This document shows positions 1 to 64,000 of a stretch of DNA of 64,000 nt, in pieces. The translations under genes were made by a program, and so were the position numbers. Origin of the DNA: a virus. The stretch covers positions 96,001 through 160,000 of IMG/VR virus record IMGVR_UViG_3300009008_000005; one strand, given 5' to 3'. A model generated the notes under the pieces. That model made no database searches and was not told where the DNA came from. It saw only the letters and a list, made by a program, of their open reading frames with translations. Each line of letters opens with the position of its first letter. Position 1 is the first letter of the stretch.

Positions 1-321
1 GGGTCCTACTCCGGGAATCGCCCCGGGCTCCGTAGGAGCGACACCGCACGGAAAGCTATTGCATCAGGATTCCTCCTGCGGGCTATCCGTGTCATTCCCG
101 TCATCCTCGTGACTACACATCTCCCGGAGAGAGGCACAACGACCAAAAAGATGCTTCAAGCCGCCATCGAAGCTTGTGCGATCTACGACATCATCTGCAT
201 CCACGACGTCGAAGACGTAGAACGGCTACAGGTCTATCGTGAAGCCGAAAACAGCACACAGTGCGACACAAGTCGGGCCTTGAAGTGGTTCTCCAGGTAC
301 AGGTGGGCTTACGATGAGTGA
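1..321 (+). CDS. 5'-partial protein, possibly the C-terminal part of a PD-(D/E)XK restriction-endonuclease-like protein
   Basis: Frame is open from base 1 (GSYSGNRPGLRRSDTARKAIASGFLL...VILVTTHLP...DIICIHD). Resembles, from memory, C-termini of restriction-like nucleases. Confidence 0.4.
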   Translation, partial: GSYSGNRPGLRRSDTARKAIASGFLLRAIRVIPVILVTTHLPERGTTTKKMLQAAIEACAIYDIICIHDVEDVERLQVYREAENSTQCDTSRALKWFSRYRWAYDE

Positions 322-417
322 TGACTGCAAAGAGTGTGGATGTAGCAAGGGTACCAGGCGAGTCTAGTAGAACAACGTGAGACGCATAGGGCACAGTACG
401 CACGAGACCAACTCAAG

Positions 418-603
418 ATGAACTCACTGCTGCGAGAACTGAACCTGGCTAAGCACGTCATTGGGATGTGCCGTAACCAGCTCCGTGAGTTCGTAGCCAT
501 CGAGGAACGAGGGACGGATTACGCAAAGCTCCACGGCCCAGCAGTTATACAAGCCGCTCTCGACGCAGTGGAGGACTTCTATGAGCGAGGAAAAGAAACC
601 TAG
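418..603 (+). CDS. hypothetical protein (true 5' end uncertain)
   Basis: ORF; frame is open from 346 without a start codon, see findings. Confidence 0.5.
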   Translation: MNSLLRELNLAKHVIGMCRNQLREFVAIEERGTDYAKLHGPAVIQAALDAVEDFYERGKET

Positions 604-826
604 AGTCCTGAGCAAGGAACTGGTGGACCTGTCAGATCAGGGCTACAGAATGTCCTACGAGGACCAGAAAACATTCCTTCAAGCCATCGTTGAAGGGTCT
701 AGCCGTCTTGGGATAGAGGCTAAGAAGATAAAGCCTAAGGAGGTAAAGAAGAAGGCCGTGCCTCCTAAGAAGCCTAAACCTGTCGGCTCTCGCCTAACCA
801 GAGTAAAGAAAAGGCGTAAAGGCTAA
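581..826 (+). CDS. Lys-rich hypothetical protein ending GSRLTRVKKRRKG
   Basis: SD-like GGAGGA upstream; followed by a terminator. Confidence 0.7.
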   Translation: MSEEKKPRVLSKELVDLSDQGYRMSYEDQKTFLQAIVEGSSRLGIEAKKIKPKEVKKKAVPPKKPKPVGSRLTRVKKRRKG

Positions 827-850
827 ACAAGGGGGCTACGCCCCCTGTTT
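825..850. terminator. bidirectional intrinsic terminator
   Basis: AAACAAGGGGG-CTACG-CCCCCTGTTT between convergent genes. Confidence 0.75.
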
Positions 851-853
851 ACC

Positions 854-1162
854 TCATGGTTCCTCTCCCCGAAGCTCTGCAGGGATACTGAACATCCAGC
901 GGGTGTTGGCCGGTCTTCCCGACCACTTGTTGAGGATCACGAAGCTCTCCATGTTGCGAGGCATGATATCAAGCCTTCCGTCCAAATCCGAAGGCATGAC
1001 GCACACCCGAACACGGGCCTTCTTGTCCTTGACCTTATGGCGGAGGATGTTCTCGATCACGGGACGGAACATCTCGAATGGTACAGGTGAGCGGAGAGCA
1101 GCGACCCTCGTCTCCAACTCCGTCTGTACCTCGACAGCCAACTCCGAGTACTTCTCTATCAT
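854..1162 (-). CDS. hypothetical protein
   Basis: Start moved to MIEKY, which has an SD (GGAGAGGAG) and overlaps the upstream stop. Confidence 0.65.
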   Translation of the reverse strand: MIEKYSELAVEVQTELETRVAALRSPVPFEMFRPVIENILRHKVKDKKARVRVCVMPSDLDGRLDIMPRNMESFVILNKWSGRPANTRWMFSIPAELRGEEP

Positions 1163-1419
1163 CGTCGACTCCTCTCCACGTCCTCCTCCACAAAACGCAT
1201 CCAGCATTCCGAAGGATCCGGGATAGAGCACCCGAGTTCACCAGGGTCACCAGGTTGCGTCCAATCGCAGAAGGACGGTTCGTCGCCAGCTCCGAAGAAC
1301 ACGCCCCTCGGGCATTCGCCTCCTCGGAGGTCACAGACCATGTCGGCCAGAGCGTACTTCACCTCATCGTCAACGGACCGGATCATCCGGTGTGGAGTCC
1401 TAAGTGACCTGCCGCTCAC
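1159..1419 (-). CDS. Cys-rich hypothetical protein
   Basis: GTG 1 nt after the upstream TAA; fills the operon gap. Confidence 0.55.
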   Translation of the reverse strand: MSGRSLRTPHRMIRSVDDEVKYALADMVCDLRGGECPRGVFFGAGDEPSFCDWTQPGDPGELGCSIPDPSECWMRFVEEDVERSRR

Positions 1420-1420
1420 G

Positions 1421-1945
1421 TTATCGTCTCGTTGTGGCATCGTGTCCTATCTCCTGCTCTACGTTCTCCAGCTCCGCTGCTATCTGCGTCGCAGCCCTTC
1501 GCTGAGCGAGGAGGATCCAGCAATCCCTTGTGGGATCCTGCTGGCATCCATCTCCGTCGAAGGTGCAGAAATCTCTGATCTCCGACGTGGGCATGTTCTC
1601 CTCGTCATGAAACCGGTTCAGAGGGCACCCATCAGCGTCAGCTAGGAAGTCTGCGAGGAACAGGTTCATGCGGGTCCGCTCATCGAGGTTCGCACGGAGC
1701 CGTAGGTTGTCCAGAGACAACTCAGTGACGGGTCGAGCAGGTCGGACTCCTGCAGGCTCTTCCGCCACGTCCACCAGGTAGGAATCCAACTCATCGATGC
1801 GGGTACCAGCGAGGACCTCATTGGCCTCCCACCGGTATGTAGGTCCGGATGCCTGCCTCGAACCGGAAGGACCAAGCATGCTCGACCCACCGGAACCCGG
1901 TCCAGTCCTCGGTCCTTGATACACATTGTCATCATCTATCGGCAT
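1421..1945 (-). CDS. hypothetical protein
   Basis: ORF in a tightly packed operon, start MPIDDD. Confidence 0.7.
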   Translation of the reverse strand: MPIDDDNVYQGPRTGPGSGGSSMLGPSGSRQASGPTYRWEANEVLAGTRIDELDSYLVDVAEEPAGVRPARPVTELSLDNLRLRANLDERTRMNLFLADFLADADGCPLNRFHDEENMPTSEIRDFCTFDGDGCQQDPTRDCWILLAQRRAATQIAAELENVEQEIGHDATTRR

Positions 1946-2624
1946 TTTTCCATCTCTCCTCTGCTGCATTCCATACTGATTCTCTTATACCCGATGCAGC
2001 TATCTCCCGAGCCGTTGTCTTGGCTGGGCCTTCTTTACGTCTACGGAGCCTCTTGAACCTACTCCCAGGCTCGTCCAAGAAGTCTATCGACCACTTGATC
2101 TCGATCTCCTGTTCCTTGGGTTTTTCCTCAGAGAATAGTTCCAGGCGTTCTAACCCAGCCAGATTCCCGAACCCCATCAGTGGACGGCGTAAAGACTCTC
2201 GCCAGTTGTAGTCCTCCATAGCGGACTCCCTCACACCAGGTGCAAACGCATCACCATTGAGGTTCGGTATACCTGCAACCGTCTGTTCCCAGGAGGAATA
2301 AATGATCCCATTCCTATTGGGGTTAGGTCTACGGAAGTCGCCACCCTGTCCGTGGAACCAGGGCTCGGGCTTCGGCGGAGTCCAGAGGAGGCTAATCGAA
2401 TCCCGATCCATCCAGGGCTTTACGAGCAAGGAGTAGTGCCGATACCACGCCTCCATCTGTTTCTGATATGCCCTGTATGCATGGAGAGCTTCTGCGAGGT
2501 TCTGATAGATCCGATCTGACCTCACGGCAGTACGTGGATGCAAAGGTTCGGTCGGGTGCTGCACGATAGAGGTGTCGAAGAATCGTGGATTTACGTTCCG
2601 GTAGTAGCTCTCTGGGATAGGCAT
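1932..2624 (-). CDS. hypothetical protein with GSRFKRLRRRK motif
   Basis: 230-aa ORF with GGAGGAG SD. Confidence 0.75.
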   Translation of the reverse strand: MPIPESYYRNVNPRFFDTSIVQHPTEPLHPRTAVRSDRIYQNLAEALHAYRAYQKQMEAWYRHYSLLVKPWMDRDSISLLWTPPKPEPWFHGQGGDFRRPNPNRNGIIYSSWEQTVAGIPNLNGDAFAPGVRESAMEDYNWRESLRRPLMGFGNLAGLERLELFSEEKPKEQEIEIKWSIDFLDEPGSRFKRLRRRKEGPAKTTAREIAASGIRESVWNAAEERWKNADR

Positions 2625-2801
2625 CTACTCCTCCGCTGTGAAGGGCACAACCTCTGAGCCGGGGTTCTCATCCGATACGTCCTGCGCCTCTTCCCGTGTG
2701 GAGAAGGCATTCCACCAGCCCGTTGTTGTGGTCCACCCGTAGTTGAAGTGATCCCACCACATTCCGGCCTCATTCCGCACAAGGTACAATGCCTCATCCA
2801 T
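2625..2801 (-). CDS. small Trp-rich hypothetical protein (58 aa, not in ORF track)
   Basis: MDEALYLVRNEAGMWWDHF...AEE*; GGAGGT SD; abuts the next gene. Confidence 0.65.
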   Translation of the reverse strand: MDEALYLVRNEAGMWWDHFNYGWTTTTGWWNAFSTREEAQDVSDENPGSEVVPFTAEE

Positions 2802-2812
2802 CTCACACCTCC

Positions 2813-3046
2813 CTATCCGTTGTCGTTGTGACTGGCCCAGTGATCGAGGAGCCGTATCATGTCGGCCTTGCTCTTCGGCGTGGGTTTGGAAAAGATCTCG
2901 GCGTCGTGGTCATCACAAGGGGTGTAGCCGCAATCGCCTTCCTTGTCCCAGTTCCGCTTGCGGCGCTTGGCCTCCTTGAGTGATCCTACGTAGTCGAACC
3001 CACAAGAGCCTTCGCAAGGACAGTAGTAATCAACTCTATAAATCAT
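2813..3046 (-). CDS. hypothetical protein
   Basis: GGAGG SD; ATGA overlap with the upstream stop. Confidence 0.7.
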   Translation of the reverse strand: MIYRVDYYCPCEGSCGFDYVGSLKEAKRRKRNWDKEGDCGYTPCDDHDAEIFSKPTPKSKADMIRLLDHWASHNDNG

Positions 3047-3198
3047 GCTCCCCTCCTCTCAGCGACTGGTTTCATAAGCTCTAGGCACGCATAACCCAGC
3101 ATCCCCATGAAGGCCACGGCCCCTAGCGGATAGAGCATTACCATGGTTAGGTTATAGACCCACGTAGAAGGCTGCTTCCTATAGCTCTTGTTGATCAT
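3043..3198 (-). CDS. small membrane protein (51 aa, not in ORF track)
   Basis: MINKSYRKQPSTWVYNLTMVMLYPLGAVAFMGMLGYACL...; hydrophobic span; couples to both neighbours. Confidence 0.55.
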   Translation of the reverse strand: MINKSYRKQPSTWVYNLTMVMLYPLGAVAFMGMLGYACLELMKPVAERRGA

Positions 3199-3484
3199 CT
3201 TCCTCTCCTTCTAGGCGGAACGACCCTACACCAACGCAGGCTAGGTAATACCCGCCCCCTACACGGTCCAGAACAACGCAGGGGACCCACTTATGGGACT
3301 CTGATTTTCGAGCCTCAGGACCGAAGTCAGTGACACGAACCTCTACAACCTCTCCCCACGATGTCGTCATGGTCGGAGGAATCGGAGGCGCTGCGCAAGC
3401 CTCTGACTCGAACATCACCGCCCAGATCACTAGGGCGATAATGACTGCGTAGAGAAGCGCACATAAAGCTTCAAGTATCTTCAT
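3179..3484 (-). CDS. membrane-anchored hypothetical protein
   Basis: Start MKILEALCALLYAVIIALVIWAV is an N-terminal TM or signal segment. Confidence 0.65.
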   Translation of the reverse strand: MKILEALCALLYAVIIALVIWAVMFESEACAAPPIPPTMTTSWGEVVEVRVTDFGPEARKSESHKWVPCVVLDRVGGGYYLACVGVGSFRLEGEEDDQQEL

Positions 3485-3908
3485 TTTTACCCTTCTTGCG
3501 GGGCTGTGCCTCATCGAGCCATGCGTCCACCTTCTCTGTTTCGATCTGCTTGCGGGCGGCGGCGATGTAGCGGTCAAAGAACGCCTGGAACGCCTTGGCA
3601 CCACCTTCGTTTATGCACGCCATCTCCAGCGCCAGACGAAACGCCTGTATCTCAGCCAGATGCCGCTTACAGTCGTCCACGTAGTTCCCTAAGGTCTTCC
3701 TCAATAGCTCCATCTCCCACTGCTTCTCCAAGACGAGAAGGGTGGCTCCCTGCTCCATGGCGATATCTGAGGCGAGGGCATGATTATCTGTTATTCCTAT
3801 AGGGAGATCTTCTGGCCACCACCCGGCGTTATCGTCGGAGAAGTCATAGAACTCCCTCCCCTCAGCAGCCTCACGAGTGGCAGCATAGTACTTTCTAAGT
3901 TCAGCCAT
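3471..3908 (-). CDS. hypothetical protein
   Basis: Start MAELRKY with GGAGG SD. Confidence 0.7.
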   Translation of the reverse strand: MAELRKYYAATREAAEGREFYDFSDDNAGWWPEDLPIGITDNHALASDIAMEQGATLLVLEKQWEMELLRKTLGNYVDDCKRHLAEIQAFRLALEMACINEGGAKAFQAFFDRYIAAARKQIETEKVDAWLDEAQPRKKGKNEDT

Positions 3909-4113
3909 CAGATTCCTCCGGGAAGATGTTGTAGACCCGCACAAGGATGATCTTCCGGTTAGCCGGTAGACCACCGTATTTCTTTAGCCAGTAGTTCTCT
4001 ACCTCCGAGTCCAGGCAGCGGTCTGGATCGATGCTAACCGGGACGTCTATGATCTCTGTATCCCACGTCATGTCCTCCCACGCACGGAGAACTTCACAAC
4101 GCCATGTACTCAT
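3901..4113 (-). CDS. hypothetical protein
   Basis: AGGAGG SD; overlaps neighbours. Confidence 0.7.
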   Translation of the reverse strand: MSTWRCEVLRAWEDMTWDTEIIDVPVSIDPDRCLDSEVENYWLKKYGGLPANRKIILVRVYNIFPEESDG

Positions 4114-4730
4114 TGCTCCCTCCTTGCACGTAGTCTATGTAGACGGCCCAGGACCCTCTCACGTTCAGGTTTGCCTGTAGCCTCGGCTACGATTTTCTCT
4201 GTCTGCTCCGGGGTTAGATTCAGAGGCTCAAGGTTCTGATCCCAGGTACCTGGACTCCAGGGATCGCTCGGCGGGTGCGAGATACGTCTCGTAGGTGGCG
4301 GTCCCGAAGGGGCTGGGCGAGTATGTGTCTTTCCCATCTGGTTCATCATTCCCGCCATCTGACTGTGGCGGGATGTCTGTGGGGCGGCTGGGGGTACGGA
4401 GACATGATACTGTGCCGCCTGAGCATCTAGCTCCGCATCGGAGCTTATCCCTAAGGAGTCCTTCAACCCCTCACGCATGACCAAATTCGCTTCCTCTAGC
4501 TGCCGCTTCGCCTCCATTTCCTGTAAGCGTATCTCCCTCTTGGCTAGCCGCTTCTTCCGCTCCCTGTAATCTCGTATGAAGACGAAGATCCTACCTAACA
4601 GTAGGATCGACGCATACATACCAGCTACTATCCCGAAGGCGGCTAGTATGGTGTAAAACTCTTCCATACTCCCCGATGTCGCTCGCTCACCGCCCCCAGA
4701 GGGGCCCACACTCAAACCTATATGGAACAT
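4110..4730 (-). CDS. single-TM protein ending GRLHRLRARREQ
   Basis: TM segment ILAAFGIVAGMYASILLLGRIFVFI; SD and ATAAG motif upstream. Confidence 0.7.
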   Translation of the reverse strand: MFHIGLSVGPSGGGERATSGSMEEFYTILAAFGIVAGMYASILLLGRIFVFIRDYRERKKRLAKREIRLQEMEAKRQLEEANLVMREGLKDSLGISSDAELDAQAAQYHVSVPPAAPQTSRHSQMAGMMNQMGKTHTRPAPSGPPPTRRISHPPSDPWSPGTWDQNLEPLNLTPEQTEKIVAEATGKPERERVLGRLHRLRARREQ

Positions 4731-4757
4731 ATCTGCCTCCCAGTTTCTACGGAGGTC

Positions 4758-5231
4758 TTATACCTCTTCTTTACGTTTGTGTAGACGAGCTAGCCTTCCC
4801 TCTGGCGGGACGGTATCGATGCTCGGATACTTCTTCCGGAACTGCTCAATAGACCTCGCATCCGCCGCACCAATGATGAGCGTGGCCCCTGCACGGACCA
4901 ATGCGTCGTAGCGTGCGATGAAGTGTGGTAGATCCTCTCCGGCCTTCCGCTCTAAGACCACCCCTAGGGGATGCTCCTTGACCTCGAACTGAGATAGGAA
5001 CGCTTCACGGCTCTTAGCAGGCGGAACGTAGTCAGGCGGCTTTGGCTTCTGCCTCACGGTCTCTGCCTCAGGTTCGTTACCTGGGTGAGGCAGTTCCGGT
5101 GGTATTCGTATAGTCATAGGGGGCCCTGTAGGCTCGATGTCTACTAAGCACTCGATCTTAGGTTCGTCCGACGTAGTCAGCTGCTTTTTGGCGTTTTTCA
5201 GGAATCCGATTACTTTCTGTAGTAAGCCCAC
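4758..5231 (-). CDS. hypothetical protein ending GRLARLHKRKEEV
   Basis: GTG start with AGGAGG SD. Confidence 0.7.
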   Translation of the reverse strand: MGLLQKVIGFLKNAKKQLTTSDEPKIECLVDIEPTGPPMTIRIPPELPHPGNEPEAETVRQKPKPPDYVPPAKSREAFLSQFEVKEHPLGVVLERKAGEDLPHFIARYDALVRAGATLIIGAADARSIEQFRKKYPSIDTVPPEGRLARLHKRKEEV

Positions 5232-5571
5232 GTCGCCTCCTTAGACGTACTAGCCTCGACCCGGCTTGGCCTAGCTTCACGATTCTGGCCCTATGGAGCC
5301 ACTTTGGGGTTAGGTGGCTGACAGCCCCCATCCCCAAGAATGTGCAATTAGTTATGGACGTGTTCGCCTCAGAGTAGACTTCAACATGTAGACCCTGTAG
5401 GAGACAGCCGAGTAGAGAGGCTCCCTCATCCAAGTAGATATAGACAGGGTACTCCCTTCCATCGAAGTCACACCTAGTTACCTCTGCGCCCTTAGCTACT
5501 ACCACGAGAGAGGGCTCATCGAATATCCGGCGATCAATCTCATCAAATTTTCGAATCAAAACCTCTTGCAT
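5158..5571 (-). CDS. hypothetical protein with GSRLVRLRRRR motif
   Basis: AGGAG SD; 3' end overlaps the next gene by 74 nt. Confidence 0.7.
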   Translation of the reverse strand: MQEVLIRKFDEIDRRIFDEPSLVVVAKGAEVTRCDFDGREYPVYIYLDEGASLLGCLLQGLHVEVYSEANTSITNCTFLGMGAVSHLTPKWLHRARIVKLGQAGSRLVRLRRRRGLTTESNRIPEKRQKAADYVGRT

Positions 5572-5582
5572 GGCTAACTCCT

Positions 5583-5614
5583 AAAAAGGGTTGGGACGCC
5601 CGAAGGCGTCCCGA
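5583..5614 (-). terminator. intrinsic terminator
   Basis: GGGACGCC-TTCG-GGCGTCCC then AACCCTTTTT on the minus strand. Confidence 0.75.
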
Positions 5615-5620
5615 GTCAGT

Positions 5621-5827
5621 CTACGCCTTGAAGAACTGCGGTGCCTGACGGCACAGCTCGTCCATGTTCGAAGCGGGACCGACCATACGACCACCCACGG
5701 GGACGGCGCACTGGTGACCCTGGACTGAGATGATGGAGACACCATCACTCGTCGCCCAGATCGGGTTGTGGATGGGGCCCTTGTAGGTGAGAATCACCTT
5801 GTCCCCGACGTACTCAGCTGTGACCAT
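5621..5827 (-). CDS. hypothetical protein
   Basis: GGAGGT SD. Confidence 0.7.
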   Translation of the reverse strand: MVTAEYVGDKVILTYKGPIHNPIWATSDGVSIISVQGHQCAVPVGGRMVGPASNMDELCRQAPQFFKA

Positions 5828-5836
5828 ACGAACCTC

Positions 5837-5998
5837 CTAGCTTACGTCCATTTCCTCGTCAACGGCCCTGTTGACGAAGTCCTCGAACGTGTCATTGTTG
5901 TTCTGGTTATCTACGTACTCACAGATCACGTGAAGCATGGAATTCTCGTTCCAGCCCGTATGATCCACAGCCTCTTCGAGAATCTGCATCGCATTCAT
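5837..5998 (-). CDS. small acidic hypothetical protein (53 aa, not in ORF track)
   Basis: MNAMQILEEAVDHTGWNENSMLHVICEYVD...; fills the operon gap; SD present. Confidence 0.6.
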   Translation of the reverse strand: MNAMQILEEAVDHTGWNENSMLHVICEYVDNQNNNDTFEDFVNRAVDEEMDVS

Positions 5999-6011
5999 GG
6001 CTCCACCCTCC

Positions 6012-6455
6012 TCATTCCACCTCCAGCATGTCCAGCAGACCTATAACCTCGGCGGTCTCGAACAAGCTGTACTCTGGGAAGTCTGGGGTATCTCCCCAAG
6101 TATGGTCCCCTACGACGACCACCTTCTTCTTTGCGACGATGCGCCACAAGGTGTTCCCCATCTTGCCCGACCAGGCATCTCGCAGCTCCCGCAGGAAGAC
6201 ATCCGGATCAATGGCGTCCCACATGTCAACAAACTGGTCGAGGTCCATGGCGTAACAATCAATATTCTCCCAGAGCTTCTTCGGATACCCCTTGGGGGGA
6301 TCCAACCAGTCTCCGGCCTCCTCACACTTCTTGTTCCAGTCGAGGATGATCTTCCGGTACTTGCGGAGATACTCCTTGGCCATCACGCACTGGTCGTGTG
6401 TCCCTAGGATCTCCTCAGGTCCGACGAAAATGTACCCCACAAAACTGCGCCCCAT
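6012..6455 (-). CDS. hypothetical protein
   Basis: GGGAGGT SD; ATAAG motif 34 nt upstream. Confidence 0.75.
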   Translation of the reverse strand: MGRSFVGYIFVGPEEILGTHDQCVMAKEYLRKYRKIILDWNKKCEEAGDWLDPPKGYPKKLWENIDCYAMDLDQFVDMWDAIDPDVFLRELRDAWSGKMGNTLWRIVAKKKVVVVGDHTWGDTPDFPEYSLFETAEVIGLLDMLEVE

Positions 6456-6555
6456 AGCAGACCTCCCGTCTTGGTTACGCCTGCCTTATACCGGGTTTCG
6501 AATCAATGCTACCACTAAGTCTTGTGTGTTCAAGCTATTTATTGACCTTGTGATA

Positions 6556-6582
6556 TAAGAAGGGGGCTTATGCCCCTTCTTA
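6556..6582. terminator. stem-loop, bidirectional terminator-like
   Basis: TAAGAAGGGGG-CTTATG-CCCCTTCTTA. Confidence 0.6.
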
Positions 6583-6858
6583 CCTCATGGGCGGACGCCC
6601 GGCTCGCAGGCTTCTCCGCAAGCTCTAACAGCTTCCGGGTAGCACGTAGTGTCTACCTCACATTCTAAAGAGGTGGATCATTCCTCCTCGAAGGTGGGCC
6701 CCGGCTGTAGATGCGCTCCGAAGAGATTCTCCATCTCACCGGAGAGTCCCTTGTCATCATAGGTGACACAAGCTTCACAGCGGAGCAGACGACTACATCG
6801 AGATCGACCTCACAACGCCGGGAGCGAGGTGGCACATCACGAAGTCGGGGAGGAGAGT

Positions 6859-7044
6859 ATGAGTGTCCCGATAGAAGAGCGGACGTTCCCGGTCCTCTGC
6901 AACTGTGGAAACACCGTATTCAAAGTCACGTTCACCCGTGCCCTCTACACCGAACCCGGCGAGGGCAGAGGAGAGTACAACTTCCACTGCACGAACTGTA
7001 GGGAGACTGACGACGTCTACCACGACAGCAGGGAGGATGTATGA
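6859..7044 (+). CDS. small zinc-ribbon-like protein
   Basis: CNC...CTNC; GGAGGAG SD; ATGA overlap with the next gene. Confidence 0.7.
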   Translation: MSVPIEERTFPVLCNCGNTVFKVTFTRALYTEPGEGRGEYNFHCTNCRETDDVYHDSREDV

Positions 7045-7454
7045 ACTCACGCCAGACAGAATCCCAGATGCGTCTCCGCTCCCTGAGAGGGATCGTCATC
7101 GCCGTTGACTTCGACGGAACGGTCGTCACCCACGACTACCCGGAAGTGGGCTCTGATGTGCCCCACGCTGTGGACGTCCTGAAGGCGTTAGTGAAGAAGG
7201 GTGCCAAGATCATCCTCTACACCATGCGTAGCGGTCTACACCTGCGCCGTGCGGAGGCGTGGTATAAGCTCCACAACATCAAGCTCTATGCCTCCCAGCG
7301 GAATCCCACGCAGGACCGTTGGACCGACTCCCCGAAGTGCTATGCGAACATCTTCATCGATGATGCAGCTCTTGGGTGCCCCCTCATAGAGACCGATGGT
7401 CGAAGCGTCGTGGACTGGCTCAAGGTGGCAGAGTACTTCGATCTGGAGGTGTAG
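7041..7454 (+). CDS. HAD-superfamily hydrolase/phosphatase (BT0820-like, capless)
   Basis: Motif I IAVDFDGT, motif II LYTMR, motif III/IV KCYANIFIDD. Confidence 0.85.
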   Translation: MNSRQTESQMRLRSLRGIVIAVDFDGTVVTHDYPEVGSDVPHAVDVLKALVKKGAKIILYTMRSGLHLRRAEAWYKLHNIKLYASQRNPTQDRWTDSPKCYANIFIDDAALGCPLIETDGRSVVDWLKVAEYFDLEV

Positions 7455-7742
7455 ATGGACCCAGAGATTGCGAGTGCCCTAGATATCTTCATCGGGAGGA
7501 CCCTCACAAGCGCCCTACACAACAATGCGGACTTCCAGGAGGCCGTTAGGCTCAACCAGGTTGCAAGGGAGCTTCCCGTTCGTCCCATCTGGCATCCGCT
7601 CTATAACCACCTACAGGACACCTACCCAAACCGGAACTTCATCACCGAAACAAGGCTCCACCCGGACCGAAAGTTGGTTGTGAAAGTCATGTGGTTAGAC
7701 GAGGACGGCTACTATGAAGCTGACGTAGACGAGTACGAATAA
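7455..7742 (+). CDS. hypothetical protein
   Basis: Abuts the HAD gene; GGAGGT SD. Confidence 0.7.
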   Translation: MDPEIASALDIFIGRTLTSALHNNADFQEAVRLNQVARELPVRPIWHPLYNHLQDTYPNRNFITETRLHPDRKLVVKVMWLDEDGYYEADVDEYE

Positions 7743-7750
7743 GTAGTACA

Positions 7751-7780
7751 AAAACCTAGGGGGCCTCGCCCCCCTTCTTA
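7751..7780. terminator. bidirectional terminator-like hairpin
   Basis: AGGGGGC-CTC-GCCCCCC with TTCTT and AAAA flanks. Confidence 0.6.
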
Positions 7781-7874
7781 CCTTGAACTTCTTCTGTCTT
7801 CTCGTCCCGCTTGTGCTCGTTCTTTATAACAGCTTCGAGGGCCTTCCGCATTGCATCGTTGAAGTGCTCGTCGG

Positions 7875-8153
7875 TCATGACTTCTCCCACCCGTCTACAG
7901 GTAATGAGATGAGGAATGGGTGACCGTTCTCCGGATGCTCGTGGATGATGATGTGAGACTTATCGTCCATCTCCACTGGAACCCCGAAGCTCGCCATGCT
8001 CACAGAGGCGTTACTTCGCACACCTTCGATCTCCGATGTGATGATGAAATCGGTTACCCCGTCGTTCTGCTTCACAATGGAGTACTTCCACCCTGCGTGA
8101 AGATTTGTGTACTGCACGCCTTTGTCTCCTAAGAACACTTCTGAGATCTTCAT
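7875..8153 (-). CDS. hypothetical protein
   Basis: Start MKISEVFLG with GGGAGG SD (the ORF-track upstream extension crosses divergent genes). Confidence 0.7.
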   Translation of the reverse strand: MKISEVFLGDKGVQYTNLHAGWKYSIVKQNDGVTDFIITSEIEGVRSNASVSMASFGVPVEMDDKSHIIIHEHPENGHPFLISLPVDGWEKS

Positions 8154-8195
8154 CGTCCTCCCCATAATGGAATCGGTTTTGCGCATGCAAAACTT

Positions 8196-8224
8196 AGCAT
8201 ACTTGATGTCATAAGAATAGTGAA
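8196..8224 (-). promoter_or_regulatory. sigma70-like promoter TTCACT-N17-TATGCT
   Basis: Box spacing; overlaps the divergent ATAAG element. Confidence 0.45.
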
Positions 8225-8230
8225 CCCTAA
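8211..8230 (+). promoter_or_regulatory. ATAAG-class promoter motif (ATAAGAATAGTGAACCC)
   Basis: Recurrent motif, 39 nt before ATG. Confidence 0.65.
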
Positions 8231-8249
8231 TCCACGACTGGAGGTACAC

Positions 8250-8546
8250 ATGGAAGGCTTGGGAATCAGAGAGTCGGACGAACATCGCCTGACTCGTGAA
8301 ACGCACGAGCAGGAAATGCTCCGGCTCCGAATGGATGCACATCTTGGAGAGATCACCACCGAGGATGTCTGCAAGGCCCTGGGCATCAACATCGGCAACA
8401 TCGGGCGGGAGCTGAACCTCACCCGGAAGAAGGAGAAGGAGTTCGACAAGGACGGGAACGAGATCGTGATGGTACACGGTCGTCGGGCCAAAAAGGTCAA
8501 GGTCCTCTGGGGTTCGCAAGACCACTACCTGGTCTTCATCGACTGA
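8250..8546 (+). CDS. hypothetical protein, possible HTH
   Basis: GGAGGT SD; TTEDVCKALGIN resembles an HTH helix. Confidence 0.7.
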   Translation: MEGLGIRESDEHRLTRETHEQEMLRLRMDAHLGEITTEDVCKALGINIGNIGRELNLTRKKEKEFDKDGNEIVMVHGRRAKKVKVLWGSQDHYLVFID

Positions 8547-8640
8547 GTGCTGGGCCCTTCGGGCCCTTTTTACTATACATGCAAAAAATACCGCACTTGC
8601 AGAGATAAGAATAGTGAACCCCAACCCCTAACTGGAGGTG
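8547..8640 (+). repeat. ~95-bp direct repeat copy 1: terminator + ATAAG promoter + SD
   Basis: Near-identical to 9166-9260. Confidence 0.85.
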
Positions 8641-8645
8641 CTGTT

Positions 8646-9164
8646 ATGGATCTGCACACAGAGCCGCATGTGATCGAGTACAAGGACGGCGTGGTGGCCA
8701 CGGCCACTCCCTGCCCGATTGATCCCACGGACGATACCCTCCCGAAGCTGATCGAGGCTTTGGGTGGTAAGGAGGCGTTCGACGCTCTCCCCGTCCTGGA
8801 CATCGGTGAGGAGACCGGCAGGACCGGCTACCTGGACTTCCTGAAGCCCGAGGACGTCACCGCCCCCATCATGCGGGGCGTGGACTCCGCAGACCGCCCC
8901 TTCGTGACCCTCCGCATGCAGCGGGAGTTCCGGGGTGAGATGCGGACCTGGGTCGAGTGCCTCTTCCGCCGCTACCGGACTGGTGGTGTCTGGGTCACCG
9001 GCGGAGGCCGGAGGATCCTGGCCATCGGGATGGTGAAGGACGAGGACCTCGCTTGGGTCTCCCGCCTCGTGCGAGGGGAGACTCCCGGGGAGCGCCGGTA
9101 CGGCTACGACGACGAGACGAAGAAGGACACCGTGACCGAACACCGGCCGGTCCATCTCGTCTAG
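8646..9164 (+). CDS. hypothetical protein, cassette between direct repeats
   Basis: 172 aa, strong GC3 bias, GGAGGT SD. Confidence 0.8.
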   Translation: MDLHTEPHVIEYKDGVVATATPCPIDPTDDTLPKLIEALGGKEAFDALPVLDIGEETGRTGYLDFLKPEDVTAPIMRGVDSADRPFVTLRMQREFRGEMRTWVECLFRRYRTGGVWVTGGGRRILAIGMVKDEDLAWVSRLVRGETPGERRYGYDDETKKDTVTEHRPVHLV

Positions 9165-9165
9165 T

Positions 9166-9260
9166 CAACTGGGGCCTTCGGGCCCCTTTTTACTATGCGT
9201 GCGAAAAATACCACACTTGCAGGGATAAGAATAGTGAACCCCAACCCATAACTGGAGGAA
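9166..9260 (+). repeat. ~95-bp direct repeat copy 2: terminator + ATAAG promoter + SD
   Basis: GGGGCCTTCGGGCCCCTTTTT...AAAAATACCACACTTGCAGGGATAAGAATAGTGAACCCCAACCCATAACTGGAGG. Confidence 0.85.
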
Positions 9261-9264
9261 TGCC

Positions 9265-9378
9265 ATGCCACGTGAATGTGCGTGCTGCGGGTGCGAGAGT
9301 GTCTCCATCAACTCCCCGTTCTGCGGGGAGCACGCTCAGAAGCAGGTCACCGCCCAGGTGCGGGAGATCAAGAAGTAG
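9265..9378 (+). CDS. 37-aa Cys-rich peptide (not in ORF track)
   Basis: MPRECACCGCESVSINSPFCGEHAQKQVTAQVREIKK*; sits at the same position after the repeat as the 8646 gene. Confidence 0.6.
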   Translation: MPRECACCGCESVSINSPFCGEHAQKQVTAQVREIKK

Positions 9379-9394
9379 GCGGCGCCGCCGAAAA

Positions 9395-9503
9395 GCCGCA
9401 GGAAGCCTCCAAGGACTTTGAATCTGCGGAGGAGTCGGAATGGCCCGAGGGTTGGTACCAGACCCGGAGGCAAAGCGGGTTCGACTCCCGCCCTGCGGCC
9501 CGA
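9395..9503 (+). ncRNA. tRNA-like RNA with non-canonical architecture
   Basis: 8-bp acceptor-like stem GCCGCAGG/CCTGCGGC stacked on T-arm GCGGG-TTCGACT-CCCGC; D-like and anticodon-like arms plus an extra hairpin; no encoded CCA. Confidence 0.6.
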
Positions 9504-9610
9504 TGTAGTGGACAACTCGACTTTGACAGGAGCGCACCATGCCGAGTGAGGACTGCTTCGGTTGCTCGTACGACTCGTAAGAACTGCTGTGTCTGGGGGG
9601 AGCAGTGGGG

Positions 9611-9636
9611 AGGAGGGCCGAAAGGCCCTCCTTTTT
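9611..9636. terminator. intrinsic terminator
   Basis: AGGAGGGCC-GAAA-GGCCCTCCT-TTTT between convergent units. Confidence 0.8.
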
Positions 9637-9638
9637 AC

Positions 9639-10190
9639 TTATGCGCTAAGGAACTTCTTGATCGCATTTACCACGTCACCCGATCCACCGATGTCTTCCA
9701 TGATTCGCTCATTGGAGTAGAAGACCTGCTCCTGCCCACTAGAACGTGCCTCACGTAGAAGGTCTGTGTACTTCGATGTCCCGAAGTGCTTCAGAGCCTC
9801 CTTCATGTCCTTCTGGCTCTTGTACCTACGGAGCCGTATACCGGCCTGGCGCTCTGTCTGGTAGAACCAGTGGGCAATCTCTGCGGAGAGCCTCTGGACG
9901 CCCCAGCGGAAGCCTATGGACGTCTTTAGGCCCTCGTCAGGGATGAAGGCCTTGCACTTTAGGCACTTCACATATGGCGTCTTCTTGTCCGGGCCCGGTA
10001 CAGTCTCGTAGTCCGGTGGAAGGATCGCATCGCATTGTGGACAGGCATAGAGCATGTACTCCATGTTCCCCGTCGAGTACCACAGCAGCATGAGGCCTGG
10101 GTATGGAGGGGCCTTCTTCTGCACGAGGAAGACCTCAATCACAAACCCAGGCTGATACTCCTGGAAGATCTGCTCAACGTCGTTAGGCAT
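9639..10190 (-). CDS. zinc-ribbon-containing hypothetical protein
   Basis: CPQC...CLKC; start MPNDV with GGAG SD. Confidence 0.75.
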   Translation of the reverse strand: MPNDVEQIFQEYQPGFVIEVFLVQKKAPPYPGLMLLWYSTGNMEYMLYACPQCDAILPPDYETVPGPDKKTPYVKCLKCKAFIPDEGLKTSIGFRWGVQRLSAEIAHWFYQTERQAGIRLRRYKSQKDMKEALKHFGTSKYTDLLREARSSGQEQVFYSNERIMEDIGGSGDVVNAIKKFLSA

Positions 10191-10192
10191 GC

Positions 10193-10435
10193 TTACTCCT
10201 CGATGGCGTCGAAGATCTTGGAGAGCGGTACTCCAACGGCCTTTGAAATCTTCCACAGTGTAAAGACACCTGTATTACCACCGACCCCTCGCTCGATCTT
10301 CGACAGGTGCACTGGGTGCATCCCCACCTTCGCAGATGCGGCGATCTGGCTGAGGCCTGCTCGTCTTCGTGCAATGAGGATTTGCTCCCCTATCGACTGC
10401 TGCAGCTTATGCTGATCCATGTGAATCTCCGTCAT
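10193..10435 (-). CDS. XRE/Cro-family HTH transcriptional regulator
   Basis: IGEQILIARRRAGLSQ..S.KVGMH..HLSKIERG...TLWKISKAVGVPLSKIF. Confidence 0.85.
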   Translation of the reverse strand: MTEIHMDQHKLQQSIGEQILIARRRAGLSQIAASAKVGMHPVHLSKIERGVGGNTGVFTLWKISKAVGVPLSKIFDAIEE

Positions 10436-10788
10436 CGGTTGCTCTCCAAAACTTGCCACGCCGAATACATGGACTTGCGGAAGTCATCAGCGGCCTTGAT
10501 GAGGTTGTCGGCATCAAAGCGCAGGTACCATCTTTCCCGGAGTCTGCCCTTACGCAGGTACAGCCTCTTGCATATGTGCAGGCTGTATCCTCGTAGGTCT
10601 GAGAGGAGTATCTCACAGATGTAGGTCCAGCGCTTTTCTGCCCGGGGATAGAGCTGGAACTCGAAGAAGCCTTCCCCGATGTAGCCAGAGTACACCTCCA
10701 CACCGAGGTCTCTAAAAGTGTATGATACACCAAGGAAAGCCCCCTCTACGTCATTCCGTACTGGCGGGGGTTTCCACTCGCTCCGCAT
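10432..10788 (-). CDS. hypothetical protein
   Basis: Operon packing; start uncertain (10788 or 10836). Confidence 0.65.
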   Translation of the reverse strand: MRSEWKPPPVRNDVEGAFLGVSYTFRDLGVEVYSGYIGEGFFEFQLYPRAEKRWTYICEILLSDLRGYSLHICKRLYLRKGRLRERWYLRFDADNLIKAADDFRKSMYSAWQVLESNR

Positions 10789-11347
10789 TCGGAACTCCCC
10801 CTTCGACTTGGAACCCATAAATCCCCTGCACGTCATTCATGCAGCACACGGAGTCGACAGCCATCCCGCAGAGAACCATACCTTTAGCCACGGCAGGTGT
10901 TTCCATGATCTGGCCACCTAGGAACGTCTCCTCTGAGTGCCTACCTATGTTCTTCAGGATGCTCTTGTCTTCTACGAACACGTGAGAGATCCGGAACCCT
11001 TGCTCTTCAGCATAGAGGACTGTCCTAAGGATCTTCTCGTGAAGCGTCATCTCGTTATCGACCATCCTGATGGGTACTAGCCTTAGAACCTCTTCGGGTG
11101 TGAATGTCTCCTCGACCCGCTCCTTGAAGTCCGGGTCACCAGGTCTCTGTAAGTGCTTTACCCTGATGGGACTGTTCGCCTCGAAAGCGATAGCGATCAC
11201 CAGGGGCTGCGAGAGCACACGTCGAAAAGCCCGTACAACAGCGTCCACTGTGGGCTTCTCTGGTAGCTCTACGTCTACCGTTAGAACCTTCGGCGTCATC
11301 AGCTCACTCTGGAGCCTCTTATCGCCTGTGTTCATAGTCCCCACCAT
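10751..11347 (-). CDS. hypothetical protein
   Basis: 198-aa ORF in operon. Confidence 0.7.
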   Translation of the reverse strand: MVGTMNTGDKRLQSELMTPKVLTVDVELPEKPTVDAVVRAFRRVLSQPLVIAIAFEANSPIRVKHLQRPGDPDFKERVEETFTPEEVLRLVPIRMVDNEMTLHEKILRTVLYAEEQGFRISHVFVEDKSILKNIGRHSEETFLGGQIMETPAVAKGMVLCGMAVDSVCCMNDVQGIYGFQVEGGVPNAERVETPASTE

Positions 11348-11675
11348 CCCTAAAGGCGTGTGCGTAGTAGGTCTTGGGCTCAGTCTCCCCTTGTAGGAGA
11401 GTCCACGCTTCCTCGATCTGTAGCATAGGGTCCGTTCTCAACAGGTTGGCTACACGTTCCCCTTGAGGCCGCATGCTCTCCGCATACTTACGCTCTAGAG
11501 GGATCGGGTACATCTGCGTACCGCAGAAGCAAGGGTCCTCTGGCGAGGCTACCTTACGCAGCCTGTAGCACACAGGACACCTCCACTCCACACGCTTCTC
11601 ACCGGACTCGAACCCGAATGCATCGGACTTAGAGAACCGGGAGAAGGCGTCACCTGTCTCCCAGAACTCTTTCAC
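11319..11675 (-). CDS. zinc-ribbon-containing hypothetical protein
   Basis: CPVC...CFC; GTGA overlap. Confidence 0.7.
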   Translation of the reverse strand: MKEFWETGDAFSRFSKSDAFGFESGEKRVEWRCPVCYRLRKVASPEDPCFCGTQMYPIPLERKYAESMRPQGERVANLLRTDPMLQIEEAWTLLQGETEPKTYYAHAFRDGGDYEHRR

Positions 11676-12070
11676 GGCTTGTGCAGCCCCAGCGGTGGAA
11701 TCCCATATCCATCAGAGAGCAGATTCCCGTCTGGGTCCCTAGCCTCCTCAATGGCGATCCCGTGCCTTACCTCTGCGACCTCTTTCGCCATGCGCTCCTG
11801 GAGCTGGTCCACTGCGCTTTGGACCGGGTCTTCTTCCTCTTCGAACGCATTCGGGTCCCGGTCGTACTCCTCGAAGTCCGGCTCTGCTGGTTCTTCAGGT
11901 GCTGTGCCAGCAGGGGCCATGAGAGAGTCGAGATGATGGAGCATCTCTTGGACGGTCTCAACAGCCGTTAGGATAGAGAATGTCATCCCACCGATGGTGA
12001 TGACTATTTCGCCGAAATAGTCGCCCTTCTCGGGGATGAAGGTGATGGATAGTTTCTCTAGAGTGATCAT
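11672..12070 (-). CDS. acidic hypothetical protein
   Basis: GGGAGGT SD. Confidence 0.75.
   Translation of the reverse strand: MITLEKLSITFIPEKGDYFGEIVITIGGMTFSILTAVETVQEMLHHLDSLMAPAGTAPEEPAEPDFEEYDRDPNAFEEEEDPVQSAVDQLQERMAKEVAEVRHGIAIEEARDPDGNLLSDGYGIPPLGLHKP
12005..12019. repeat. TATTTC-N3-GAAATA palindrome
   Basis: TATTTCGCCGAAATA inside a CDS. Confidence 0.8.
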
Positions 12071-12072
12071 CG

Positions 12073-12429
12073 CTAACCTCCCTTATTGGACCGCTCGTAC
12101 TCGATCTTTAGCTGCTTCCAAGCCTCTTCCTGGTCTGGAAGCTCTCCACTGCTTCCGGAGAAAGCCGCAGGGGTCAAGTGAACCTCAAGGTTACCGAGTT
12201 CCTTCAACGTGTCCTCCTTGAGCTTCTCGACCTCTTCCTCATTGCTCTCCGTGAACGGGAGACGTGCTGCCACGTACTCCTTCAACATCTCCCTAGCAGC
12301 CTGCTCATTACCGAGAGCAGCCTCCATGAGGAGGGTAGTCTTGAGCACCTCAGAGCGCTCCTCCCTCTGCACCACGCCCAGCATCATGCTCTCTTGGATC
12401 GAGCCCGCCGGAGGGGTATGAGGATACAT
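12073..12429 (-). CDS. probable -1 frameshift extension of 12471..13046 (GT-like part)
   Basis: No SD before ATG; the frame stays open upstream to the slippery site as KKWVSSPGGWWRLRLWRSMYP. Confidence 0.6.
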   Translation of the reverse strand: MYPHTPPAGSIQESMMLGVVQREERSEVLKTTLLMEAALGNEQAAREMLKEYVAARLPFTESNEEEVEKLKEDTLKELGNLEVHLTPAAFSGSSGELPDQEEAWKQLKIEYERSNKGG

Positions 12430-12470
12430 GGAGCGCCAGAGCCGGAGACGCCACCACCCTCCCGGCGAGC

Positions 12471-13046
12471 TTACCCATTTTTTACTTCACCGAGCATGTA
12501 CATCTCGTGCGCACGGTTCAGGAACCACCCGTACTGCAGGAAGACATGCCCTAGCGCCGTCATAGGCATCGAACGCCGGAGGAGACGCAGCTTTGCGAAG
12601 ACACTGTCGTCATCAATGACGTCGGTCTCCTTGTCCACAATGATCTGAGGCAGTGGGAACTCCTTACCGCCTACATGCAACTCCACGATCCCGAAGGTCA
12701 GCTGGAAGTTCCTGTAGCGAGAGTTCACGTACGCCTGTGCCTTACCCATGGAAGATGACAGGTGCTCATTGACCCACTCCTCTTCCTCACCGTTCATGGT
12801 CTGGAAGACCACACGGATCTGCTTGGAGGCAACGACATCCTGCTTGATGTGGCCGTTGATGAGGTCTCCGAAGTCGAAGGAGACATTCTTGTCCGCCTCC
12901 TTCTTCTCCTCCTCAATCTTCTTGGCGGCACCAAGGTCTACATCAGATCCAAGGCCCAGGACAGATAGCGCCTTTGCGATCTCTTCCGGATCCTCCTCAC
13001 GGGGGACGTCCTTCGGGGGTACTTTGGCTTTATCTTCGCCAGCCAT
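12471..13046 (-). CDS. putative tail assembly chaperone (G-like)
   Basis: GGAGGA SD; inferred from the frameshift-linked two-ORF architecture only. Confidence 0.5.
   Translation of the reverse strand: MAGEDKAKVPPKDVPREEDPEEIAKALSVLGLGSDVDLGAAKKIEEEKKEADKNVSFDFGDLINGHIKQDVVASKQIRVVFQTMNGEEEEWVNEHLSSSMGKAQAYVNSRYRNFQLTFGIVELHVGGKEFPLPQIIVDKETDVIDDDSVFAKLRLLRRSMPMTALGHVFLQYGWFLNRAHEMYMLGEVKNG
12477..12483 (-). promoter_or_regulatory. putative -1 ribosomal slippery heptamer A AAA AAT
   Basis: GTA AAA AAT GGG TAA, followed by a GCCGG(G)AG...CTCCGGC hairpin. Confidence 0.5.
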
Positions 13047-13549
13047 TAGTCCTCCTCCCCTTCACGCATCTTACGGGCCTGCTCCAGCTTGTGCCTCACA
13101 GAGGAGACCAGCCACTTCGACGGGGTGTCGAGGGTAAGGTCGCTCGTGGGGATCAGGAAGAGGTTCCCGTTAGGGAATACGACCGCCATACGGCGCTTCG
13201 GCTTTGCATCACCCTCCGTGAAGGTGAGCATCATCCACTTTGCCTCTTCGAGGTGAATCAGCTCGTTCCGCCCGAAGCCCTCTTCTTCGAACTTCACGGC
13301 ATCCATGTTCTTGGGATCTACGACCTTAGCCATCTTGCTCTCCTTTCTGCGTGCACATGCAGCGCAGTAGTCCAACGTAATACAAACCGCTACGTCTAAC
13401 GGTTCTTGCAGCCCAATGTCCGTAATGACGCTGGGGTGCTGACAGTACCGCTCCCTCCGTTCGATGTCTCCCCCGAAGATGCAATCGACTTCCGACCTCT
13501 TGATCGGCGGTAGGGAACGATTGCTTCTTTTGGCGGGCGGAGCTTCCAC
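13046..13549 (-). CDS. hypothetical protein (second SD-led in-frame start at 13333)
   Basis: GGAGGT-GTG at 13549; AAAGGAG-ATG at 13333. Confidence 0.7.
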   Translation of the reverse strand: MEAPPAKRSNRSLPPIKRSEVDCIFGGDIERRERYCQHPSVITDIGLQEPLDVAVCITLDYCAACARRKESKMAKVVDPKNMDAVKFEEEGFGRNELIHLEEAKWMMLTFTEGDAKPKRRMAVVFPNGNLFLIPTSDLTLDTPSKWLVSSVRHKLEQARKMREGEED

Positions 13550-13572
13550 GTGCTACCTCCACAACAGCGCAT

Positions 13573-14253
13573 TCATTCACCCTTTTCCTCTCTGTACAAT
13601 TCCCACGTACACAAAGCCTCAACCGGCTGTGAAGTGGGATTTTCGACAACCACTGTGTACTTCCCTGCGTCTAGCCTAGTCCGCAACTCGTGGGCTCCAA
13701 TAGAAGCACCATGCCGCTCCCCGGACTTGTAGGCCTCGAATCCCTCAGCACCTCCATGGATGCATCGAAGCTGTAAGAAAGGAGGATGGGCCATCACGGA
13801 TATGCTGAAGTCTACGGGATGGTCAATCACCCACACTACAGCATTTCCCTCCGTGGGCACCTCCACGGAGACCTCATCCGAAGCGAAGAGCTTACTCACG
13901 GGGCCCGGTACCATGCTCTTGGGCCCTACGACGATGAAGTTCCCTCGCTCAGAGCCTCTCATAGCGACCTTGTCCGAGACCCTTCGCATAGAGGCGATGG
14001 AGAACAGTGCGGCGTTGTAGGTGTTCACACTACAATCCCCACCAAGTTGCATGAGGAACGTCCGTTCGTCATCCACGACCATATCGAGTATTTCGCCGAA
14101 ATAGTCTAGGATGGACTGGTCGAGGTTCTCCATGTCAGTCCATAAAGACTGAAAGGCCTCCCCCGATATTTCCGTCCCCAGGAAGGCTTTCTTCACCTCG
14201 AACGTCCCCAACTCCTCCTTCACGAACGCCACTTTCCTCTCTGTCTGTTCCAT
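13573..14253 (-). CDS. two-domain hypothetical protein with C-terminal beta-sandwich-like part
   Basis: AAGGAG SD; C-terminal AGKYTVVVENPTSQPV. Confidence 0.7.
   Translation of the reverse strand: MEQTERKVAFVKEELGTFEVKKAFLGTEISGEAFQSLWTDMENLDQSILDYFGEILDMVVDDERTFLMQLGGDCSVNTYNAALFSIASMRRVSDKVAMRGSERGNFIVVGPKSMVPGPVSKLFASDEVSVEVPTEGNAVVWVIDHPVDFSISVMAHPPFLQLRCIHGGAEGFEAYKSGERHGASIGAHELRTRLDAGKYTVVVENPTSQPVEALCTWELYREEKGE
14089..14103. repeat. TATTTC-N3-GAAATA palindrome
   Basis: TATTTCGCCGAAATA inside a CDS. Confidence 0.8.
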
Positions 14254-14713
14254 CCCTTCTCCTTCGGATGCGTTCCAGTCTAGACATATCTGAGCCTGGA
14301 AGGTTACTTATGTCATAGCCGCCTGAGGCTGTCTCTTTGATGTCTTCACGCTGGGCCTGCCTACGAGCCCAGCCTCGCACGATGTACCCAAGGCAGAACA
14401 TCTTGGCCTCTGCGGGGGACAAGTGCTGGATGAGGTCTGCGTCCACTCCGCATTGTGTCATGCTTCTAGTGACGGACTGCTTCATAGGAAGCGTCCACTC
14501 ATCGTCCATGGCCCTCTCTATGGCCTGGATCTGCTCTGCGGTGAACGTCTCGGGTATCTCAATGATGGGCATCTGATCTATGGCCTCCTCGACGTACTGC
14601 ATGAATAGATCGTCCTCTACAGCCCTGATCTCCTCTGCGGCATCGTCTGTTATGTCGGCCCATAGGTCATCCCTCTCAGCCCTGTAGAAGGTCTTAAACA
14701 GCTCGTCAGTCAA
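14135..14713 (-). CDS. acidic hypothetical protein with SRLERIRRRR motif
   Basis: 3' end overlaps the next gene by 119 nt. Confidence 0.65.
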   Translation of the reverse strand: MTDELFKTFYRAERDDLWADITDDAAEEIRAVEDDLFMQYVEEAIDQMPIIEIPETFTAEQIQAIERAMDDEWTLPMKQSVTRSMTQCGVDADLIQHLSPAEAKMFCLGYIVRGWARRQAQREDIKETASGGYDISNLPGSDMSRLERIRRRRDGTDREESGVREGGVGDVRGEESLPGDGNIGGGLSVFMD

Positions 14714-14960
14714 TAGGGATCCTCATGCCTTCACTTACCTTATCCCACGAGCCATCCGCACCCCTGTCCACGAATCTATGGTCAGGATCATCAGGGGACA
14801 GAGTCGAACCGAACACGGCGGTCCACACCCTCTCCCTAATCTCCTTCGACTCCAGGAGCCTCTGCGCATACTTCAGAGACCTGTGATTCATGTTGTCCTT
14901 GAGGAGTGAGGCAATCATCTGAATTCCCAGTTCCTCTAGCGCTTCCGTGTCTAGGGTCAT
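14706..14960 (-). CDS. hypothetical protein
   Basis: AGGAGG SD; ATGA overlap. Confidence 0.7.
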   Translation of the reverse strand: MTLDTEALEELGIQMIASLLKDNMNHRSLKYAQRLLESKEIRERVWTAVFGSTLSPDDPDHRFVDRGADGSWDKVSEGMRIPID

Positions 14961-15310
14961 TGTTTCCTCCTACTCTTCAGGCGCTCTAAACGGCTACCTG
15001 TCGGCTTGTCGACGAACTGGTCTTCGATTACCTTCGTGTAGGTTCCCTTATTGAGCATCTCAGAGCCCCAGCCCCTCACAAGAAATCCGACAATAAAGGC
15101 CTGTAGCTGCTTTAGGTTCCCACGAAAGTGGTGGAGGACATTCTCTTCGATACTGTTCGCATCTAATGCATCCATGCAAAGGACTAAGAGCTTGTCGTAG
15201 TCCTTGCACTCCATGATCTTCTCGACCAAGGGGAGTCTCAGGTGATGAGGAGTCAGCTTAGACACCTTTCTTTTAGGTGCAGGCCCACTCCAGGCATCCA
15301 TTCTAGCCAC
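14957..15310 (-). CDS. hypothetical protein ending GSRLERLKSRRKQ
   Basis: Operon packing. Confidence 0.7.
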   Translation of the reverse strand: MARMDAWSGPAPKRKVSKLTPHHLRLPLVEKIMECKDYDKLLVLCMDALDANSIEENVLHHFRGNLKQLQAFIVGFLVRGWGSEMLNKGTYTKVIEDQFVDKPTGSRLERLKSRRKQ

Positions 15311-15534
15311 TACTGCGTGTCCTCATCCCATTCGGTGATAGCCGCCATGAGGTTAGGGTTAAAGATCATGGCCTGGCACAGAGTACTCTCTACCGGACCG
15401 TGTCTATTCGTGGCCTTTACCTGGAGAGGTGTCCCATGCGGGTCGTAGCCCTGGTCCATGGACTTACTCACTAGCTCCGCTAGATGCTTCGGCCCTCTCC
15501 CTTCGAGGAGTATATAGGCTTGTTTACGCTTCAT
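15310..15534 (-). CDS. DUF1737-like small protein
   Basis: YILLEG...LAELVSKSMDQGYDPHGTP...LCQAM pattern; GGAG SD. Confidence 0.5.
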   Translation of the reverse strand: MKRKQAYILLEGRGPKHLAELVSKSMDQGYDPHGTPLQVKATNRHGPVESTLCQAMIFNPNLMAAITEWDEDTQ

Positions 15535-15618
15535 CTTGCTTCTCCTGCAATCGTTCAACTAGCACACCAATGCACTCTGGGCAGACATCCGTACGGGACT
15601 TCCTGGTACGAAGGATCA

Positions 15619-15831
15619 TCAGTGTACACCCTTCAGCGTAGCCCGAATCTCGTCTAGGCGCTCTAGGAGGATACGGTCCGCCTCTTCGGCGAGGTCTCCA
15701 TCATCACATTCGAAGATGGTGGAGATTCCCAGATTCGTCTGGAGCCGCCATTTCCCTCCAAAGGGACACAGCGTAACGGTGTCGTTACCCAGCTTACGCT
15801 GAAAGACGTCTCCTTCCTTTGTCCAGCTCAC
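15619..15831 (-). CDS. hypothetical protein
   Basis: GGAGGT SD; GTGA overlap. Confidence 0.7.
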   Translation of the reverse strand: MSWTKEGDVFQRKLGNDTVTLCPFGGKWRLQTNLGISTIFECDDGDLAEEADRILLERLDEIRATLKGVH

Positions 15832-16136
15832 GGAGTCCCACCTTCCATCTTCAGCTGGCCGAACTTGCGGGCTAGGGCCTTGTCCATGTCGACCCCAATG
15901 CGTCCCCCGATCTCAAGGGTTAGAACCATGATGGAGGCCAAAGTGTCCTCAGCGTCTGTCATTGGGGAGTCTTTCATCCGCTGGGGGCTAGCCATACATG
16001 CGTAGAGCCTCGAAGTCCTCTGTACGAGTCTCATGCAGGCATGTGCAGGAGTTTCGATGGTCTTCCACCATCCCTTACTGTGACAGAGGACCTTTATCTC
16101 CTCTGCCCAGCCTTGCAACGTAGCCGGATTAGGCAT
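15828..16136 (-). CDS. MazG-like (dimeric NTP pyrophosphatase fold) protein, acidic catalytic motifs degenerate
   Basis: TLQGWAEEIKVLCHSKGWW ... EDTLASIMVLTLEIGGRIGVDMDKALARKF. Confidence 0.55.
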   Translation of the reverse strand: MPNPATLQGWAEEIKVLCHSKGWWKTIETPAHACMRLVQRTSRLYACMASPQRMKDSPMTDAEDTLASIMVLTLEIGGRIGVDMDKALARKFGQLKMEGGTP

Positions 16137-16329
16137 CTGTAATCTCCTTGATCTCCTCTGAGGTGTGTCCACGGAGAGATGTTCGCTCATCGTCCGTAAG
16201 CTTGTCCCATATGCTATCGAGTTCGTCGGCTATGGAGTCCCCTTCCTCTTCGTAGTTACCTGCGTAGGCACTCTCCATCGCCTTCACACCCGCCAGATAG
16301 TTCTTCATGTGCTTGGAGGGGCTAGTCAT
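16129..16329 (-). CDS. small acidic hypothetical protein
   Basis: Overlaps both neighbours. Confidence 0.6.
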   Translation of the reverse strand: MTSPSKHMKNYLAGVKAMESAYAGNYEEEGDSIADELDSIWDKLTDDERTSLRGHTSEEIKEITDA

Positions 16330-16741
16330 CGGTCTTGGCCTTATCCAACTCGATCGCCTTGCCGATGGTCTTGGCCTTCTCTTCCATCTCACGCTGCTTT
16401 TGGAGGTACTCTTCCTTCTTTAGGAGGTCTTCATCGGTCGGGTTCGCATTGGGGCCCATGAGGATGAGCCTGGAGGGCTCTGAGAATCTCACGTCCACGA
16501 TCCCTTCCATCCCACGGAGCCGTAGAATGCCGATGATGGCCGCAGAGAGGGCCCCAAGGGACAAAATCTTCTTCCCCACGATGATTTTGGTGTACTTACC
16601 GTTGATACAAGAGTCCACCATGGCTGAGACGAGGCTCACGAACTCGGAGTCCGCTGCTACGATCTCTTCCCAACCCCTCTGGAACTCCTCTTGGTCGATG
16701 ATGTTGACCGAAAGGTTGTCCGTAATGCTCCCCACGTTCAT
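16322..16741 (-). CDS. hypothetical protein
   Basis: ATGA overlap. Confidence 0.7.
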   Translation of the reverse strand: MNVGSITDNLSVNIIDQEEFQRGWEEIVAADSEFVSLVSAMVDSCINGKYTKIIVGKKILSLGALSAAIIGILRLRGMEGIVDVRFSEPSRLILMGPNANPTDEDLLKKEEYLQKQREMEEKAKTIGKAIELDKAKTDD

Positions 16742-17436
16742 CGAATCACCTTCACGGCCTGCCAGTCACCGAAGATGACTGTTACCTCAGCGTGACCCTC
16801 GTCACCACTCACCTGGAACCTTGGGAGGATCTCCGAAGGCATCTTGAAGATGAGTCCTACATTGCTCTCTGCATGTACAAGGGCCATGGAGGAGGCATTT
16901 TCCATCGAAAGTAGCTCTGCGAAGCCCTCGTAGTTAACTACGAGGGTTACGGCCATCGAGCGGTGATGGAAAACAGCACCTTGGGAGATACCCTCACTCA
17001 CATTTCCAGGCTCGATACCTAGGTGGAAGATGTTTTTGAGCCTATGGACGGCTGTGATGCCCTCATCATTGGCTTCATAAGGCCCAAAGGCGACATCGGT
17101 GCCCTTGATGAGCTTTCCGTCGATACCTTCGGACCCAGAGGGGTCCATTGCGCCTTCCCGGAGCTGATCGAGGAAGTCGCCGATCGCCATTGTTGCTTCG
17201 GTATGCTTCTCCATCTGCTCAAAAAGCAGTTTTACCTCTGCTTGGAGGTCTTCGAGCGTAGGCGGGGCAGGATCAGGACACTTACAGGTCTCAGCCCTCT
17301 CCTGGATCACTTTCTCCATCGTCGGGGTGTCCTCCAGCCTTGGCTTCGTCGGTGAAGCTGACGGTTGGCTCGAAGGGGTCGAGGATTGGTCGGATGTTAG
17401 GTTGGGTGATTGATCCTGTTTCTTGCTCTTGCCCAT
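16738..17436 (-). CDS. hypothetical protein (alternative start 17319)
   Basis: GGGAGG SD at both candidate starts. Confidence 0.7.
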   Translation of the reverse strand: MGKSKKQDQSPNLTSDQSSTPSSQPSASPTKPRLEDTPTMEKVIQERAETCKCPDPAPPTLEDLQAEVKLLFEQMEKHTEATMAIGDFLDQLREGAMDPSGSEGIDGKLIKGTDVAFGPYEANDEGITAVHRLKNIFHLGIEPGNVSEGISQGAVFHHRSMAVTLVVNYEGFAELLSMENASSMALVHAESNVGLIFKMPSEILPRFQVSGDEGHAEVTVIFGDWQAVKVIR

Positions 17437-17740
17437 AGGTTGCCTCCCAGTGCGTTGCAGATACCATGGAGAGGATCCTTGCGACCTCTTTCTCATGGTC
17501 AGAGTTAGGGCACATTGACGCCTGCAACTCTACAAGCGCCCGTGCGATATCCAGCCTCTCGGAAATAGACATCTGCCTTAGTGTGGACATTACGGTGCGG
17601 AGTCTATGAATCTCCGTGTTCGAAGGAAGGACCATCTTCGTCACTTCTCGATAGTCTTCCCATGTCCAAGGCTCACCGGCTTCGACCTCCATTCGGAAGC
17701 GACTTAGGGTGTCCCTACCGACGATTTTACCGTCCATCAT
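17291..17740 (-). CDS. hypothetical protein
   Basis: AGGAG SD; first gene after a sigma70-like promoter. Confidence 0.7.
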   Translation of the reverse strand: MMDGKIVGRDTLSRFRMEVEAGEPWTWEDYREVTKMVLPSNTEIHRLRTVMSTLRQMSISERLDIARALVELQASMCPNSDHEKEVARILSMVSATHWEATYGQEQETGSITQPNIRPILDPFEPTVSFTDEAKAGGHPDDGESDPGEG

Positions 17741-17759
17741 TTTCGTCTCCTATGGCCTC

Positions 17760-17787
17760 ATTGTGGTGGTTCAGGAACGGGTGTCAA
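17760..17787 (-). promoter_or_regulatory. sigma70-like promoter TTGACA-N16-CACAAT
   Basis: Perfect -35 box at the head of the long minus-strand operon. Confidence 0.55.
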
Positions 17788-17871
17788 GTGAAAATGTTTA
17801 CCACGATGCTCAAAGTCGTATACATATGCTCTATTTTTACGTGGAATAGGTAGGGGCTCATTTTCCCGGGG

Positions 17872-17913
17872 TATTTCGGCGAAATAGCCTGTTTGGTGTA
17901 TTTCGACGAAATA
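17872..17913. repeat. tandem pair of TATTTC-N3-GAAATA palindromes (17872-17886, 17899-17913)
   Basis: In a divergent promoter region, 7 nt before ATAAG at 17921. Confidence 0.85.
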
Positions 17914-17951
17914 GTACGGCATAAGAAGAGTGGACCCCAAGATGGAGGCAT

Positions 17952-18257
17952 ATGCATATGACAAGGAATGAGTTCGCTCGTATCCTGGATGGATTGATCT
18001 CTTCCCGGATCCCGAGCTTCGTCAGGGAGAGTGTAGTGATACAGTATGACCGCAGAGCAGTACACGACCGGATACGGATGAGGCTCCCTCAATTTCTCCA
18101 CGACACCACGACAAGGGAGAGGGAGACCGGCATCTTGTGCGATGGGTGCCATACATTCTTGAAGGATATACTCATCGGTGATCTTCCGGGGTGCACAGTC
18201 GTGTGTGTGGACGCACGCAGCGAGGAATTCTACATCGCTGTCACCGTACGATACTAA
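17952..18257 (+). CDS. hypothetical protein
   Basis: GGAGG SD; ATAAG 31 nt upstream. Confidence 0.75.
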   Translation: MHMTRNEFARILDGLISSRIPSFVRESVVIQYDRRAVHDRIRMRLPQFLHDTTTRERETGILCDGCHTFLKDILIGDLPGCTVVCVDARSEEFYIAVTVRY

Positions 18258-18275
18258 AAACATGAACATCCCAGC

Positions 18276-18365
18276 ATAAGAATAGCGAAACTCAACCGTG
18301 CCCTGGGAAGGAAAACCGTAAGGTTTTTCTTACCTTTCCGGCATAAGAATAGTGAACCCAACCTT
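18276..18365 (+). promoter_or_regulatory. two tandem ATAAGAATAG promoter motifs separated by a terminator-like hairpin
   Basis: ATAAG at 18276 and 18343; GAAAACC-GTAA-GGTTTTTC between them. Confidence 0.65.
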
Positions 18366-18379
18366 GTCTAGGAGGAGCG

Positions 18380-18670
18380 ATGACAACAAGTGACTGGGCG
18401 CTCTTCGCCCACCTACTAGGGCAGGTCTCCGAAAGTCTGCTACGCACAGCTACTCAACCCGTCGGAAGGGTATCGAACCCCACTACTATTCGAATAGGAT
18501 TCGACGCTCTGCGTGGTGATATCCCCCATAAAATCCGAGATTTCATCGAGGCCAATGACCTCGATCTAGACTTCACCAACTCAACCTCGCTCGTCATCGA
18601 GAACGGGACCAAGATCCGTATCTCCATCCTATATGGGCCCAGCAGGGATCGCTACGTGAGGAGAATGTAA
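18380..18670 (+). CDS. hypothetical protein
   Basis: AGGAGG SD. Confidence 0.75.
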   Translation: MTTSDWALFAHLLGQVSESLLRTATQPVGRVSNPTTIRIGFDALRGDIPHKIRDFIEANDLDLDFTNSTSLVIENGTKIRISILYGPSRDRYVRRM

Positions 18671-18951
18671 TGCCAACAGAGCAGGACTTCGCAAGGCAGC
18701 TCACAAATAGTATCCGACAAGCGATCCAAAACTACCTCGATACCCCGGATAGATCGCTGAGTCGTCTCGTTAGCGCAGCGTCATGCGGCCACATATACCA
18801 CCCCATCCGAACTAGCATCAACAGTGATGCCGAGTTCCGAGACGTCTACGAGATAACTTTCGTCAGCGGACCTGTGGATCTTGTAGCTAGGAGGGCTGTT
18901 ATCTCGATCAACTATAGGACATGGACCCCCACGGAGGGCTGGAATGGATGA
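18670..18951 (+). CDS. hypothetical protein
   Basis: TAATG overlap. Confidence 0.7.
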   Translation: MPTEQDFARQLTNSIRQAIQNYLDTPDRSLSRLVSAASCGHIYHPIRTSINSDAEFRDVYEITFVSGPVDLVARRAVISINYRTWTPTEGWNG

Positions 18952-18990
18952 CATCGAACTCGAAGTGAGATACAGCTAGGAGGTGAATCT

Positions 18991-19638
18991 ATGTCACATT
19001 GGCTACGAAAGAGGTGCAGTGACCTGGGTGCGGAGGCCATGAACCTTCGCCGAAAGCTCGGGAAGGTGGAGAACGAGCGGGACACCATCGCACGGAAGGT
19101 GATCAATCTAATCCTCCCGGAGTTCATCCCGCTCTGGAGGAAGTACAACTTCTGCCTCTACAAGGGAATCCACTGGGATGTGGTCGACGATGACTCGTCG
19201 AAGTACCACCACTACTCCCGCTCCTTCAACAGCTACTCCTACATCTTTGACCAATACAAGGGGGAGTCCTGCATCGTCATCGAGCAGCGCACGAACACGG
19301 GTACCAACGACAGGATGGAGTTCCCGCTCCGCTTCGTGCACCTTCACGACGAGGACACCATCGTGATCGACCCGGAACTCTACAACTGGGTCGAGAAGGA
19401 CCTGAGGGATGCACTGGACCAGGGACTGAAGCAGGCCCTCGCTGCGAACATCCAGTTCGAAGAGGCTGCGGGTAAGGCGGACTGCGGGTTCCTCATCCAG
19501 CCCGGTAGCTGGGACCCTCAGAAGGATCCATGGCTCACCACGGACGGAAAAGGTAAGCTCCGAGGGGTTGGCTCCAAGGCCAAGAGTGACCTCACCGTCG
19601 AGGAGATCACGGATCGGTGGCGCTACAAGAAGCCTTAG
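18991..19638 (+). CDS. hypothetical protein
   Basis: AGGAGGT SD; strong GC3 bias. Confidence 0.8.
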   Translation: MSHWLRKRCSDLGAEAMNLRRKLGKVENERDTIARKVINLILPEFIPLWRKYNFCLYKGIHWDVVDDDSSKYHHYSRSFNSYSYIFDQYKGESCIVIEQRTNTGTNDRMEFPLRFVHLHDEDTIVIDPELYNWVEKDLRDALDQGLKQALAANIQFEEAAGKADCGFLIQPGSWDPQKDPWLTTDGKGKLRGVGSKAKSDLTVEEITDRWRYKKP

Positions 19639-19647
19639 GGGGCGCAC

Positions 19648-19890
19648 GTGATACCTTCTGAGGTGGCAGCAGAAATCAACAACCTAATCATCTGGAAGCT
19701 CCGGGAGGCCCTGGTCTCCGGAGATATTCCGGTGGATGCAGACGGAACAGGGAGGTACGATCCTGAACGTGTGTGGATGCCTGTACAGACGAGGCTGACC
19801 GAGATCGGCAACGGCGGTCTGACGTCCACCACTGTCATAGGGCACCGCAAACTTGAACTGAAGATCTACGGATACCGAAATAGAGAATGA
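19648..19890 (+). CDS. hypothetical protein
   Basis: GTG start in operon. Confidence 0.6.
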   Translation: MIPSEVAAEINNLIIWKLREALVSGDIPVDADGTGRYDPERVWMPVQTRLTEIGNGGLTSTTVIGHRKLELKIYGYRNRE

Positions 19891-19912
19891 ACCAAACTGC
19901 CTGGAGGAAATC

Positions 19913-20200
19913 ATGCATAAGCTTATGTTCTACGTCGTCATCTTCGTCATCGTCATCTCCGTCTCTTGCGGACGAGGCTTCCTCGTCGGCGAGCAGCGGG
20001 TAACCACAGCCGCCGAGAAGGCCGGTCTGCAGAGTGCGAAGATCATATCCTCACACCGCATCTGGCCCGTGTTCTTCGGCTGCGACAAGCACGATGCGGC
20101 GGGCTTCAAGGTCGAGGGGATCAACCCCAACGGCATGAAGGTCGACGCCATGGTCTGCTGCGGATGGATCCTCAAGGGCTGCACCATGAGGTACGAGTAG
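19913..20200 (+). CDS. secreted or membrane-anchored Cys-containing small protein
   Basis: N-terminal hydrophobic segment; GCDKHD...VCCGWILKGCT. Confidence 0.75.
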   Translation: MHKLMFYVVIFVIVISVSCGRGFLVGEQRVTTAAEKAGLQSAKIISSHRIWPVFFGCDKHDAAGFKVEGINPNGMKVDAMVCCGWILKGCTMRYE

Positions 20201-20208
20201 GGGTGCCA

Positions 20209-20484
20209 ATGCCTCAAGAACCACTCTTCGTAAGAATAACCGATGAGCAACTGTGGCGGTTCCTAGACCATGCTCAGCGGGTGGTGCAGAGTAAAGTGTA
20301 TGAGCACGCTGGGTCTGACCATATGGAAGGAACTGTGAGGGTCGACGTCATCGCTGAGATGCGTATCTTCCGGGACCAGGAGTTGGGTCTGGATGGTAGA
20401 AGGGACTTCTGGGTATCTGGCTATGGCGCTGATCCGGGTGCAGGCTCTCGGAGAATCAAGTTCAAAATCCACTACTATGAGTAG
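20209..20484 (+). CDS. hypothetical protein
   Basis: Start MPQEPLF, 8 nt after the upstream stop. Confidence 0.65.
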   Translation: MPQEPLFVRITDEQLWRFLDHAQRVVQSKVYEHAGSDHMEGTVRVDVIAEMRIFRDQELGLDGRRDFWVSGYGADPGAGSRRIKFKIHYYE

Positions 20485-20486
20485 GG

Positions 20487-20507
20487 AAAAGGCCTTCGGG
20501 CCTTTTT
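20487..20507. terminator. bidirectional terminator
   Basis: AAAAGGCC-TTCG-GGCCTTTTT. Confidence 0.8.
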
Positions 20508-21024
20508 ACCCCGAACGTGTGTGAGACCGCACCTCTGTACCATCTTTCCGTGTGTAGGCCCTTACAGTCTCCGTACCCTCTCCGCCCGGAAGCAGCTTAC
20601 CCTGTGCGAGATAGCCCCTAGCACCCTCCAAGGGAGAGTAGCCGTAGGCCTTGTAGACCTTAACAAGGTTCTCATTGGACACTGACCTGTCCTTGTAAGC
20701 GTCTGGACGGACAACGAAGGCTGCGTCCGGGAAAGACTTGCGAACTACGTTGTGAAGTACCGTCCCCACCTTCTTGTTGCGGAACTCTGGCTTCACATGG
20801 AGACCCACTAACTCGAAGATCTGCTTTCCAGGTGCGCTTATATCCCGTAGCACGATCTGCCCGATCATGGGATCCTCTCGACTACCTAGAAAGAACGCAT
20901 AGTGGCCGGGTTTCTCTGCACGTGTGAAGTAAAGCCCGTTCCGCTCATGTTCGTCCACTACCTTGAACCTAAGGTACTCGGTGGACTGCCCTGAGGATGT
21001 GCCTTTGCCTTTAGGAATAGCCAT
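20506..21024 (-). CDS. GNAT-family acetyltransferase with basic C-terminal tag
   Basis: Motif A LHVKPEFRNKKVGT, motif B LVKVYKAYGY; GGGAGGT SD. Confidence 0.8.
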   Translation of the reverse strand: MAIPKGKGTSSGQSTEYLRFKVVDEHERNGLYFTRAEKPGHYAFFLGSREDPMIGQIVLRDISAPGKQIFELVGLHVKPEFRNKKVGTVLHNVVRKSFPDAAFVVRPDAYKDRSVSNENLVKVYKAYGYSPLEGARGYLAQGKLLPGGEGTETVRAYTRKDGTEVRSHTRSG

Positions 21025-21122
21025 TGACCACCTCCCTGACGTACATGGTAACACGCACGTATGGCGTGCAAAAAGTAAATACCTTTGGGGGATAAGAAAG
21101 GTAGAACCTAAGGAGGTAAGCC

Positions 21123-21359
21123 ATGCCGATCATACCGATACCACATGACGAACTCAAAGCGTCGCTAGACTACTTCACCGCTAACCTAGAGGCGAACCTC
21201 TTCCGGTTCAGAGTGCTCGAACCGCATCTGGCCCTCTCTTCTGTCTACGTGCGACCTGCCAGTATGCTTCGGCAGAGGCTACGAGTGTTCCCTTCTGTCT
21301 CTATGCGCACACATATCGATACGCCTGAGCGTAGGATAGAAGTGCACATAAACTGGTAG
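21123..21359 (+). CDS. hypothetical protein
   Basis: AAGGAGGT SD; ATAAG 31 nt upstream. Confidence 0.75.
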   Translation: MPIIPIPHDELKASLDYFTANLEANLFRFRVLEPHLALSSVYVRPASMLRQRLRVFPSVSMRTHIDTPERRIEVHINW

Positions 21360-21489
21360 CTCTGGTGCAAAAAAACTCTGGCCTCTCTTTGCTTAAAGAA
21401 ATACATGATCCAGGTATAAGAGAATCAAGCCGAACCAGCCGACTCCCATATTTTGGTTTGTCCGCTGCCGAGGCTTTTATATAATTGTG

Positions 21490-21625
21490 GGCGTGCGTTG
21501 CTGCTCAAACAGTTGTCCTGGATCCTGACTCCGCACCAGGGGAAGGGCACTGTATCTGTGACGGGGAGCCGTAGGAGCCTTGATCCAGTCATGGAATAAA
21601 GGAGGGGGATTAGCCCCCCTTCTTT
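21490..21625 (+). ncRNA. candidate small RNA
   Basis: ORF-free stretch between TTGTCC-N16-TATAAT (21458-21485) and a terminator at 21598-21625; complementary CTGGATC/GATCCAG arms. Confidence 0.35.
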
Positions 21626-21652
21626 ACATGCAAAAACTGGCTATAAAAAGAG

Positions 21653-21675
21653 ATAAGAATAGTGAACCCCAACCG
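21653..21675 (+). promoter_or_regulatory. ATAAG-class promoter motif (ATAAGAATAGTGAACCCCAACC)
   Basis: Identical 22-mer to those at 8605 and 9225. Confidence 0.7.
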
Positions 21676-21693
21676 TACCTTAGGAGGTGCACT

Positions 21694-22098
21694 ATGTCCG
21701 AGAAGCTGCAGATTCATCTCTACCGTGGACTCCCTGGCTCCGGCAAGACCACCGCTGCCCAGAAGAACCACCGCTACGTCTTCGAAGCGGATGAGTTCTT
21801 CATGGTGGGGGACGAGTACAAGTTCAACCCCCGCAACATCGGCGACGCTCACGACTGGTGCCAGGCCAGGGTGAAGCGGGCCCTGTTCCAGGGGAAGACC
21901 TGTGCGGTGTCCAACACCTCCACCCGCCGCTGGGAGGTCGCCCAGTACCAGCAGATCGCCGACATGTTCGGTGCCGAGCTGGTGGTCCACCACTGCACCG
22001 GGAAGTTCGAGAACGTCCACGGCGTGCCGGAGGATGTGATCGAGCGGATGGGTGACCGGTGGGAGGCCTGGGACGGCGAGGAGACCTACGAGGACTAG
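21694..22098 (+). CDS. P-loop kinase, AAA_33/N4BP2-like polynucleotide kinase
   Basis: Walker A GLPGSGKT; EADEFF...YKFNP..I..AHDWCQ; VSNTSTRRWE. Confidence 0.85.
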   Translation: MSEKLQIHLYRGLPGSGKTTAAQKNHRYVFEADEFFMVGDEYKFNPRNIGDAHDWCQARVKRALFQGKTCAVSNTSTRRWEVAQYQQIADMFGAELVVHHCTGKFENVHGVPEDVIERMGDRWEAWDGEETYED

Positions 22099-22121
22099 AT
22101 CCATTCAGGGGGGAGTGGGAG

Positions 22122-22147
22122 AAGGGGGCGCTCTGCGCCCCCTTTTT
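22122..22147. terminator. bidirectional terminator
   Basis: AAGGGGGCGC-TCT-GCGCCCCCTTTTT. Confidence 0.8.
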
Positions 22148-22153
22148 ACCACC

Positions 22154-22531
22154 CTACTTCTTACGTAGAAGTCTGTGCTCCTCTACCTCTGGTCTCTCCG
22201 CTGCACGTGTGCATAACCTGGCGCAGTCCTCTTCGGTCTGTGCTACATGACCACTAGCGATCTTCTCTCCGCTACCGGCGAGGATGTACCAGGCTCGTGT
22301 GTAGTACCTCGTCGTCTCTGTCCAGATCTGTAGGATCTCTCCATGCGCAGGGGTGAACGTGAATGTGACCTGCTTCAACTCCCCTCCACATCCAGGGCAG
22401 GTGTAGTGTGCATCATTGAGTACCACCTGTCCCGTGGAGGAACAAGCTTCGCATTTAGGTAGTCCTAGTGTGGGCTCTTTACGAGCGTACCAGACCCTCT
22501 CTCCCACCGTGTGGGGAAGCTCTATTCGCAT
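22154..22531 (-). CDS. Zn-finger (CxxC...CxxC) hypothetical protein
   Basis: CEAC...CPGCGG, DnaJ-Zn-like. Confidence 0.7.
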   Translation of the reverse strand: MRIELPHTVGERVWYARKEPTLGLPKCEACSSTGQVVLNDAHYTCPGCGGELKQVTFTFTPAHGEILQIWTETTRYYTRAWYILAGSGEKIASGHVAQTEEDCARLCTRAAERPEVEEHRLLRKK

Positions 22532-22549
22532 GTTGTACCTTGGGTTAGG

Positions 22550-23992
22550 TTATAGGCGACTAGCAGTCTTGTATAGGTCCAGAGCCATCCCGAGCTTGGT
22601 GGGCTCCTTCTTCTCCTTACCCTTCTTCATAGCAAAACCTGCCGACCCACCAGCCGCAGCTACGCCGCCCCATGCACCTACGCTCTTGCCGGTCTCCTTC
22701 TTCAGAGTCTTGTGTGCAGCGTCGGCCTTAGTCTTCTTTAGACCCAGGAGGACCGAATCCCGATTCATCCTCTTCTTAGCCTTGTGCTTTCGCAGATGTC
22801 CCTTCAGGTCCAGAGGGCCCTTTGCAGGGGTGTTAGATTCAAGGAAAGTCTTCGCTGTGGATTTTATCTGCCCTTTAAGTTCCTTATTGGCCCTAATAAC
22901 ATTCGGAATACCTTCACGAGTTCCCTTGAAGGTCATAACGTCCTTACCCTTACGGAGGAGATCCATCGCCTTTCCTGCGGTCTTGCTCATCTTAGGTGCT
23001 TCAGTTGGTTTAGGGGCCATTGTAGATTTACCACCCATCCAACTGGGTGTTTTAGTAGGCTTAGCTGCTGCGGGAGTAGACTGGTTCAAAGGGGCCTTAC
23101 CGGCCATGTAACGTGTATGGTCCATGCCACCAGTGTATCCCTGCGGTGCGTAGGATTTCTGTGTAGCTCCGTAGGCAGATGCATTGGACTTAAGATTAGT
23201 CTTAGCACTACTAGAGTGTCCACCCATCCAAGTCGGCATCGCCTGACGCATTTTCAGCCTTCCAGCCTTTGCTCTGCTGGATGCGATGGCCTTATTCACA
23301 CCGCCTGTGAGCCAACCCCCTTTTGCGGGCTGGGCAGCTTGAGCTTTCCTAGTAAGCGCAGCAGGCCTAGGTGCAGGTCCACGGGACATGGGCAGAGTCC
23401 TGGCTCCTCTCTGACCAAGAGGCATAGCCGACCTTGTGCGAGCTGCGTTACCAGCAGCAGCACGTACGTCAGCGTAGCTGGCCTGTGCACGCTTCAGCAT
23501 GGACTCCCCGTTACGAATCTTCCCTGCCTTCTTATCCTTGGATCCGCTCGTTGCTGTATTCATCTCGTTAGCCTTTCGTGGTAGCTCCTTCACAAACTTA
23601 GACCTCTTCACAACAGTCTTTACTGCTGCCGATGACTCCTTCTTCATAGCCTTCCGACCTAGAGCTGCGCCGCCACCGATAGCTCCCCACGCACCAAGAC
23701 CCTTCAGGGTCTCCTTGCCCAAAGTGTTGCGGGCTGTTTCCCTATCCATGCCTGCCAAGATATGATCTTTACGGTTTCTCTGCAGTAGGTCCTTTGAGGC
23801 CTCTACCATCTGTGCTCTCAAGGAGCCTTTAGCTCCCGGGTCCTTAGCTGCTGCTTCCGATAAGGCTTCTGCGTCAAGGTCCAGGGCCTTCATCTTCCTT
23901 CTAGACGATAGGTAATCACGTCCAGAGGACCTGGCCTTACCGAAGCTGAAGATCTCCCCGGTTCTCTTTAGACCTCTGCGCACCTTTCCCAT
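22550..23992 (-). CDS. Lys/Ala-rich basic protein, probable internal virion protein
   Basis: GGAGGT SD at MGKVRR; duplicated Gly-rich hydrophobic segments; KTA motifs as in the head module. Confidence 0.75.
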   Translation of the reverse strand: MGKVRRGLKRTGEIFSFGKARSSGRDYLSSRRKMKALDLDAEALSEAAAKDPGAKGSLRAQMVEASKDLLQRNRKDHILAGMDRETARNTLGKETLKGLGAWGAIGGGAALGRKAMKKESSAAVKTVVKRSKFVKELPRKANEMNTATSGSKDKKAGKIRNGESMLKRAQASYADVRAAAGNAARTRSAMPLGQRGARTLPMSRGPAPRPAALTRKAQAAQPAKGGWLTGGVNKAIASSRAKAGRLKMRQAMPTWMGGHSSSAKTNLKSNASAYGATQKSYAPQGYTGGMDHTRYMAGKAPLNQSTPAAAKPTKTPSWMGGKSTMAPKPTEAPKMSKTAGKAMDLLRKGKDVMTFKGTREGIPNVIRANKELKGQIKSTAKTFLESNTPAKGPLDLKGHLRKHKAKKRMNRDSVLLGLKKTKADAAHKTLKKETGKSVGAWGGVAAAGGSAGFAMKKGKEKKEPTKLGMALDLYKTASRL

Positions 23993-24051
23993 AGGAACCT
24001 CCATACACACGGATTATCGCACCCGCCTAGGCCACGATGCAAGCGCAGGGG

Positions 24052-24066
24052 TATTTCAACGAAATA
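24052..24066. repeat. TATTTC-N3-GAAATA palindrome
   Basis: TATTTCAACGAAATA in a divergent promoter, 5 nt before ATAAG. Confidence 0.8.
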
Positions 24067-24104
24067 CGGGCATAAGAAAGGTGGACGATCAGAATGGAGG
24101 TGAC

Positions 24105-24338
24105 ATGAGTATAGGAAGAGATCTCCCCTTCGACATCCTGGAGGTGCTGAAGAATGCGGAGTTCGCCCTGGACTATATAACCGAAACGGGGAGGCAGAGC
24201 AGTACCTATCACACAGCTACCGACATCGTTATCCGTAGGGTAAGGGAACTCGGTGACATGTACCAGGATCTCACCTTCCAGACCATACTTGACCCACGCA
24301 ACCGGATAATCCGAGTGGAGGTGTTCCAAAATGAGTAA
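24105..24338 (+). CDS. hypothetical protein
   Basis: GGAGGT SD; ATAAG 33 nt upstream. Confidence 0.75.
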   Translation: MSIGRDLPFDILEVLKNAEFALDYITETGRQSSTYHTATDIVIRRVRELGDMYQDLTFQTILDPRNRIIRVEVFQNE

Positions 24339-25062
24339 GCTGCGGAACCGTTTCTACATCAAGATTGAGTTCGCCTACGCCGATGAACCGGCGAAGACGC
24401 ACGTCATGAGGAAGCTGTTCTACACGTACAGCGGTGCCGTCACGTACCGCACCACGTTGAACAGCTCCGAAGGTGCGCACATGAGACTGCAGGGCGAGAG
24501 AGTCATCGTCTCGAAGATCGGGCCGGTGGAACCCTTGCATAAAAGAGACACGGAGGTGGAGGAGATGCCGGAAGAGCAGCAGAGCACAGGGACGAAGATC
24601 TGGACAGGGAAGGCGAAGCACGCATGGGGCGAGAGGTCCGTGAACGAGTCCTTCGGCTACCTACTCGGGCAGTGGAAGTTGAAGAGACTGCTGCGGAAGG
24701 GGGACACGGCCTACCTGCAGTTCTTCTCCTCCGACGACACCTGGAAGATCGTCGTGGAGAAGGAGAACGGCAAGTTCGTTCGCATGGGCGTCAAGTGCCC
24801 GTTCTTCGAGGGGACCTTCCGATATGGCCAGGCCGTCTTCCGCACCCCTTTCACGGACAACGACCCACAGGAAATCCTGGAGCAGCTCGACGACACCCAC
24901 GCCCTCTACGGACTCGGCAACGGGTTCACCTGGACCGAGATGGAGGCCGAGGAGGTCGAAGAGGAGGTCGAAGAGGACGCCACGGATGCTACCGAGACCG
25001 TCCTGCTCGACGAGGATGACCTCCCGGAGAATGCGCCTCCACCGGAGCAGCACATCCACTAG
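24331..25062 (+). CDS. hypothetical protein with acidic C-terminal tail
   Basis: GGAGGT SD; strong GC3 bias. Confidence 0.8.
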   Translation: MSKLRNRFYIKIEFAYADEPAKTHVMRKLFYTYSGAVTYRTTLNSSEGAHMRLQGERVIVSKIGPVEPLHKRDTEVEEMPEEQQSTGTKIWTGKAKHAWGERSVNESFGYLLGQWKLKRLLRKGDTAYLQFFSSDDTWKIVVEKENGKFVRMGVKCPFFEGTFRYGQAVFRTPFTDNDPQEILEQLDDTHALYGLGNGFTWTEMEAEEVEEEVEEDATDATETVLLDEDDLPENAPPPEQHIH

Positions 25063-25087
25063 AGTGGGTTGCACCCTCACGTGAGAT

Positions 25088-25110
25088 AAGGCCCTGCGGG
25101 GCCTTTTCTT
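25088..25110 (+). terminator. intrinsic terminator
   Basis: AAGGCCC-TGC-GGGGCCTTTTCTT. Confidence 0.7.
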
Positions 25111-25152
25111 AGTTCCAGGTATAAGAAAAGCAGACAAAAATGGAGGTGACTA

Positions 25153-25458
25153 ATGGGTGAAGTACTGACAACGGCTGCGCAAGTTGAAGCTTTGGTCGCA
25201 CTCGATCACGCCCCGGATGTGGGGATCGGTCGGACTGCCATCGTGGAGCTTGTGCAGAAAGCTAAAGTGTCCGAGGAGCGATTGCAGGTCATCGGGTCCA
25301 GCCGGTCCCAGCTCCTCACGTTCATCCTGAACCAGGGTAGCTGCTGCCAGGGTCATGATGATTGCATGCACGGATATGAGGAGGCTTCCAACGGGTCCAA
25401 CTGCAGGGCTTGTTGGCTGGCCTTCTCCGAACGAAGCCTCGCAAGGAGAGATACATGA
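25153..25458 (+). CDS. Cys-rich (possible Zn-binding) hypothetical protein
   Basis: SCC...DC...CRAC; GGAGGT SD; ATAAG 32 nt upstream. Confidence 0.7.
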   Translation: MGEVLTTAAQVEALVALDHAPDVGIGRTAIVELVQKAKVSEERLQVIGSSRSQLLTFILNQGSCCQGHDDCMHGYEEASNGSNCRACWLAFSERSLARRDT

Positions 25459-25823
25459 AGATCCAGTACCAGGTCGAGAAGGGAGCCGACAAGCTCGTGG
25501 CGTTCCTCGCCGGATGCGTCGGTCACGCCTTCGTGAACGGAGATACCAAGAACCAGTCCATCATGGCCATCATCGGAGAGCCGGGGAAGAAGTCCACGTC
25601 GATTCACGTGATCAACTCCCAGGGCGGCAACGGCCCCAAAGAGATCGTGTTCCGTGAGTTCGTGAAGGCCGACAAGGTGGGAGAGTGGAAGTTCATCCTC
25701 CAGCCCACGTCCGTCCGGATCGAATACGACGGCAAGGCCGATGCCTGTCCCTACTTCTCGAACGACATCCTGACCAACAGGTTCGTCCTCCAGAACGACC
25801 TGAAAATGGCCAGCAGCCAGTAG
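25455..25823 (+). CDS. tandem paralogue family member 1
   Basis: Start MKIQY, AAGGAG SD; see findings. Confidence 0.75.
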   Translation: MKIQYQVEKGADKLVAFLAGCVGHAFVNGDTKNQSIMAIIGEPGKKSTSIHVINSQGGNGPKEIVFREFVKADKVGEWKFILQPTSVRIEYDGKADACPYFSNDILTNRFVLQNDLKMASSQ

Positions 25824-25831
25824 GAGACAGC

Positions 25832-26257
25832 ATGTCTGACGGCGTCATAGCTGTATCCATTGAAATCCTAACGAAGGAGGGGGTGGAGAAATTCAAGAGG
25901 TGGCTGACCATCCGACTGGGCCTCATGCTCATGAATGGTGACATCAACACCTTCTCGGAAACCACCTCCTTCCTCTACCCTAGGAAGGAGAAACTGGTCA
26001 CGGAACCGGAAGAGTACATCACGGAGCTGCGCCTTATCCGGATGACGGACGATGTGCAGTCCTTCGAAATAAACTACTTCGCACGGCCCAAGGGGATCCG
26101 ACTGTTCGAATCCAAGTGGTGGTTCAACATCCTGACCAACAAGGCGTTCCTGGTCATGAACGGGCACCGGAGTAGCAACCACCTCTTCGCCAATGCGGAC
26201 CTCAAACCCTTCGGCGATAAGGTCTATGTACAAGGTCAACTGGAGGCACAAGCATGA
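25832..26257 (+). CDS. tandem paralogue family member 2
   Basis: Start MSDG, AGGAG SD. Confidence 0.75.
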   Translation: MSDGVIAVSIEILTKEGVEKFKRWLTIRLGLMLMNGDINTFSETTSFLYPRKEKLVTEPEEYITELRLIRMTDDVQSFEINYFARPKGIRLFESKWWFNILTNKAFLVMNGHRSSNHLFANADLKPFGDKVYVQGQLEAQA

Positions 26258-26727
26258 AAGACGTGAATCTCGAATATAGAATGCTCGTTCCGGAGACCCG
26301 GAAGACATTCCGGCGTTGGATCGCCGCACATCTGGGATCAGCCATCGTGGCTGGCGTCATGAGGACTCCGAAAGGGAGGTCCGCCCCGATCATTGACGTC
26401 ACGATCGGGGACTACAGCACGTACATCGAGCACCTCAAGGCGTCGAACGACAACGGGCTGGAGAAGATCTCCCTCTCCTTGCTGCACAAGACGGATGAGG
26501 TGAAGGCCGGGAGGCAGTCCCACTGGGATACCCTCTGCGACTGGATGATCCACCTCGGCGAGAAGGAGTGTTACGTCGTGTTCGAGGGCGACGAAACCTG
26601 CAACGCCAACTACCTCTTCACGAACGACGACCTCTCAGACCTCGCAGACGAGGTGTGGTCCGGTGGGGAGTGCATCACGTTCGGCATCGAGACCACCAAG
26701 GAAATCGATGCGGAGACCGTGGCATGA
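26254..26727 (+). CDS. tandem paralogue family member 3
   Basis: GGAGG SD; ATGA overlap. Confidence 0.8.
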   Translation: MKDVNLEYRMLVPETRKTFRRWIAAHLGSAIVAGVMRTPKGRSAPIIDVTIGDYSTYIEHLKASNDNGLEKISLSLLHKTDEVKAGRQSHWDTLCDWMIHLGEKECYVVFEGDETCNANYLFTNDDLSDLADEVWSGGECITFGIETTKEIDAETVA

Positions 26728-27131
26728 GCGCCCGGGTCGGGTTCAAGATCAAGAGCCGAGCTGCGGACTTCGGGGACTTCCTCATGAAGGTCATCGGCCA
26801 GTTCGTTCAGATCTGCTCCACCTGTGGAGTGGACCAGGACGGAAGTCCGCAGTTCACCTACTCCGAATCTGATGCAGATGGGATCCGGATGTTCATCCTC
26901 ACCAGGCTGGAGAAAACCCACTACGTGATGGGGCACTTCCACGTCGACAAGCTTTCCGGGGTGCTGCACGAACACTGTACGTGGTCCTTCATCAGGAAGG
27001 ACGGCGTGTGGCACGCTCTGTTCGAGGGTAACGGGAATGGGAGGACTCCGTTCTACCTCCAGTCCCACACCGAGAAGTGGGCGGATACCTTCGGCCCGAT
27101 CGAAGAGCCTCGTGATGTCCCTCCTGAGTAA
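26724..27131 (+). CDS. tandem paralogue family member 4
   Basis: Start MSARVG; ATGA overlap. Confidence 0.75.
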   Translation: MSARVGFKIKSRAADFGDFLMKVIGQFVQICSTCGVDQDGSPQFTYSESDADGIRMFILTRLEKTHYVMGHFHVDKLSGVLHEHCTWSFIRKDGVWHALFEGNGNGRTPFYLQSHTEKWADTFGPIEEPRDVPPE

Positions 27132-27357
27132 GACCGGGATCGGTAGGTCCAGCGTCTGCGAGAGGGGAAAGAGGTGCTCGGAATGCAAGGGTGATCTGGT
27201 CAAGTTCTACACCGGGGACTTCTATCTCGGAGACGAGGGGAAGCTCGTGTTCAAGATCTGCTGGAAGTGCCGCTGCGGTAGTGCCTACTACAGCGAGGAT
27301 GGAGGCAGAGACGCACCGCCCAGGCTGAAGAGAGCTGCGAAGCTCGTTCTGAAGTAA
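27115..27357 (+). CDS. zinc-ribbon small protein
   Basis: CSEC...CWKCRC. Confidence 0.65.
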   Translation: MSLLSKTGIGRSSVCERGKRCSECKGDLVKFYTGDFYLGDEGKLVFKICWKCRCGSAYYSEDGGRDAPPRLKRAAKLVLK

Positions 27358-27358
27358 G

Positions 27359-27388
27359 AAAGAGGGGAGGGGCTTCCCTCCTCTCTTA
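27359..27388. terminator. bidirectional terminator
   Basis: AGAGGGGAGGG-GCTT-CCCTCCTCTCTT. Confidence 0.7.
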
Positions 27389-27389
27389 C

Positions 27390-27662
27390 CTAGCCCTCTT
27401 CGATTACTTGTTCAATCTGGTTGATCACGACGTCGACTACCAGCCTGTCTATACTGGTCTGCTCGTCTGGCCCAGAATTCTTGTAGGCCTCTGAACATGA
27501 GGGGCACAGAACGGCCTTCGCCTCTCCGTATGGAGTAGCGATGTGCATCTCAAGGAACTCGACGACTGCAGGGTCCTTGTACTCTTCCCTGCAGACTGGA
27601 CACTCGTGAACACTGAGTGCCTGCCAAAGTCTCTTACTATCTTCATCGGGCATTGAAATCAC
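27390..27662 (-). CDS. Zn-finger small protein
   Basis: CPVC...CPSC. Confidence 0.7.
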   Translation of the reverse strand: MISMPDEDSKRLWQALSVHECPVCREEYKDPAVVEFLEMHIATPYGEAKAVLCPSCSEAYKNSGPDEQTSIDRLVVDVVINQIEQVIEEG

Positions 27663-27997
27663 AGTCCAGGTAGTTTCCCCACTCCTACAACAGGAGGCTT
27701 GATCCTGTCCAGGATATCTTTGATCTTGTCTATATGCCCCCCATCCATTATGTCGGGAAAGGCGCTAAGGAGGGAACTGTAGTCCTCATCAGCCTTCTGG
27801 AGAGCTTGCCGTGCCTTGCCTATCTCTCCATTGGACACATAGCTCATCGCATCCTCGATGTAACCGCTTATGTCGCTACTGCTGCCCTCGATCTGATCCG
27901 TGATCTCAGTAGCACAGTCCTCCAGATAATCCTCTAGGTCACTGCTGAGGTCCTCGATGAGGTCCAGCTCCGAGTCCAGGCTTATGTTATCGTCCAT
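27659..27997 (-). CDS. acidic coiled-coil protein
   Basis: GGAGGT SD; very Asp/Glu-rich. Confidence 0.75.
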   Translation of the reverse strand: MDDNISLDSELDLIEDLSSDLEDYLEDCATEITDQIEGSSSDISGYIEDAMSYVSNGEIGKARQALQKADEDYSSLLSAFPDIMDGGHIDKIKDILDRIKPPVVGVGKLPGL

Positions 27998-28018
27998 AAT
28001 AAACCTCCATAGAACATC

Positions 28019-28321
28019 CTAGGGCCTGGGGTTGCGTGCCGCAAGTCTCTGCAACCTTGTGCCCTTGCTGAAAACCGTGTCCCCTTCTTTAGGGATGGGC
28101 CAGTCTATGTTGAAAGTAACGTCGGGTGTGACGCATACCGGGTAGCTGTTTGAACCTCGCTCCCCTAGACAGGTGACCTTTGCGTGCGTGATGTAAGGAG
28201 TAAATTCAAACTCGATATCTGCAAGCTGTTGGTCGGTGGCCCGGTCCAACACTGTCAGCTGGATGCCGCCACCCACCCCATTCATGGTGAGGTGGAGGAC
28301 GACACCCTCAGACTTATACAC
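28019..28321 (-). CDS. hypothetical protein ending GTRLQRLAARNPRP
   Basis: Operon packing. Confidence 0.7.
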   Translation of the reverse strand: MYKSEGVVLHLTMNGVGGGIQLTVLDRATDQQLADIEFEFTPYITHAKVTCLGERGSNSYPVCVTPDVTFNIDWPIPKEGDTVFSKGTRLQRLAARNPRP

Positions 28322-29648
28322 GTACGGACTTCTCGGAGACGTGGGCGATCTGGACCAGGAGATCCATGTAGGCCTCCTGCGAAAGCTCAGATGCGTACTT
28401 CTTGGAGTAGTCCACGAGCCAGGCAGAGACCTCCTGCCTGGAGAGCGTCCCGTTGGGGGAGGCGGGTGCAGGTTCGGCGGGAGCCTCGGGCTTCTTGGTG
28501 GCCAGGAGAGACGGCTGTACCGCCTCCACCTTGACAGGCTTACGGGTGGCCGGCTTCTCCTCCAAGGTCATGAGAGCATTCGGCCTACGCTTGGACCAGC
28601 GGCGGATCGTGCAGAACTTGGCGGGCTTCTTCGTGAGGCGAGTCGTGAACTCCATGGCCCAAGTGGGGAGCTTCTCGTACCACCCCTCAGGATCTATGAC
28701 ACCATTGACCTCATCGATCAGTGCACCACACCCACTGCAGTGAGTATACGAGCGGCCCCGACCAGAAGTTGCACTGCGCTCGCTCTTGTACCCACAGGGG
28801 CAGTCGATGGTGGTTCCCTTACGGGTCTTCGTGATCTTGGCCTTCTTCCCCTCCAAAGAGAGCAGGAGCTTATGGTGATCCTCAATCTCTTTCTTGCTGT
28901 GGTCATAACGGAACGGGCGCTTACGCAGACGACCGAAGTACTTCGCCAGCATGACGTCGTACCAGAGGCGTCCGGTCTTCGCATCTTTGGCTGCACCCAG
29001 GTACAACGTGAAGTTGTCGGTGCTAAGTCCGAGATCGTCCAGGTGGGTGATGATGATGTGAACGGCGTACTCTCCACGCTCGTTGGGTGCCCTGTTGACT
29101 CCCTTGTACCCATGATACTTCTTCTGGCCCGCAACATCGGGGATGGGGGTGGATACTTCGGTCTTAGGCTCCGGAGAAGCCTTGGCCTCAGCCAGAGTGG
29201 ACTTGAAAACCTTGGGGTTGAATATCGCCATCAGCTCCTCTTCAGGCTTGGCACTGCCGTCGTAGTAGACCCTTCGTCCACAACCTTCGCATCGCCAGTA
29301 GTTGAACACAGTCCCCTTCCTAGGGGCGTGGAAAGTGCACCCGCACTCGCAGGTGACATCGTGAGTACCGTCAAGCCGACCCTTAATCGACGCAGTCCCT
29401 TCTTCCGGGAGCATCATGGCCCACACGGACTTCTCGACTTCATCCTGTGGATGGTTAGTGTCGTACCTCCCGAGCAGTAGCGCAGCACGGTCCCAAGCCA
29501 TGGCGGCGTTGGGAGCAGTAAGGAAACCACCGAGCGTGATATTGCCCGGCCTGTGAGGGGCACCGATATATGCCCTCCACTTTTTAGATGAGGAATCAAA
29601 CGTAATACCGTGAAATTCCGGGAACTCTTGCCGCTTCACTTCACCCAT
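28314..29648 (-). CDS. protein with two AP2-like DNA-binding domains each followed by a Zn ribbon
   Basis: FHGITFDSSSKKWRAYIG...TLGGF.TA..AA.AWDRAA and YKGV...YLGAAKDAKTGRLWYD; two CxC...CxxC units. Confidence 0.75.
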   Translation of the reverse strand: MGEVKRQEFPEFHGITFDSSSKKWRAYIGAPHRPGNITLGGFLTAPNAAMAWDRAALLLGRYDTNHPQDEVEKSVWAMMLPEEGTASIKGRLDGTHDVTCECGCTFHAPRKGTVFNYWRCEGCGRRVYYDGSAKPEEELMAIFNPKVFKSTLAEAKASPEPKTEVSTPIPDVAGQKKYHGYKGVNRAPNERGEYAVHIIITHLDDLGLSTDNFTLYLGAAKDAKTGRLWYDVMLAKYFGRLRKRPFRYDHSKKEIEDHHKLLLSLEGKKAKITKTRKGTTIDCPCGYKSERSATSGRGRSYTHCSGCGALIDEVNGVIDPEGWYEKLPTWAMEFTTRLTKKPAKFCTIRRWSKRRPNALMTLEEKPATRKPVKVEAVQPSLLATKKPEAPAEPAPASPNGTLSRQEVSAWLVDYSKKYASELSQEAYMDLLVQIAHVSEKSVRV

Positions 29649-29875
29649 CGCATACCTCCCTGGTTGTAGCTCTTTCGGCTGGGACTCTTATAACATTATA
29701 AAAGTCCATTTTAGGTAACTCCCCTAACGGGGTAGCACTATAAGCTCTATTTTTTCCTTGGGTGGTCAATCGGAATCTCGTCATGCTTACTTTGTAGATC
29801 GCCAGGTTTGCTGAGTCAAGTAAAAAATTTGAGGCATAAGACAAGTGCGGGTAGAATAGACGCTCGGAGGTGCAC

Positions 29876-30145
29876 ATGGATCCGTACGTAAAGCACATTG
29901 TTTTCGAGGCGTTAGCTCTAGGATTCGCATCGGTTGGGAGCCGTGTGAAAAATCTTGAGGAGCGCCTGAATAAGCGTCTTATACTAAAAAACGAGCGTAT
30001 CGTGCGTCAAAGTCTACGTACTCACCTGGAGGATAGTACGTTGGTTGGAAAGATCTTCATCCTCGCATCCACGACGTGTGAGTCACTGCTCCTATTGTCC
30101 CGCAGATGTTCTAAAGTTGCAGACGCAGCCGCAGAACGGATATAG
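29876..30145 (+). CDS. hypothetical protein
   Basis: GGAGGT SD; ATAAG 40 nt upstream. Confidence 0.7.
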   Translation: MDPYVKHIVFEALALGFASVGSRVKNLEERLNKRLILKNERIVRQSLRTHLEDSTLVGKIFILASTTCESLLLLSRRCSKVADAAAERI

Positions 30146-30175
30146 TCCTGAGCCGTTACACCCAAGGAGGTTAGT

Positions 30176-31027
30176 ATGGCCTACGTACTACTGCTCGCCC
30201 TAGCACTGGGGGAATTCGGGTCCCCACACAATGATCCCGTTGAACTTGCGAGGCACTTCGTAGAGGCAGGCGAGGTCTCCGGTGAAAATCCGTTCCTCCT
30301 CGCAGCGGTAGCCATCTATGAATCCAGGCTAGACAATGATGAGGTCAGCAAGAAGAACGCATGTTGCATGATGCAGGTTCTGGGAGGGCGGTACGGAAAT
30401 CCCTCTTGCAGTGCGATGCAGAATGATCTGTCCCTGTGTGTCCACATTGGGGCGAGAGAACTTTCCGAGTGGAGAGCCTATAGAGGCGCTGAGACCGACG
30501 AGAACACCTTATGCCACTACAACTGTGGGTGTGTGTGCTCCAGTAATTCCCGTAAGATGTATGTCAGCGGAGTACTATGGTGGAGGGACTTCCTGTATGC
30601 AGTGGCCACGCACACCCCGAAGTCTAGAATAACGTGCACGATCCGTATCCAAGAGAAGGAAGGCGTACTAGAAGCTACGGACTCTGCGTATATCTGGAAC
30701 GAAGCTATAGCCGGACATGACCGGCCTAAAATTCGGAACTATGAGGAGCACGTGAAGAAAGACTTGAAGCTCAGGCTCAAGTATCGTACATGTAACTTGA
30801 AGCATGTCGGAGCCTGGAATGGGAAGAGATACTTGCACGAGCGCTCTCCGGCCTTCGCATGCCTCACATCTTCAAGGACCTATGCGTGTGAGGAGGAGGT
30901 CTACTATGCAAGCCATGACCAGGCGGTGCAGGTTGCGCAGGAGACCCTTGAGTGGCGTAGAGAAGCGCTACAGAGAATATGGGCTGGAACATTCCTCACA
31001 TTCCTGGGACTTACAACACAGGGGTAA
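30176..31027 (+). CDS. lytic transglycosylase (SLT-like) domain with signal peptide plus C-terminal unknown domain
   Basis: LLAAVAIYES (catalytic Glu), CMMQV ~ GLMQ, HYNCG ~ AYNxG. Confidence 0.75.
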   Translation: MAYVLLLALALGEFGSPHNDPVELARHFVEAGEVSGENPFLLAAVAIYESRLDNDEVSKKNACCMMQVLGGRYGNPSCSAMQNDLSLCVHIGARELSEWRAYRGAETDENTLCHYNCGCVCSSNSRKMYVSGVLWWRDFLYAVATHTPKSRITCTIRIQEKEGVLEATDSAYIWNEAIAGHDRPKIRNYEEHVKKDLKLRLKYRTCNLKHVGAWNGKRYLHERSPAFACLTSSRTYACEEEVYYASHDQAVQVAQETLEWRREALQRIWAGTFLTFLGLTTQG

Positions 31028-31030
31028 GCC

Positions 31031-31666
31031 ATGGCTAGTGCGGGCCTGAAACAACTACTCGGGCCCTCTGGCGAGGCGGACTTCATAGTCCTCGTCCAGG
31101 AGCCACTGATCGTGTCCAACGGACAGTGGATACTCACAGACAAGGCCGCTAAGAAGACACTCCCCAAGATGACAGAGCTTTGGCGGAAGAATGTCTTGAA
31201 GACCGCCGAGCAGGGTCAGATATCACTTGTAGACCTGAACCCTGTGGTCGTCGGCCAGTTCGCTACGGAGGTGGCTAAGGGGAAGCGACCCTGCATCTAT
31301 TGCAAGGGAGCTAACCTATTCACGGCCACCTTTGACCCAGGGGAGCAACAGGTCACTCTAGCCTATAGGTCCTTCCTGGAATTCGAACGGACCAGCATCC
31401 TACTACGTAGACCTCTTCACCACTCCACAGGTGCCTACCTGACTAAGGATGGTGAGCCCATGGCCTACTCCTGGTCATTCATGCATCCCACCTCACACAC
31501 AATCTGGATCTGGGCACCCTACGTCTCACTGATGGCACGAGTCGGAGCGGTCGCCTTTGAGTACAACCCTGAGAATAAAAGGGTTGTGATCATGAAAAAC
31601 AAGTACGACCACACCGTGGGCATGGTCGGCCTCTACGACCTCGATCCAGACAAAGAAAGCCTCTAG
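31031..31666 (+). CDS. hypothetical protein
   Basis: 211-aa ORF 3 nt after the upstream stop. Confidence 0.75.
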   Translation: MASAGLKQLLGPSGEADFIVLVQEPLIVSNGQWILTDKAAKKTLPKMTELWRKNVLKTAEQGQISLVDLNPVVVGQFATEVAKGKRPCIYCKGANLFTATFDPGEQQVTLAYRSFLEFERTSILLRRPLHHSTGAYLTKDGEPMAYSWSFMHPTSHTIWIWAPYVSLMARVGAVAFEYNPENKRVVIMKNKYDHTVGMVGLYDLDPDKESL

Positions 31667-31691
31667 TACAAATCCAAGTACTTTTCTCGTT

Positions 31692-31700
31692 ATAAGAAGA
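31692..31700 (+). promoter_or_regulatory. ATAAG-class promoter motif upstream of the Ubl gene
   Basis: TATAAGAAGA. Confidence 0.5.
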
Positions 31701-31773
31701 TTGAATCCTGGGCCACTAGTTGGTGGTCCGTGTGCACGGATTTGCCATAACTATCCTCTCAAGGAGGGAACAT

Positions 31774-31986
31774 ATGATCTGCAAGGTCATGCGTATCGGC
31801 AGCGGGACCCGTGAGGTCGAGATCCCGGACGGCTCGGCCGTCCGCAACGCCCTGACGGCGGCTCAGTTCGAGACCCGAGGCGCCTCCGTCTCCGTGAATG
31901 GCATCGAGGCCACCATGGACACGGCACTGCAGGACGGCGACACCGTCAGTCTCGTGGCGAAGGTCGAGGGCGGCACCTCCGTCTAG
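31774..31986 (+). CDS. ubiquitin-like beta-grasp protein (ThiS/MoaD/Ub fold) with GG + TSV extension
   Basis: 70 aa: VEIPDGSAVRNAL...SVSVNG...DTALQDGDTVSLVAKVEGG-TSV; AAGGAGG SD. Confidence 0.85.
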   Translation: MICKVMRIGSGTREVEIPDGSAVRNALTAAQFETRGASVSVNGIEATMDTALQDGDTVSLVAKVEGGTSV

Positions 31987-32024
31987 GGGGACCATACTCG
32001 TCTCGCTCCGATGAAGGAACATGT

Positions 32025-32052
32025 GGGGGAGGGGGGTTCGCCTCCCTCCCCC
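32025..32052 (+). terminator. stem-loop after the Ubl gene
   Basis: GGGGGAGGGGGG-TTCG-CCTCCCTCCCCC; weak U-tract. Confidence 0.55.
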
Positions 32053-32129
32053 TAAGTTTCTCCCTAAAAGTATACCCATAAGTGGGATTATCTATATGTG
32101 TCTTGGGATGGATGGACAAGGAGGCAAGA

Positions 32130-33644
32130 ATGCCAGCAGGAGTTCAAGCAACCCGCCTACACGCCGACATGGTGTCGGTCTTGGGGGAACTCTCCTCTGA
32201 GATGAATGTAGGCATCCGAGCGGAGACGGTGAATCTCTCTCGGTTCTTCTCGCAATTCCCCGGAACGGAGGGCGACAGCGTCAGGCTGTTCTTCCACAAC
32301 GGGGAGCGTGGAACGCAGCAGGAGTTCAGCTTCGTCGTGGACGGAACTGAGTGCAAGGTCAAATTCGCCATGGCCCAGCACAATCCGAACCTCTTCGAGG
32401 AAGGGGTCGAAACCCAGCTGCGGATCCCTGTCGGTGGCGGCGAATCCACAGACCTGATCGGTGTCTACGGAGGGACACAGATCATGTTCGGTGCAGACCT
32501 CAACAACCTCTTCACACACCCGGAATACATCGAGGGAGATGTGACGGCCAAGGACTTGGCCAAGCACATCCTGAAGAGTGCCCTCTCCGGAATCATGGAC
32601 AGCATCGAGAACCGTGGGCGGGAGGAGTTCGCAGACACCCTCATGACCATGTACAGGGCGAGCGTGGCCCTGTGGCGGGAGACCATCACGAACAACGACG
32701 CCTCGATCGACAACCACCTGCGCCAGCTGAGCGAGCTGTACACTCGCAACCAGGCCACTCGGGCGCAGATCAACGCCTTCGACGGCACCATGCAGACCGC
32801 ACGGGACAAGGCGAAGGAGGAGTACGAGAAGCTCGTCCGACTGGTTGGAACCTCCTTGGAGGAAGTCCAGGTCGTCAACCGGCGTCTGCAGCTCCGTACG
32901 TCGGAAATGCACATCGAGTACGACGGGATCGATTACAACATCGGCCGAATCGTGATCGACACCCCCATCCTCGGCAACTCTGGCGAGGTGACAATGTTCA
33001 GCTACGACGGCAGGGACCAGAACGGATGCGCCCACCCGCACGTCAGCGGTGGTCGGGTCTGCTGGGGAAACGTGGGAGGCACGATCACGGAAGCGCTCTC
33101 CACAGGGGAAGTGCTCCAGGCTGTGTTGGCCATGCTCGCCTACCTCCAGTCGTACAACTCCGAGGATGCCTACACGGACATCCAGAACTGGGGCGATGCC
33201 TACGACCGTAACCAGGCCTGTCGTGAAGACCACAGCACGGATGAGTGCGCTCGCTGCGACAGTGAGGAGTGCCCATATCGGGAGGAGAGCCGACAGGAGT
33301 GCTTCGACGACCACACCCGTGACGAGTGTATCCGCTGCAACTCCTGTCCCCTCGCAAATGAAGCGGCAGAGAACTGCCTACGTGAACTGCTCTCGACCAA
33401 CACTCTCGGTAGGTGCATGGAAACTTGCACCGTCAACACGTGCAGATTCTTCCGGAACCCTGTTCGCTGCAGAAACGTCATCGGATCCTGTCCGACTGCT
33501 TGCACTGCTGACACCTCGTGCTATCGACACCCGTCGTATTCTTCGGGTGACCCCGGCGGTGGTGGAAGTTCAGAGATCTCTGTGAGCCGCAACATGAGCA
33601 TCACCGGAAGCGGTGACCAGTTCGACATCGTGAGGAGGGCCTAA
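32130..33644 (+). CDS. coiled-coil + E2/UBC-fold conjugating-enzyme-like domain + Cys-rich tail
   Basis: HPHVSGGRVCWG matches the E2 HPN-x(n)-C active-site signature; AAGGAGG SD. Confidence 0.75.
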   Translation: MPAGVQATRLHADMVSVLGELSSEMNVGIRAETVNLSRFFSQFPGTEGDSVRLFFHNGERGTQQEFSFVVDGTECKVKFAMAQHNPNLFEEGVETQLRIPVGGGESTDLIGVYGGTQIMFGADLNNLFTHPEYIEGDVTAKDLAKHILKSALSGIMDSIENRGREEFADTLMTMYRASVALWRETITNNDASIDNHLRQLSELYTRNQATRAQINAFDGTMQTARDKAKEEYEKLVRLVGTSLEEVQVVNRRLQLRTSEMHIEYDGIDYNIGRIVIDTPILGNSGEVTMFSYDGRDQNGCAHPHVSGGRVCWGNVGGTITEALSTGEVLQAVLAMLAYLQSYNSEDAYTDIQNWGDAYDRNQACREDHSTDECARCDSEECPYREESRQECFDDHTRDECIRCNSCPLANEAAENCLRELLSTNTLGRCMETCTVNTCRFFRNPVRCRNVIGSCPTACTADTSCYRHPSYSSGDPGGGGSSEISVSRNMSITGSGDQFDIVRRA

Positions 33645-34849
33645 TGACGGGTACGACAACAACGAAGCCTACCGGAACCACCAACACGACCGGGAGCCGG
33701 GTGAACCCGGACCTGGTCAAGCCTCACGTCTATATCATGCCCCGTGCCGATGCCAAGATCTGGCACTGGGTCCGAATGGCGACAGGTGAGGTCTCCGGCC
33801 TCGGCCTGGTCGACGTGATCGACGGACAGATGGTCGTGTCCGATGTCTTCCTGCCCAAGCAGGAGTGCACCTCGGCGGACACGGACCTGGACCAGCAGGC
33901 GGTGGCACAGCTCATGATGGAGCTGGACAACGAAGGCGTGGACCTGGGGAAGCTCCGGTTCTGGTGGCATAGCCATGCCGACATGGAGGTGTTCTGGAGC
34001 GGGACTGACACGGGTACCATGCAGGAGCTGAGCGGGGGCGACACGTTCCTCCTCTCGATGGTCGTCAACAAGAAGCACGACCGGAAGCTCCGGGTGGACA
34101 TGTTCAACCCCTTCAACATGATCCTCGACAACCTCGGGGCCAGCGTCCTCGACCTCTCCGATGAGGAGCTGAAGGAGGAGTGCAAGAAGGCGTTCGACGA
34201 GAACGTCTCCGAGGGCTACTCCGGCTACTACTCTGGGTCGACCCACAACCGCAGCGGCGGACGGTCCTCCACCAATGCCACCCACTCGGTCACCTCCGCC
34301 ACACGGAGGAAGATTGGGTTTCAGGCAGGGAAAACGCCCACCTCGCAGATCTCGGTCTGGAATTCCAAGGACGGAGTGTGGGAGGACCACTACACGTACG
34401 CCGAGGGGGAGCCGAAGATCGTCACGTCGTCGGGTTCGGTCGTCGGAGTAGGTGCGTACCTCTCCAAGGAGGCCGAGGCCATCGCAGAACTCGCCCACGA
34501 GGAAGGGTGGGGAAGCTGCATCGAGCAGCGTGGTGACGAGGACGCCAACGAGGTCGCTCCCATCGAGCCCGAGGAACCCACCGATGAGGACGAGGAGATC
34601 ACGTACAAGAAGGTGGACGACATCACGGACCTGGTCTGCGACGCCTGCGGGAACTACGTGCTGGCCCTCGACCCCGAGGACATGATCACGATGGAGGGTC
34701 CCAAGGGCACGAACCCGCTGAAGCGGCAGGACATCACCCTGTACTGCGCAGACTGCGGCGAGGCACACCACGTGAACGTCCTGATGAAGTACGTCGATGG
34801 GGAGTGGATCCCCAAGCAGTGGGTGGAGGGAATCCATGTCGAAGCCTGA
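33644..34849 (+). CDS. JAB/MPN+ (JAMM) metallo-isopeptidase with C-terminal Zn ribbon
   Basis: E(VSG)...WWHSHADMEVFWSGTD = HxH-x7-SxxD; CDAC...CADC. Confidence 0.9.
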   Translation: MTGTTTTKPTGTTNTTGSRVNPDLVKPHVYIMPRADAKIWHWVRMATGEVSGLGLVDVIDGQMVVSDVFLPKQECTSADTDLDQQAVAQLMMELDNEGVDLGKLRFWWHSHADMEVFWSGTDTGTMQELSGGDTFLLSMVVNKKHDRKLRVDMFNPFNMILDNLGASVLDLSDEELKEECKKAFDENVSEGYSGYYSGSTHNRSGGRSSTNATHSVTSATRRKIGFQAGKTPTSQISVWNSKDGVWEDHYTYAEGEPKIVTSSGSVVGVGAYLSKEAEAIAELAHEEGWGSCIEQRGDEDANEVAPIEPEEPTDEDEEITYKKVDDITDLVCDACGNYVLALDPEDMITMEGPKGTNPLKRQDITLYCADCGEAHHVNVLMKYVDGEWIPKQWVEGIHVEA

Positions 34850-35522
34850 GATCGACACCACCATCTACTGGCGGCAGATGGACGTGCTGCCCATGAAGAA
34901 GGTCCTCTCGGTCCCCGTCACCGTCGTCGGTGCGGGGGCCATCGGGAAGGCCATGGTCGAGGTCCTCTCCGGGATGGGGATCAACGACATCACCGTGTTC
35001 GATGCGGACAGCGTCGAGCCCCACAACCTTCCCAACCAGGGCTACCGGCCCTGCGACGTCGGGAAGCCGAAAGTCGAGGCGCTGGCCGAGATCGTGGAGG
35101 CCCTCACGGGATTCAAGATCAAAGGCATGAACGAGTGGTTCACGGACCAGAAGGTGTCCGAGATCACCGTGTGCGCAGTCGATAGCATGGACACGAGGAT
35201 GAAGCTCTGGGAGGCCATAGCTCCCCAGCTCCCGAAGCTCTACATCGACATGCGGATGGGAGCTGAGATCGGGCAGATCTTCTATGTGAACCCGTGGAGT
35301 CCCGGCTCCAAGCGGCAGTACGAAGCGAACCTGTTCCCGAGCGATGAGGCCGTCGAGGCACCATGCACGGAGAGGGCGACCAAGTACTGTGCGACGGGTA
35401 TCACGTCATTCGCAGCGGGCGGGGTGGCGAACTACCTCCGTGGTGAGGCGCTTCGTCCGCTCGTGCTGGACTTCAGGTGCGGTCAGGTCATCGATCTTCC
35501 GAAGGCCACCGAGAAGCCTTGA
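34836..35522 (+). CDS. ThiF/MoeB/E1-family adenylating enzyme
   Basis: YWRQ; VVGAGAIG; DADSVEPHNLPNQ; KPKVEAL; CAVDS; IDMRMG; APC (candidate thioester Cys); GGAGG SD. Confidence 0.9.
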   Translation: MSKPEIDTTIYWRQMDVLPMKKVLSVPVTVVGAGAIGKAMVEVLSGMGINDITVFDADSVEPHNLPNQGYRPCDVGKPKVEALAEIVEALTGFKIKGMNEWFTDQKVSEITVCAVDSMDTRMKLWEAIAPQLPKLYIDMRMGAEIGQIFYVNPWSPGSKRQYEANLFPSDEAVEAPCTERATKYCATGITSFAAGGVANYLRGEALRPLVLDFRCGQVIDLPKATEKP

Positions 35523-35535
35523 GTCCTCCATCCCA

Positions 35536-35557
35536 GGGGACCCCTTCGGGGGTCCCC
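35536..35557 (+). terminator. stem-loop closing the Ubl operon
   Basis: GGGGACCCC-TTCG-GGGGTCCCC. Confidence 0.55.
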
Positions 35558-35613
35558 GGAGTAGGGGAAACCTATATTTTATGCTATAAGGATAGTCCAT
35601 AGGCGGAGGTAAT

Positions 35614-36282
35614 ATGACTGAGCAAGAAATCATCCAATTCGTTCACAGGCTTGAACTGCCCAAAATCACTACGGATACCGGGTGGGGAATCAGCATCAAG
35701 GTAAGCAAGATCTGCCCAGAAGAGCTGCAGGAGGAAGTCCGTGTCCTATTGTTCCTAACGAATGAGCTACTGTCCAAAGATGTGGACATGACTCTTGGCT
35801 CTGCCCCAATGCAGTTCTTCGGGAAGTTCGCACAGATCTTCGGAGAGATGTCTGGTGGTATTCAAGCGGCCACAGATAACCGGCAGGACATGCTGGTCGT
35901 GGACACGGAAGACCTCCCAGATGATGCAGACCCTGAAGAGATCTTCAGGGTAATGCAGTCGGCAGTAAAGGAGGCACTGAAGAGTTCACTCTTCCAGCTG
36001 TGCAACCCTGAGGAGCCTCGCATCCTCCTTCACAACCCTCCCTTCGTCATCAAGATCCACGAAGGCTCCGTAACCGTAGAGCTTATCCCGAACGTCGTGC
36101 TCAATGCTCTGGACTATCCGTCCGTCGAAGAGCTGTCTTCTGAACTCACAGAGCTGTGGCTCAACTCCAACTTCGTCGGAATCGTGAGTCTCATCTGGGC
36201 ACTGCAGGCTTTCGACAAGCTGCACTCCAAGTTCGCTGAGTTATCTATGAAATGGGCAGCTCCGCAGGTCCTGAATAGCTAG
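35614..36282 (+). CDS. hypothetical protein
   Basis: GGAGGT SD; ATAAG 28 nt upstream. Confidence 0.8.
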   Translation: MTEQEIIQFVHRLELPKITTDTGWGISIKVSKICPEELQEEVRVLLFLTNELLSKDVDMTLGSAPMQFFGKFAQIFGEMSGGIQAATDNRQDMLVVDTEDLPDDADPEEIFRVMQSAVKEALKSSLFQLCNPEEPRILLHNPPFVIKIHEGSVTVELIPNVVLNALDYPSVEELSSELTELWLNSNFVGIVSLIWALQAFDKLHSKFAELSMKWAAPQVLNS

Positions 36283-36297
36283 TATTTCACCGAAATA
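36283..36297. repeat. TATTTC-N3-GAAATA palindrome
   Basis: TATTTCACCGAAATA immediately after a stop codon. Confidence 0.8.
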
Positions 36298-36362
36298 CTG
36301 CACGCTCCGACACCCCTAAAAATCGGTATAAGAGATATAGAAGCCTGGTAAAGGAGGTCTTC

Positions 36363-36983
36363 ATGCAGCTGCACCAGTGCGTGAACTGGAAGGAGCTTCT
36401 CGCTGGGAGGGTAGAGACCGGGCGGTCAGTGTTCTACGCCCTGCAGAGTGATTCCGATGAGTTCATATTCGTTCCCGCAACAATGCAACGGGCAGCGGTG
36501 TTTCCGCTGGTACTTCGAGGGCGTGACTCGCCCTCGCTACACGGTTCTGCGCTAACGTGGAAATTCATCGAACGAGATATGGGGTTGGGCCAGTCCGAAG
36601 TGCAGTCTCTGCTACTCTTCGGGTTGATCGGACTCTCTTCAAAGCTGAAAACTGATGAGGGAGCAAATGTAGGAGAAATACTCTCGGAGGCGCTGCCCTT
36701 CGACGTCGAGTTCAGTGAGGATACAAATGACTTGGAGCCATTCTCCAGACTGGGTGCACCTGCATGGATGATGCGGGTTGCTACCAGGCACCAGCTGGGG
36801 GTCAAGGAGATCGACATGAAGGGGCTGGTGACGGCCCTGCTACCTACACCATTGGAAGTGAGCACGAGATCTGACTGGGGATATGACACCCGGAGCGAAG
36901 TGCTGCTGCTTGCGCATGGGGTAGACTGGAGTACGATGGACTTTCTCCGGGAGAGGAACATCGGAGTGTGGTACCGCCGGTAA
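36363..36983 (+). CDS. hypothetical protein
   Basis: AAGGAGGT SD; ATAAG 35 nt upstream. Confidence 0.8.
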   Translation: MQLHQCVNWKELLAGRVETGRSVFYALQSDSDEFIFVPATMQRAAVFPLVLRGRDSPSLHGSALTWKFIERDMGLGQSEVQSLLLFGLIGLSSKLKTDEGANVGEILSEALPFDVEFSEDTNDLEPFSRLGAPAWMMRVATRHQLGVKEIDMKGLVTALLPTPLEVSTRSDWGYDTRSEVLLLAHGVDWSTMDFLRERNIGVWYRR

Positions 36984-37027
36984 CGGTGGGGAGGGGGCCC
37001 AGTCCCCTCCCTTACTCGGGAGGATGG

Positions 37028-37933
37028 ATGAAGAAGAACGTCGTAGAATGCGATGGGACCAAGGTCCTGATTGAGCAGATACGTGGGGAGTCCGTGAACG
37101 ACATCCCACGAAACGTGTACAGAGATCCGGACACGATGGATGTATGGGACGCAGATACTATCCCCCCTGTAGGTAAAGGTCACACCTACACCGCCGTCGC
37201 CAGGATGACATATAGGAACCAGGGTAGAATCTTCGACAACGATGACCCTGTCTACCTTGTTACGAACAAGCTCCGTGCCTGGGACGAGGAGTCAATGCCG
37301 TTGCTGGATACCTGTGGGGCCCTACCTGCCCAGGTTGTGGCCAACTCCACAATGAAGAAAACGATAAGTGGTTTGCGGCCGGGTGCAGTGAAAGAGTCTG
37401 TCCTCATTCCCGCTGCGACCTTTGCACACTTCTTGAGCGTAGGGGAATCCGAAGGCTGGGACATCACTGTTGCAGAGTGGGATAAGGATACCCAGTGGGA
37501 AGCAGAAGAACTTCTGAAGAGAGTTGAAGGCGGTGACAAGTCCGATGAGAGTGTGGAGGAGCTGCGTAGACTTGCAGTGATCGCTGCAAATACCGATGAC
37601 CCTGGATACATGGACGACGCAGGGAGGAGACTATCTCTGAGGCCTGTAGTGGCGAAGATAGAGGCCGCTCTCCGGGGGCGCAAGGTGTCCAAGCGAGATA
37701 GGATACGGTATGCAGAATTCCTGCTAGGTGAGATGCGGAAGGCATTCGACTGGGCGAAGGAGGCTCATCTTGAAGGGGCTACCATTGTCGTCACACTACA
37801 AAAAGGAACGCTGAGAATGGATGCGGATGCCATCGCTTACCAGTCCGAGGAGCTGTTCGATTCTAAGGCAGCGATACCTGCGCAAGGTAGTCGCCTAAGT
37901 CGTCTTGCGAAGAAGTCGGGTAGTGTTTCTTAG
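37028..37933 (+). CDS. hypothetical protein ending GSRLSRLAKKSGSVS
   Basis: Start MKKNVVE with GGGAGG SD. Confidence 0.75.
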   Translation: MKKNVVECDGTKVLIEQIRGESVNDIPRNVYRDPDTMDVWDADTIPPVGKGHTYTAVARMTYRNQGRIFDNDDPVYLVTNKLRAWDEESMPLLDTCGALPAQVVANSTMKKTISGLRPGAVKESVLIPAATFAHFLSVGESEGWDITVAEWDKDTQWEAEELLKRVEGGDKSDESVEELRRLAVIAANTDDPGYMDDAGRRLSLRPVVAKIEAALRGRKVSKRDRIRYAEFLLGEMRKAFDWAKEAHLEGATIVVTLQKGTLRMDADAIAYQSEELFDSKAAIPAQGSRLSRLAKKSGSVS

Positions 37934-38043
37934 AGGGGTGAACTTTTTTCTTGAGTATCCTAAGCTTTATAAGACTATTATAGAGCAGAAAAAAATAGTG
38001 AGAGCGTACATATTAGGGAAGGGCCCCAGACCGGACCTAAAAA

Positions 38044-38058
38044 TATTTCAATGAAATA
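38044..38058. repeat. TATTTC-N3-GAAATA palindrome over a start codon
   Basis: TATTTCAATGAAATA includes the ATG of 38051. Confidence 0.8.
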
Positions 38059-38392
38059 CTGGTTGACCTGGGGGCATACTGGTGTAGATTGGACTGGAGG
38101 TACCCGCATGCAAGAGTTCAGGAAGGTAGCAAGAGCTTCCTGCGAAGAAGCCTTGGGTAAAGCCAAGGAACTTCTCAATGAGCTATCTGACATCAATCAA
38201 GTCCTGCACATCATCGACAAGTCCACCTTCGGACTCCTGGAGTTCGGTGAGATGCAGGTGAAGGTCGAGCATGGTGTCCACAGGGGAAGTACCTTCCCCG
38301 TGGAGAAGATCCAGATCGATAACGAATCCGGTATAACACTTTGGGCGGACATCAACGACCGTCCGCAGAAGGTCAAGGGACATCTACTCTAG
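38051..38392 (+). CDS. hypothetical protein
   Basis: 113-aa ORF leading the ParB/AAA operon; SD weak. Confidence 0.65.
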   Translation: MKYWLTWGHTGVDWTGGTRMQEFRKVARASCEEALGKAKELLNELSDINQVLHIIDKSTFGLLEFGEMQVKVEHGVHRGSTFPVEKIQIDNESGITLWADINDRPQKVKGHLL

Positions 38393-38402
38393 GAGGGTAC
38401 TG

Positions 38403-39350
38403 ATGGCGGAGAAGGCAAAAATGCCAGCCGAGGCTAAGAAGATCGAGATCCCGTTCGACTCCATCGAACTGGACAAGTACGGCCTGCGTAACAGCAGGTC
38501 TGCAATTCCCAACACGGACAAGCTCCGGGCCTCCATCGAGGCGTTCGGTCTGCTCGTCCCAATGGTCGTGTGGAAGCCCCCAGGAAAGGATTCCTACGTC
38601 CTGTGCTGCGGGTACCTGCGACACAAGGCGATCACAGAAATCCGGTCCAAGGATGCAAAGCAGTACGAGACCATCGGAGTCTCCCTGCTGGACGGTGTTC
38701 CCCTCAACGACGCACTCTGCGTCAACCTCGAAGAGAACATCAAGAGGGAGACCCTCAACCACGCAGACCTCGCAGCCCGCATGTTCCTCCTGAACCACGG
38801 GCGCAAGATGAGCGAGACTGCCATCGCCGACAAGCTCAACGTGTCCCAGGGGTACGTAGCACGCCTCATCGGCGTGCACATGAACTGCATCGACGAAGTG
38901 CTCCAGGCTCTCCGTGAAGGCCTCATCTCCGTGCAGCGTGCAAAAGAGCTGGCCACCCTGGATCCGGAAGAGCAGCTCACCCACCTGGAGAAGCTGCTAG
39001 ACCCGGAGAAGGCCGAGGAGTTCCGGAAGAGGCTGGCCAAGAAGGTCGGGCACTCTCGTCCAGGTATCAAGGTTATCCAGGCGCAGATCAAGCAGCTGGA
39101 GAAGTACGAGGGGGACCAGGATGTTGGCTATCGGCGTGGTGCTCTCGCTGCGCTCCGCTTCTCCTTGGGTACAGCCGAGGAAATACTCCTCTTCCACCCG
39201 CCTGAGTCTGCATCAGGGTCTGCCTTGAAGAAGACCATGAAGAAGCCTGACAAGAAGAAGGTCGCCGAGAAGAAGTTCCCGACCAAGAAGGAAACAAAGA
39301 AGAAGTCTGCGAAGAAGAAGAAGCTGGTCACGAAGAGGAGCAAGTCCTAG
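38403..39350 (+). CDS. ParB/Noc-like CTP- and DNA-binding protein with Lys-rich tail
   Basis: LRASIEAFGLLVPMVV...GYLRHKA (GxxRxxA); EENIKRETLN; HTH SETAIADKLNVSQGYVARLI. Confidence 0.8.
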   Translation: MAEKAKMPAEAKKIEIPFDSIELDKYGLRNSRSAIPNTDKLRASIEAFGLLVPMVVWKPPGKDSYVLCCGYLRHKAITEIRSKDAKQYETIGVSLLDGVPLNDALCVNLEENIKRETLNHADLAARMFLLNHGRKMSETAIADKLNVSQGYVARLIGVHMNCIDEVLQALREGLISVQRAKELATLDPEEQLTHLEKLLDPEKAEEFRKRLAKKVGHSRPGIKVIQAQIKQLEKYEGDQDVGYRRGALAALRFSLGTAEEILLFHPPESASGSALKKTMKKPDKKKVAEKKFPTKKETKKKSAKKKKLVTKRSKS

Positions 39351-40988
39351 ATGACGCAGCTTGAATCTCTCATTTGTTCCGACTACCCGTTGACCTACGT
39401 CATCACGTCGGAAGAAGAGAGGCTCCTGTTGGAGCTGGACAGGATCCTGAAAGATAACGATATGCACGCTGAGGTGCACGCATGGGACATCGTCAACGGT
39501 GTTCGCCCGGTGTACATCCGGGAAGGCGTACCTCAGTTCGGTGACTCCATCGTCATGGGTCCTGATCCCTCCGCAGGGGTTGAGTGGCTGGGAGAGAGGA
39601 ACAAGGACACGATCCTTCTGTTCCTCGACATCCATCGTACATTCGATGACGCCCAGTCCGTTCGTGCTCTTCGGAATGTTCTACAACTACGCCACCACAA
39701 CGACGTGGCACGCACAGCGATGATCGTGTCCCCTATCTCCGAGGTTCCTCCAGAACTCCGTAGGCAGGTGGCCGTCATCGACTTCGACCTACCGACCCGC
39801 TTGGATATCGCAGAGTACCTCGCAGTGAAGCAGAAGAAGGCCGAGCTGGGAGACGCACTGGGAAGCAAGCCTGAGGACCTCACTGACATCATCGACGCTT
39901 GTAGAGGGCTGACCCTCTACGAGATAGAGAATGTACTCGCACGAGCCTACATCGAGGAGGGCAAGGTAAGCCCCGAAATCGTAGTTCGTGAGAAGAAGTC
40001 CATCATCAGGTCCAGCCGTTCCCTTCAGTACTATGACACCAAGGAGTCACTGGAGAACGTCGGTGGTCTAGAGAACATTCACAAATGGTTAGCGCAGCGC
40101 AGATTGGCTTTCTCTCCGAAGGCCAGAGAGTTCGGGTTACCATACCCAAGAGGGATCCTCCTTGTAGGAGTCCCTGGTGGCGGGAAAAGCCTGGTGTGCA
40201 AAGCAGTGTGCGCCAGCTGGAAGATTCCTCTACTACAGTGGAACGTGGGTGCGTCCTTCGGAAAGTACCTGGGAGAGACTGAAGGTGAGGAGAGGAACGT
40301 AGAGAAGACCTCCGAAGCTGTAGCTCCTTGCGGGTTGTGGGCCGACGAGATCGACAAGGGTCTTGGAGCTTCCGCCGCAGGTGGTGGAGCTACTGACGGT
40401 GGAACAGGGGCCCGCATGGTCGGGAGCTTCCTCACATGGATGGAAGAGAAGACGGAACCTGTCTTCGTCCTCGCCACCTGCAATGCCATTGAAGGTCTAG
40501 GGCCGCTTCTACGCCGAGGCAGGTTCGACGAGATCTTCTTTGTAGATGTACCTAACGAGAATGCTCTTGGACAGATACTTGAGATCCACATCCGACTGAA
40601 GGGTAGGGACCCGGAGAAGTTCGATATCCCTCGCCTTGTGGAGAGGTCCTTAGGCCTTGTGGGAGCTGAAGTGAAGAGCGCTATCGAAGATGCACTCTTC
40701 CTAGACTTCGAGAAAGGTCAGGAATTGTCACAAGAGTCCTTGGAGACATGTCTACTTCGAGTCATTCCGCACTGCATCACACGGAAGGACGAGATAGCGA
40801 GGTTGCGAAAATGGGCAGAAGACAAAGCCCAACCGGCGCAATCAGAGCCTCTGGATTTACAGAGAGCTTTGGACTTGCGAGAGCAGTTGGCCCAACAATC
40901 CCAGCAGGGATCACGCAGATCTTTGGCCCGCCGGGGTCGGGTAAAACGTCGCTTGCCCTCTGGCTCGAAGGCCTCGCCCAAAAAGTAA
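39351..40988 (+). CDS. AAA+ ATPase (Ycf46-like)
   Basis: Walker A GVPGGGKS, Walker B LWADEIDK, SRH LLRRGRFDEIFFVDVP; C-terminal EIARLRKWA. Confidence 0.9.
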   Translation: MTQLESLICSDYPLTYVITSEEERLLLELDRILKDNDMHAEVHAWDIVNGVRPVYIREGVPQFGDSIVMGPDPSAGVEWLGERNKDTILLFLDIHRTFDDAQSVRALRNVLQLRHHNDVARTAMIVSPISEVPPELRRQVAVIDFDLPTRLDIAEYLAVKQKKAELGDALGSKPEDLTDIIDACRGLTLYEIENVLARAYIEEGKVSPEIVVREKKSIIRSSRSLQYYDTKESLENVGGLENIHKWLAQRRLAFSPKAREFGLPYPRGILLVGVPGGGKSLVCKAVCASWKIPLLQWNVGASFGKYLGETEGEERNVEKTSEAVAPCGLWADEIDKGLGASAAGGGATDGGTGARMVGSFLTWMEEKTEPVFVLATCNAIEGLGPLLRRGRFDEIFFVDVPNENALGQILEIHIRLKGRDPEKFDIPRLVERSLGLVGAEVKSAIEDALFLDFEKGQELSQESLETCLLRVIPHCITRKDEIARLRKWAEDKAQPAQSEPLDLQRALDLREQLAQQSQQGSRRSLARRGRVKRRLPSGSKASPKK

Positions 40989-41662
40989 GACCCACCTACT
41001 GGTTGAAGTTTGAGCCTCTACCTGAAAGGGATCACTTCATCCGCATGGGAGTGGACCTGGAGAAGCTACACATTGCTTCACCTAAGACTCTGGACGGAGG
41101 GTACAGCCATCTACGTTCCCTCGTCCCTCACTCACTCGTCGTATGGGACTGTCTAGACTCCACCAAGGTCGGAGACGGCCAAGAGCTTAGTAGCGGCACA
41201 CACGGCGTCTACGAGCCTCTGGTGGAGTACTTTGAGGACATAGCGAACCTGGTACACGAGTTCGGCATATCCCTGATTGTCATCTCCCAGGTTCGCCAGT
41301 CCTTCAAAAACCCCCGGGAAGTCATATCTTCAATGGAGTACCTCCTACCCTTCTTCGTCATGTCGTTGAGTGTAGAGGTCAAGAAAACCGAGTCCAGGTT
41401 CGGTGAAAAGACCTGGAAGCGCATGCATGTGCATGCCCGTAGAAATCTGACCTGGCCACCAGGCGGAAGTGCCGACTTACACTATCACGAGACCTTGGGG
41501 TTCTGCCCTGAGATCGAACTCGTAATAGAAGCTGAGAAGAAGTACGGACCTAAGTGGAGAAACGAGCTAGGTATCACCATGCCACGTGGCCGGGAACAAG
41601 CTGTAACACGAATCCGGGAGAACCCGGAACTATTCGAACAATTATGGAGGGCAGTGCTATGA
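40811..41662 (+). CDS. divergent RecA/UvsX-like ATPase
   Basis: ITQIFGPPGSGKTSLAL; DLEKLHIASP; LVVWD; LIVISQVRQ; SD GAGGT before 40811. Confidence 0.7.
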   Translation: MGRRQSPTGAIRASGFTESFGLARAVGPTIPAGITQIFGPPGSGKTSLALWLEGLAQKVRPTYWLKFEPLPERDHFIRMGVDLEKLHIASPKTLDGGYSHLRSLVPHSLVVWDCLDSTKVGDGQELSSGTHGVYEPLVEYFEDIANLVHEFGISLIVISQVRQSFKNPREVISSMEYLLPFFVMSLSVEVKKTESRFGEKTWKRMHVHARRNLTWPPGGSADLHYHETLGFCPEIELVIEAEKKYGPKWRNELGITMPRGREQAVTRIRENPELFEQLWRAVL

Positions 41663-41844
41663 AGAGGGCCGAGATCGAGATCCTTCCTGACGGGACGATG
41701 AAAGCAGAGGCCATCGACTTCGAGGGAAAGGGTTGTGAGGTGTTCCTACAGGAACTTACGAAGGGCCTGAAGCCAAAGAGTAAGCAGAGGAAGAAGGAGG
41801 CATTGGTCCTGGACAAGGCTCCAAGACAACGGCTCCGTACATGA
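41659..41844 (+). CDS. DUF2997-like protein
   Basis: IEILPDGTMKAEAIDFEGKGC; GGAGG SD. Confidence 0.7.
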   Translation: MKRAEIEILPDGTMKAEAIDFEGKGCEVFLQELTKGLKPKSKQRKKEALVLDKAPRQRLRT

Positions 41845-42389
41845 TCTATGCCGGGATCATTGAGAACAGTGAGGTGAATGGACCAGGACGGAGAAATGTA
41901 CTCTTCGTTCGTGGGTGCCCTCACGAGTGTCCTGGCTGCTACAACGCAAGTCTATGGGATCTCAGAGTCCCGGGTGCGTTGGAGGCTACACCAGAGGACC
42001 TAGCGGACAAGCTGATGATGGGTTCACCCGATGGTGTATCCATATCGGGAGGAGAGCCCCTGCTGCAGCTAGCAGAGCTACTCCGACTCTTGCAATCCCT
42101 GAATAGGGAGGGAGTTTCCGTAACCATCTTCACAGGTTACACCAAAGAGGAGATCATGGGTTCACCAATGATGTCCGCTGTGCTGAACCTTGTAGACATC
42201 CTTGTTTGCGGACGTTACGATTCTAGTCAGCCCTCAGGCGCTGGCTTGAGAGGTTCCGAGAACCAGGAGATTCTGGTGCTGAACGGTGAGTGGGATAAGG
42301 AAGAGTTGGAGACATGTCCACACTTCCTTGAGATCCATTCCGACCCACCGATCATCACAGGATTCCCTGCGGCAGCAATCTTGAAGTAG
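41841..42389 (+). CDS. radical SAM 4Fe-4S protein (NrdG/activase-like)
   Basis: VNGPGRR.VLFVRGCPHECPGCYN (CxxxCxxC); SISGGEP; DILVCGRY; GSENQ. Confidence 0.9.
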   Translation: MIYAGIIENSEVNGPGRRNVLFVRGCPHECPGCYNASLWDLRVPGALEATPEDLADKLMMGSPDGVSISGGEPLLQLAELLRLLQSLNREGVSVTIFTGYTKEEIMGSPMMSAVLNLVDILVCGRYDSSQPSGAGLRGSENQEILVLNGEWDKEELETCPHFLEIHSDPPIITGFPAAAILK

Positions 42390-42399
42390 GAGGAAAGAA

Positions 42400-42813
42400 A
42401 TGTCAGCGTATCTAACTTGTGTGGCCGTGTACGAGAAGCCCGAGCTTATCGAAGAGGCCCTGAAAATGTTGGGTCTTCGTCCCCAGACTGGGACGGGTCT
42501 CACCCTCACCGGGGGCGACCGGGCCGTGCAGAACGCATCTATCAAGGTGGACAAGTCTCAGTATGGCGGTACTGCAGACCTCGGGTTCGTGAAGAAGAAT
42601 GCCGAGTACGAGATGTTCATGTACAACGGGGACAGCGGGAAGATCGCAGCGAAGTCCAGCAGCATCAAGCGGGGCACTGCCTTCAACACCGCCTTCCGTC
42701 AGGCGTACACGATGACGCAGCTCACGGCCAATGCCAGACTGAAGGGTATTCGTATCCAGAAGCAGGCTAACCAAGTGTTTGGCCAGCCCGTCAAGATGAC
42801 AGCGTTCGCCTAG
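42400..42813 (+). CDS. DUF1257-like protein
   Basis: MSAY...LIEEALKMLG...DLGF...FRQAYT pattern; AGGAGG SD. Confidence 0.65.
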   Translation: MSAYLTCVAVYEKPELIEEALKMLGLRPQTGTGLTLTGGDRAVQNASIKVDKSQYGGTADLGFVKKNAEYEMFMYNGDSGKIAAKSSSIKRGTAFNTAFRQAYTMTQLTANARLKGIRIQKQANQVFGQPVKMTAFA

Positions 42814-43637
42814 GACGTTACCGGCTGCTGCTGCACTGAAGACTGGTCCATGAACTCCTTCTGAGTGAAGAGTCCCTTCAGCAGGGAAACACCATTCACA
42901 TTCACGGGGACGAGGTTTCCACAGATGATGGAAATCGTCTCCTGAATGATGAGGCCCTGTGAGTCCACAGCCATGGTGTGGGTAGGAATGTGGCACTGCT
43001 CAAGGTAGTACCCTGCCACATTGTTGTCCTCGTTGTCCCTCATGAGGAAGAACAGACCCGTAGGCATCTTGAAGAGATCGGACGCCAGGTTGATCCAGAC
43101 GTTCTCGTACCCGGGTGGGATCCGAACTTCCGGCATACCGGAAGAGAGCTTCGTGCTCTGGATTCCACTTCGAGATTCAATCTGGGTACCGCTCTGGTCG
43201 TTCGTCACGAAGGGCTTCAGGTAGTCGGGTAGGTCCGTCATGGTCCCAAAGACCTGATGGACAGGCTCGACGCCTGAGGTACCTACGGAGTCGTTGTACC
43301 AGCTGTACATGAGGCGCAGGAGGGAGGGGCCGTGATAGACGATTCGTCCGAGGGAGACCTGACGGACAGTCCTCCCACGGAAGAAGTAAGGCCTCTCGCC
43401 TCCGATCTCATGGATCTGCTGGACGGCGGAGTTCTGAGAGATAGCGAAGTTCTGCGCCAGACCGATAGGGTACAGGACCTCGGTATTTTCATTACCTCCA
43501 CCGGCCATCAGGTCGATGATGGATGAAAGGTAGGGAGGGCCTGCGCAGATTAGAGTGTTTCTACCTGAGAGGTAGTTGTACTCCCGCAGTCCCCCCTGGA
43601 CGTGTTTGTTGAAGGGATCCCAACTTTGGACGGGCAT
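42810..43637 (-). CDS. tail tube protein
   Basis: Downstream of the sheath; IGLAQNFAISQ..VQQIHEIG.ERPYFF pattern. Confidence 0.7.
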   Translation of the reverse strand: MPVQSWDPFNKHVQGGLREYNYLSGRNTLICAGPPYLSSIIDLMAGGGNENTEVLYPIGLAQNFAISQNSAVQQIHEIGGERPYFFRGRTVRQVSLGRIVYHGPSLLRLMYSWYNDSVGTSGVEPVHQVFGTMTDLPDYLKPFVTNDQSGTQIESRSGIQSTKLSSGMPEVRIPPGYENVWINLASDLFKMPTGLFFLMRDNEDNNVAGYYLEQCHIPTHTMAVDSQGLIIQETISIICGNLVPVNVNGVSLLKGLFTQKEFMDQSSVQQQPVTS

Positions 43638-43672
43638 TCTATTTACCTCCTAAGTAGACACACTAACCTATT

Positions 43673-44530
43673 CTACAGCACTACGATGGGATCATCCAAG
43701 AGCTGGTACTCAACAAAGATGGTCATCTTCCCGGCTGTAAGGTCTGCAACTGCAATGTCAATGGCGATAGGAGAGCCAGAGACGCCGTTGAGAACCATGT
43801 TTGCAGCCGTACCGTCGACTGCCGTGTCGTACGTGGTATCTTCCTCGAAGTTCTCCGCACCGGCACCACCTACAAGGGAAGGTGTCCACAGTGCACCACC
43901 CAGAAGGCCAATATCAATCGTAGCCCCACCGGGAACTGGATTCTCTACAATGGTCTCATCAACGTGGAAGTAGGCTCTGGTGACCATCGCCCTCGGGGGA
44001 ACCATCGCAGGAAGGATGATGAGACCAACGGTTCCACCGTGGAGGTCGAAGTCATAAGTCGCACGGGCAACGCTCTTGCCTACGTTCCCGTCAATGGACC
44101 CACCAGCCTCGGAGATCGGGATCCAGCCCATGAGGATCTCGAAGATTAGGACGTGGCCTGTGTTCCCATTGATGATGATTGCGCCCGGAGGGAGGAGGTC
44201 GAAGTCCCATGCTGCTTCGTCAGAATCCCAGGTAGCCAGGTATGCCCAGTAGTTCTCAAAGGCATCGCCAGCACCGGGACCTTGTTCCGTCCGTAGGGCC
44301 TCATCCCATACCAGCCACTGCTCACCATCCGCAGGGGCAACGATGGTGTCTGCGTCGACTGTCGCACCGGCTACGGTGACCAGCTCCAGGTTCTGGGTCT
44401 CCATGTCGGCCTGAACGGCGAGGAAGGCAGTCTCTACGTCTGCACGCAGGAATTTACCTACCCGGTCGGCCTGCTCAAGGTGAGGGTACTTCGCTTTCAA
44501 GTGCCCAAAGTAGTCGCTGTAATCAGACAT
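43673..44530 (-). CDS. virion structural protein (DUF2793-like middle region, beta-rich C-terminus)
   Basis: APADGEQWLVWD...AYLATWD...WDF..LPPG; position between sheath and tube. Confidence 0.55.
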   Translation of the reverse strand: MSDYSDYFGHLKAKYPHLEQADRVGKFLRADVETAFLAVQADMETQNLELVTVAGATVDADTIVAPADGEQWLVWDEALRTEQGPGAGDAFENYWAYLATWDSDEAAWDFDLLPPGAIIINGNTGHVLIFEILMGWIPISEAGGSIDGNVGKSVARATYDFDLHGGTVGLIILPAMVPPRAMVTRAYFHVDETIVENPVPGGATIDIGLLGGALWTPSLVGGAGAENFEEDTTYDTAVDGTAANMVLNGVSGSPIAIDIAVADLTAGKMTIFVEYQLLDDPIVVL

Positions 44531-44540
44531 TAGTTCCTCC

Positions 44541-47500
44541 TTACACCACCAGTGTCACCCGGATTCTATTTGCCGGGTAGTAGGGTGTGATGTCCACTTC
44601 GATAAGAATCGTATCCGGGTTATCCGGATCGATAACGATGTTGACTACGGTCGCACGCTGGACGATGACTCCGCTGAAGCTGCTCACCAAGGTGTTGATA
44701 ATGGTAGACAGCAGCGCCATGAAGTTCGGCGTGATGTTGTAGCGACCAGCCAGACGGTTGATGTTCGTCCGGATGATCTTGGTCATGTAGTCCAGTACAC
44801 GGGTAATGGACAGCTCCCTCGTCTGGAGGGATGATACGTCCGTGGTCAGCTGGTGACGTACGAACACGGGACCGTCTGCGCTCTCCTGGATGAGCCACAT
44901 GACCCCGCCACCTGCGGCTAGATCCATGTTGGCTTCGGAGAACTGGTCCCAGGACCCGGAACAGGCTTCGATCCCGTACAGCACGGTCCCCGTGAAGGAC
45001 TGGTGCGGCGGGAGTGCAGATGCCTTACCTGCGAGGGCTGCGCATGCGTAGTATCCGTGAAGGACTACGTCCGTGCCTGAGTCGTTGTAAGTAACCTGGT
45101 CAGGCTGCACGAAGGCCATGCGGCGTGTTCCGTAGCGGCTGGCCATGTCAGAGATGGCCTCTGCTGCGTATTGCCGTCCAGTGGTCGTAGTGTAGGACAC
45201 TGATGCCTGGCGGACGAAGAGAGTAACCGTCTCGCCGTCGACATCCCACGTCGGGGAGTCCCCGTACCCAGGGAGGTCCTCGGAGAAGAAGGCATCATCG
45301 TTACCGTTCGTCGCAGGTCCCGACCCAGCGGAGAAGCCAGTGGTGCGGCACTTGAGGACGTTACCAGCAGCGATCTCCGATACGGAGTAGCGGAACCCGT
45401 CTCCGCTCCTCTCGATGTACAGGCCATCCGAGATGGCGCAAATACCGAAGGTCGGCACAGGGTTACCCAGAGCATCGGTCTTCCCGATAAGGGCGGCTGC
45501 GATGTTGAACCCTGTCGCCGGGTCGATAGCCAGGTCGAAAGTAAAGGTCGGGAGATTTACGACTGCGTCTACGCCCGTGTCCGTACCGACAGACGTAGGC
45601 TTCCTCTCCGTAGGCTGTGTCTGGCAGACGAAGCCGAGCCTCTCACTCCGGCCTGTCTCAGGATCTTCCATCGTCTCGATGTGGGTCTTGAGCGCATCAT
45701 GCACCGACCGATCAGCGGTCAGAGGTGCGATGGAGTACACATCGTTCGCCTCAAGGAGACCGAAGGCGTTGTTGTACGCAGAGGTAGTTCCCTGCGGCTG
45801 TGCAGTAGAGACCGCATCGACCGACAGCACCTTCACCTGCGTGTTGGGCGCATTGTTCATCGCAAGGTACGCACCCACAGTCAGGGGATTCCTGCTACTG
45901 ATGGTACCTAGAGTAGTCGTGATGTCGTCGGTCCCACCCAGGATAGTTACGCCACTACCCAGGGCAGACAGGTCACTACGGAGTGCGTCATATCCGCAGA
46001 CCATAGAGAAGCTTGGGTCGGATACCCACATCCCACCGTTGTCTCGACCAATACCAGACTTGATCGTGAACCTCTCCAGAGTAGACGAAAGTGTCAGCTC
46101 CGGAAGCGGACGACTGGCGATGAGGCCTGTAGACGTAGAGGTGAGGTTCTCGGCCTGGTAGTACCAGTATGCGATGGGCGTACCCATGGTACCGGCCTGT
46201 GCGTCCAGCTTCGTGATGGCGTTGGTGAGAGTACCCGTTCCCAGAACTCCTGCGGGGAATGCGTAGTTCTCGAAGGCCGTCACAACTCCCTGCTCCACGC
46301 CGCCATTGTAGAGTGTGTCCCCAACGGCTGTGGTGATGGGATCTCCGAAGTAGCAACCCTCATAGTCGAGATCAGAGGAGCTGTAGGACCCGACCATGAG
46401 CAGCTGGAGACCGTCGATCTCACGAAGCTCTATGGAGCAGTCCGAGCCTGCTGTCGTCGTAGCCAGGAGGGCATCATTCAGATCGAACCTGATGCAAGGA
46501 ATCGCCGCACCAGCAGCAGGTAGCGCTACGATCGTGTAGCTGCAACTTGTGCAGTCCGTAATGTTTGCCGTGATGTCGATGTTAGTCGCACCACCAACGG
46601 CTCCGATTGCGGAGAGGGCGTTCCAATTCGTCCCGCCGACTGTGTCGTAGACCCAGCACCGGAACTCACCGCCAGCGGTGACATCCATCGCCACGAAGTC
46701 CTTGGTCAGGTCGGTGAGTGTCGTGTTCGCACCAGCAGAAACGGCTGCGGTTCCGCTGCAGTACTCAACGCCGACCGTGGCACTCACAGGAGCCCAGGTG
46801 CTGGCGATGTTCACGCCTACCTGCGCATTGATGGATGCCGTAATATCCGCTGGCAAAGTGGCAGTGGGATCAATCGTTACGATCGTCTCTGCACCACCAT
46901 TGAGCCGGACACCGAACTGCTTATCTTGCAGATTCAGGACCTGCTGTGCGGTCATCATGGCCTGTCCCAGCACCCTTGGGTAGGCGGTATTGGTACCACC
47001 CAGGGTGTAGGTGTTGGTCATCGCCCCGCCGTAGTTATACGGGTCAGCTCCGAAGCTCAGGTTGTAAATCTGGCTATCGTGAACATCCGAGATGGTGTTC
47101 GTACCCGTGGCCCCGGAGTTCAGGTAACTCGCACCTGTACTGGAGGAAGCTCCTGGGTCCAGGTAGTTTGCCCAAGTCGTCTGGGCCTGGATGTTCGTGT
47201 CGAAGTCGTCGAGAGTATCCAGTCCTGTAGCAGCTGCAGCGTCCAGGATACGGTAGTGGCACTTCATGGCTACTTCGGCACCCACCAGGACTGCGTCGTC
47301 CAGGTGCGGCCATGAGGTCCAGGTATCGGTGATCAAGGTAACGATAGCTACCTTCACCGGACCAACGAGGTCGTCAACCAGCTCGTCCAGTGTGTCCAGG
47401 ACACCAGCACCGAGGTTTGCGTTGATGGTGATCACTGTACCGGCGTTTGTACCGTCCATGATGACCATGAACTCACCACCGCCGATAGTCGGCCACACAG

Positions 47501-48677
47501 TCGACCCTCCAGGAGGACAGGTGATCGTATCATTGGTACCTGGTCCGCCTGGATCGTGCTGGATGGTAATGTCGTCCGCACCAAGATGCGCCTCGAACTC
47601 GATGTAGGCGCTGTTACCCAGGGCACCCGGGAGGTACCCAATGTCGGACAGGTAGCTCGCACGCCAGTTCTGGAATCCGAAGGCCTCGAAGTGGTAGTAG
47701 TCATCTGCAGGTCCACCAGACAGCGGAATGTCAGCGAATGCGTGACGCCCGGTGTTGATGAACTTGTTCGTGGATGTTCCACCATCGGGGTTCCACGGGT
47801 AGAGGTAGTTGTTCTCCGGAACAGGATCCACACTGGGCTCCCCGCCCGTGTTGGCCACGGAGCAGAGCACACCATTGGGTCCGCTGACCGTACCAGTAAA
47901 GTCGTAGGCATTGAACATGGGAGCGATAAGCTCCGCCTTACCTACCTGGAGAGTCTCTGCAGACCAACCACCGCCAACGCCAATGTCGAACACTACCTCA
48001 ACACGACCCGCACGGGTGGCGTTGACGCAGGAGTCCTCGCTCAGGGCCACGAGAGACCCGTACTTGAGCAAGTACATGTCGATGTCATCTGCGTCGAACG
48101 TGAGGTAGCTCATCACGCCGTTCGGGTCGGGCAGATCCGTCCAGGCAGCAGACACGGTCCAGTTGTCGTAGGACCCTGCTCCGGAGTAGGTGATACCTTC
48201 ATAGATATCAATACCCAGATCCGCATGCGCCGAAGCGCCTGCAGGTAAGGTTACGACGATGGATACGCTGTCGCCCATCCCCACCGTACGAACCTCGATG
48301 TAGTTCGTTGCAGTCTTACTCCACAGGAGCTGGTCTGCAAACGACTCGTTCAAGCTCGTGATGATGGTATCGATGGGAAGGCTCCCGGGAGCGGTCCCGG
48401 GAAGCACAGCTTCCGTATCGTTTACACCGTTGGTCACCACATGGACATACAGTCCTGCTACGGGGAATGTTGTACCCGCTTCGTCTCCTTGGATCGACGC
48501 AGGGAGATTCATCACAGCGCTGGAGTTCAGCGCTCCGGAAGACCCAGTGGCCTCCAAAATCTCCTTGTGAGGACCAACAACACAAGCGTAAAAAGTAGGC
48601 CTGAAGATCGTAGGAGTGACATTCCGGATCTCCTGGATTACTTCGACTCCTGGCCTCGGGATTGAACCTGTCGACAT
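44541..48677 (-). CDS. contractile tail sheath protein with large insertion
   Basis: N-terminal PRPGVEVIQE; C-terminal VRHQLTTD...RELSITRVLDY...IEVDITPYYPANRIRVTL. Confidence 0.85.
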   Translation of the reverse strand: MSTGSIPRPGVEVIQEIRNVTPTIFRPTFYACVVGPHKEILEATGSSGALNSSAVMNLPASIQGDEAGTTFPVAGLYVHVVTNGVNDTEAVLPGTAPGSLPIDTIITSLNESFADQLLWSKTATNYIEVRTVGMGDSVSIVVTLPAGASAHADLGIDIYEGITYSGAGSYDNWTVSAAWTDLPDPNGVMSYLTFDADDIDMYLLKYGSLVALSEDSCVNATRAGRVEVVFDIGVGGGWSAETLQVGKAELIAPMFNAYDFTGTVSGPNGVLCSVANTGGEPSVDPVPENNYLYPWNPDGGTSTNKFINTGRHAFADIPLSGGPADDYYHFEAFGFQNWRASYLSDIGYLPGALGNSAYIEFEAHLGADDITIQHDPGGPGTNDTITCPPGGSTVWPTIGGGEFMVIMDGTNAGTVITINANLGAGVLDTLDELVDDLVGPVKVAIVTLITDTWTSWPHLDDAVLVGAEVAMKCHYRILDAAAATGLDTLDDFDTNIQAQTTWANYLDPGASSSTGASYLNSGATGTNTISDVHDSQIYNLSFGADPYNYGGAMTNTYTLGGTNTAYPRVLGQAMMTAQQVLNLQDKQFGVRLNGGAETIVTIDPTATLPADITASINAQVGVNIASTWAPVSATVGVEYCSGTAAVSAGANTTLTDLTKDFVAMDVTAGGEFRCWVYDTVGGTNWNALSAIGAVGGATNIDITANITDCTSCSYTIVALPAAGAAIPCIRFDLNDALLATTTAGSDCSIELREIDGLQLLMVGSYSSSDLDYEGCYFGDPITTAVGDTLYNGGVEQGVVTAFENYAFPAGVLGTGTLTNAITKLDAQAGTMGTPIAYWYYQAENLTSTSTGLIASRPLPELTLSSTLERFTIKSGIGRDNGGMWVSDPSFSMVCGYDALRSDLSALGSGVTILGGTDDITTTLGTISSRNPLTVGAYLAMNNAPNTQVKVLSVDAVSTAQPQGTTSAYNNAFGLLEANDVYSIAPLTADRSVHDALKTHIETMEDPETGRSERLGFVCQTQPTERKPTSVGTDTGVDAVVNLPTFTFDLAIDPATGFNIAAALIGKTDALGNPVPTFGICAISDGLYIERSGDGFRYSVSEIAAGNVLKCRTTGFSAGSGPATNGNDDAFFSEDLPGYGDSPTWDVDGETVTLFVRQASVSYTTTTGRQYAAEAISDMASRYGTRRMAFVQPDQVTYNDSGTDVVLHGYYACAALAGKASALPPHQSFTGTVLYGIEACSGSWDQFSEANMDLAAGGGVMWLIQESADGPVFVRHQLTTDVSSLQTRELSITRVLDYMTKIIRTNINRLAGRYNITPNFMALLSTIINTLVSSFSGVIVQRATVVNIVIDPDNPDTILIEVDITPYYPANRIRVTLVV

Positions 48678-48679
48678 GG

Positions 48680-49324
48680 TTATTCTCCTGTCCCCAGCAA
48701 CTCATCCATTTGCATTGTAATACGTCGGACCTGCCCGTGGAAAGTTTCAGACGTTTCTGCCTCTTCCAATGTATCCTGCTGGAAGTAAGGAACCTGGATA
48801 GGCACTAGCCTCCACGATGACAGCGGAGAGCCCTGAACTAGACTATTAGCGGATGTAGCCGTACCTAGAGTTAGATTCTGAACGATGCCACTGATGCCGT
48901 ACTTCTGGAGTACTTTCTCGAATACAGGGATTAGCCTATAAACGAAGTACGCAATAGCTCTCGCCTCGCCAGCCTCTTTTGCGATGCAGTTCAACCCCAA
49001 AGACACCGACGACATACCGACGTGGACTCTAGGGTTCTCAGTGACGAATCCTCCGTGGTCCATAATACCTGTGGAGGTCCAGTTACAGGGGCCCATGGAT
49101 ATCACAATCTGTGGTTGTGATGTGGGCGATTCCATCTGGTACGGACTCTCGTTCGTGATGTGTATCTCTGTCTCTGTAGGGTTATTCACCCATCGGTAGT
49201 TCCCTACAGGTCTGGCTGCGAACAGGGCTTTGATCCAAGCATCCCAGACTCGTGTGCTCTGGAAAATGGAGTCGTGCAGCTCTCCAGCAAAGGGGTCATA
49301 AGGTTTTATGAGGCTAGAAGTCAC
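48680..49324 (-). CDS. putative tail terminator/completion protein
   Basis: Position just upstream of the sheath. Confidence 0.45.
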   Translation of the reverse strand: MTSSLIKPYDPFAGELHDSIFQSTRVWDAWIKALFAARPVGNYRWVNNPTETEIHITNESPYQMESPTSQPQIVISMGPCNWTSTGIMDHGGFVTENPRVHVGMSSVSLGLNCIAKEAGEARAIAYFVYRLIPVFEKVLQKYGISGIVQNLTLGTATSANSLVQGSPLSSWRLVPIQVPYFQQDTLEEAETSETFHGQVRRITMQMDELLGTGE

Positions 49325-49776
49325 TTACCCACCCTATTCATCCGGTCAGCTTTACGCTTCAGATACACACCTAGGCCACCAGTACCAGCTCCTGCAGCTC
49401 CAACTCCTAGGGCAGCTAGGGCCCTGTACTTCGGAGGAAGTTTACTGGCCCTGTTCAGGGCATTTCCCCCTAAGATCTGAGCTAGTGCAGTTCCTGTGGC
49501 TCCGCCTGTGGCGGAGAGGATTGCAATCTCACCTGGAGAGAGCTTCCGCTTCTCCGCAGCGAGCTTCGGGTTCAATGTTTTCAGGGGAGGAGCCTGCACC
49601 TTCACCTGATTCTGCTGCTGAGGTTTCTGTGCAGGAGGAGCACCTGGGGAAGGGATGTTCGAGCTAGGATTCAAAGCAGGCCCAGCCTGAGGGTTGGGTT
49701 TATCCATGCGCACGGCCGGAGCGCCATAATTGGCCTCTTTGGTGAGCAGTGCGTGGAATAGCGTGTACTCGTTCAT
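49321..49776 (-). CDS. virion-module protein with Gly-rich hydrophobic segments
   Basis: AILSATGGATGTALAQILGG; ALAALGVGAAGAGTGGLG. Confidence 0.7.
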   Translation of the reverse strand: MNEYTLFHALLTKEANYGAPAVRMDKPNPQAGPALNPSSNIPSPGAPPAQKPQQQNQVKVQAPPLKTLNPKLAAEKRKLSPGEIAILSATGGATGTALAQILGGNALNRASKLPPKYRALAALGVGAAGAGTGGLGVYLKRKADRMNRVGK

Positions 49777-50675
49777 ACCTTGAAAATCCTCTGGGACATG
49801 TCCTCGTCAGGGACCTGTTCCTCAGTCAAGTCTTGTGAATGAGTGTACTGCCTCTCCTCATAGGGTCGCAAATCTGCCATCTCGTCTGAGTCCAGCTCGA
49901 TCGGGATCTTGTAGACGACGTCGGTATTTGACGGCCTGTGGAGAGGGAATTCCTGCCTCACGAGCGCACGTGCCTTCTCTATACGACGGATGCCTTCTCC
50001 GATGAGCCAGCGGGTGTTATCGGCCTCCACCACGAGCCACCTATGAGCTACCTCTGGGAAGTTTGCCAGCTTCCCCTGCCCATTGACGTTCTCGATCTCG
50101 CCTAGATCCGCAGCCGTCGTGGACTGTGGAGGGGTCGTGATCTGCATCTTTACTTCTAGGGGCCGGTGATACCCACCCACGAAGGTAGTGTCGAAGCAGG
50201 TAAGGCATGTGGACCTACGCTTGATTCCTGTGGAACTGTCACTGCATACGGGGCACTTTTGCCCGAATGTCCTCACAGGGAAGACCCACACGGTCCGTCC
50301 GTTCACTTCACGTAATCGGATCCGCTCGTTCCTCGCCATCTCCAAGGCCTGCAGATCAGGTTCGGCCCGTACGCATACACCCCTCCCGTTCTCGGGGAAG
50401 TACACAGGGTCGTCACCGCTTCCACGAAGCTGTACACGGATCCTGTAGTACCACTTGCGGAAGAAGGACTTCTGCCCTCGAAGCGTATTGTCCTTGAAGA
50501 GGTACCTGTCCGTGAAGGGCCCTACAAGGGTGTGGAACCCACTGAACTCTGCGTCACTCTTCTCTAGCCAGAAGTCGTACTTGAGGGGATCCTCAGTGGT
50601 GGGTTCGATATCCCATAGAACGTATAGGTGGTCCAGATCGAAGCTCCGTACCCTTATGTTCTGAACCTTCAACAT
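49773..50675 (-). CDS. putative neck/head-closure protein with Zn motif
   Basis: FN3-like N-terminus; CPVC...CLTCFDTTFVGGY; position. Confidence 0.55.
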   Translation of the reverse strand: MLKVQNIRVRSFDLDHLYVLWDIEPTTEDPLKYDFWLEKSDAEFSGFHTLVGPFTDRYLFKDNTLRGQKSFFRKWYYRIRVQLRGSGDDPVYFPENGRGVCVRAEPDLQALEMARNERIRLREVNGRTVWVFPVRTFGQKCPVCSDSSTGIKRRSTCLTCFDTTFVGGYHRPLEVKMQITTPPQSTTAADLGEIENVNGQGKLANFPEVAHRWLVVEADNTRWLIGEGIRRIEKARALVRQEFPLHRPSNTDVVYKIPIELDSDEMADLRPYEERQYTHSQDLTEEQVPDEDMSQRIFKV

Positions 50676-50681
50676 TCACTG

Positions 50682-51323
50682 CTATGCCCCGTAAGGACCT
50701 TGATCCCGACCCCCGAAGACCTTCTTAGCTCCATAGCCCACACCCAAAGTCCCAAGACCTGCGCCCATGGCGAGTTCAGGAGAAGCTTTACCTGCGGCCA
50801 TGAGTTTGTTTCCTAGGTGTCCACCTTGCTCACCAGCCTGTCTGAATGCGCCTCGGGCCTTGTCTAGCTCTCGCCCGAAGTTCCTCTTCAGGACTTCACG
50901 CCCCTTAGGCAGATTCTTTAGACCTCCCTCAGCAGCGCTACGGATCATAGGATTTTTGCTCTTCCTGAGCATTTCAATACTTTCTTGTGCACCCTTGCTC
51001 CCGGCCTGAGCTGCATCATGAACCTTAGCTGTGGCTCGTGCGCCCCCCACACTTGCAGGGGCCTTGATGAATTTCCGGTAGAGACCGCCTAGACCCTTCT
51101 TACCGAACTGATATGCGCCCTTCAGAGCAGCGACAATGGCTTCCTTGTGCATCTCGACCTCGGGATCTAACTTCCCAGAGGTCTTGATCATCTGGTGTGC
51201 CTCGATAAGCTCCGAGCGGGTCATTCCACCCACTACAGAAGCCACCTTCGTATTCTCTCGCACAGTAGATGCTGTCTCCTGATAGGAATCGGTCAAGAGT
51301 TTAGTTAGCTGGTCCATTATCAA
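50682..51323 (-). CDS. virion-module basic protein
   Basis: KVA/KEA motifs; Gly-rich C-terminal hydrophobic segment. Confidence 0.7.
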   Translation of the reverse strand: MIMDQLTKLLTDSYQETASTVRENTKVASVVGGMTRSELIEAHQMIKTSGKLDPEVEMHKEAIVAALKGAYQFGKKGLGGLYRKFIKAPASVGGARATAKVHDAAQAGSKGAQESIEMLRKSKNPMIRSAAEGGLKNLPKGREVLKRNFGRELDKARGAFRQAGEQGGHLGNKLMAAGKASPELAMGAGLGTLGVGYGAKKVFGGRDQGPYGA

Positions 51324-52045
51324 CCTCCACGCAGGGCTTTCATATCCACCTTAGGTAGTGGAGGAGCCTTGGCTGCTACGTCCTTCTTTAGCTCTGGGTA
51401 GGAAGTCTTACCTGGTCTAGGCAAAGATGGAGCCTTCACCTCAGGGGGCTTCCAAGGACCTTTCGGCTTTGCCGAATTGATACGCTGCTTCGAACTCTGC
51501 CCTACGACAGGTGCCATCTTCGACTTCGCCGGAGTCGCCTTGGTGGGCTTAGGGGAATTTACAGGCTTGTAGGAAGTAGGGGCCTTCGGCGGAGACACAG
51601 TCATCTTGGTCTTCAACTTCACTGCAGCAGCAGCCAGCTTGTCAGCGGCTGTCTTCATCTGCGGAGGTTGGGCTCCAGGATTTGGATTAGCCTGTGCCTG
51701 TGGAGGAGCAGGCTGAGGCCCAACAGCCTGTCCGGGGACGCCGGGTCCCTGGGGAGCAGCTTCTGGCCCGGGGGTAGAGGGCGGTGCTTGCTGCATGAAC
51801 AACTGTACTACGGGAGAAGACTCAAAACCTTCGATAGCTCCGTGTAGAAGCTGCTCTGGATCCTGCTGAGTTTGTGCCGTAGGGTTGTTCCCCTGGGGCG
51901 ACGGAGCGGCTGTGGTTGCAGGTGCAGCTTGGGGTGCTGCTGCAGCCGGGGCCTGAGCGTGCTTTACCTGCATGAAGCGGAAGGCCGCACCCACCTTATG
52001 TAGTGCCTCATCCTTTCGGAGTATTTCGGCGAAATATTCTTCCAT
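51320..52045 (-). CDS. Pro/Ala/Lys-rich virion-module protein
   Basis: GGGGGA SD; low complexity. Confidence 0.7.
   Translation of the reverse strand: MEEYFAEILRKDEALHKVGAAFRFMQVKHAQAPAAAAPQAAPATTAAPSPQGNNPTAQTQQDPEQLLHGAIEGFESSPVVQLFMQQAPPSTPGPEAAPQGPGVPGQAVGPQPAPPQAQANPNPGAQPPQMKTAADKLAAAAVKLKTKMTVSPPKAPTSYKPVNSPKPTKATPAKSKMAPVVGQSSKQRINSAKPKGPWKPPEVKAPSLPRPGKTSYPELKKDVAAKAPPLPKVDMKALRGG
52022..52036. repeat. TATTTC-N3-GAAATA palindrome near a start codon
   Basis: TATTTCGGCGAAATA covering codons 4-8 of 51320..52045. Confidence 0.8.
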
Positions 52046-52055
52046 AGTGTCCCCC

Positions 52056-52406
52056 CTACTTGATGTCCATATAGAGCAAGGTATCTGTGAGGATTACCGT
52101 AGCTGTAGGGGCAACCTCTCCTTCGTCTGTGGTGTAACGGATGCGAAGAAGGATAGGACAAGCTCCTGCATAGAAAAGTTGTCCGTCTGCTGCGAGGGTT
52201 GCTGCGGCTCCTGCGTAGTCTACCCCAACATCATAGAACGTAGTCCCATTTACGCTACCTTCTAGGACCAAAGTCCCATCTAGGTCGTCTGCTTGTACGC
52301 AGCATCTCCTGTACTGTTCGCTCTGCGGGATAGTCCAGCTATGCTCTGCTCCGTCTCCGTTGAGGGTTATCCTCTTACGGACCGGCCTGTTCAAGCTCTC
52401 TGCCAT
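52056..52406 (-). CDS. small beta-rich virion protein
   Basis: Position in the head/neck module. Confidence 0.65.
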   Translation of the reverse strand: MAESLNRPVRKRITLNGDGAEHSWTIPQSEQYRRCCVQADDLDGTLVLEGSVNGTTFYDVGVDYAGAAATLAADGQLFYAGACPILLRIRYTTDEGEVAPTATVILTDTLLYMDIK

Positions 52407-52909
52407 TATGAACCCCCACGCCTAGTGGTTAGGTAGTGATCGAAGTCCATGAGCTGGCTGAAGTCGCTGTACACACCTACGTTGCTTCCACCAGGACCCA
52501 TAGCCCTTGCGATGTTTTCCTTTACGATGAAGTTTTGCTTCTTCTGCTCGTACTCGGACTGGAACTTCTGAGTGAGGTTCAAGTACATAGAAGCATGATC
52601 CGACTGATTCACCTGTACTCCTTGCCCGTCAGAGTAGGTGAGGTGGTTACGGGCCTGCAGGATTGCCTCTGATGTGAGCAGGTGCCACATCGTTCCAATC
52701 ATGAGTAGGTAGGTGAAGGGGAAGTTCTCCAAGGTGAATGTAAGTCCAGGGGGTGCGGAGAGGTTGATATCCTCTAGCGTAGCCATGACACACATGGCAA
52801 TGGTCCGGTCCCCGTGCTCAACCCCTTCAATAAGGCGGTTCAGAGAAGGAAAGTCCCGCATGTACGCACGTACGAGCTGGACGATTTCTTCTAATTTAGA
52901 GACGGCCAC
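52406..52909 (-). CDS. putative head-tail adaptor
   Basis: Helical ~170 aa protein two genes after the MCP. Confidence 0.5.
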   Translation of the reverse strand: MAVSKLEEIVQLVRAYMRDFPSLNRLIEGVEHGDRTIAMCVMATLEDINLSAPPGLTFTLENFPFTYLLMIGTMWHLLTSEAILQARNHLTYSDGQGVQVNQSDHASMYLNLTQKFQSEYEQKKQNFIVKENIARAMGPGGSNVGVYSDFSQLMDFDHYLTTRRGGS

Positions 52910-52921
52910 AGTGCCCCCTGA

Positions 52922-53584
52922 CTAAATAAGTTCCATGTCGATGGCGAGATCGACCAGCTTACGCTTGGTCTTACCCTTGGTATCCTCTTTGTCTACTCCC
53001 ATATCGATGAGCCATGTGATGAGATCATCCTTGCGCTTCTTGTTCAGATCGGAGGCTGTGAGCCTGGGCTCCTCTTCCTCCAACTCCTCAACTTCTTCTT
53101 CTTCTACTTCCTCGACTACCTCTTCTACTTCCTCTACAGGCTCCACTTCCCACGCCTCATCAACGTCGGGGGTAGAGGGGTCATCAGCCTTGAACGTACC
53201 GTCCTCTTCGTGGGCACGTACAGGGACAACCACGGTAGCTTCAGGCTGTACTTCGTCCACAGTGGGATTCAACTCAGGTGGCAGCTCCTTTGCGGGCTGG
53301 CCTACGGGGGACTTCTTTCCTTCTGTCTCTGTCTGCACAACCTTACCGTCTACAACCGTATGCACGTGCAGGACACCGCTCTTTGAAGCTGTGTCGATAA
53401 CAGCCCGCCACTTCTTGTAGAAGGGTTCACCTACAGACATAGAAGTACCTGGCCCAAAAGACAGTGGCCCTACACGGATCGACCCGAGGTGAATCAACGA
53501 CCGAAGCGACGGGAACTTCAGCATGTTGTGCTTCATCTCACGGGTGATGACCGTGGGAGTAGTCAGGATATACTTGGTTCCCAT
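52922..53584 (-). CDS. acidic protein with C-terminal HeH/Rho-N-like helical domain
   Basis: LTASDLNKKRKDDLITWLIDMGV...KGKTKRKLVDL. Confidence 0.65.
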   Translation of the reverse strand: MGTKYILTTPTVITREMKHNMLKFPSLRSLIHLGSIRVGPLSFGPGTSMSVGEPFYKKWRAVIDTASKSGVLHVHTVVDGKVVQTETEGKKSPVGQPAKELPPELNPTVDEVQPEATVVVPVRAHEEDGTFKADDPSTPDVDEAWEVEPVEEVEEVVEEVEEEEVEELEEEEPRLTASDLNKKRKDDLITWLIDMGVDKEDTKGKTKRKLVDLAIDMELI

Positions 53585-53626
53585 GGTTACCCTCTCAGCG
53601 TAGTTTCAAACAGTCGAACACTTGGA

Positions 53627-53657
53627 CCCCGGGCAGACCGAAAGGAGCTACCCGGGG
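53627..53657 (-). terminator. stem-loop after the MCP gene (terminator or mRNA-stabilising)
   Basis: CCCCGGG...CCCGGGG hairpin. Confidence 0.5.
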
Positions 53658-53671
53658 CAGGTCAATCAACC

Positions 53672-54802
53672 CTAGTAAAGGGTGATCTGCGGGTACGTAT
53701 ACCCATCATAGGCCTGGTTGTTCACCGCACCGAGGTCTTCCTCAGCACCAGGTGCAACCTCATCAGCGTATCCAGCAAGATCGTAGCCAGTGGTGTCACC
53801 GGAGATCAGCTCCAGGCGGCAGACGGCTGCGATGTTGGCGAGACCCATGCCGATGTTCTCCCAACCCCAGAAGGAGATCTTCCGTGCTTCCTTCTTCACC
53901 CAGAACTTCACGTTGTCCAGGATGTAGGAACGCCCGAAGAACTCGGGGGAGGTGAAGCCGTAGATCAGGGAGTCGTTGAGAACGTCGCCCTTCAGGGAGG
54001 TGACGATCTTGTATCCAAGTACGGTGTTGTACTTGTAACCCTGAACCATGACCTCTCCGGTCAGCTTCTCGCCGAGGTCGGCGGAGGTGAGCTGTCCGAA
54101 GTCCTGGAAGGTGTGCTCAGTCATGAGGACACGGTCCAGGCGCAGAGCCTTACCTGCACGGGTGAACAGCTTCGAGAGACGGCCAATGTCCTGCCTCTGG
54201 AGAGGATGGACTTCGTCGTCATCTGCGACTGCTGCACGGGCCAGCTCGCCCTTCGCAATGGAATCCTCGACCACGAGACCGGCCTGGATGTCCGAAGCAC
54301 GAAGAGGGATCGCACCGTTGGTGAGGGTGTGCTTCTGCACGACGGCGGAGTTCACGTGGAGCAGGAAGTAGCGATCCTCGACCGCCTGGATGTCCTTTAC
54401 CACGTTGTTCTTGATCACGTCAGTGATCGGGTAGGTGTAAGTCCGAAGCTCCTCAGTGAAGCCTTCCCACTTCAGCGAGCTGATGGTGTGGAAGGTGACC
54501 GCCATGCGGGGTCCCTTGATGAGCTTGGGGTCGGGCTCGCCACGGAACGAGATCGACATTGCGTACGAGCCGGGCTCGATGTCGACGATCTTGTAGACCG
54601 TGTCGTGCTCAAGAGACCGCTGGCACTCGGCCACGGTGACGCCCTTCGGGGGAAGAATCTTCCGTGCGAAGGACAGTTCCTTGAGCTTATCCCGGATATA
54701 AGCAGCACCGGCCGCAGCCAGCTTCTCACGGTCATCAGGGCTGTCTGCCTTGTTGACGAAAAGCTCGTTGAGGACGTTAGCGGGCATGTTCTGGAAACTC
54801 AT
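53672..54802 (-). CDS. major capsid protein (HK97 fold)
   Basis: 376 aa, strongest GC3 bias, follows scaffold-like and decoration genes; DVIKNNVVKDIQAVEDRYFL backbone-helix pattern. Confidence 0.8.
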   Translation of the reverse strand: MSFQNMPANVLNELFVNKADSPDDREKLAAAGAAYIRDKLKELSFARKILPPKGVTVAECQRSLEHDTVYKIVDIEPGSYAMSISFRGEPDPKLIKGPRMAVTFHTISSLKWEGFTEELRTYTYPITDVIKNNVVKDIQAVEDRYFLLHVNSAVVQKHTLTNGAIPLRASDIQAGLVVEDSIAKGELARAAVADDDEVHPLQRQDIGRLSKLFTRAGKALRLDRVLMTEHTFQDFGQLTSADLGEKLTGEVMVQGYKYNTVLGYKIVTSLKGDVLNDSLIYGFTSPEFFGRSYILDNVKFWVKKEARKISFWGWENIGMGLANIAAVCRLELISGDTTGYDLAGYADEVAPGAEEDLGAVNNQAYDGYTYPQITLY

Positions 54803-54814
54803 CGTTGGACCTCC

Positions 54815-55444
54815 TTACTCGCCCGCCGGGGTGGTGATGGATTTCTTGAGCGGCGTCGAGTAAATCTCGGCCTGAAGTACTGCACCAGTCGCCGCAACGG
54901 AACTGGTCGCAACACCCACAACCCAAAGCTCGTACTCTGTCGCCAGGTCAAGTCCGCCTGCCCCGATCAGCTCTGTGCCGACGAACGGGAAGAGGACACC
55001 CTTGCATCCGGTATAACCGATGCCTGCAGTGCCGCCCCACGTGGCGTCAACGCCGTTGAAGAAGGCAACGCACAGCTCATCGCCTGCGTTCACAGCTGAG
55101 TCTGCTGCCCAGACCCAGAACTGACCTTCAAGAATTCCCTCTGTCAGAAGCGGAATCTTGTTCACGCTCTGAATGTCGAGGGAGCCCCGCTCGGAGAAGA
55201 CGCACTTCGGCATCTCCAGAGCCTCCGCCTGACCGGCGAAGACTACATCCAGCAGAGAGACCGTGGGCCGCTTACACCCGGCCTGAGTCCGGAGCACGAA
55301 TTCTCCGATGTCGACATACGCCGCATCGAGGGGATCCGTGGAGACCGTGTCCTCAGGGTAGAAGTCCTTGATCCTTGCTTTGAGGATCGAGGTCATGAGG
55401 CGCAGCGACCGACCTTTGTCCTTGTACTGTCCGTAAATTGCCAT
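54815..55444 (-). CDS. putative head decoration/minor capsid protein
   Basis: Immediately upstream of the MCP, beta-rich, highly biased codons. Confidence 0.55.
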   Translation of the reverse strand: MAIYGQYKDKGRSLRLMTSILKARIKDFYPEDTVSTDPLDAAYVDIGEFVLRTQAGCKRPTVSLLDVVFAGQAEALEMPKCVFSERGSLDIQSVNKIPLLTEGILEGQFWVWAADSAVNAGDELCVAFFNGVDATWGGTAGIGYTGCKGVLFPFVGTELIGAGGLDLATEYELWVVGVATSSVAATGAVLQAEIYSTPLKKSITTPAGE

Positions 55445-55455
55445 TAGTGTTCCTC

Positions 55456-55782
55456 CTACTTCAGCAATTCTGCAGTCAGGGGATCGGTACTAGCGCTGGC
55501 TCCCTCATCGGGAGTTACGCTGGAGAAGTCCCCAAGATTCATGTTCAGCGCTTCAGACATCAGGTTCAGATCCTTGCCCGAATCCATGAGTGCAGCAACC
55601 TTATCCTTATGTGGTACATCAGGATCTACAAGGCCCTGCGACTCCATCCGAGCTACCAGCTCTTCTGCCTGCGCAACCTTCTCATTATGGGCGACCTTCT
55701 CACGAAGAAACTGAATCTCTTTGGATGCGCTCCGCAGAGCTACAGCTACTTTTTCAAACAGTGCGGTGTCCTGGGCGCTCAT
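55456..55782 (-). CDS. putative scaffolding-related protein
   Basis: Helical, KVA motifs, upstream of decoration/MCP. Confidence 0.55.
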   Translation of the reverse strand: MSAQDTALFEKVAVALRSASKEIQFLREKVAHNEKVAQAEELVARMESQGLVDPDVPHKDKVAALMDSGKDLNLMSEALNMNLGDFSSVTPDEGASASTDPLTAELLK

Positions 55783-56261
55783 CGCTCTCCTCCCTTACCA
55801 AGAATGTCACTTAGTGTGCGGGGAGAGGACGGAGCAGGAGCGGAAGTTGCTACCTTTTCCTTACTGGCAGCTACCCACGACTCGATGACCGACTTCACCT
55901 TAGCCTGCTTTTCCTTGTCCTCATCGGACTGGACGCCAGGCACCAGCTGGGCGATCTTCTGCATCGTGGACTCCCTAAGCTCGTCATCCGACTTGTCATC
56001 CACGTCCTCGTCCTCAGGGACTTCGTCGGTCGGGATGGCAGCGAGCTTCTGACGAAGCAGCTGCTGGATATCGAGTTCAGGAGTTCCCTCCTCTTCACCT
56101 AGATCTGCCTCCCCACCACTAGCCAATGTTTCCATGGCCTCAGCGAGCTTCTCGATCTCTTCGAGGTCGAGGGAGGTATCTCCATCTGAAGATGAGGTGT
56201 CTTCCGGCTCCACCAGTCCACCCAGCTCCTGCTGGAGCATGTCATGTAGGGAACCACTCAT
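55779..56261 (-). CDS. acidic head-module protein
   Basis: GGAGG SD; KLA/KIA motifs. Confidence 0.7.
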   Translation of the reverse strand: MSGSLHDMLQQELGGLVEPEDTSSSDGDTSLDLEEIEKLAEAMETLASGGEADLGEEEGTPELDIQQLLRQKLAAIPTDEVPEDEDVDDKSDDELRESTMQKIAQLVPGVQSDEDKEKQAKVKSVIESWVAASKEKVATSAPAPSSPRTLSDILGKGGER

Positions 56262-56300
56262 CTTGGCCTCCTAGTGTGGTGGTTGGTGGACATAGGTTTC

Positions 56301-56594
56301 TTACTCACCCTCGATGGCGTCCACGACGGAATCAGGGTCGTACCCTGCGTCATCGATCATCTCCAGGGCACGGACGTTCAGAGCGTTATCGAACTCTTCG
56401 CCCTCACCGCCGCCAGCCTCGGCCTGCTCCAGGTTCTCCGCAGCGACCTTCAGCATCTCCTCTGCACGGGCGTATGCGAGCTTCTCGAAGGCCGAAGCCT
56501 CCTTCTGCATCTCGCCACCTTCGAGGATCTGAGAAGCGATCTTCTCCAGCTGCTCCATTCCGTCTTCGCCTACCAGGTCATACAGTACAGTCAT
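56301..56594 (-). CDS. acidic head-module protein carrying the ALNVRALE repeat
   Basis: GGAGGA SD; repeat shared with the two upstream genes. Confidence 0.75.
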   Translation of the reverse strand: MTVLYDLVGEDGMEQLEKIASQILEGGEMQKEASAFEKLAYARAEEMLKVAAENLEQAEAGGGEGEEFDNALNVRALEMIDDAGYDPDSVVDAIEGE

Positions 56595-56608
56595 CTCGTC
56601 CTCCTCAG

Positions 56609-57529
56609 TTACTTACGCAGTTTCGCAAGAATCTCTTGCTCGCTCTTACCGATACCCTTCTGTCCCTTAGCCGCACGTCCCTTTGCTGCACGGGCGTGGA
56701 TTCCACGATTCATCGCAGAAGATCCGTAACCAAGGGCTCCACCTGCGGCTGCTCCACCGAGTCCTCCGAGGATAGCCTTCAGGGCCTTACCCTTAGCTGA
56801 TCCACCGCCTGCGTGAGCGCCCAGGACACCACCGAGCGTAGCACCGGAAATCGTAGGAGTGATAGCGTTGGTCAGGTACCTGGAGATGGGATAGGTCTTC
56901 TCGCCTTCCTCGGCCACCTTCACACGGCCGATAAGGTCGTCGACATCCCAGCCCGCCTCAGCCAGCTTCTCAAGAGCACGGACGTTCAGAGCGTCGTCCA
57001 GCTGTCCCTCGTCGGCCTCTTCGCCACGCTCTTCGCCGGTCGAAGGGTCGTAGCCAGCTGCGTCGAGGATCTCAAGGGCACGATCATCGGCGAGCTTCTC
57101 GAAGGAAGAGGCAGTCTTCTCTACACCATGGGTAGAGATGTAGGCCTGTGCGAGTTTCTCCGCAGCTTCCTCATGTCCGTTATCATAGAGGGCCTGGAGA
57201 GCATCACGGGTCTCGTAGTCGACCTCGATCTGGTCTTCGTACATCGTCTCTTCTCCACTTGCGATCTTCTGTAGTTCGGTCCAAACCTCTGCGGCCATTT
57301 CCTTGGGAGAAGCTACCTTCTCCTGGTTCTCATCCTCTTCCAGGAGGCCCTGCTCACGGAGGTCCTCCACCACGGACTGCTCCAGAAGCTCCTTCTGGTC
57401 GTCCGACAGCTTTGTGATGTCCACTCCATACTGGCCTGCGAGCTTGTCGATGAAAGTGTCCTCGCTCGCCGTCTTCTGGAGTTCTTCCTTCCCTGCTCCC
57501 CAGATTGCGGTCATGATGTCTTCACTCAT
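56609..57529 (-). CDS. scaffold-like acidic protein with ALNVRALE repeats and Gly-rich C-terminus
   Basis: GAGGAGG SD. Confidence 0.75.
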   Translation of the reverse strand: MSEDIMTAIWGAGKEELQKTASEDTFIDKLAGQYGVDITKLSDDQKELLEQSVVEDLREQGLLEEDENQEKVASPKEMAAEVWTELQKIASGEETMYEDQIEVDYETRDALQALYDNGHEEAAEKLAQAYISTHGVEKTASSFEKLADDRALEILDAAGYDPSTGEERGEEADEGQLDDALNVRALEKLAEAGWDVDDLIGRVKVAEEGEKTYPISRYLTNAITPTISGATLGGVLGAHAGGGSAKGKALKAILGGLGGAAAGGALGYGSSAMNRGIHARAAKGRAAKGQKGIGKSEQEILAKLRK

Positions 57530-57543
57530 TTCCCTAGTCCTCC

Positions 57544-58158
57544 TCAGTTAGTGCCGTAGTCAGGGTGCTTCGGAGCCCAAGACTTCTTACCAGAAGAATT
57601 TGGTCCTAGATTTGGTGTTGCCGTGATTTTATGCTTGTTGGGCATGTACTTTCCCTTCGATGCCATGGTGACACCCTGTGCAGGAATCCTCACACCCATC
57701 TGTGGATACTTCGCAGCTTCTTTCATCAGAATTGATGCCACCTTCTCAGCGTCGTACCCGGCGTCATCGATCATCTCAAGAGCCCTGACGTTCAGAGCAT
57801 CCTCAAAGGGCTCCGATTCCTCGGCACCCTCCAAATTCTCTACGGCCACCTTCATCAGCTCTTCCGCACGAGCGTAAGCGAGCTTCTCGAAGTTGGCATC
57901 GGCTGCGAACTTCATGCGGTGGACAGAAGTGCCTGTGTTCACGAATTGTCCCCGCTTCTCGTCCTTGTCATTCTTGGGGGGCATCTTCGTGCACATGTCT
58001 GCCAGACCCTGGATCGCACTAGGCATCGGAGTCGAAGGACTTTCCTTCGGACTGCCACTGGTTCCAGTGACAGCAATTTTCTCCAGCCTTTCCTGGGCCA
58101 TCTTTTCGAGGGCATCAAGACCCTCTTCGGTGTACAGCTCCGTGAGCTTGGAACTCAT
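57544..58158 (-). CDS. head-module protein with ALNVRALE repeat
   Basis: GAGGAGGT SD; downstream of a sigma70-like promoter. Confidence 0.75.
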   Translation of the reverse strand: MSSKLTELYTEEGLDALEKMAQERLEKIAVTGTSGSPKESPSTPMPSAIQGLADMCTKMPPKNDKDEKRGQFVNTGTSVHRMKFAADANFEKLAYARAEELMKVAVENLEGAEESEPFEDALNVRALEMIDDAGYDAEKVASILMKEAAKYPQMGVRIPAQGVTMASKGKYMPNKHKITATPNLGPNSSGKKSWAPKHPDYGTN

Positions 58159-58266
58159 GCGGACCTCCTCTACAAAGTTTAGTGGAATTCTTCGTCGTAG
58201 ATCGGAACCCGTATTACAAGTTCCATTGGGGGCCTACCTTCCGGTCACTACGGCCCAGGAGTCCTT

Positions 58267-58296
58267 AGCATACAACCTACACCACAAATCTGGCAA
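58267..58296 (-). promoter_or_regulatory. sigma70-like promoter TTGCCA-N18-TATGCT
   Basis: At the protease 3' end, upstream of the scaffold/capsid operon. Confidence 0.5.
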
Positions 58297-60913
58297 GTCG
58301 GGACAAGACACTTTTTATTGCGTCCGAATTAGCTGCTGCCCCAGCCACGGTGGAGGTAGTTAGCACAGGATGGTGTGCTACGAACTTCTCTAGTGGATTC
58401 AAGGACATGTGCTTCTTCTCTTTCGTACGCAGGTGAGCGCTGTATAGGTAAACAAGAGGTAGGAGAGCTGCCCACCAAGGCACAGAACCTGCCGCTTCTT
58501 TATGTAGGTGAGAGGTTTTTATTTTCCCACCCTGTAGGACTCTAGCGATGCTATTCAAGAGATTCATCCTGTAATCCATGTACAGGGAGCTAAGTAACTT
58601 TTCCTGTCCCCCACCCAGAGGGAGAGAGGTGCCCATGGGGTGGGCATTGGACAAGATAGTGATCCTATTGACGATGCAAGGTGTGCTAGCTGCACGTCCC
58701 TGCATGAAGTCTGAAGGTAGATTGAATCCGAATCCCGTAGGGCCTGGGCTGAGTACCCTAGCCCCTAGGGGAGAACCAATCGGACGGAAGACAGTATTTC
58801 GCCGAAATAGTGACTCCGCTAGAGACGGGCTCTTCTTGGCTGTGATCAGGAACTGGAACTCCGAAGGCTTGGCTACTACACCCTGGTCAGCCAGTAAACC
58901 TAGTGCGTCCCCAACATCATACTTACACAGCCTGCGGAGAGCAGGTAGCGGGAGATCCTGTTCCTTATCGAAGATCGGGCCCAGGTGTTCCGATAGCTCC
59001 GGGATCTCTTTGACGATAGTAGAAACCTTCGCCGCAGCCACCTTAGGTGCTGCTAGAGACGCAGCTACCTTCTCCAATACGAAGGAAGTCTTGTCTGCGC
59101 CGACCATGACGAAGGAGATGTCGAAGAATCTTGGGTTCGGGTTATAGACGAAGACCTTGCGTCCGTCAGGGAGCACCTGATTCATCTGGTTGAGTGCGTG
59201 CCTACAGTAGTCCTTACGGGTCTTCGACTTGTTGCCACAGATGGAGCAGGTATCGTACTTGACCTTACAGTTGTGGACTGCGGTGCGAGCAGCTACATAA
59301 CTCTCGTCACCCTCAACGGAGAAGTTGTAGACGTCCCCTACCCATTCTGGGTCTTCCGAGATATCCCTGACCTTCGAGATCAGGTACTTGGTGCCTTCGT
59401 GGGTCAAGAAGAATCTGCGTGAGTTCAAAGCCCTCCCACGGTGTACGGGCTTCCTCGTCAAGTGCGACAACTTCCAAGAAGTGTCAGTACCAACCCAGAC
59501 CTGATACTCCACTGTCTCGATGTTGACTAGGTCGTTCGGCTTGTGGTGGTTTACATTGATGCTGGCCTTCATCTCGCAGCGTGCCAGCATCGTGAATAGC
59601 TGCTCGGCCAGGGACTTGTTGCAAGTAGAGTAGTAGAGGGAGCCCTTGTAGGCCCCGCCATCACCGTTGGCATACGCACCTAGGAACACGGCCTGTGCCT
59701 CTGGTGGTGCGTGCATGATGTCAAGGCCGAGACGCTTTTCATGCGCACCTCGCCCAACATGTGTATTGCAGAGGTGGGCAATACCGGCGTCGTACAGATA
59801 GGCCGAGTACGCTGCGGCTCCCTCACGTGGACGCCAACCTACTACGTTACGGATACCCATCCGCTCACGCAGTTCATCCAACTCCTCGATGATGTACATA
59901 TCATCCTCGGACAAGGTGAACTCTACCCCACAGGGTAGATGGTTCTTGTCCCACAGGATGTGCCCCTCTGCTGCGTAGTAACCGAGAAAACGCATTTGGT
60001 CGTGGGTGAGTACGTCTCGCTCTTCGGAGGGGATAGGGAACCCTACGTAATCCCCCACCTCCAGCTCATCCGCTCTCTTCCAGGAAAACGAAGCAGCTAT
60101 GCTAGTCCTAGTACACCCCTCGCATGTCCCACGTAGGGTGTTCAAGCTAGGGGCGCACACAGTTTTTACCCTCTGCCCACCCTTTGAGGGCTTACCCCCA
60201 CACCGTAGCTCGGATGAACCCAACACCCAATACGGATGCTCCTCGGTGACCTCTACCTCCGGACACCCATCAATCTTGACGTGCAGCTTACCTGTATGCT
60301 GGTGAGACATTACATCGGTCACAGCAGCAGACGCACCAGTATGGGTGAGTACGAGATCCCCCACCCGAATCTCCTCAATGGGGCGAAGAGACCCGTCCTC
60401 CATAGTAATGTCTGTACCAGCCGTGAAACAGCCCATGGAGACAGGGACATGCTCACCCTTCTCCAGAGCTTCAACCAAGGACTCATGTCCTACGTCACGG
60501 GCCTTCTTCTTATCTACTTCGATGACAAGCTCTACCCGGTGCATCTCCGGATTATAGATGGCTAGCACCACGCTGCCGAGGCTCTTCGCCTTATCCTTAT
60601 TTACATGGTGCCTATACACACCTGCGAGGGGGAAGGTCGTGTATCCGTATCTGGAATCGGGGTTGAGGAGTTCCTTCTCTTCGAAGTAGTCCCCATTGAC
60701 ATTGGCCCCGTAGTACTCACCTGCCCCCAGAGCTGAAACGATGACATAGATCTTGTTCGGGGACTTCTTCAGGTTGTCCAGGAACTTCTTCAGCTTAGGG
60801 TGATACTTCTTAGCTGCGGCCAGCTTCAACAGAGGCTCACCAGGAGCATAGGCCTCTGTGAAGATCTGTCCTGTTTCCGGGTCCATCCCCGGGAAATGAA
60901 GTTCCTTGTACAT
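58277..60913 (-). CDS. putative prohead (capsid maturation) protease containing an intein
   Basis: Start MYKELHF; VYRHH...VSMGC candidate His/Ser motifs; position between terminase and capsid genes. Confidence 0.6.
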   Translation of the reverse strand: MYKELHFPGMDPETGQIFTEAYAPGEPLLKLAAAKKYHPKLKKFLDNLKKSPNKIYVIVSALGAGEYYGANVNGDYFEEKELLNPDSRYGYTTFPLAGVYRHHVNKDKAKSLGSVVLAIYNPEMHRVELVIEVDKKKARDVGHESLVEALEKGEHVPVSMGCFTAGTDITMEDGSLRPIEEIRVGDLVLTHTGASAAVTDVMSHQHTGKLHVKIDGCPEVEVTEEHPYWVLGSSELRCGGKPSKGGQRVKTVCAPSLNTLRGTCEGCTRTSIAASFSWKRADELEVGDYVGFPIPSEERDVLTHDQMRFLGYYAAEGHILWDKNHLPCGVEFTLSEDDMYIIEELDELRERMGIRNVVGWRPREGAAAYSAYLYDAGIAHLCNTHVGRGAHEKRLGLDIMHAPPEAQAVFLGAYANGDGGAYKGSLYYSTCNKSLAEQLFTMLARCEMKASINVNHHKPNDLVNIETVEYQVWVGTDTSWKLSHLTRKPVHRGRALNSRRFFLTHEGTKYLISKVRDISEDPEWVGDVYNFSVEGDESYVAARTAVHNCKVKYDTCSICGNKSKTRKDYCRHALNQMNQVLPDGRKVFVYNPNPRFFDISFVMVGADKTSFVLEKVAASLAAPKVAAAKVSTIVKEIPELSEHLGPIFDKEQDLPLPALRRLCKYDVGDALGLLADQGVVAKPSEFQFLITAKKSPSLAESLFRRNTVFRPIGSPLGARVLSPGPTGFGFNLPSDFMQGRAASTPCIVNRITILSNAHPMGTSLPLGGGQEKLLSSLYMDYRMNLLNSIARVLQGGKIKTSHLHKEAAGSVPWWAALLPLVYLYSAHLRTKEKKHMSLNPLEKFVAHHPVLTTSTVAGAAANSDAIKSVLSRLARFVV
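58795..58809. repeat. TATTTC-N3-GAAATA palindrome
   Basis: TATTTCGCCGAAATA, read in a different frame (LFRRN) from other coding copies (YFxEI). Confidence 0.8.
59270..60430 (-). mobile_element. intein with LAGLIDADG homing endonuclease (387 aa)
   Basis: N-terminal CFTAGT; block B VTEEHPYW; DOD FLGYYAAEG and FLGAYANGDG; C-terminal VYNFSVEGDESYVA...VHN followed by +1 Cys. Confidence 0.92.
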
Positions 60914-60914
60914 G

Positions 60915-61487
60915 CTAGACCAGCCCCATCTCCATGACGCCCCTGATGGAACTCGGGATACTCTTGATGTACTCACCCTTACCGTGAGACCTGCTCTTCG
61001 CATCCATCAGGTTCTTCTGGATCTGGCTCAAGGACGATACGTCAGCCATGGGCAGTCCGATGTCCTTGAAGTCCTTCATCCTACGTACGAAGGCACCTGC
61101 GGCAAGAGGATCCTTAGATACCTCGGGGGAGAACCTACGTAGAGTCTTGAAGTACTTCTCTGTGGCCTTCGGGGTCTTGGCGAGATCAGGGTTGCCCTTC
61201 AGCATGCCCTTGTACGAAGAACGATACTTCAGCTTGTCTTCTACCGCATCCACTCCAGATGCTGCAGCTCCAAGACCTACACCGAGGCCACCACCTACAG
61301 CAGCCGCACCCAACGCACGACGCCAGGGGCTCTTCGCAGCCTTGTCTGCCTTCTGCATCTCGGAAAGCACCTTATGGATCTTCTCCATGCCTTTGGTCAT
61401 AGGCCCATTGAAGATCTGCGACCAGGTAGGACCGGCTGTCTTATCGAAAGCTGCCCTCGCATGTAGCAAATTCTGGGAGGTAATCAT
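60915..61487 (-). CDS. head-module protein with Gly-rich hydrophobic segment
   Basis: Start MITSQ; ALGAAAVGGGLGVGLGAAA. Confidence 0.7.
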   Translation of the reverse strand: MITSQNLLHARAAFDKTAGPTWSQIFNGPMTKGMEKIHKVLSEMQKADKAAKSPWRRALGAAAVGGGLGVGLGAAASGVDAVEDKLKYRSSYKGMLKGNPDLAKTPKATEKYFKTLRRFSPEVSKDPLAAGAFVRRMKDFKDIGLPMADVSSLSQIQKNLMDAKSRSHGKGEYIKSIPSSIRGVMEMGLV

Positions 61488-61488
61488 C

Positions 61489-62013
61489 TTAGAAACCACC
61501 TTGCTCTGAGGGGAGAGGTGAGTACCCACCCCGTGCTTGTGCCTGCTGCCGTCGCATAGCAGCAATCTGTGCCTGCTGCTGTGGGGTGTACTGTTGCCCG
61601 ACCTGCTTACGGGATTTATTCAGCATGTAAGCCGCCGCTACACCTCCACCAACACCAACAGGGTGTTTGTGTGCGAAGCCAGCTAGGCCACCTACAGTCT
61701 GCTTGCGCATCGCAGGTACTTTCTTTCCGTCCAGGTTGATCATCCGGACGAGCTTCCTCTTCTCGGGGTCGGCTAGCATCTCGTTAGCCTTAGACCTGGA
61801 GAGGCCCTTCCAGGATTTGAGGTCGCCTGCACGTCCCTTGTAGCGTCGGTATGAACCTTTGAACGGTCCACGGATAGCCTTTCTACCTATGAGAAGATCC
61901 TTCACGATCCCACCGGACGGACGGAATACCGCATCGGTAAGGAACTTGCCCAAGGCTCTCCCAAAGGCTAGCTTCACCCTCTCGTCTGAGTAGGTAAGGC
62001 TACTTGACGCCAT
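61489..62013 (-). CDS. basic head-module protein
   Basis: GGAG SD; KLA motif; Gly-rich segment. Confidence 0.7.
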   Translation of the reverse strand: MASSSLTYSDERVKLAFGRALGKFLTDAVFRPSGGIVKDLLIGRKAIRGPFKGSYRRYKGRAGDLKSWKGLSRSKANEMLADPEKRKLVRMINLDGKKVPAMRKQTVGGLAGFAHKHPVGVGGGVAAAYMLNKSRKQVGQQYTPQQQAQIAAMRRQQAQARGGYSPLPSEQGGF

Positions 62014-62785
62014 CCAACAGCTCCTTTGCCTTTGCCTCAGCTTCGCCCCTCACCTTGATGTAGTTCGCAGCGGACTTGGCGCACTCTTTCGCCTTCTTGA
62101 CGAGAGGGTGGTTGTCGTTCGGGATTGAACTCTCGCCGAACCTGTGACGGACCTCGACACCTTGTACATGAGCGCATGCGGATTTCACGAGGTCCGTGTG
62201 CACACCAGAGTTGCGCAGGGCCTTTGCGATATCCTCGGGAGAACCTTCCTCGTCCTCCACAGCTTCTCCCACCATGCGCTGCAGTTCCGCCACCTTATTG
62301 ATGGCGTCACTCTGTGCATCTTCTACACCCGTACGGAGATTCTCCGCCATCTGCTTTAGTTCAGATGCGGACATCACCTGACCATCAGACTCCACCTCTT
62401 CCGTAACCCCGAAGAGAGCTGACGCAAGCTTCTCTGTATCGAAGTTCTCGGACCCGGCGATATACCGCTGGGACTCCAGCATAGGTACGGAGGCTGTCTT
62501 CGTGGTGTCACCGGGTTCAGCCATAGGGAATGTGACGTATCCTGGGTCACGCTGGAAGATCTGCTGGAATGCAGAATTATTAGCGTACTCAGACACCCTC
62601 TTTTGCTGCTCTGGGTTGAGATCGTGCTCCGAAGCCATCTTCTCGATGGTGTCGGTCATGCTCTTCCCATCAGAGACCAGGGCCTCCGCAGCTTCTTTGG
62701 CCAGGTTCTTGTAGAACCCGTCGTCCTTATGAGGAGTCAATACACCGCTGGAAGCGGTCAGGAAGTCAGATAGTGGATTACTCAT
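62000..62785 (-). CDS. hypothetical head-module protein
   Basis: GGAGGT SD at MSNPL; DLNPEQQKRVSEYAN. Confidence 0.75.
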   Translation of the reverse strand: MSNPLSDFLTASSGVLTPHKDDGFYKNLAKEAAEALVSDGKSMTDTIEKMASEHDLNPEQQKRVSEYANNSAFQQIFQRDPGYVTFPMAEPGDTTKTASVPMLESQRYIAGSENFDTEKLASALFGVTEEVESDGQVMSASELKQMAENLRTGVEDAQSDAINKVAELQRMVGEAVEDEEGSPEDIAKALRNSGVHTDLVKSACAHVQGVEVRHRFGESSIPNDNHPLVKKAKECAKSAANYIKVRGEAEAKAKELLDGVK

Positions 62786-62807
62786 GGAATCACCTCCGTA
62801 CACGACA

Positions 62808-62837
62808 ATCGTACGTTTTCATGAGCAAAGGTGTCAA
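62808..62837 (-). promoter_or_regulatory. sigma70-like promoter TTGACA-N18-TACGAT
   Basis: Perfect -35 at the terminase stop, upstream of 62785. Confidence 0.55.
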
Positions 62838-64000
62838 GACGGCACCCTTTGCTGGTTCTGTGCGAACTCTACACTTCCGTGTAGCAGGTCCGGTCTTGGC
62901 CACTTCACCATGCTACCTACGAGGCAGTACAGAGCGGAGTGGAAGGAATCATCGGTAGCATTCAGCTCTCGATTGTACATGAGCACTCTTCGGGTTTCGT
63001 GCCACTCACTGGTAATAGCCAGGATGTCATCGCCGAAGGGCTCTTGGAACTCGTCCCACCTAGGGAAGTTCACCTCGTTGTGCTTGATTGCAGAGAAGAG
63101 CATGCTCATAAGCTCCGACCTCTGCATCAAGAATCGGCCCAGTTTGTTCTCCCAGCGGATGAAGTCATTCACATCAGCGTACTGGTACTTCACGATCCGG
63201 TTAGCACCGAACTCCCGCTGTAGCTCGTCGTTCTGCTCGAAGCCACCACCATAGTCGCAGCCCACGACATCCAGGTTGAACCTACGAATGAGGTTCTTCA
63301 CACCAGACATCCTACGCCGAGGCTCAGCCTCACGACCGGTGAACCTCTTGAAGTAGACGTAGGTGAACTTCCCGTTGATGTACGTCGCCACGGACATGAC
63401 CGTGTAGCTGTTCTCGGCAGTTCCCCAGTCGATCCCACCAAAGGTTGGGTTGTGGACGCTATACGTGTCCAGCCATGCGGGGTTGAAGGGAATGTCTTTG
63501 TTGTACATGGACACGGTGGGGCTACACACGGCCTGCAGTTCCGCAGTAGTGATGGGCTTGGTCCCAATATCGTACGGTCTCGCTAGGACCTCGTTCACGA
63601 AGCGGTGCCTTGGGTACCGGGCCCTCTTGTCCAGCATGTCAGCCCAGACAACCATGGGAGTAATCATCTGCGGGATCCGGTAACCCTCGAATGGGATAGG
63701 AACCTTCGGCTTAGGATTCCTGGAGACCCACTGGGCATCCTTATGGTCGGGGTTGATCAGCTCCCCGCACTTCGCACAAGACAGACCCTTCTCCCCGATG
63801 TTGTGCTCATCAGGTATATTCCAGAATCTATAGCCAGCCTTCTTGCTCCCGCATGCATCGCAGGGAATCGCCCACTCGTTCTGGGTAGAAGACTTCGTCC
63901 AGACCTGAGCGATAGTGTTCGTGTGGGTCAGCGGTGTACCTGCGTACCTCATCACCTTATGCTTTGAGGTGAACAGGGTCTCCTCGATAACCGGGAGGAG
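62834..64000 (-). CDS. terL: terminase large subunit, GpA-like, 5'-partial
   Basis: Frame open to the window edge; YAGTP coupling motif, CDAC...CAKC Zn, nuclease GGIDWG and DDSFH. Confidence 0.85.
   Translation of the reverse strand, partial: LLPVIEETLFTSKHKVMRYAGTPLTHTNTIAQVWTKSSTQNEWAIPCDACGSKKAGYRFWNIPDEHNIGEKGLSCAKCGELINPDHKDAQWVSRNPKPKVPIPFEGYRIPQMITPMVVWADMLDKRARYPRHRFVNEVLARPYDIGTKPITTAELQAVCSPTVSMYNKDIPFNPAWLDTYSVHNPTFGGIDWGTAENSYTVMSVATYINGKFTYVYFKRFTGREAEPRRRMSGVKNLIRRFNLDVVGCDYGGGFEQNDELQREFGANRIVKYQYADVNDFIRWENKLGRFLMQRSELMSMLFSAIKHNEVNFPRWDEFQEPFGDDILAITSEWHETRRVLMYNRELNATDDSFHSALYCLVGSMVKWPRPDLLHGSVEFAQNQQRVPS

Follow-up and report, generated by a model that had tools for sequence, protein, structure and literature searches.

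Eleven proteins of an uncultured 181-kb phage share a short basic tag with the consensus [G/S]-[S/T]-R-[L/F]-x-R-[L/I/V] plus basic run, which is preceded by a proline-rich linker. The best explanation, to which we assign a probability of about 60%, is that it represents a protein-level docking tag bringing these 11 proteins to one shared candidate partner. Nine of the tags are located in the analyzed window, a stretch of 64,000 nucleotides that forms part of this genome, and two new ones were found outside of it (Table 1). The tag is enriched, selected at the protein level, placed terminally on flexible tails and conserved in the family of one of the carriers, in the following called the founder; from these observations we infer that a single protein reads the tag.

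Table 1. Instances of the tag and related features (coordinates refer to the window if not stated otherwise)
Feature	Coordinates	Strand	Remarks
Tag, C-terminal end of 81-aa ORF 581-826	785..826	+	G-S-R-L-T-R-V and basic run, then stop; best coding frame
Tag within 230-aa ORF 1932-2624	2034..2066	-	Phe replaces first Leu; 32 residues follow
Tag, C-terminal end of 206-aa ORF 4110-4730	4110..4148	-	Arg run forms AGGAGG for next gene
Tag, C-terminal end of 157-aa ORF 4758-5231	4758..4799	-	Best coding frame
Tag within 137-aa ORF 5158-5571	5230..5262	-	First gene past terminator 5612-5593
Tag within 192-aa ORF 14135-14713	14255..14284	-	38 residues follow
Tag, C-terminal end of 117-aa ORF 14957-15310	14957..14998	-	Probable paralogue of 14135-14713
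Tag (Thr variant, weak basic run), C-terminal end of 100-aa ORF 28019-28321	28019..28063	-	Leave-one-out score 8.7 bits
Tag, C-terminal end of founder protein (301 aa, ORF 37028-37933)	37886..37933	+	
New tag, C-terminal end of ORF 49740-50183 (genome coordinates)	L007:3113-3184		Outside window
New tag, N-terminus of following gene from 50152 (genome coordinates)	L007:3153-3188		Outside window
Two G-S-R-L-x-R-L matches in two frames, without basic run	21421..21592	-	520-bp stretch without coding signal
Marginal tag-like tail P-P-R-L-K-R-A-A-K, Cys-rich 106-aa ORF 27037-27357	27316..27357	+	2.3 bits
Conserved gene block around founder	31720..42813	+	Pfam, NCBIfam; synteny in five relatives
Arg-rich AAA+ tail, not counted as tag	40850..40988	+	7.9 bits; overprinted on N-terminus of RecA-like gene

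The enrichment over a composition-matched null, for which the preliminary description had called, is strong. Among 243 leniently called ORFs the pattern G[ST]R[LF].R[LVI] was observed 7 times (6 times in well-supported genes) compared to 0.06 in whole-protein shuffles and 0.05 in shuffles of 20-residue blocks, and a looser pattern was found 11 times compared to 0.8 in shuffles. The bare core R[LF].[KR][LIV] occurred 20 times compared to 9.6 +/- 3.0, with half of these 20 matches falling into the last 50 residues, which make up 21% of all residues. When a profile trained on the nine window tags was scanned over all six frames of the whole 181-kb genome, the training tags scored 29-36 bits, the two untrained tags 27-28 bits and the next best match 15.8. 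Leave-one-out scores ranged from 8.7 to 25.5, while the 95th percentile for C-tails of the proteome was 2.1. All nine peptides reported before were present at their coordinates and strands, each in the frame that far exceeds the others in local coding score, and all strong profile matches fall into the coding frame of real ORFs. The two core matches between 21421 and 21592 are unexplained; they may be decayed carriers, tiny ORFs or chance.

The placement at or near the C-terminus has to be widened: 10 of the 11 tags are found at the functional C-terminal end, one is N-terminal and three are followed by long extensions. Six of the nine window tags lie 11-13 residues from the stop codon, and 6-10 variable residues follow the core in every instance. 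The three extended window carriers continue for 32-48 residues beyond the core. In ORF 1932-2624 this extension has a poor coding score, and in the other two it overlaps the next gene (23 post-tag residues in ORF 5158-5571; 38 in ORF 14135-14713, where the next gene starts at 14253), whose frame scores better in both cases. The N-terminal and the three extended instances argue against a reader that needs a free carboxyl end. Proline accounts for 18% of the 10 residues preceding the tag compared to 5.4% in the proteome, and the net charge of the tag is +4 to +7. The two aliphatic positions are kept in all 11 instances, position i+5 is occupied mainly by Arg or Lys, and an Arg/Lys run is present in nine of them; ORF 28019-28321 and the founder have weak basic runs only. 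A G+C-rich hairpin was noticed 3' of the stop codon of ORF 581-826.

The codons of the tag vary. Serine is encoded by AGY or TCN and arginine by CGN or AGR, and the codon identity between tag instances is 25% compared to 21% expected from usage (p = 0.12). Because synonymous codons vary as usage predicts, the tag is kept at the protein level, in agreement with the initial view of a protein motif and not a DNA repeat. A mobile DNA cassette common to the carriers was rejected, because nucleotide similarity is confined to the motif and codon identity is as expected. The codon CTA makes up 8 of the 15 motif Leu codons compared to 22% in the remainder of these genes (p about 0.009), which may reflect common descent or a slight bias at the nucleotide level. 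In four to five instances the Arg run forms AGGAGG or AGGAGA 5-9 nt ahead of the next start codon. As had been argued before, this Shine-Dalgarno overlap accounts for the Arg run in these cases only, and not for G-S-R-L-x-R-L.

The carriers had been described as unrelated. They indeed have no mutual similarity beyond the tag, with the exception of ORFs 14135-14713 and 14957-15310, which are probably paralogous along a stretch of about 65 residues (the last ~65 of 14957-15310; E 1e-4). Neither the carriers nor ten neighbouring genes matched a Pfam or PHROG family, close relatives of the carriers were not found in viral contigs, and the search for near-homologues of ORF 1932-2624 gave no match. 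Neither a close relative of the capsid protein in viral contigs nor a DNA-level relative of the phage in the phage collection was found. The carriers other than the founder are orphans. One of them, ORF 4110-4730, has one predicted membrane helix (maximal Kyte-Doolittle 19-mer 2.18 at residue 34).

The founder is the sole carrier with homologues. A search for near-homologues matched only the protein itself, and an exhaustive profile search among 1.84 billion representatives yielded a family of only 8 phage proteins sharing 21-28% identity. All 8 members keep the tail S/G-R-[L/F]-x-[K/R/S]-[L/I/V] roughly 10 residues ahead of the C-terminus, such that the loss in homologues, named in the preliminary description as a refutation, did not occur. 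The tag Arg belongs to the 16 invariant columns of the family, while the linker ahead of the tail is not conserved. The tails of the relatives are Lys-rich, and 3 or 4 homologues have further hydrophobic residues (a third or fourth) at i+5 or i+8. Since homologues exist for one carrier family only, the conservation of the tag rests on these 8 sequences. In the AlphaFold model of the founder the folded part reaches to about residue 273, disorder is predicted for residues 276-288 and a short helix covers 290-293, such that the tag is placed on a tail of low confidence that stands apart from the fold. This fold gave no significant match with Foldseek and no usable match in the ESM Atlas; VIA-align returned generic three-helix-bundle matches only (Z up to 7.6). 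The founder itself matched no PRTRC model. About 60 kb were read in relatives for the other carriers, including 40.6 kb covered in relative L002, and the tag was found on no other genes there, which indicates that its expansion is specific to the present phage; an independent second expansion for comparison was likewise not seen in these ~60 kb. The family and the universal retention of the tail by all 8 members are new here. According to the best explanation, the tag is ancestral in the conserved founder protein and was inherited from it.

The proposed docking fits the shape of the tag. Behind the flexible proline-rich linker, a Gly/Ser/Thr cap is followed by a short basic amphipathic helix turn R-[L/F]-x-[R/K]-[L/I/V] and then by two to four basic residues. 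With its two aliphatics (i+1 and i+4) on one side and the arginines flanking them, such a peptide would suit an acidic-rimmed hydrophobic groove of one partner common to all carriers, and it would work internally as well as terminally without need for a free carboxyl end. In the present phage, ten further lineage-specific proteins carry the founder's tag, partly by local duplication, and by carrying it all of them would reach the founder's partner.

The founder is confined to a small clade among large phages, where it sits between a Ubl-E2-JAB-E1 cassette and the genes for ParB-like and AAA+ proteins. The conserved block comprises a ThiS-like Ubl (E 2e-6), an E2-like protein, JAB, a ThiF E1 (E 1e-22), p222, p206, the founder and p113, and furthermore a ParB-like protein matching TIGR03734 PRTRC_parB (E 1e-11, below the curated cut-off), a Ycf46/Cdc48-type AAA+ protein, an overlapping RecA-like P-loop gene, a radical-SAM protein (Fer4_12) and DUF1257. 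It thereby unites the ParB-family protein, the ThiF-type E1 and the Ubl of a PRTRC-like Ubl/ParB cassette. The literature on Ycf46, PRTRC, DUF1257 and phage Ubl/ParB contained no functional description of the block or the motif. The AAA domain is closest to the D2 domain of Cdc48/VCP. The preceding residues 1-240 are modelled (pLDDT 92.8) as an alpha/beta domain with a helical lid and match the AAA+ modules of TRIP13, Rpt subunits, NorQ and RFC; according to this model, the N-domain is a degenerate AAA+ module and not a known peptide-binding domain. The weaker tag version formerly ascribed to the AAA+ tail had to be rejected, because this tail is overprinted on the conserved RecA-like gene in the present phage and three relatives (likely start 40811, overlap about 180 nt in the other frame), and its Arg run arises by shifted reading of the Walker-A codons of this P-loop gene. 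The second weaker version, on ORF 27037-27357, reaches about the 95th percentile of C-tails and is not significant.

As our best guess, the tag is read by one of the conserved proteins encoded alongside the founder in its gene block. This points to p113, p206, the ParB-like protein, the Cdc48-like AAA+ unfoldase, the RecA-like ATPase, E2 or JAB as candidates, each of which has, taken singly, a low chance of being the right one. It is also conceivable, but quite doubtful, that the tag serves as the phage's address code for its own protein-remodelling module; the Ubl-E1-E2-JAB system and the Cdc48-like AAA+ protein would then have the founder as their native client or adaptor, and the tag would have been copied onto the ten orphans for their timed unfolding, tagging or removal. 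If true, a bacterial virus would run a proteasome-like temporal programme.

Even in the absence of a specific protein reader, such a strongly basic tail could associate with DNA, RNA or membranes. The tag might be a polyanion anchor by which the carriers are held, without specificity, on phage DNA or RNA such as that of a ParB-DNA complex. The high net charge, the position of the founder in a block with a ParB-like protein and a RecA-like ATPase, the Lys-rich founder tails of the relatives and the Lys/Arg-rich ends of their p206-family and ParB proteins are in line with such a role. We nevertheless regard it as unlikely, because generic nucleic-acid-binding tails would not keep an invariant Arg and fixed aliphatics at i+1 and i+4 at 21-28% identity, and because ORF 28019-28321 and the founder keep the core despite their weak basic runs. 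The arginine-rich RNA-binding motifs of lambda N, HIV Rev and Tat contain 4-6 Arg/Lys within about 12 residues at a disordered end; they share these runs with the tag but have neither its fixed aliphatics nor its cap. Rfam and tRNA scans of the window gave no match, and with Rfam no cognate RNA hairpin or other RNA or DNA element was found.

The helix behind a flexible linker also resembles the membrane-targeting sequences of MinD and FtsA, which are short basic amphipathic helices at the C-terminal end, and the carriers might accordingly be held at the cell membrane on its cytoplasmic side. The extra hydrophobics of the 3 or 4 founder homologues, which give them three or four in total and a clearer hydrophobic face, fit to this possibility. 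Helices of the MinD/FtsA type display four or more large hydrophobics on one face. The present phage keeps only two aliphatic positions with mostly Arg or Lys at i+5, and one carrier already has a transmembrane helix; we give this role a small chance. A similarly small chance is given to the tag being a cleavage site of the R-x-x-R type for a phage or host protease or a degron for ClpXP, Lon or FtsH, which would be a special case of docking with a particular reader. Basic terminal tags serve as ClpX signals of the MuA type, cleavage would remove the apparently unconstrained extensions of three carriers, and the carriers, which may have to be removed at set times, belong to orphan-gene operons; against it, no protease gene was linked to the tag, and the N-terminal and internal instances leave no room for degrons needing a free C-terminal carboxylate (ssrA-type, PDZ/Tsp-type). 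Finally, it is hardly credible that the tag is the by-product of a nucleotide-level junction signal read in frame (Shine-Dalgarno, translational coupling, promoter or RNA element): the Arg runs near the next start, the CTA excess, the two core matches in a stretch without coding signal and the AAA tail as proof that overprinting can yield Arg runs in this genome are outweighed by the use of both Ser and both Arg codon families at the expected codon identity, the restriction of strong matches to real coding frames, a variable distance to the next start codon (25-159 nt; two carriers without nearby downstream gene) instead of nucleotide-level conservation at fixed spacing, and the retention of the founder tail in relatives with Lys codons followed by a spacer of 118-254 nt.

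Docking by a shared short peptide has precedents. The C-terminal tails of T4/RB69 gp43, gp33 and gp55 bind the sliding clamp, as do clamp-binding/PIP motifs in general, and here too several unrelated phage proteins would reach a single hub through one short peptide borne by a flexible terminal tail. Clamp tails are hydrophobic and acidic, whereas the tag is basic (R-L-x-R-L), occurs also N-terminally and internally, and has a putative hub; it does not fit to QL[SD]LF, the T4 LDFL tails or the PIP box. Leu/Arg-rich C-terminal helices on flexible tails of several proteins are likewise known as MIM1, with the consensus (D/E)xxLxxRLxxL(K/R), of which the tag core R-L-x-x-L-[K/R] matches the second half. 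In ESCRT-III subunits, the MIM1 helix is recognised by the AAA+ ATPase Vps4 through its MIT domain (PMC7240154, PMC11218997). This tie to a classical-clade AAA+ ATPase makes MIM1 a candidate likeness, but upstream the tag has Pro/Gly/Ser/Thr in place of the acidic and Leu half, its carriers, which match no Pfam or PHROG family, are not ESCRT-III proteins of the Snf7 fold, and the phage AAA+ protein is devoid of the MIT three-helix bundle found in Vps4. With an N-domain that is a degenerate AAA+ module, the tag as a MIM1 read by an AAA+ MIT domain was rejected. Arg-rich VIM/VBM helices dock cofactors on the N-domain of p97/Cdc48. They are comparable as short Arg-rich peptides on unrelated proteins with a Cdc48-type unfoldase as partner, which is here a candidate only; however, neither consensus fits the tag and the N-domain fold of the phage AAA+ protein differs.

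In large uncultured phages, the majority of genes are orphans that offer no hint of their function. The shared and selected end-tag would link eleven proteins of this kind to one node and to a conserved, uncharacterised gene block. A portable 12-residue tag with a defined reader would also be a useful tool. Finding the reader would provide a common context for all eleven carriers and the role of the founder family, and it would also test whether private address labels act as organisers of large-phage proteomes.

All nine peptides of the arginine-leucine tag were present where the preliminary description had placed them, and a coding-potential model trained on the long ORFs of the genome gave every carrier ORF, i.e. 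each ORF whose product bears the tag, a much higher score than any of the five alternative frames there. The enrichment over shuffled controls that was asked for at that stage has also been obtained. Among 243 leniently called ORFs, the strict pattern G[ST]R[LF].R[LVI] was matched 7 times, compared to 0.06 times in whole-protein shuffles and 0.05 times in 20-residue block shuffles, while a looser pattern gave 11 matches against 0.8 expected. The five-residue core R[LF].[KR][LIV] was found 20 times (9.6 +/- 3.0 expected), and half of these matches fall within the last 50 residues, where 21% of all residues sit. A profile built from the nine window instances and scanned over the genome in all six frames gave a bimodal score distribution: the training instances reached 29-36 bits, two instances that were not used for training reached 27-28 bits, and besides these eleven no match exceeded 15.8 bits. 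In leave-one-out scoring, the nine window instances ranged from 8.7 to 25.5 bits, compared to 2.1 bits as the 95th percentile of the best C-tail scores of the proteome. The two new instances are neighbours outside the window. The initial observation holds and now covers eleven carriers instead of nine, one of them, the founder, with a conserved family. Moreover, two G-S-R-L-x-R-L matches, 140 nt apart in different frames and both lacking basic runs, lie in a 520-bp stretch that lacks coding signal, between divergent genes, and might represent carriers in decay or very small ORFs; chance alone would give about 0.2 strict matches genome-wide.

Coordinates of the features discussed (window positions unless a contig or the genome is named)
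Feature	Position	Strand	Remark
Strong terminator	5612-5593	-	upstream of the leftward operon led by carriers
Carrier of the similar pair	14135-14713	-	
Carrier of the similar pair	14957-15310	-	
Stretch lacking coding signal	21055-21580		
G-S-R-L-x-R-L match	21421-21447	-	
G-S-R-L-x-R-L match	21560-21592	-	
Founder	37028-37933	+	301 residues
p113	38051-38392	+	between founder and ParB-like gene
AAA+ gene	39351-40988	+	
AAA+ N-domain	39351-40070	+	residues 1-240
RecA/KaiC-like P-loop gene	40748-41662	+	likely start 40811; other frame than AAA+ gene, overlap ~180 nt
New tag instance	ORF 49740-50183 (genome)		21 residues before stop; outside window
New N-terminal tag instance	gene start 50152 (genome)		first residues of the next gene; good ribosome-binding site upstream; outside window
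ParB-like gene of relative	L002:8997-10004		
ParB-like gene of relative	L008:11435-12364		
AAA+ orthologue of relative	L004:10001-12664		887 residues

The consensus reads as a Pro-rich linker, followed by [G/S]-[S/T]-R-[L/F]-x-R-[L/I/V] and 2 to 4 basic residues, and proline accounts for 18% of the ten positions preceding the tag compared to 5.4% proteome-wide. Its location at or near the C-terminus holds for most instances, six of the nine in the window ending 11-13 residues ahead of the stop, but not for the N-terminal one, and three window instances are followed by another 32-48 residues. Hence, a reader requiring a free carboxyl group is excluded by these extensions and the N-terminal instance. 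Two of the three extensions, those of carriers 5158-5571 and 14135-14713 with 23-38 residues beyond the tag, overlap the next gene and, when scored as coding, stay below its frame; judged from these scores, the tag would be the functional end of the two proteins, followed by unconstrained read-through. The carriers are 81-301 residues long, a membrane helix is predicted in one of them, and none was matched in Pfam or PHROGs. They had been described as otherwise dissimilar, and all-against-all BLAST indeed found the tag alone to be shared, with the exception of one pair separated by a single gene. The similarity of these two proteins covers about 65 residues at the C-terminus (E 1e-4); both have the same tag core, in which the variable position is Glu, and they are probably paralogues over this part. 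Furthermore, one leftward operon, preceded by a strong terminator, begins with three carrier genes, and two carriers form the adjacent pair outside the window. Collectively, the probably paralogous pair, the operon-leading carriers and the adjacent pair indicate that local duplication contributed to the spread of the tag, and that the eleven instances did not all arise independently.

The founder is a carrier encoded in a block at 31720-42813 with Ubl, E2-like, JAB, E1, ParB-like and AAA+ genes. A word-based search with this protein returned only itself, and its positional orthologues in related contigs were reached via the neighbouring AAA+ gene. When 1.84 billion representative proteins were searched exhaustively with a profile, only eight family members were found, which show 21-28% identity to the window protein. 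Conservation of the tag in homologues, proposed initially as a check, was found throughout this family: all members carry S/G-R-[L/F]-x-[K/R/S]-[L/I/V] about ten residues from the C-end, in most of them with Lys or Arg next. The ~20 residues preceding this tail are not conserved, and the tag Arg is among just 16 invariant columns. The structure predicted from the family alignment (mean pLDDT 80) has a fold ending near residue 273, pLDDT below 50 at residues 276-288 and the tag as a short low-confidence helix at 290-293; structure comparisons of the fold gave no informative match.

The gene order is identical in all relatives read: Ubl, E2-like, JAB, ThiF, further genes, the block protein p206, founder, a ~100-residue protein, ParB-like, AAA+, RecA-like, DUF2997, radical SAM and DUF1257. 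None of the other block genes was found within 10 kb in a more distant jumbo-phage contig, the AAA+ of which is 36% identical. About 60 kb around the block were read in four related contigs, including 40.6 kb with some 45 small ORFs of the closest relative (AAA+ 48% identical), and no tag-ended product besides the founder was found therein. Hence, the spread to ten additional proteins would be either lineage-specific or located in parts of the relatives beyond this stretch. ParB-like proteins of two relatives have basic tails; in one tail R-K-R-G-R-P resembles an AT hook, and in the other P-T-R-L-V-R-A-M, with Lys next, resembles the tag (8.8 bits). The small conserved protein p113 has a sub-threshold Pfam match to a C1orf109-like family, which is too weak to use (E 0.014, 15.7 bits, cut-off 27); the human member of this family serves an AFG2-type AAA+ ATPase as cofactor. 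Family searches in the window identified the cassette parts ThiS-like Ubl, ThiF E1, ParB HTH, AAA, Fer4_12/radical SAM and DUF1257, and tail and head genes are located on its right side. The window covers bases 96001-160000 of a single contig of 180,825 bp. No DNA-level relative of it was found in the phage collection, tRNA and Rfam scans of the window gave no match, and its positions 1-16000 contain fewer sigma-70-like promoter matches than expected (3 compared to 7.5 +/- 3.0 in shuffles).

A weaker copy of the tag had been proposed in the tail of the AAA+ protein, which is the top non-carrier C-tail of the proteome (7.9 bits); the AAA+ proteins of relatives likewise end in basic tails. This proposal was abandoned, because the basic stretch is overprinted on a RecA/KaiC-like gene with its Walker A inside the AAA+ tail, and the Arg run is a shifted reading of Gly/Pro/Lys codons of the P-loop. 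Coding scores turn in favour of the RecA/KaiC-like frame from about position 40850 onwards, and its product is 40-41% identical over about 284 residues to proteins of three relatives, in all of which the alignment begins within the 3' end of the AAA+ gene. The same overlap was seen in the related phage contigs L002, L004 and L008, where gene callers placed the downstream start too late. The N-domain of the AAA+ (pLDDT 92.8) was modelled as a degenerate AAA+ module; it is not an MIT domain, and not an N-domain of the Cdc48 type either. The nearest counterpart of the active domain is Cdc48/VCP D2. With this second, degenerate module in its N-terminal half, the Ycf46-type protein is a pseudo-tandem AAA+. 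Many cellular Ycf46-type homologues have a recurring R-[K/Q]-[L/I]-[E/D]-[L/V/M] C-terminus distinct from the phage tag, and the AAA+ orthologue of L004 carries an intein (faint PF14890 match; tblastn match split in two).

Regarding function, the best-supported reading, although only partly supported, is that the tag is a short linear docking motif. From the originally proposed hub-binding motif, the docking tag acting at the protein level has gained support, whereas the hint from the AAA+ tail has been explained away. The tag might form a capped, basic, amphipathic helix of one to two turns on a flexible tail, and one shared partner would read it on all carriers. This reader could be encoded in the founder's gene block or be a universal component of the host, or it could be a polyanion. 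Because the tag has been retained in the founder despite deep divergence, its reader should be equally conserved. We put the probability of a specific protein reader at about 0.6; roughly half of this expectation falls to the products of the gene block, any single one of which is an unlikely choice. Among them, the AAA+ is a candidate solely by its position. The clamp-binding tails of T4 gp43, gp33 and gp55 follow the same logic, in that unrelated proteins share one terminal peptide and one hub. By sequence, the tag comes closest, among known motifs, to the second half of MIM1, a helix at the C-terminus of ESCRT-III subunits that is recognised by the MIT domain of Vps4 (PMC7240154, PMC11218997). 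Membership in the MIM1/MIT system was rejected, since MIT domain, upstream motif half and ESCRT-III fold are all missing. Only single features of the tag recur in VIM and VBM, the Arg-rich helices found in p97 cofactors.

The same applies to arginine-rich RNA-binding motifs, and a role of the tag as plain nucleic-acid anchor appears rather unlikely. Still less probable is a membrane-binding element, the helices of the MinD type again sharing single features only, and the same low weight is given to a signal for cleavage or degradation, a reading that overlaps with docking. Finally, it is very improbable that the tag is a nucleotide-level by-product, despite the use of CTA for 8 of 15 motif leucines (22% of the other leucines in the same genes, p about 0.009) and an Arg run that doubles as AGGAGG-like Shine-Dalgarno sequence of the next gene in four or five cases (three or four in the preliminary description), because the next start lies at a variable distance of 25-159 nt, no gene follows closely downstream of two carriers, both Ser (AGY, TCN) and both Arg (CGN, AGR) codon families are used, and the same codon occurs in 25% of same-residue instance pairs at six conserved positions compared to the 21% that local codon usage predicts (p = 0.12). 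The varied codons, the near-expected codon identity and the variable spacing thus indicate that selection acts on the peptide, in agreement with the initial view of a protein-level motif rather than a DNA repeat. Our literature search found no description of the tag motif, the founder family or the gene block. A shared reader of the docking tag could bring the eleven orphan carriers into one context with a gene block that is conserved but uncharacterised.

Follow-up and report, generated by a model that had tools for sequence, protein, structure and literature searches.

Bacterial ISG15-like anti-phage operons, BilABCD, encode a ubiquitin-like tag (Ubl), an E2, a JAB protease and an E1 in that order and without a separate E3 (Chambers et al., PMC10557695; Hor et al., 10.1101/2023.09.04.556158). 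The Bil E1 is large, its Cys domain being separate from the inactive and active adenylation domains, and in the Bil E2 the HPN histidine is missing and a conserved His follows the Cys (CEHH). Where a single residue masks a Bil tag, the tag was shown to depend on its JAB, and type II tags, in which up to nine residues follow the glycine, were shown to be pre-processed by theirs (PMC10557695). The operon of Caldiarchaeum subterraneum joins Ub, E1, E2, RING and Rpn11 genes and combines an HPN-type UBC E2 with an Rpn11-like JAMM protease by which the tag precursor is matured (PMC3082918; PMC5654768; Fuchs et al. 2018, cited in PMC10557695). Bacterial conjugation by E1, E2, Ubl and peptidase is also the work of the Bub (6E / DUF6527) operons (PMC11601596, PMC11601603). 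In Type II CBASS an E2-E1 fusion (Cap2) is partnered by a JAB (Cap3) in phage-bacterium conflict, and the archaeal SAMP/UbaA/HvJAMM1 system, Thermus TtuB/TtuC and the sulfur carriers ThiS-ThiF and MoaD-MoeB have no E2. In searchable papers, the only phage-encoded pair of JAB and ubiquitin-like proteins described is that of lambda, in which gpK (JAB + NlpC/P60) cleaves a ubiquitin-like domain off gpI (PMC1779556; PMC12908700); the pair lies in the tail cluster, with neither E1 nor E2.

The four-gene locus described here, found in a marine phage genome, is best explained as a self-contained ubiquitin-like protein-conjugation cassette of a large tailed phage. We hold this reading to be probable and, since no biochemistry exists, the thioesters, the cleavage and the conjugates are all inferred. 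The genome is an IMG/VR record of 180,825 bp (CheckV, 99% complete) and the window, that is the whole stretch of 64,000 nt analysed, encodes tail sheath, major head protein and large terminase, in agreement with the phage and not chromosomal origin assumed in the first-pass annotation; the term 'jumbo' used there does not apply, the genome (181 kb) lying below the usual line of 200 kb. All four consecutive plus-strand genes were present as annotated, in the order Ubl-E2-JAB-E1 and tightly packed. Of the span first proposed, 31692-35557, the end coincides with the last base of a hairpin located after E1, whereas the tag gene itself starts at 31774. The E2 stop and the JAB start overlap in TAATG, the JAB and E1 frames overlap by 14 nt, and these three genes are translationally coupled. 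The cassette is surrounded by plus-strand non-structural genes (ParB, AAA ATPase, RecA-like), opposite the virion module, and the gene annotation of the window does not place it inside a tail or virion module. Owing to this location, a role during infection, on host or on phage non-virion proteins, is favoured over one in particle building; the roles initially suggested, modification of host proteins or jamming of host Ubl-based defences, remain untested. No partner E3 gene accompanies the cassette, no CD-NTase or effector was detected near it, and its sequence was found only in DNA runs, without expression data.

The tag precursor (31774..31986, plus strand) has 70 amino acids, from an ATG at 31774 preceded by an AGGAGG ribosome-binding site to a stop at 31986. 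It matched Pfam ThiS (29.9 bits, 8.4e-07; cut-off 22.5), as a beta-grasp protein of ThiS type, and in NCBIfam gave partial ThiS/MoaD/SAMP matches. Its C-terminus, ...VAKVEGG-TSV, places three masking residues after G66-G67. The proposal that this masked GG would need the JAB gained support from the relatives, in which masking is nearly universal: from 29 loci where a tag homologue adjoins the cassette, 26 end in GG plus one to five variable residues and none ends at a bare GG. In one homologue two tags follow each other head to tail, with a GG where they join. Moreover, the tag ending tracks the presence of JAB, six JAB-less cassettes having a conserved ERPQGS terminus and the tag of the cultured Xanthomonas phage PhiXhv-12, the one further relative without JAB that was examined, ending in bare GG. 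A masked GG alone is nevertheless no proof of conjugation, since JAB-processed tags occur also in the sulfur-carrier systems CysO/Mec+ and QbsE/QbsD.

The JAB/MPN+ (JAMM) metalloprotease (33644..34849, plus strand; 401 aa), with AGGAGG in front of its start, consists of a catalytic domain at about residues 25-160 and a C-terminal half with a CxxC...CxxC pair. The HSH-x7-SxxD motif noticed earlier is present as H109-S-H111-x7-S119-x2-D122 and, together with E49, forms an intact active site, whose residues E49, H109, H111, S119 and D122 are invariant in 45 homologues. In the PDB it matched best the Rpn11-like protein of Caldiarchaeum (6fjv, E 4.4e-05), with Rpn11/PSMD14 next, and the alignment to Rpn11-type deubiquitinases retains all catalytic residues; Pfam Prok-JAB gave only 0.077.

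Canonical E1s hand over to E2 via a separate catalytic-Cys domain and a ubiquitin-fold domain. Neither is found in the minimal ThiF-type E1 of the cassette (34836..35522, plus strand; 228 aa), nor is a rhodanese domain. Its ORF opens at 34797, but the start is probably the ATG at 34836, which has a GGAGGG ribosome-binding site upstream and gives the 14-nt overlap with the JAB stop. The protein matched Pfam ThiF (1.4e-22, 80.5 bits), contains the GAGAIG, NLPNQ and APC motifs originally listed, and found its best PDB matches in the active adenylation domains of Uba1, UBA3 and UBA5. In 42 homologues (241-aa numbering) G45, G47, G50, D69, D71, N77, K92, D129, R134, R153 and C190 are invariant. In PADLOC it matched only CBASS-type E1 domains, the best being CBASS E1-E2 proteins (3.4e-13).

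The E2-like protein (32130..33644, plus strand; 504 aa) matched no Pfam, PHROG, PADLOC or NCBIfam model; Pfam UQ_con remained below threshold, with one of 40 family members matching, at 0.0024. Its relatives form 765 clusters at E<=1e-3. The AlphaFold2 model (150 sequences; pLDDT 85, and 91 in a second AlphaFold model) predicts a beta-rich N-domain (aa 1-130), a long helix (140-236), a UBC core (221-360), a Cys-rich helical tail (364-464) and a disordered end. The first-pass annotation had taken this gene for an E2, a reading that would have fallen without a UBC fold, and the fold found is UBC-like. The assignment of residues 221-360 (32790..33209) to the E2/UBC fold holds on modelled structure and sequence, the thioester chemistry being inferred, because three independent lines lead to it. 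The family profile aligned its HPHV..G.PCLGN stretch to HPNIDEKGQVCLPV of human UbcH7 (E 0.0032), HPH falling on the HPN motif and C311 on the catalytic Cys86. Foldseek against the PDB returned, in the top 50, E2/UFC1 enzymes except for one low-probability virion row; the top matches were almost all E2s with both the full and the domain model, and UbcH7 gave prob 0.99-1.00 and TM 0.51. Finally, an unbiased domain-only search of 48,161 chains gave UBC/UEV/RWD folds in all 50 top rows. VIA-align yielded Z 7.4-7.9 over 118-123 of about 150 residues, and by Z, Foldseek E (about 4e-3) and TM (about 0.5) the matches of the predicted structure are of middling strength. The putative active site, H302-P303-H304-x6-C311 followed by G313 and N314 (33033..33062), lies in HPHVSGGRVCWG (H302-C311); H302, P303, H304, C311 and G313 are invariant in 40 diverse homologues and the family motif, HPH-x6/7-C, has His as third residue instead of the Asn of HPN. 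Across 40-45 divergent homologues, none of the three enzymes varies at its active-site residues.

The tail of this protein (C364...C464; 33219..33521) has four repeats of four Cys and is predicted to be helical. From these cysteines C364, C373, C376, C381 and C391 are invariant, and C400, C403 and C406 at least 90% conserved, in 40 homologues; the search assigned no family or fold to the tail, and metal binding and a substrate or E3-like role can only be inferred. The phage genome has two further E2 paralogues, one with Asp instead of the Cys, and hence non-catalytic UBC folds are in use in this genome.

In the mechanism that we propose, the tag would first be made as the 70-aa beta-grasp precursor ending in GG-TSV, from which the JAMM protease would cut off TSV and expose Gly67; the protease would probably also reverse conjugates. 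The ThiF-type E1, probably a homodimer, would adenylate Gly67 with ATP, and the tag would then be loaded onto the invariant crossover-loop Cys190 and passed by transthioesterification to Cys311 of the E2-like protein, beside the HPH that replaces the eukaryotic HPN. Targets, whose identities are unknown, may be picked by the E2-like protein through its own N-terminal domain, long coiled-coil helix and four Cys4 repeats, and the tag would be transferred to their lysines. The core of the earlier reading, a phage Ubl/E2/JAB/E1 set distinct from ThiS/MoaD sulfur systems, survived every in-silico test run.

Membership of Bil, CBASS or the sulfur carriers was rejected, the cassette failing all three tests despite its Bil gene order. 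The likeness to Bil that had been pointed out stands for Type I/II BilABCD in gene order, in the absence of a separate E3 and in the expected chemistry; it does not extend to membership, as the cassette has HPH-x6/7-C in a 504-aa protein with extra domains, a single-domain E1 and a phage carrier, where Bil is host defence. The Caldiarchaeum operon, source of the best solved-structure match of the JAB, has the HPN-type UBC E2 and the Rpn11-like JAMM protease in common with the cassette; it differs in its RING E3, its ubiquitin-like and not ThiS-like tag sequence, its non-minimal E1 and an E2 without coiled coil and Cys4 repeats. The E2 domain of Cap2 superposes on the E2 model at Z 5.1 and BubB (9eav_D) at Z 5.2, eukaryotic E2s being better (Z 7.4). 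Unlike Type II CBASS the cassette has E1 and E2 in separate genes and a dedicated beta-grasp tag, and unlike Bub its peptidase is a JAMM enzyme and its tag a single small beta-grasp. A ThiS/MoaD-like GG tag, a single-domain E1 and a JAMM protease, with partial NCBIfam matches to ThiS, SAMP1/2 and UbaA, recall the E2-less systems, from which the obligatory UBC-fold member and the lack of a sulfur-pathway partner separate it. In contrast to the lambda pair, a full activation and transfer set is encoded, outside the virion module.

A DNA scan of viral and bacterial-genome sequences with the E2 motif alone gave 62 loci (16 viral and 46 bacterial-genome). Since nearly all have JAB and/or E1 adjoining, the arrangement is not due to chance; the E2-JAB-E1 order occurs in about 30 of them, with partial sets where the locus is cut off. 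The cassette is one of a large family, in many phages and some bacterial genomes, that is undescribed in the searchable literature. As the four-gene kit belongs to such a recurring family, protein tagging much like that by ubiquitin in eukaryotic cells is probable for the phages bearing it. It is present, too, on contigs from bacterial genome assemblies, one of them with housekeeping ETF genes adjacent to it; therefore the cassette is not phage-specific and its role need not serve the phage.

The bacterial copies, three of them in one Myxococcota chromosome of 5.98 Mb and one beside a 1212-aa NOV_C protein, together with a gene order identical to BilABCD, leave some room for a Bil-like module of immunity or exclusion, with which the phage would fight co-infecting phages by tagging their structural proteins, as Bil tags a tail fibre. 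The GC3, anomalous for the phage, would be expected of an acquired cassette, and the ParB-type gene is compatible with a carrier state. We consider this unlikely, however, as the E2 bears no Bil signature and the E1 no Bil domain structure, E2 and tag are without PADLOC match and the E1 matches only CBASS-type domains. Furthermore, Crassvirales and FpV4-like phages have a related JAB-E1 pair within replication modules, which suggests a phage-cycle role, and the two additional E2 paralogues kept by the phage would be unusual for a passenger defence gene. Still less likely is that tag and JAB form, after the pattern of lambda gpI and gpK, a non-covalent assembly or timing device, or a decoy or deconjugase against host Bil or CBASS, the E2 transferring nothing. 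Phage JAB and Ubl pairs without conjugation are known (PMC1779556; PMC12908700), host conjugates might in principle be undone by a phage JAB, and the paralogue with Asp is at hand as a non-catalytic UBC fold. Yet the E1, with invariant ATP site and Cys, is always present and would be needless in a cleavage-only device, the Cys of the operon E2 is kept in 40/40 aligned homologues, and the cassette lies outside the tail/virion module. About equally doubtful is a sulfur-carrier pathway. In it, adenylation by the E1 would turn the ThiS-like protein into a thiocarboxylate, from which sulfur would pass to cofactor, tRNA or DNA modification; the JAB would do no more than trim the carrier, and the 504-aa protein would serve as sulfur relay or scaffold. 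In its favour, the top scores of the tag are those with ThiS/MoaD models, the single-domain E1 has the size of ThiF, JABs trim carriers in CysO/Mec+ and QbsE/QbsD, and GenBank annotates phage homologues as 'thiamine biosynthesis protein'. Against it, the E1 lacks a rhodanese domain, searches of the 181-kb genome found neither a rhodanese nor a PP-loop thiolase, a cysteine desulfurase or MoaE, the neighbours match no biosynthetic family and, as the initial contrast with sulfur systems had anticipated, the invariably linked third gene has a UBC fold with an invariant HPH...C that is absent from sulfur pathways.

The conjugation reading also accommodates the layout of the locus. A 12-bp GC-rich hairpin, GGGGGAGGGGGG-ttcg-CCTCCCTCCCCC (32025..32052, plus strand), lies 3' of the tag gene and a terminator-like one, GGGGACCCC-ttcg-GGGGTCCCC (35536..35557, plus strand), 3' of E1; both were read from the sequence, with their function inferred, and they bound the units. 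The first is a possible attenuator or terminator that would make the tag transcript more abundant than the enzyme transcript. A tag with its own promoter-like motif and trailing hairpin, followed by coupled enzymes, fits a stoichiometric substrate and its enzymes. The GC3 bias claimed earlier was stronger than stated, the four genes having 0.90, 0.77, 0.87 and 0.86 against 0.54-0.80 in 19 other genes and 0.77 in the capsid gene; foreign origin can explain it equally as well as high expression. The promoter-like hexamers, whose promoter function is inferred only, are TATAAG (31691..31696, plus strand), 78 nt upstream of the tag gene, and CATAAG (32077..32082, plus strand), 48 nt upstream of the E2 gene. 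In the window YATAAG occurs more often than in shuffles (48 matches versus 29.2 +/- 5.8) and stands just 5' of plus-strand genes at 31691, 32077, 35585, 36327 and 37968.

The four plus-strand genes that the first-pass annotation had read as a phage-borne conjugation operon for a ubiquitin-like protein (Ubl) are real, and their predicted layout is that of a tag unit followed by a translationally coupled three-enzyme unit. The tag gene (31774-31986, +) encodes 70 amino acids ending in VAKVEGG-TSV, with an AGGAGG site in front and a 12-bp GC hairpin on its 3' side (32025-32052). The stop codon of the E2-like gene (32130-33644, +) overlaps the start of the JAB gene (33644-34849, +) as TAATG, and the latter is also preceded by AGGAGG. 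The frame of the E1 gene opens at 34797, contains an ATG at 34836 with a GGAGGG site and a 14-nt overlap with the JAB stop, and ends at 35522 (+), ahead of a perfect 9-bp hairpin (35536-35557). The virus record spans 180,825 bp and is rated 99% complete by CheckV, and a tail sheath, a major head protein, a large terminase and a ParB-like protein are encoded in the window. These virion genes and the ParB-like gene, together with the near-completeness of the record, identify the source as a large tailed phage; it had also been called a jumbo phage, a term that does not hold because the genome falls slightly short of the conventional 200-kb limit. The region is present in three marine metagenome DNA runs from one study, and no RNA run is among the public runs listed as containing it. 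The GC3 of the four genes (31774-35522) ranges from 0.77 to 0.90, the highest in the window, against 0.54-0.80 in the 19 other genes, a composition compatible both with high expression and with uptake from a source richer in GC. The closest cassettes occur in Myxococcota metagenome-assembled genomes (MAGs) of 64-68% GC, yet E1 identity to them is only 44%.

The 504-aa E2-like protein was not recognised by Pfam, PHROG, PADLOC, NCBIfam or PDB sequence searches, it had no match at E<=1 to the Pfam UQ_con (PF00179) or Prok-E2 families, and a word-indexed protein search returned only the protein itself. Its relatives, 765 clusters at E<=1e-3, emerged only when 1.84 billion representatives were scanned in full with HMMER, and UQ_con matches a single one of 40 homologues, at 0.0024. 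In the alignment of 40 diverse members His302, Pro303, His304, Cys311 and Gly313 are invariant, Asn314 and a FLxSYNxxxPY stretch are nearly so, and four repeats of four cysteines lie C-terminal of the active-site region. The spacing is HPH-x6-C in the window protein and HPH-x7-C in most homologues, the third residue being His and not Asn. When the family profile was compared with PDB sequences, human UBE2L3/UbcH7 ranked first (E 0.0032), HPHV..G.PCLGN being aligned onto UbcH7 HPNIDEKGQVCLPV, that is, onto its HPN motif and catalytic Cys86. For the Cys-rich tail and the N-domain, Pfam scans brought no usable match, and neither blastn of the region against GenBank phages nor tblastn of the E2 against phages produced a match.

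The AlphaFold2 model of the full protein (pLDDT 85) comprises a beta-rich N-domain, a helix of ~95 residues, a compact core (residues 221-360) and a helical Cys-rich tail; the core modelled alone reached pLDDT 91.3 and pTM 0.84. In a Foldseek search of the PDB with the full model, the top 50 rows were E2 or UFC1 enzymes except for one low-probability virion row at rank 45, and the best of them had probabilities of 0.97-0.99 with E about 1e-2. The core model matched UbcH7 with probability 1.00 and TM 0.51. VIA-align superimposed 116-123 of about 150 residues with Z 7.0-7.9, the rmsd being 3.6-4.0 for the matches with Z 7.4-7.9 and 118-123 aligned residues. Of 48,161 chains scanned independently of Foldseek, only 53 reached Z 5, and the best 50 of these 53 were all UBC, UEV or RWD folds. 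Eukaryotic E2s scored Z 7.4, compared with 5.2 for BubB and 5.1 for Cap2; BilB was absent among the structural matches listed, which is no evidence that the folds differ. The UBC fold is defined by an N-terminal helix, a four-stranded meander, an active-site loop and a crossover helix. The match is thus a moderate one (Z < 8), but only UBC-type folds appear. Given scores that are moderate yet unanimous and an active-site sequence alignment that agrees with them, a UBC fold with an E2-type active site is regarded as established in silico, from models and alignments, and thioester formation is inferred. The E2 assignment had been the weakest part of the original proposal, and it was borne out by models, Foldseek, VIA-align and profile, which converge on the fold and on an HPN-like motif with its cysteine.

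The same genome has two adjacent short paralogues of the E2 core, roughly 1.6-2.9 kb ahead of the first base of the window, in a stretch retrieved as L022 (L022:1471-2016 and L022:2089-2838, corresponding to about 93079-93624 and 93697-94446 of G000:C1). One keeps HPH...C (249 aa) and the other has Asp in place of Cys (181 aa), so that by sequence the two would resemble a pair of active E2 and UEV-like protein. Another phage contig, of 178 kb, also carries three E2 copies (loci L013 and L014).

The partners of the E2 carry the residues expected of them. The E1, a single ThiF domain of 228-241 aa, scores 80.5 bits against Pfam ThiF PF00899 (cut-off 28.1, E 1.4e-22). Among solved structures it comes closest to the active adenylation domains of Uba1, UBA3, UBA5 and Uba4, and in PADLOC it matches best the E1 parts of CBASS Cap2 proteins. 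Residues Gly45, Gly47, Gly50, Asp69, Asp71, Lys92, Asp129, Arg134 and Arg153 of the ATP/Mg site are invariant in 42 homologues (numbering of the 241-aa form), as is Cys190 of the crossover loop (APC; 42/42), a cysteine suited to a thioester or an acyl-persulfide. The JAB protein remains below threshold for Pfam Prok-JAB (0.077), and a Pfam scan of its C-terminal half returned no usable match. Its alignments to the Caldiarchaeum Rpn11-like deubiquitinase 6fjv (E 4.4e-05) and to Rpn11/PSMD14 place the zinc-site Glu, HxH, Ser and Asp in register; the JAMM site E...HxH-x7-S-x2-D is represented by Glu49, His109, His111, Ser119 and Asp122, invariant in all 45 homologues. With a UBC fold, an E2-type active site and invariant catalytic residues, all assessed in silico, the Ubl-E2-JAB-E1 interpretation is supported.

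The tag scores 29.9 bits against Pfam ThiS (cut-off 22.5) and gives partial matches to ThiS, MoaD and SAMP models. At the sequence level it qualifies as a beta-grasp protein with a C-terminal di-glycine, Gly66-Gly67 being followed by TSV. Most of its homologues (26/29) end in [KR][VI][ED]GG plus 1-5 non-conserved residues, and none of the 29 ends at GG. Eight cassettes lack JAB; a tag gene was found in six of them, and each of these tags ends in a conserved ERPQGS. The cultured Xanthomonas jumbo phage PhiXhv-12 has a bare-GG tag and no detectable JAB. The tag ending thus covaries with the presence of JAB, the strongest evidence available that JAB would serve first of all to unmask the tag glycine. 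JAB-dependent unmasking has been shown experimentally in Bil (PMC10557695). In the JAB-less subfamily, found on MAG contigs L026, L028, L030, L037, L067 and L069, the tag gene lies 3' of E1 and terminates in ...ERPQGS instead of GG plus variable residues. A further locus (L010:4207-4614, -) holds a tag gene with two head-to-tail beta-grasp units (...AIKGG-SDIF...AIKGG-F) and GG at their junction, like a polyubiquitin precursor.

Conservation of the gene set was analysed by scanning public collections for the E2 motif alone, with a hand-made degenerate DNA pattern of HPHV...PCLGN. The scan retrieved 16 viral stretches and 46 stretches in bacterial genome assemblies; an alignment-seeded scan added one further viral locus, and locus searches seeded with a single E2 or E1 protein gave none. 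When six-frame ORFs of the retrieved loci were searched with the four window proteins, E2-JAB-E1 appeared in that order in about 30 loci, with partial sets where the fetched DNA ends, and the tag gene was located just upstream of E2 or just downstream of E1. The bacterial matches are mostly MAGs of Myxococcota, Planctomycetota, candidate-phyla bacteria and Gammaproteobacteria. One 5.98-Mb Myxococcota chromosome has three copies, and one locus adjoins electron-transfer-flavoprotein genes, hence at least some cassettes are chromosomal. Viral and MAG rows intermingle in the E1 tree, where sequences that are nearly identical bear different phylum labels; this suggests that some 'bacterial' contigs are mis-binned phages. 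The tree has no well-supported clade containing the window E1 and, since no other row exceeds 44% identity to this protein, neither a donor nor a direction of transfer can be named. Three pairs of contigs have nearly identical E1 genes (L055 and L049, L044 and L040, L042 and L060) under labels of Gammaproteobacteria versus Pirellulales, Buchananbacteria or Moranbacteria, and they are probably phage DNA binned into wrong genomes.

Homologues of the E1 occur in 80 GenBank phage records, among them Crassvirales (cr85_1, PhiCrAssBcn isolates, DAC15/17), Flavobacterium FpV4-like phages, 227-kb Xanthomonas and Erwinia phages and a 595-kb uncultured phage. In cr85_1 and FpV4 an unknown protein, a JAB-like 'metalloprotease' and ThiF are encoded in that order inside the replication module, and both JABs match the window JAB. 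Comparison of the gene upstream of JAB in these two phages with the E2 family by hhalign was not significant (E 0.14 and 0.24). The cr85_1 protein contains MHSH...PCLG...PY, which resembles the E2 motif, and the E2 model matched in BFVD uncharacterised proteins of the crAss-like phages ctDAq1 and cr128_1 (probability 0.99 and 0.96); on these two grounds, homology of the cr85_1 protein to E2, and with it membership of Crassvirales in the family, is probable and not shown. Just upstream of the E2-like/JAB/ThiF trio, cr85_1 (L002:1954-2610) and FpV4 (L003:1607-2476) have a gene for a 218-289-aa protein with an unmasked terminal glycine (...EGLIG, ...AKMFG), which might be the moiety activated by the E1 of those phages. 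The PhiXhv-12 locus (L071, PV764601.1:140252-144128, from a 227-kb genome) encodes a 140-aa protein ending in ...ASGG, an 892-aa protein with IHPH...C, and a ThiF annotated as 'thiamine biosynthesis protein', probably wrongly.

Among known systems, Bil shares with the cassette the gene order Ubl-E2-JAB-E1, the tag gene following E1 in some relatives, and the cassette works alike as far as its inferred catalytic steps go. However, the Bil E2 has a CEHH-type site, with a His after the Cys and without the HPN histidine, whereas the cassette E2 has HPH before the Cys and, after it, conserves only Gly313 and Asn314 and no His; moreover, the Bil E1 combines inactive and active adenylation domains with an inserted Cys domain, in contrast to the single ThiF domain here. 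Membership of BilABCD (type I/II) therefore failed on E2 active-site signature and E1 architecture. In type II CBASS an E2-E1 fusion stands beside a CD-NTase and an effector, whereas in the cassette the JAB gene stands between an E2 gene and an E1 gene of their own; this assignment failed because there is no fusion and no CD-NTase match in the nine neighbouring genes scanned. The eukaryote-like Caldiarchaeum operon is similar in E2 motif and Rpn11-like JAB, but the cassette lacks a RING gene and has a ThiS-like tag and a minimal E1. No description of the cassette was found in the searchable literature, including a 2006 survey of prokaryotic Ubl operons (PMC1779556), and a 2021 jumbo-phage survey makes no mention of an E1-like, JAB, ThiF or E2-like gene. 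The cassette represents a new family within an already known kind of system, all of its catalytic steps being inferred.

The strongest rival to a cassette that tags proteins for the benefit of infection is a Bil-like module carried by the phage to exclude other phages, a proposal that differs in biology and not in chemistry. The bacterial copies and the odd composition of the cassette fit such a module, but two observations speak against it: several phage lineages have a related JAB-E1 pair within their replication modules, and the genome holds two extra E2 paralogues. A sulfur-carrier pathway is unlikely: a rhodanese domain is missing from the E1, the set has as an obligatory component an E2 whose Cys is invariant, and no rhodanese, cysteine desulfurase, MoaE or PP-loop thiolase was detected in the whole 180,825-bp genome by searches that matched control genomes, although host enzymes are not excluded. 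Membership of the ThiS-ThiF/MoaD-MoeB systems failed on these same sulfur donor and acceptor enzymes. A cleavage-only device of the lambda gpI/gpK kind would make the E1 needless.

A more far-reaching reading is held only tentatively, with the balance slightly against it. In this reading the cassette would found a very large family (at least 765 clusters), undescribed as far as found, of stand-alone conjugation cassettes, in which the UBC core of the E2, HPN-like and of eukaryote type, is fused to variable N-terminal modules and to Cys4 repeats, making an E2/E3 hybrid that can do without a separate ligase. Members of the family would occur across tailed phages, among them cultured jumbo phages and probably Crassvirales, the phages most abundant in the human gut, and phages would use them to tag host or viral proteins in the course of infection. 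If true, it would be a first for prokaryotic viruses, a protein-ubiquitylation-type system parallel to those of giant and animal viruses acting on eukaryotic hosts. To our knowledge, accounts of bacterial Ubl conjugation (CBASS Cap2, Bil, Bub) have until now presented it as an anti-phage weapon of the host; a complete, conserved phage-side cassette would show viruses using the same chemistry and raises the question of its targets. Since the E2 keeps an HPN-like motif absent from Bil E2s and is structurally nearer to eukaryotic E2s than to BubB and Cap2, the family bears on the evolution of the E2 active site. No curated model names this E2 family, and its partner E1 is labelled 'thiamine biosynthesis protein' in dozens of GenBank phage genomes, a label that is probably wrong. 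Cultured relatives, namely PhiXhv-12, Erwinia phage Ep032, FpV4-like phages of Flavobacterium and crAss-like phages of Bacteroides, make the question testable at the bench.

On the 3' side of the cassette (38403-42389, +) lie genes for the ParB-like protein, an AAA ATPase (PHROG 8638), a RecA-like ATPase and a small radical-SAM/Fer4_12 protein that is NrdG- or QueE-like; the ParB and AAA genes are syntenic with the cassette in two viral loci (L008 and L016). Genes neighbouring the cassette have no match to a reverse-transcriptase family, and no link to a retron is seen. The hexamer YATAAG is overrepresented (48 matches versus 29 +/- 5.8 expected) and occurs at 31691, 32077, 35585, 36327 and 37968 (+), 29-83 nt 5' of consecutive plus-strand genes. 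It may be the phage's own promoter element, and separate copies precede the tag gene and the E2 gene.
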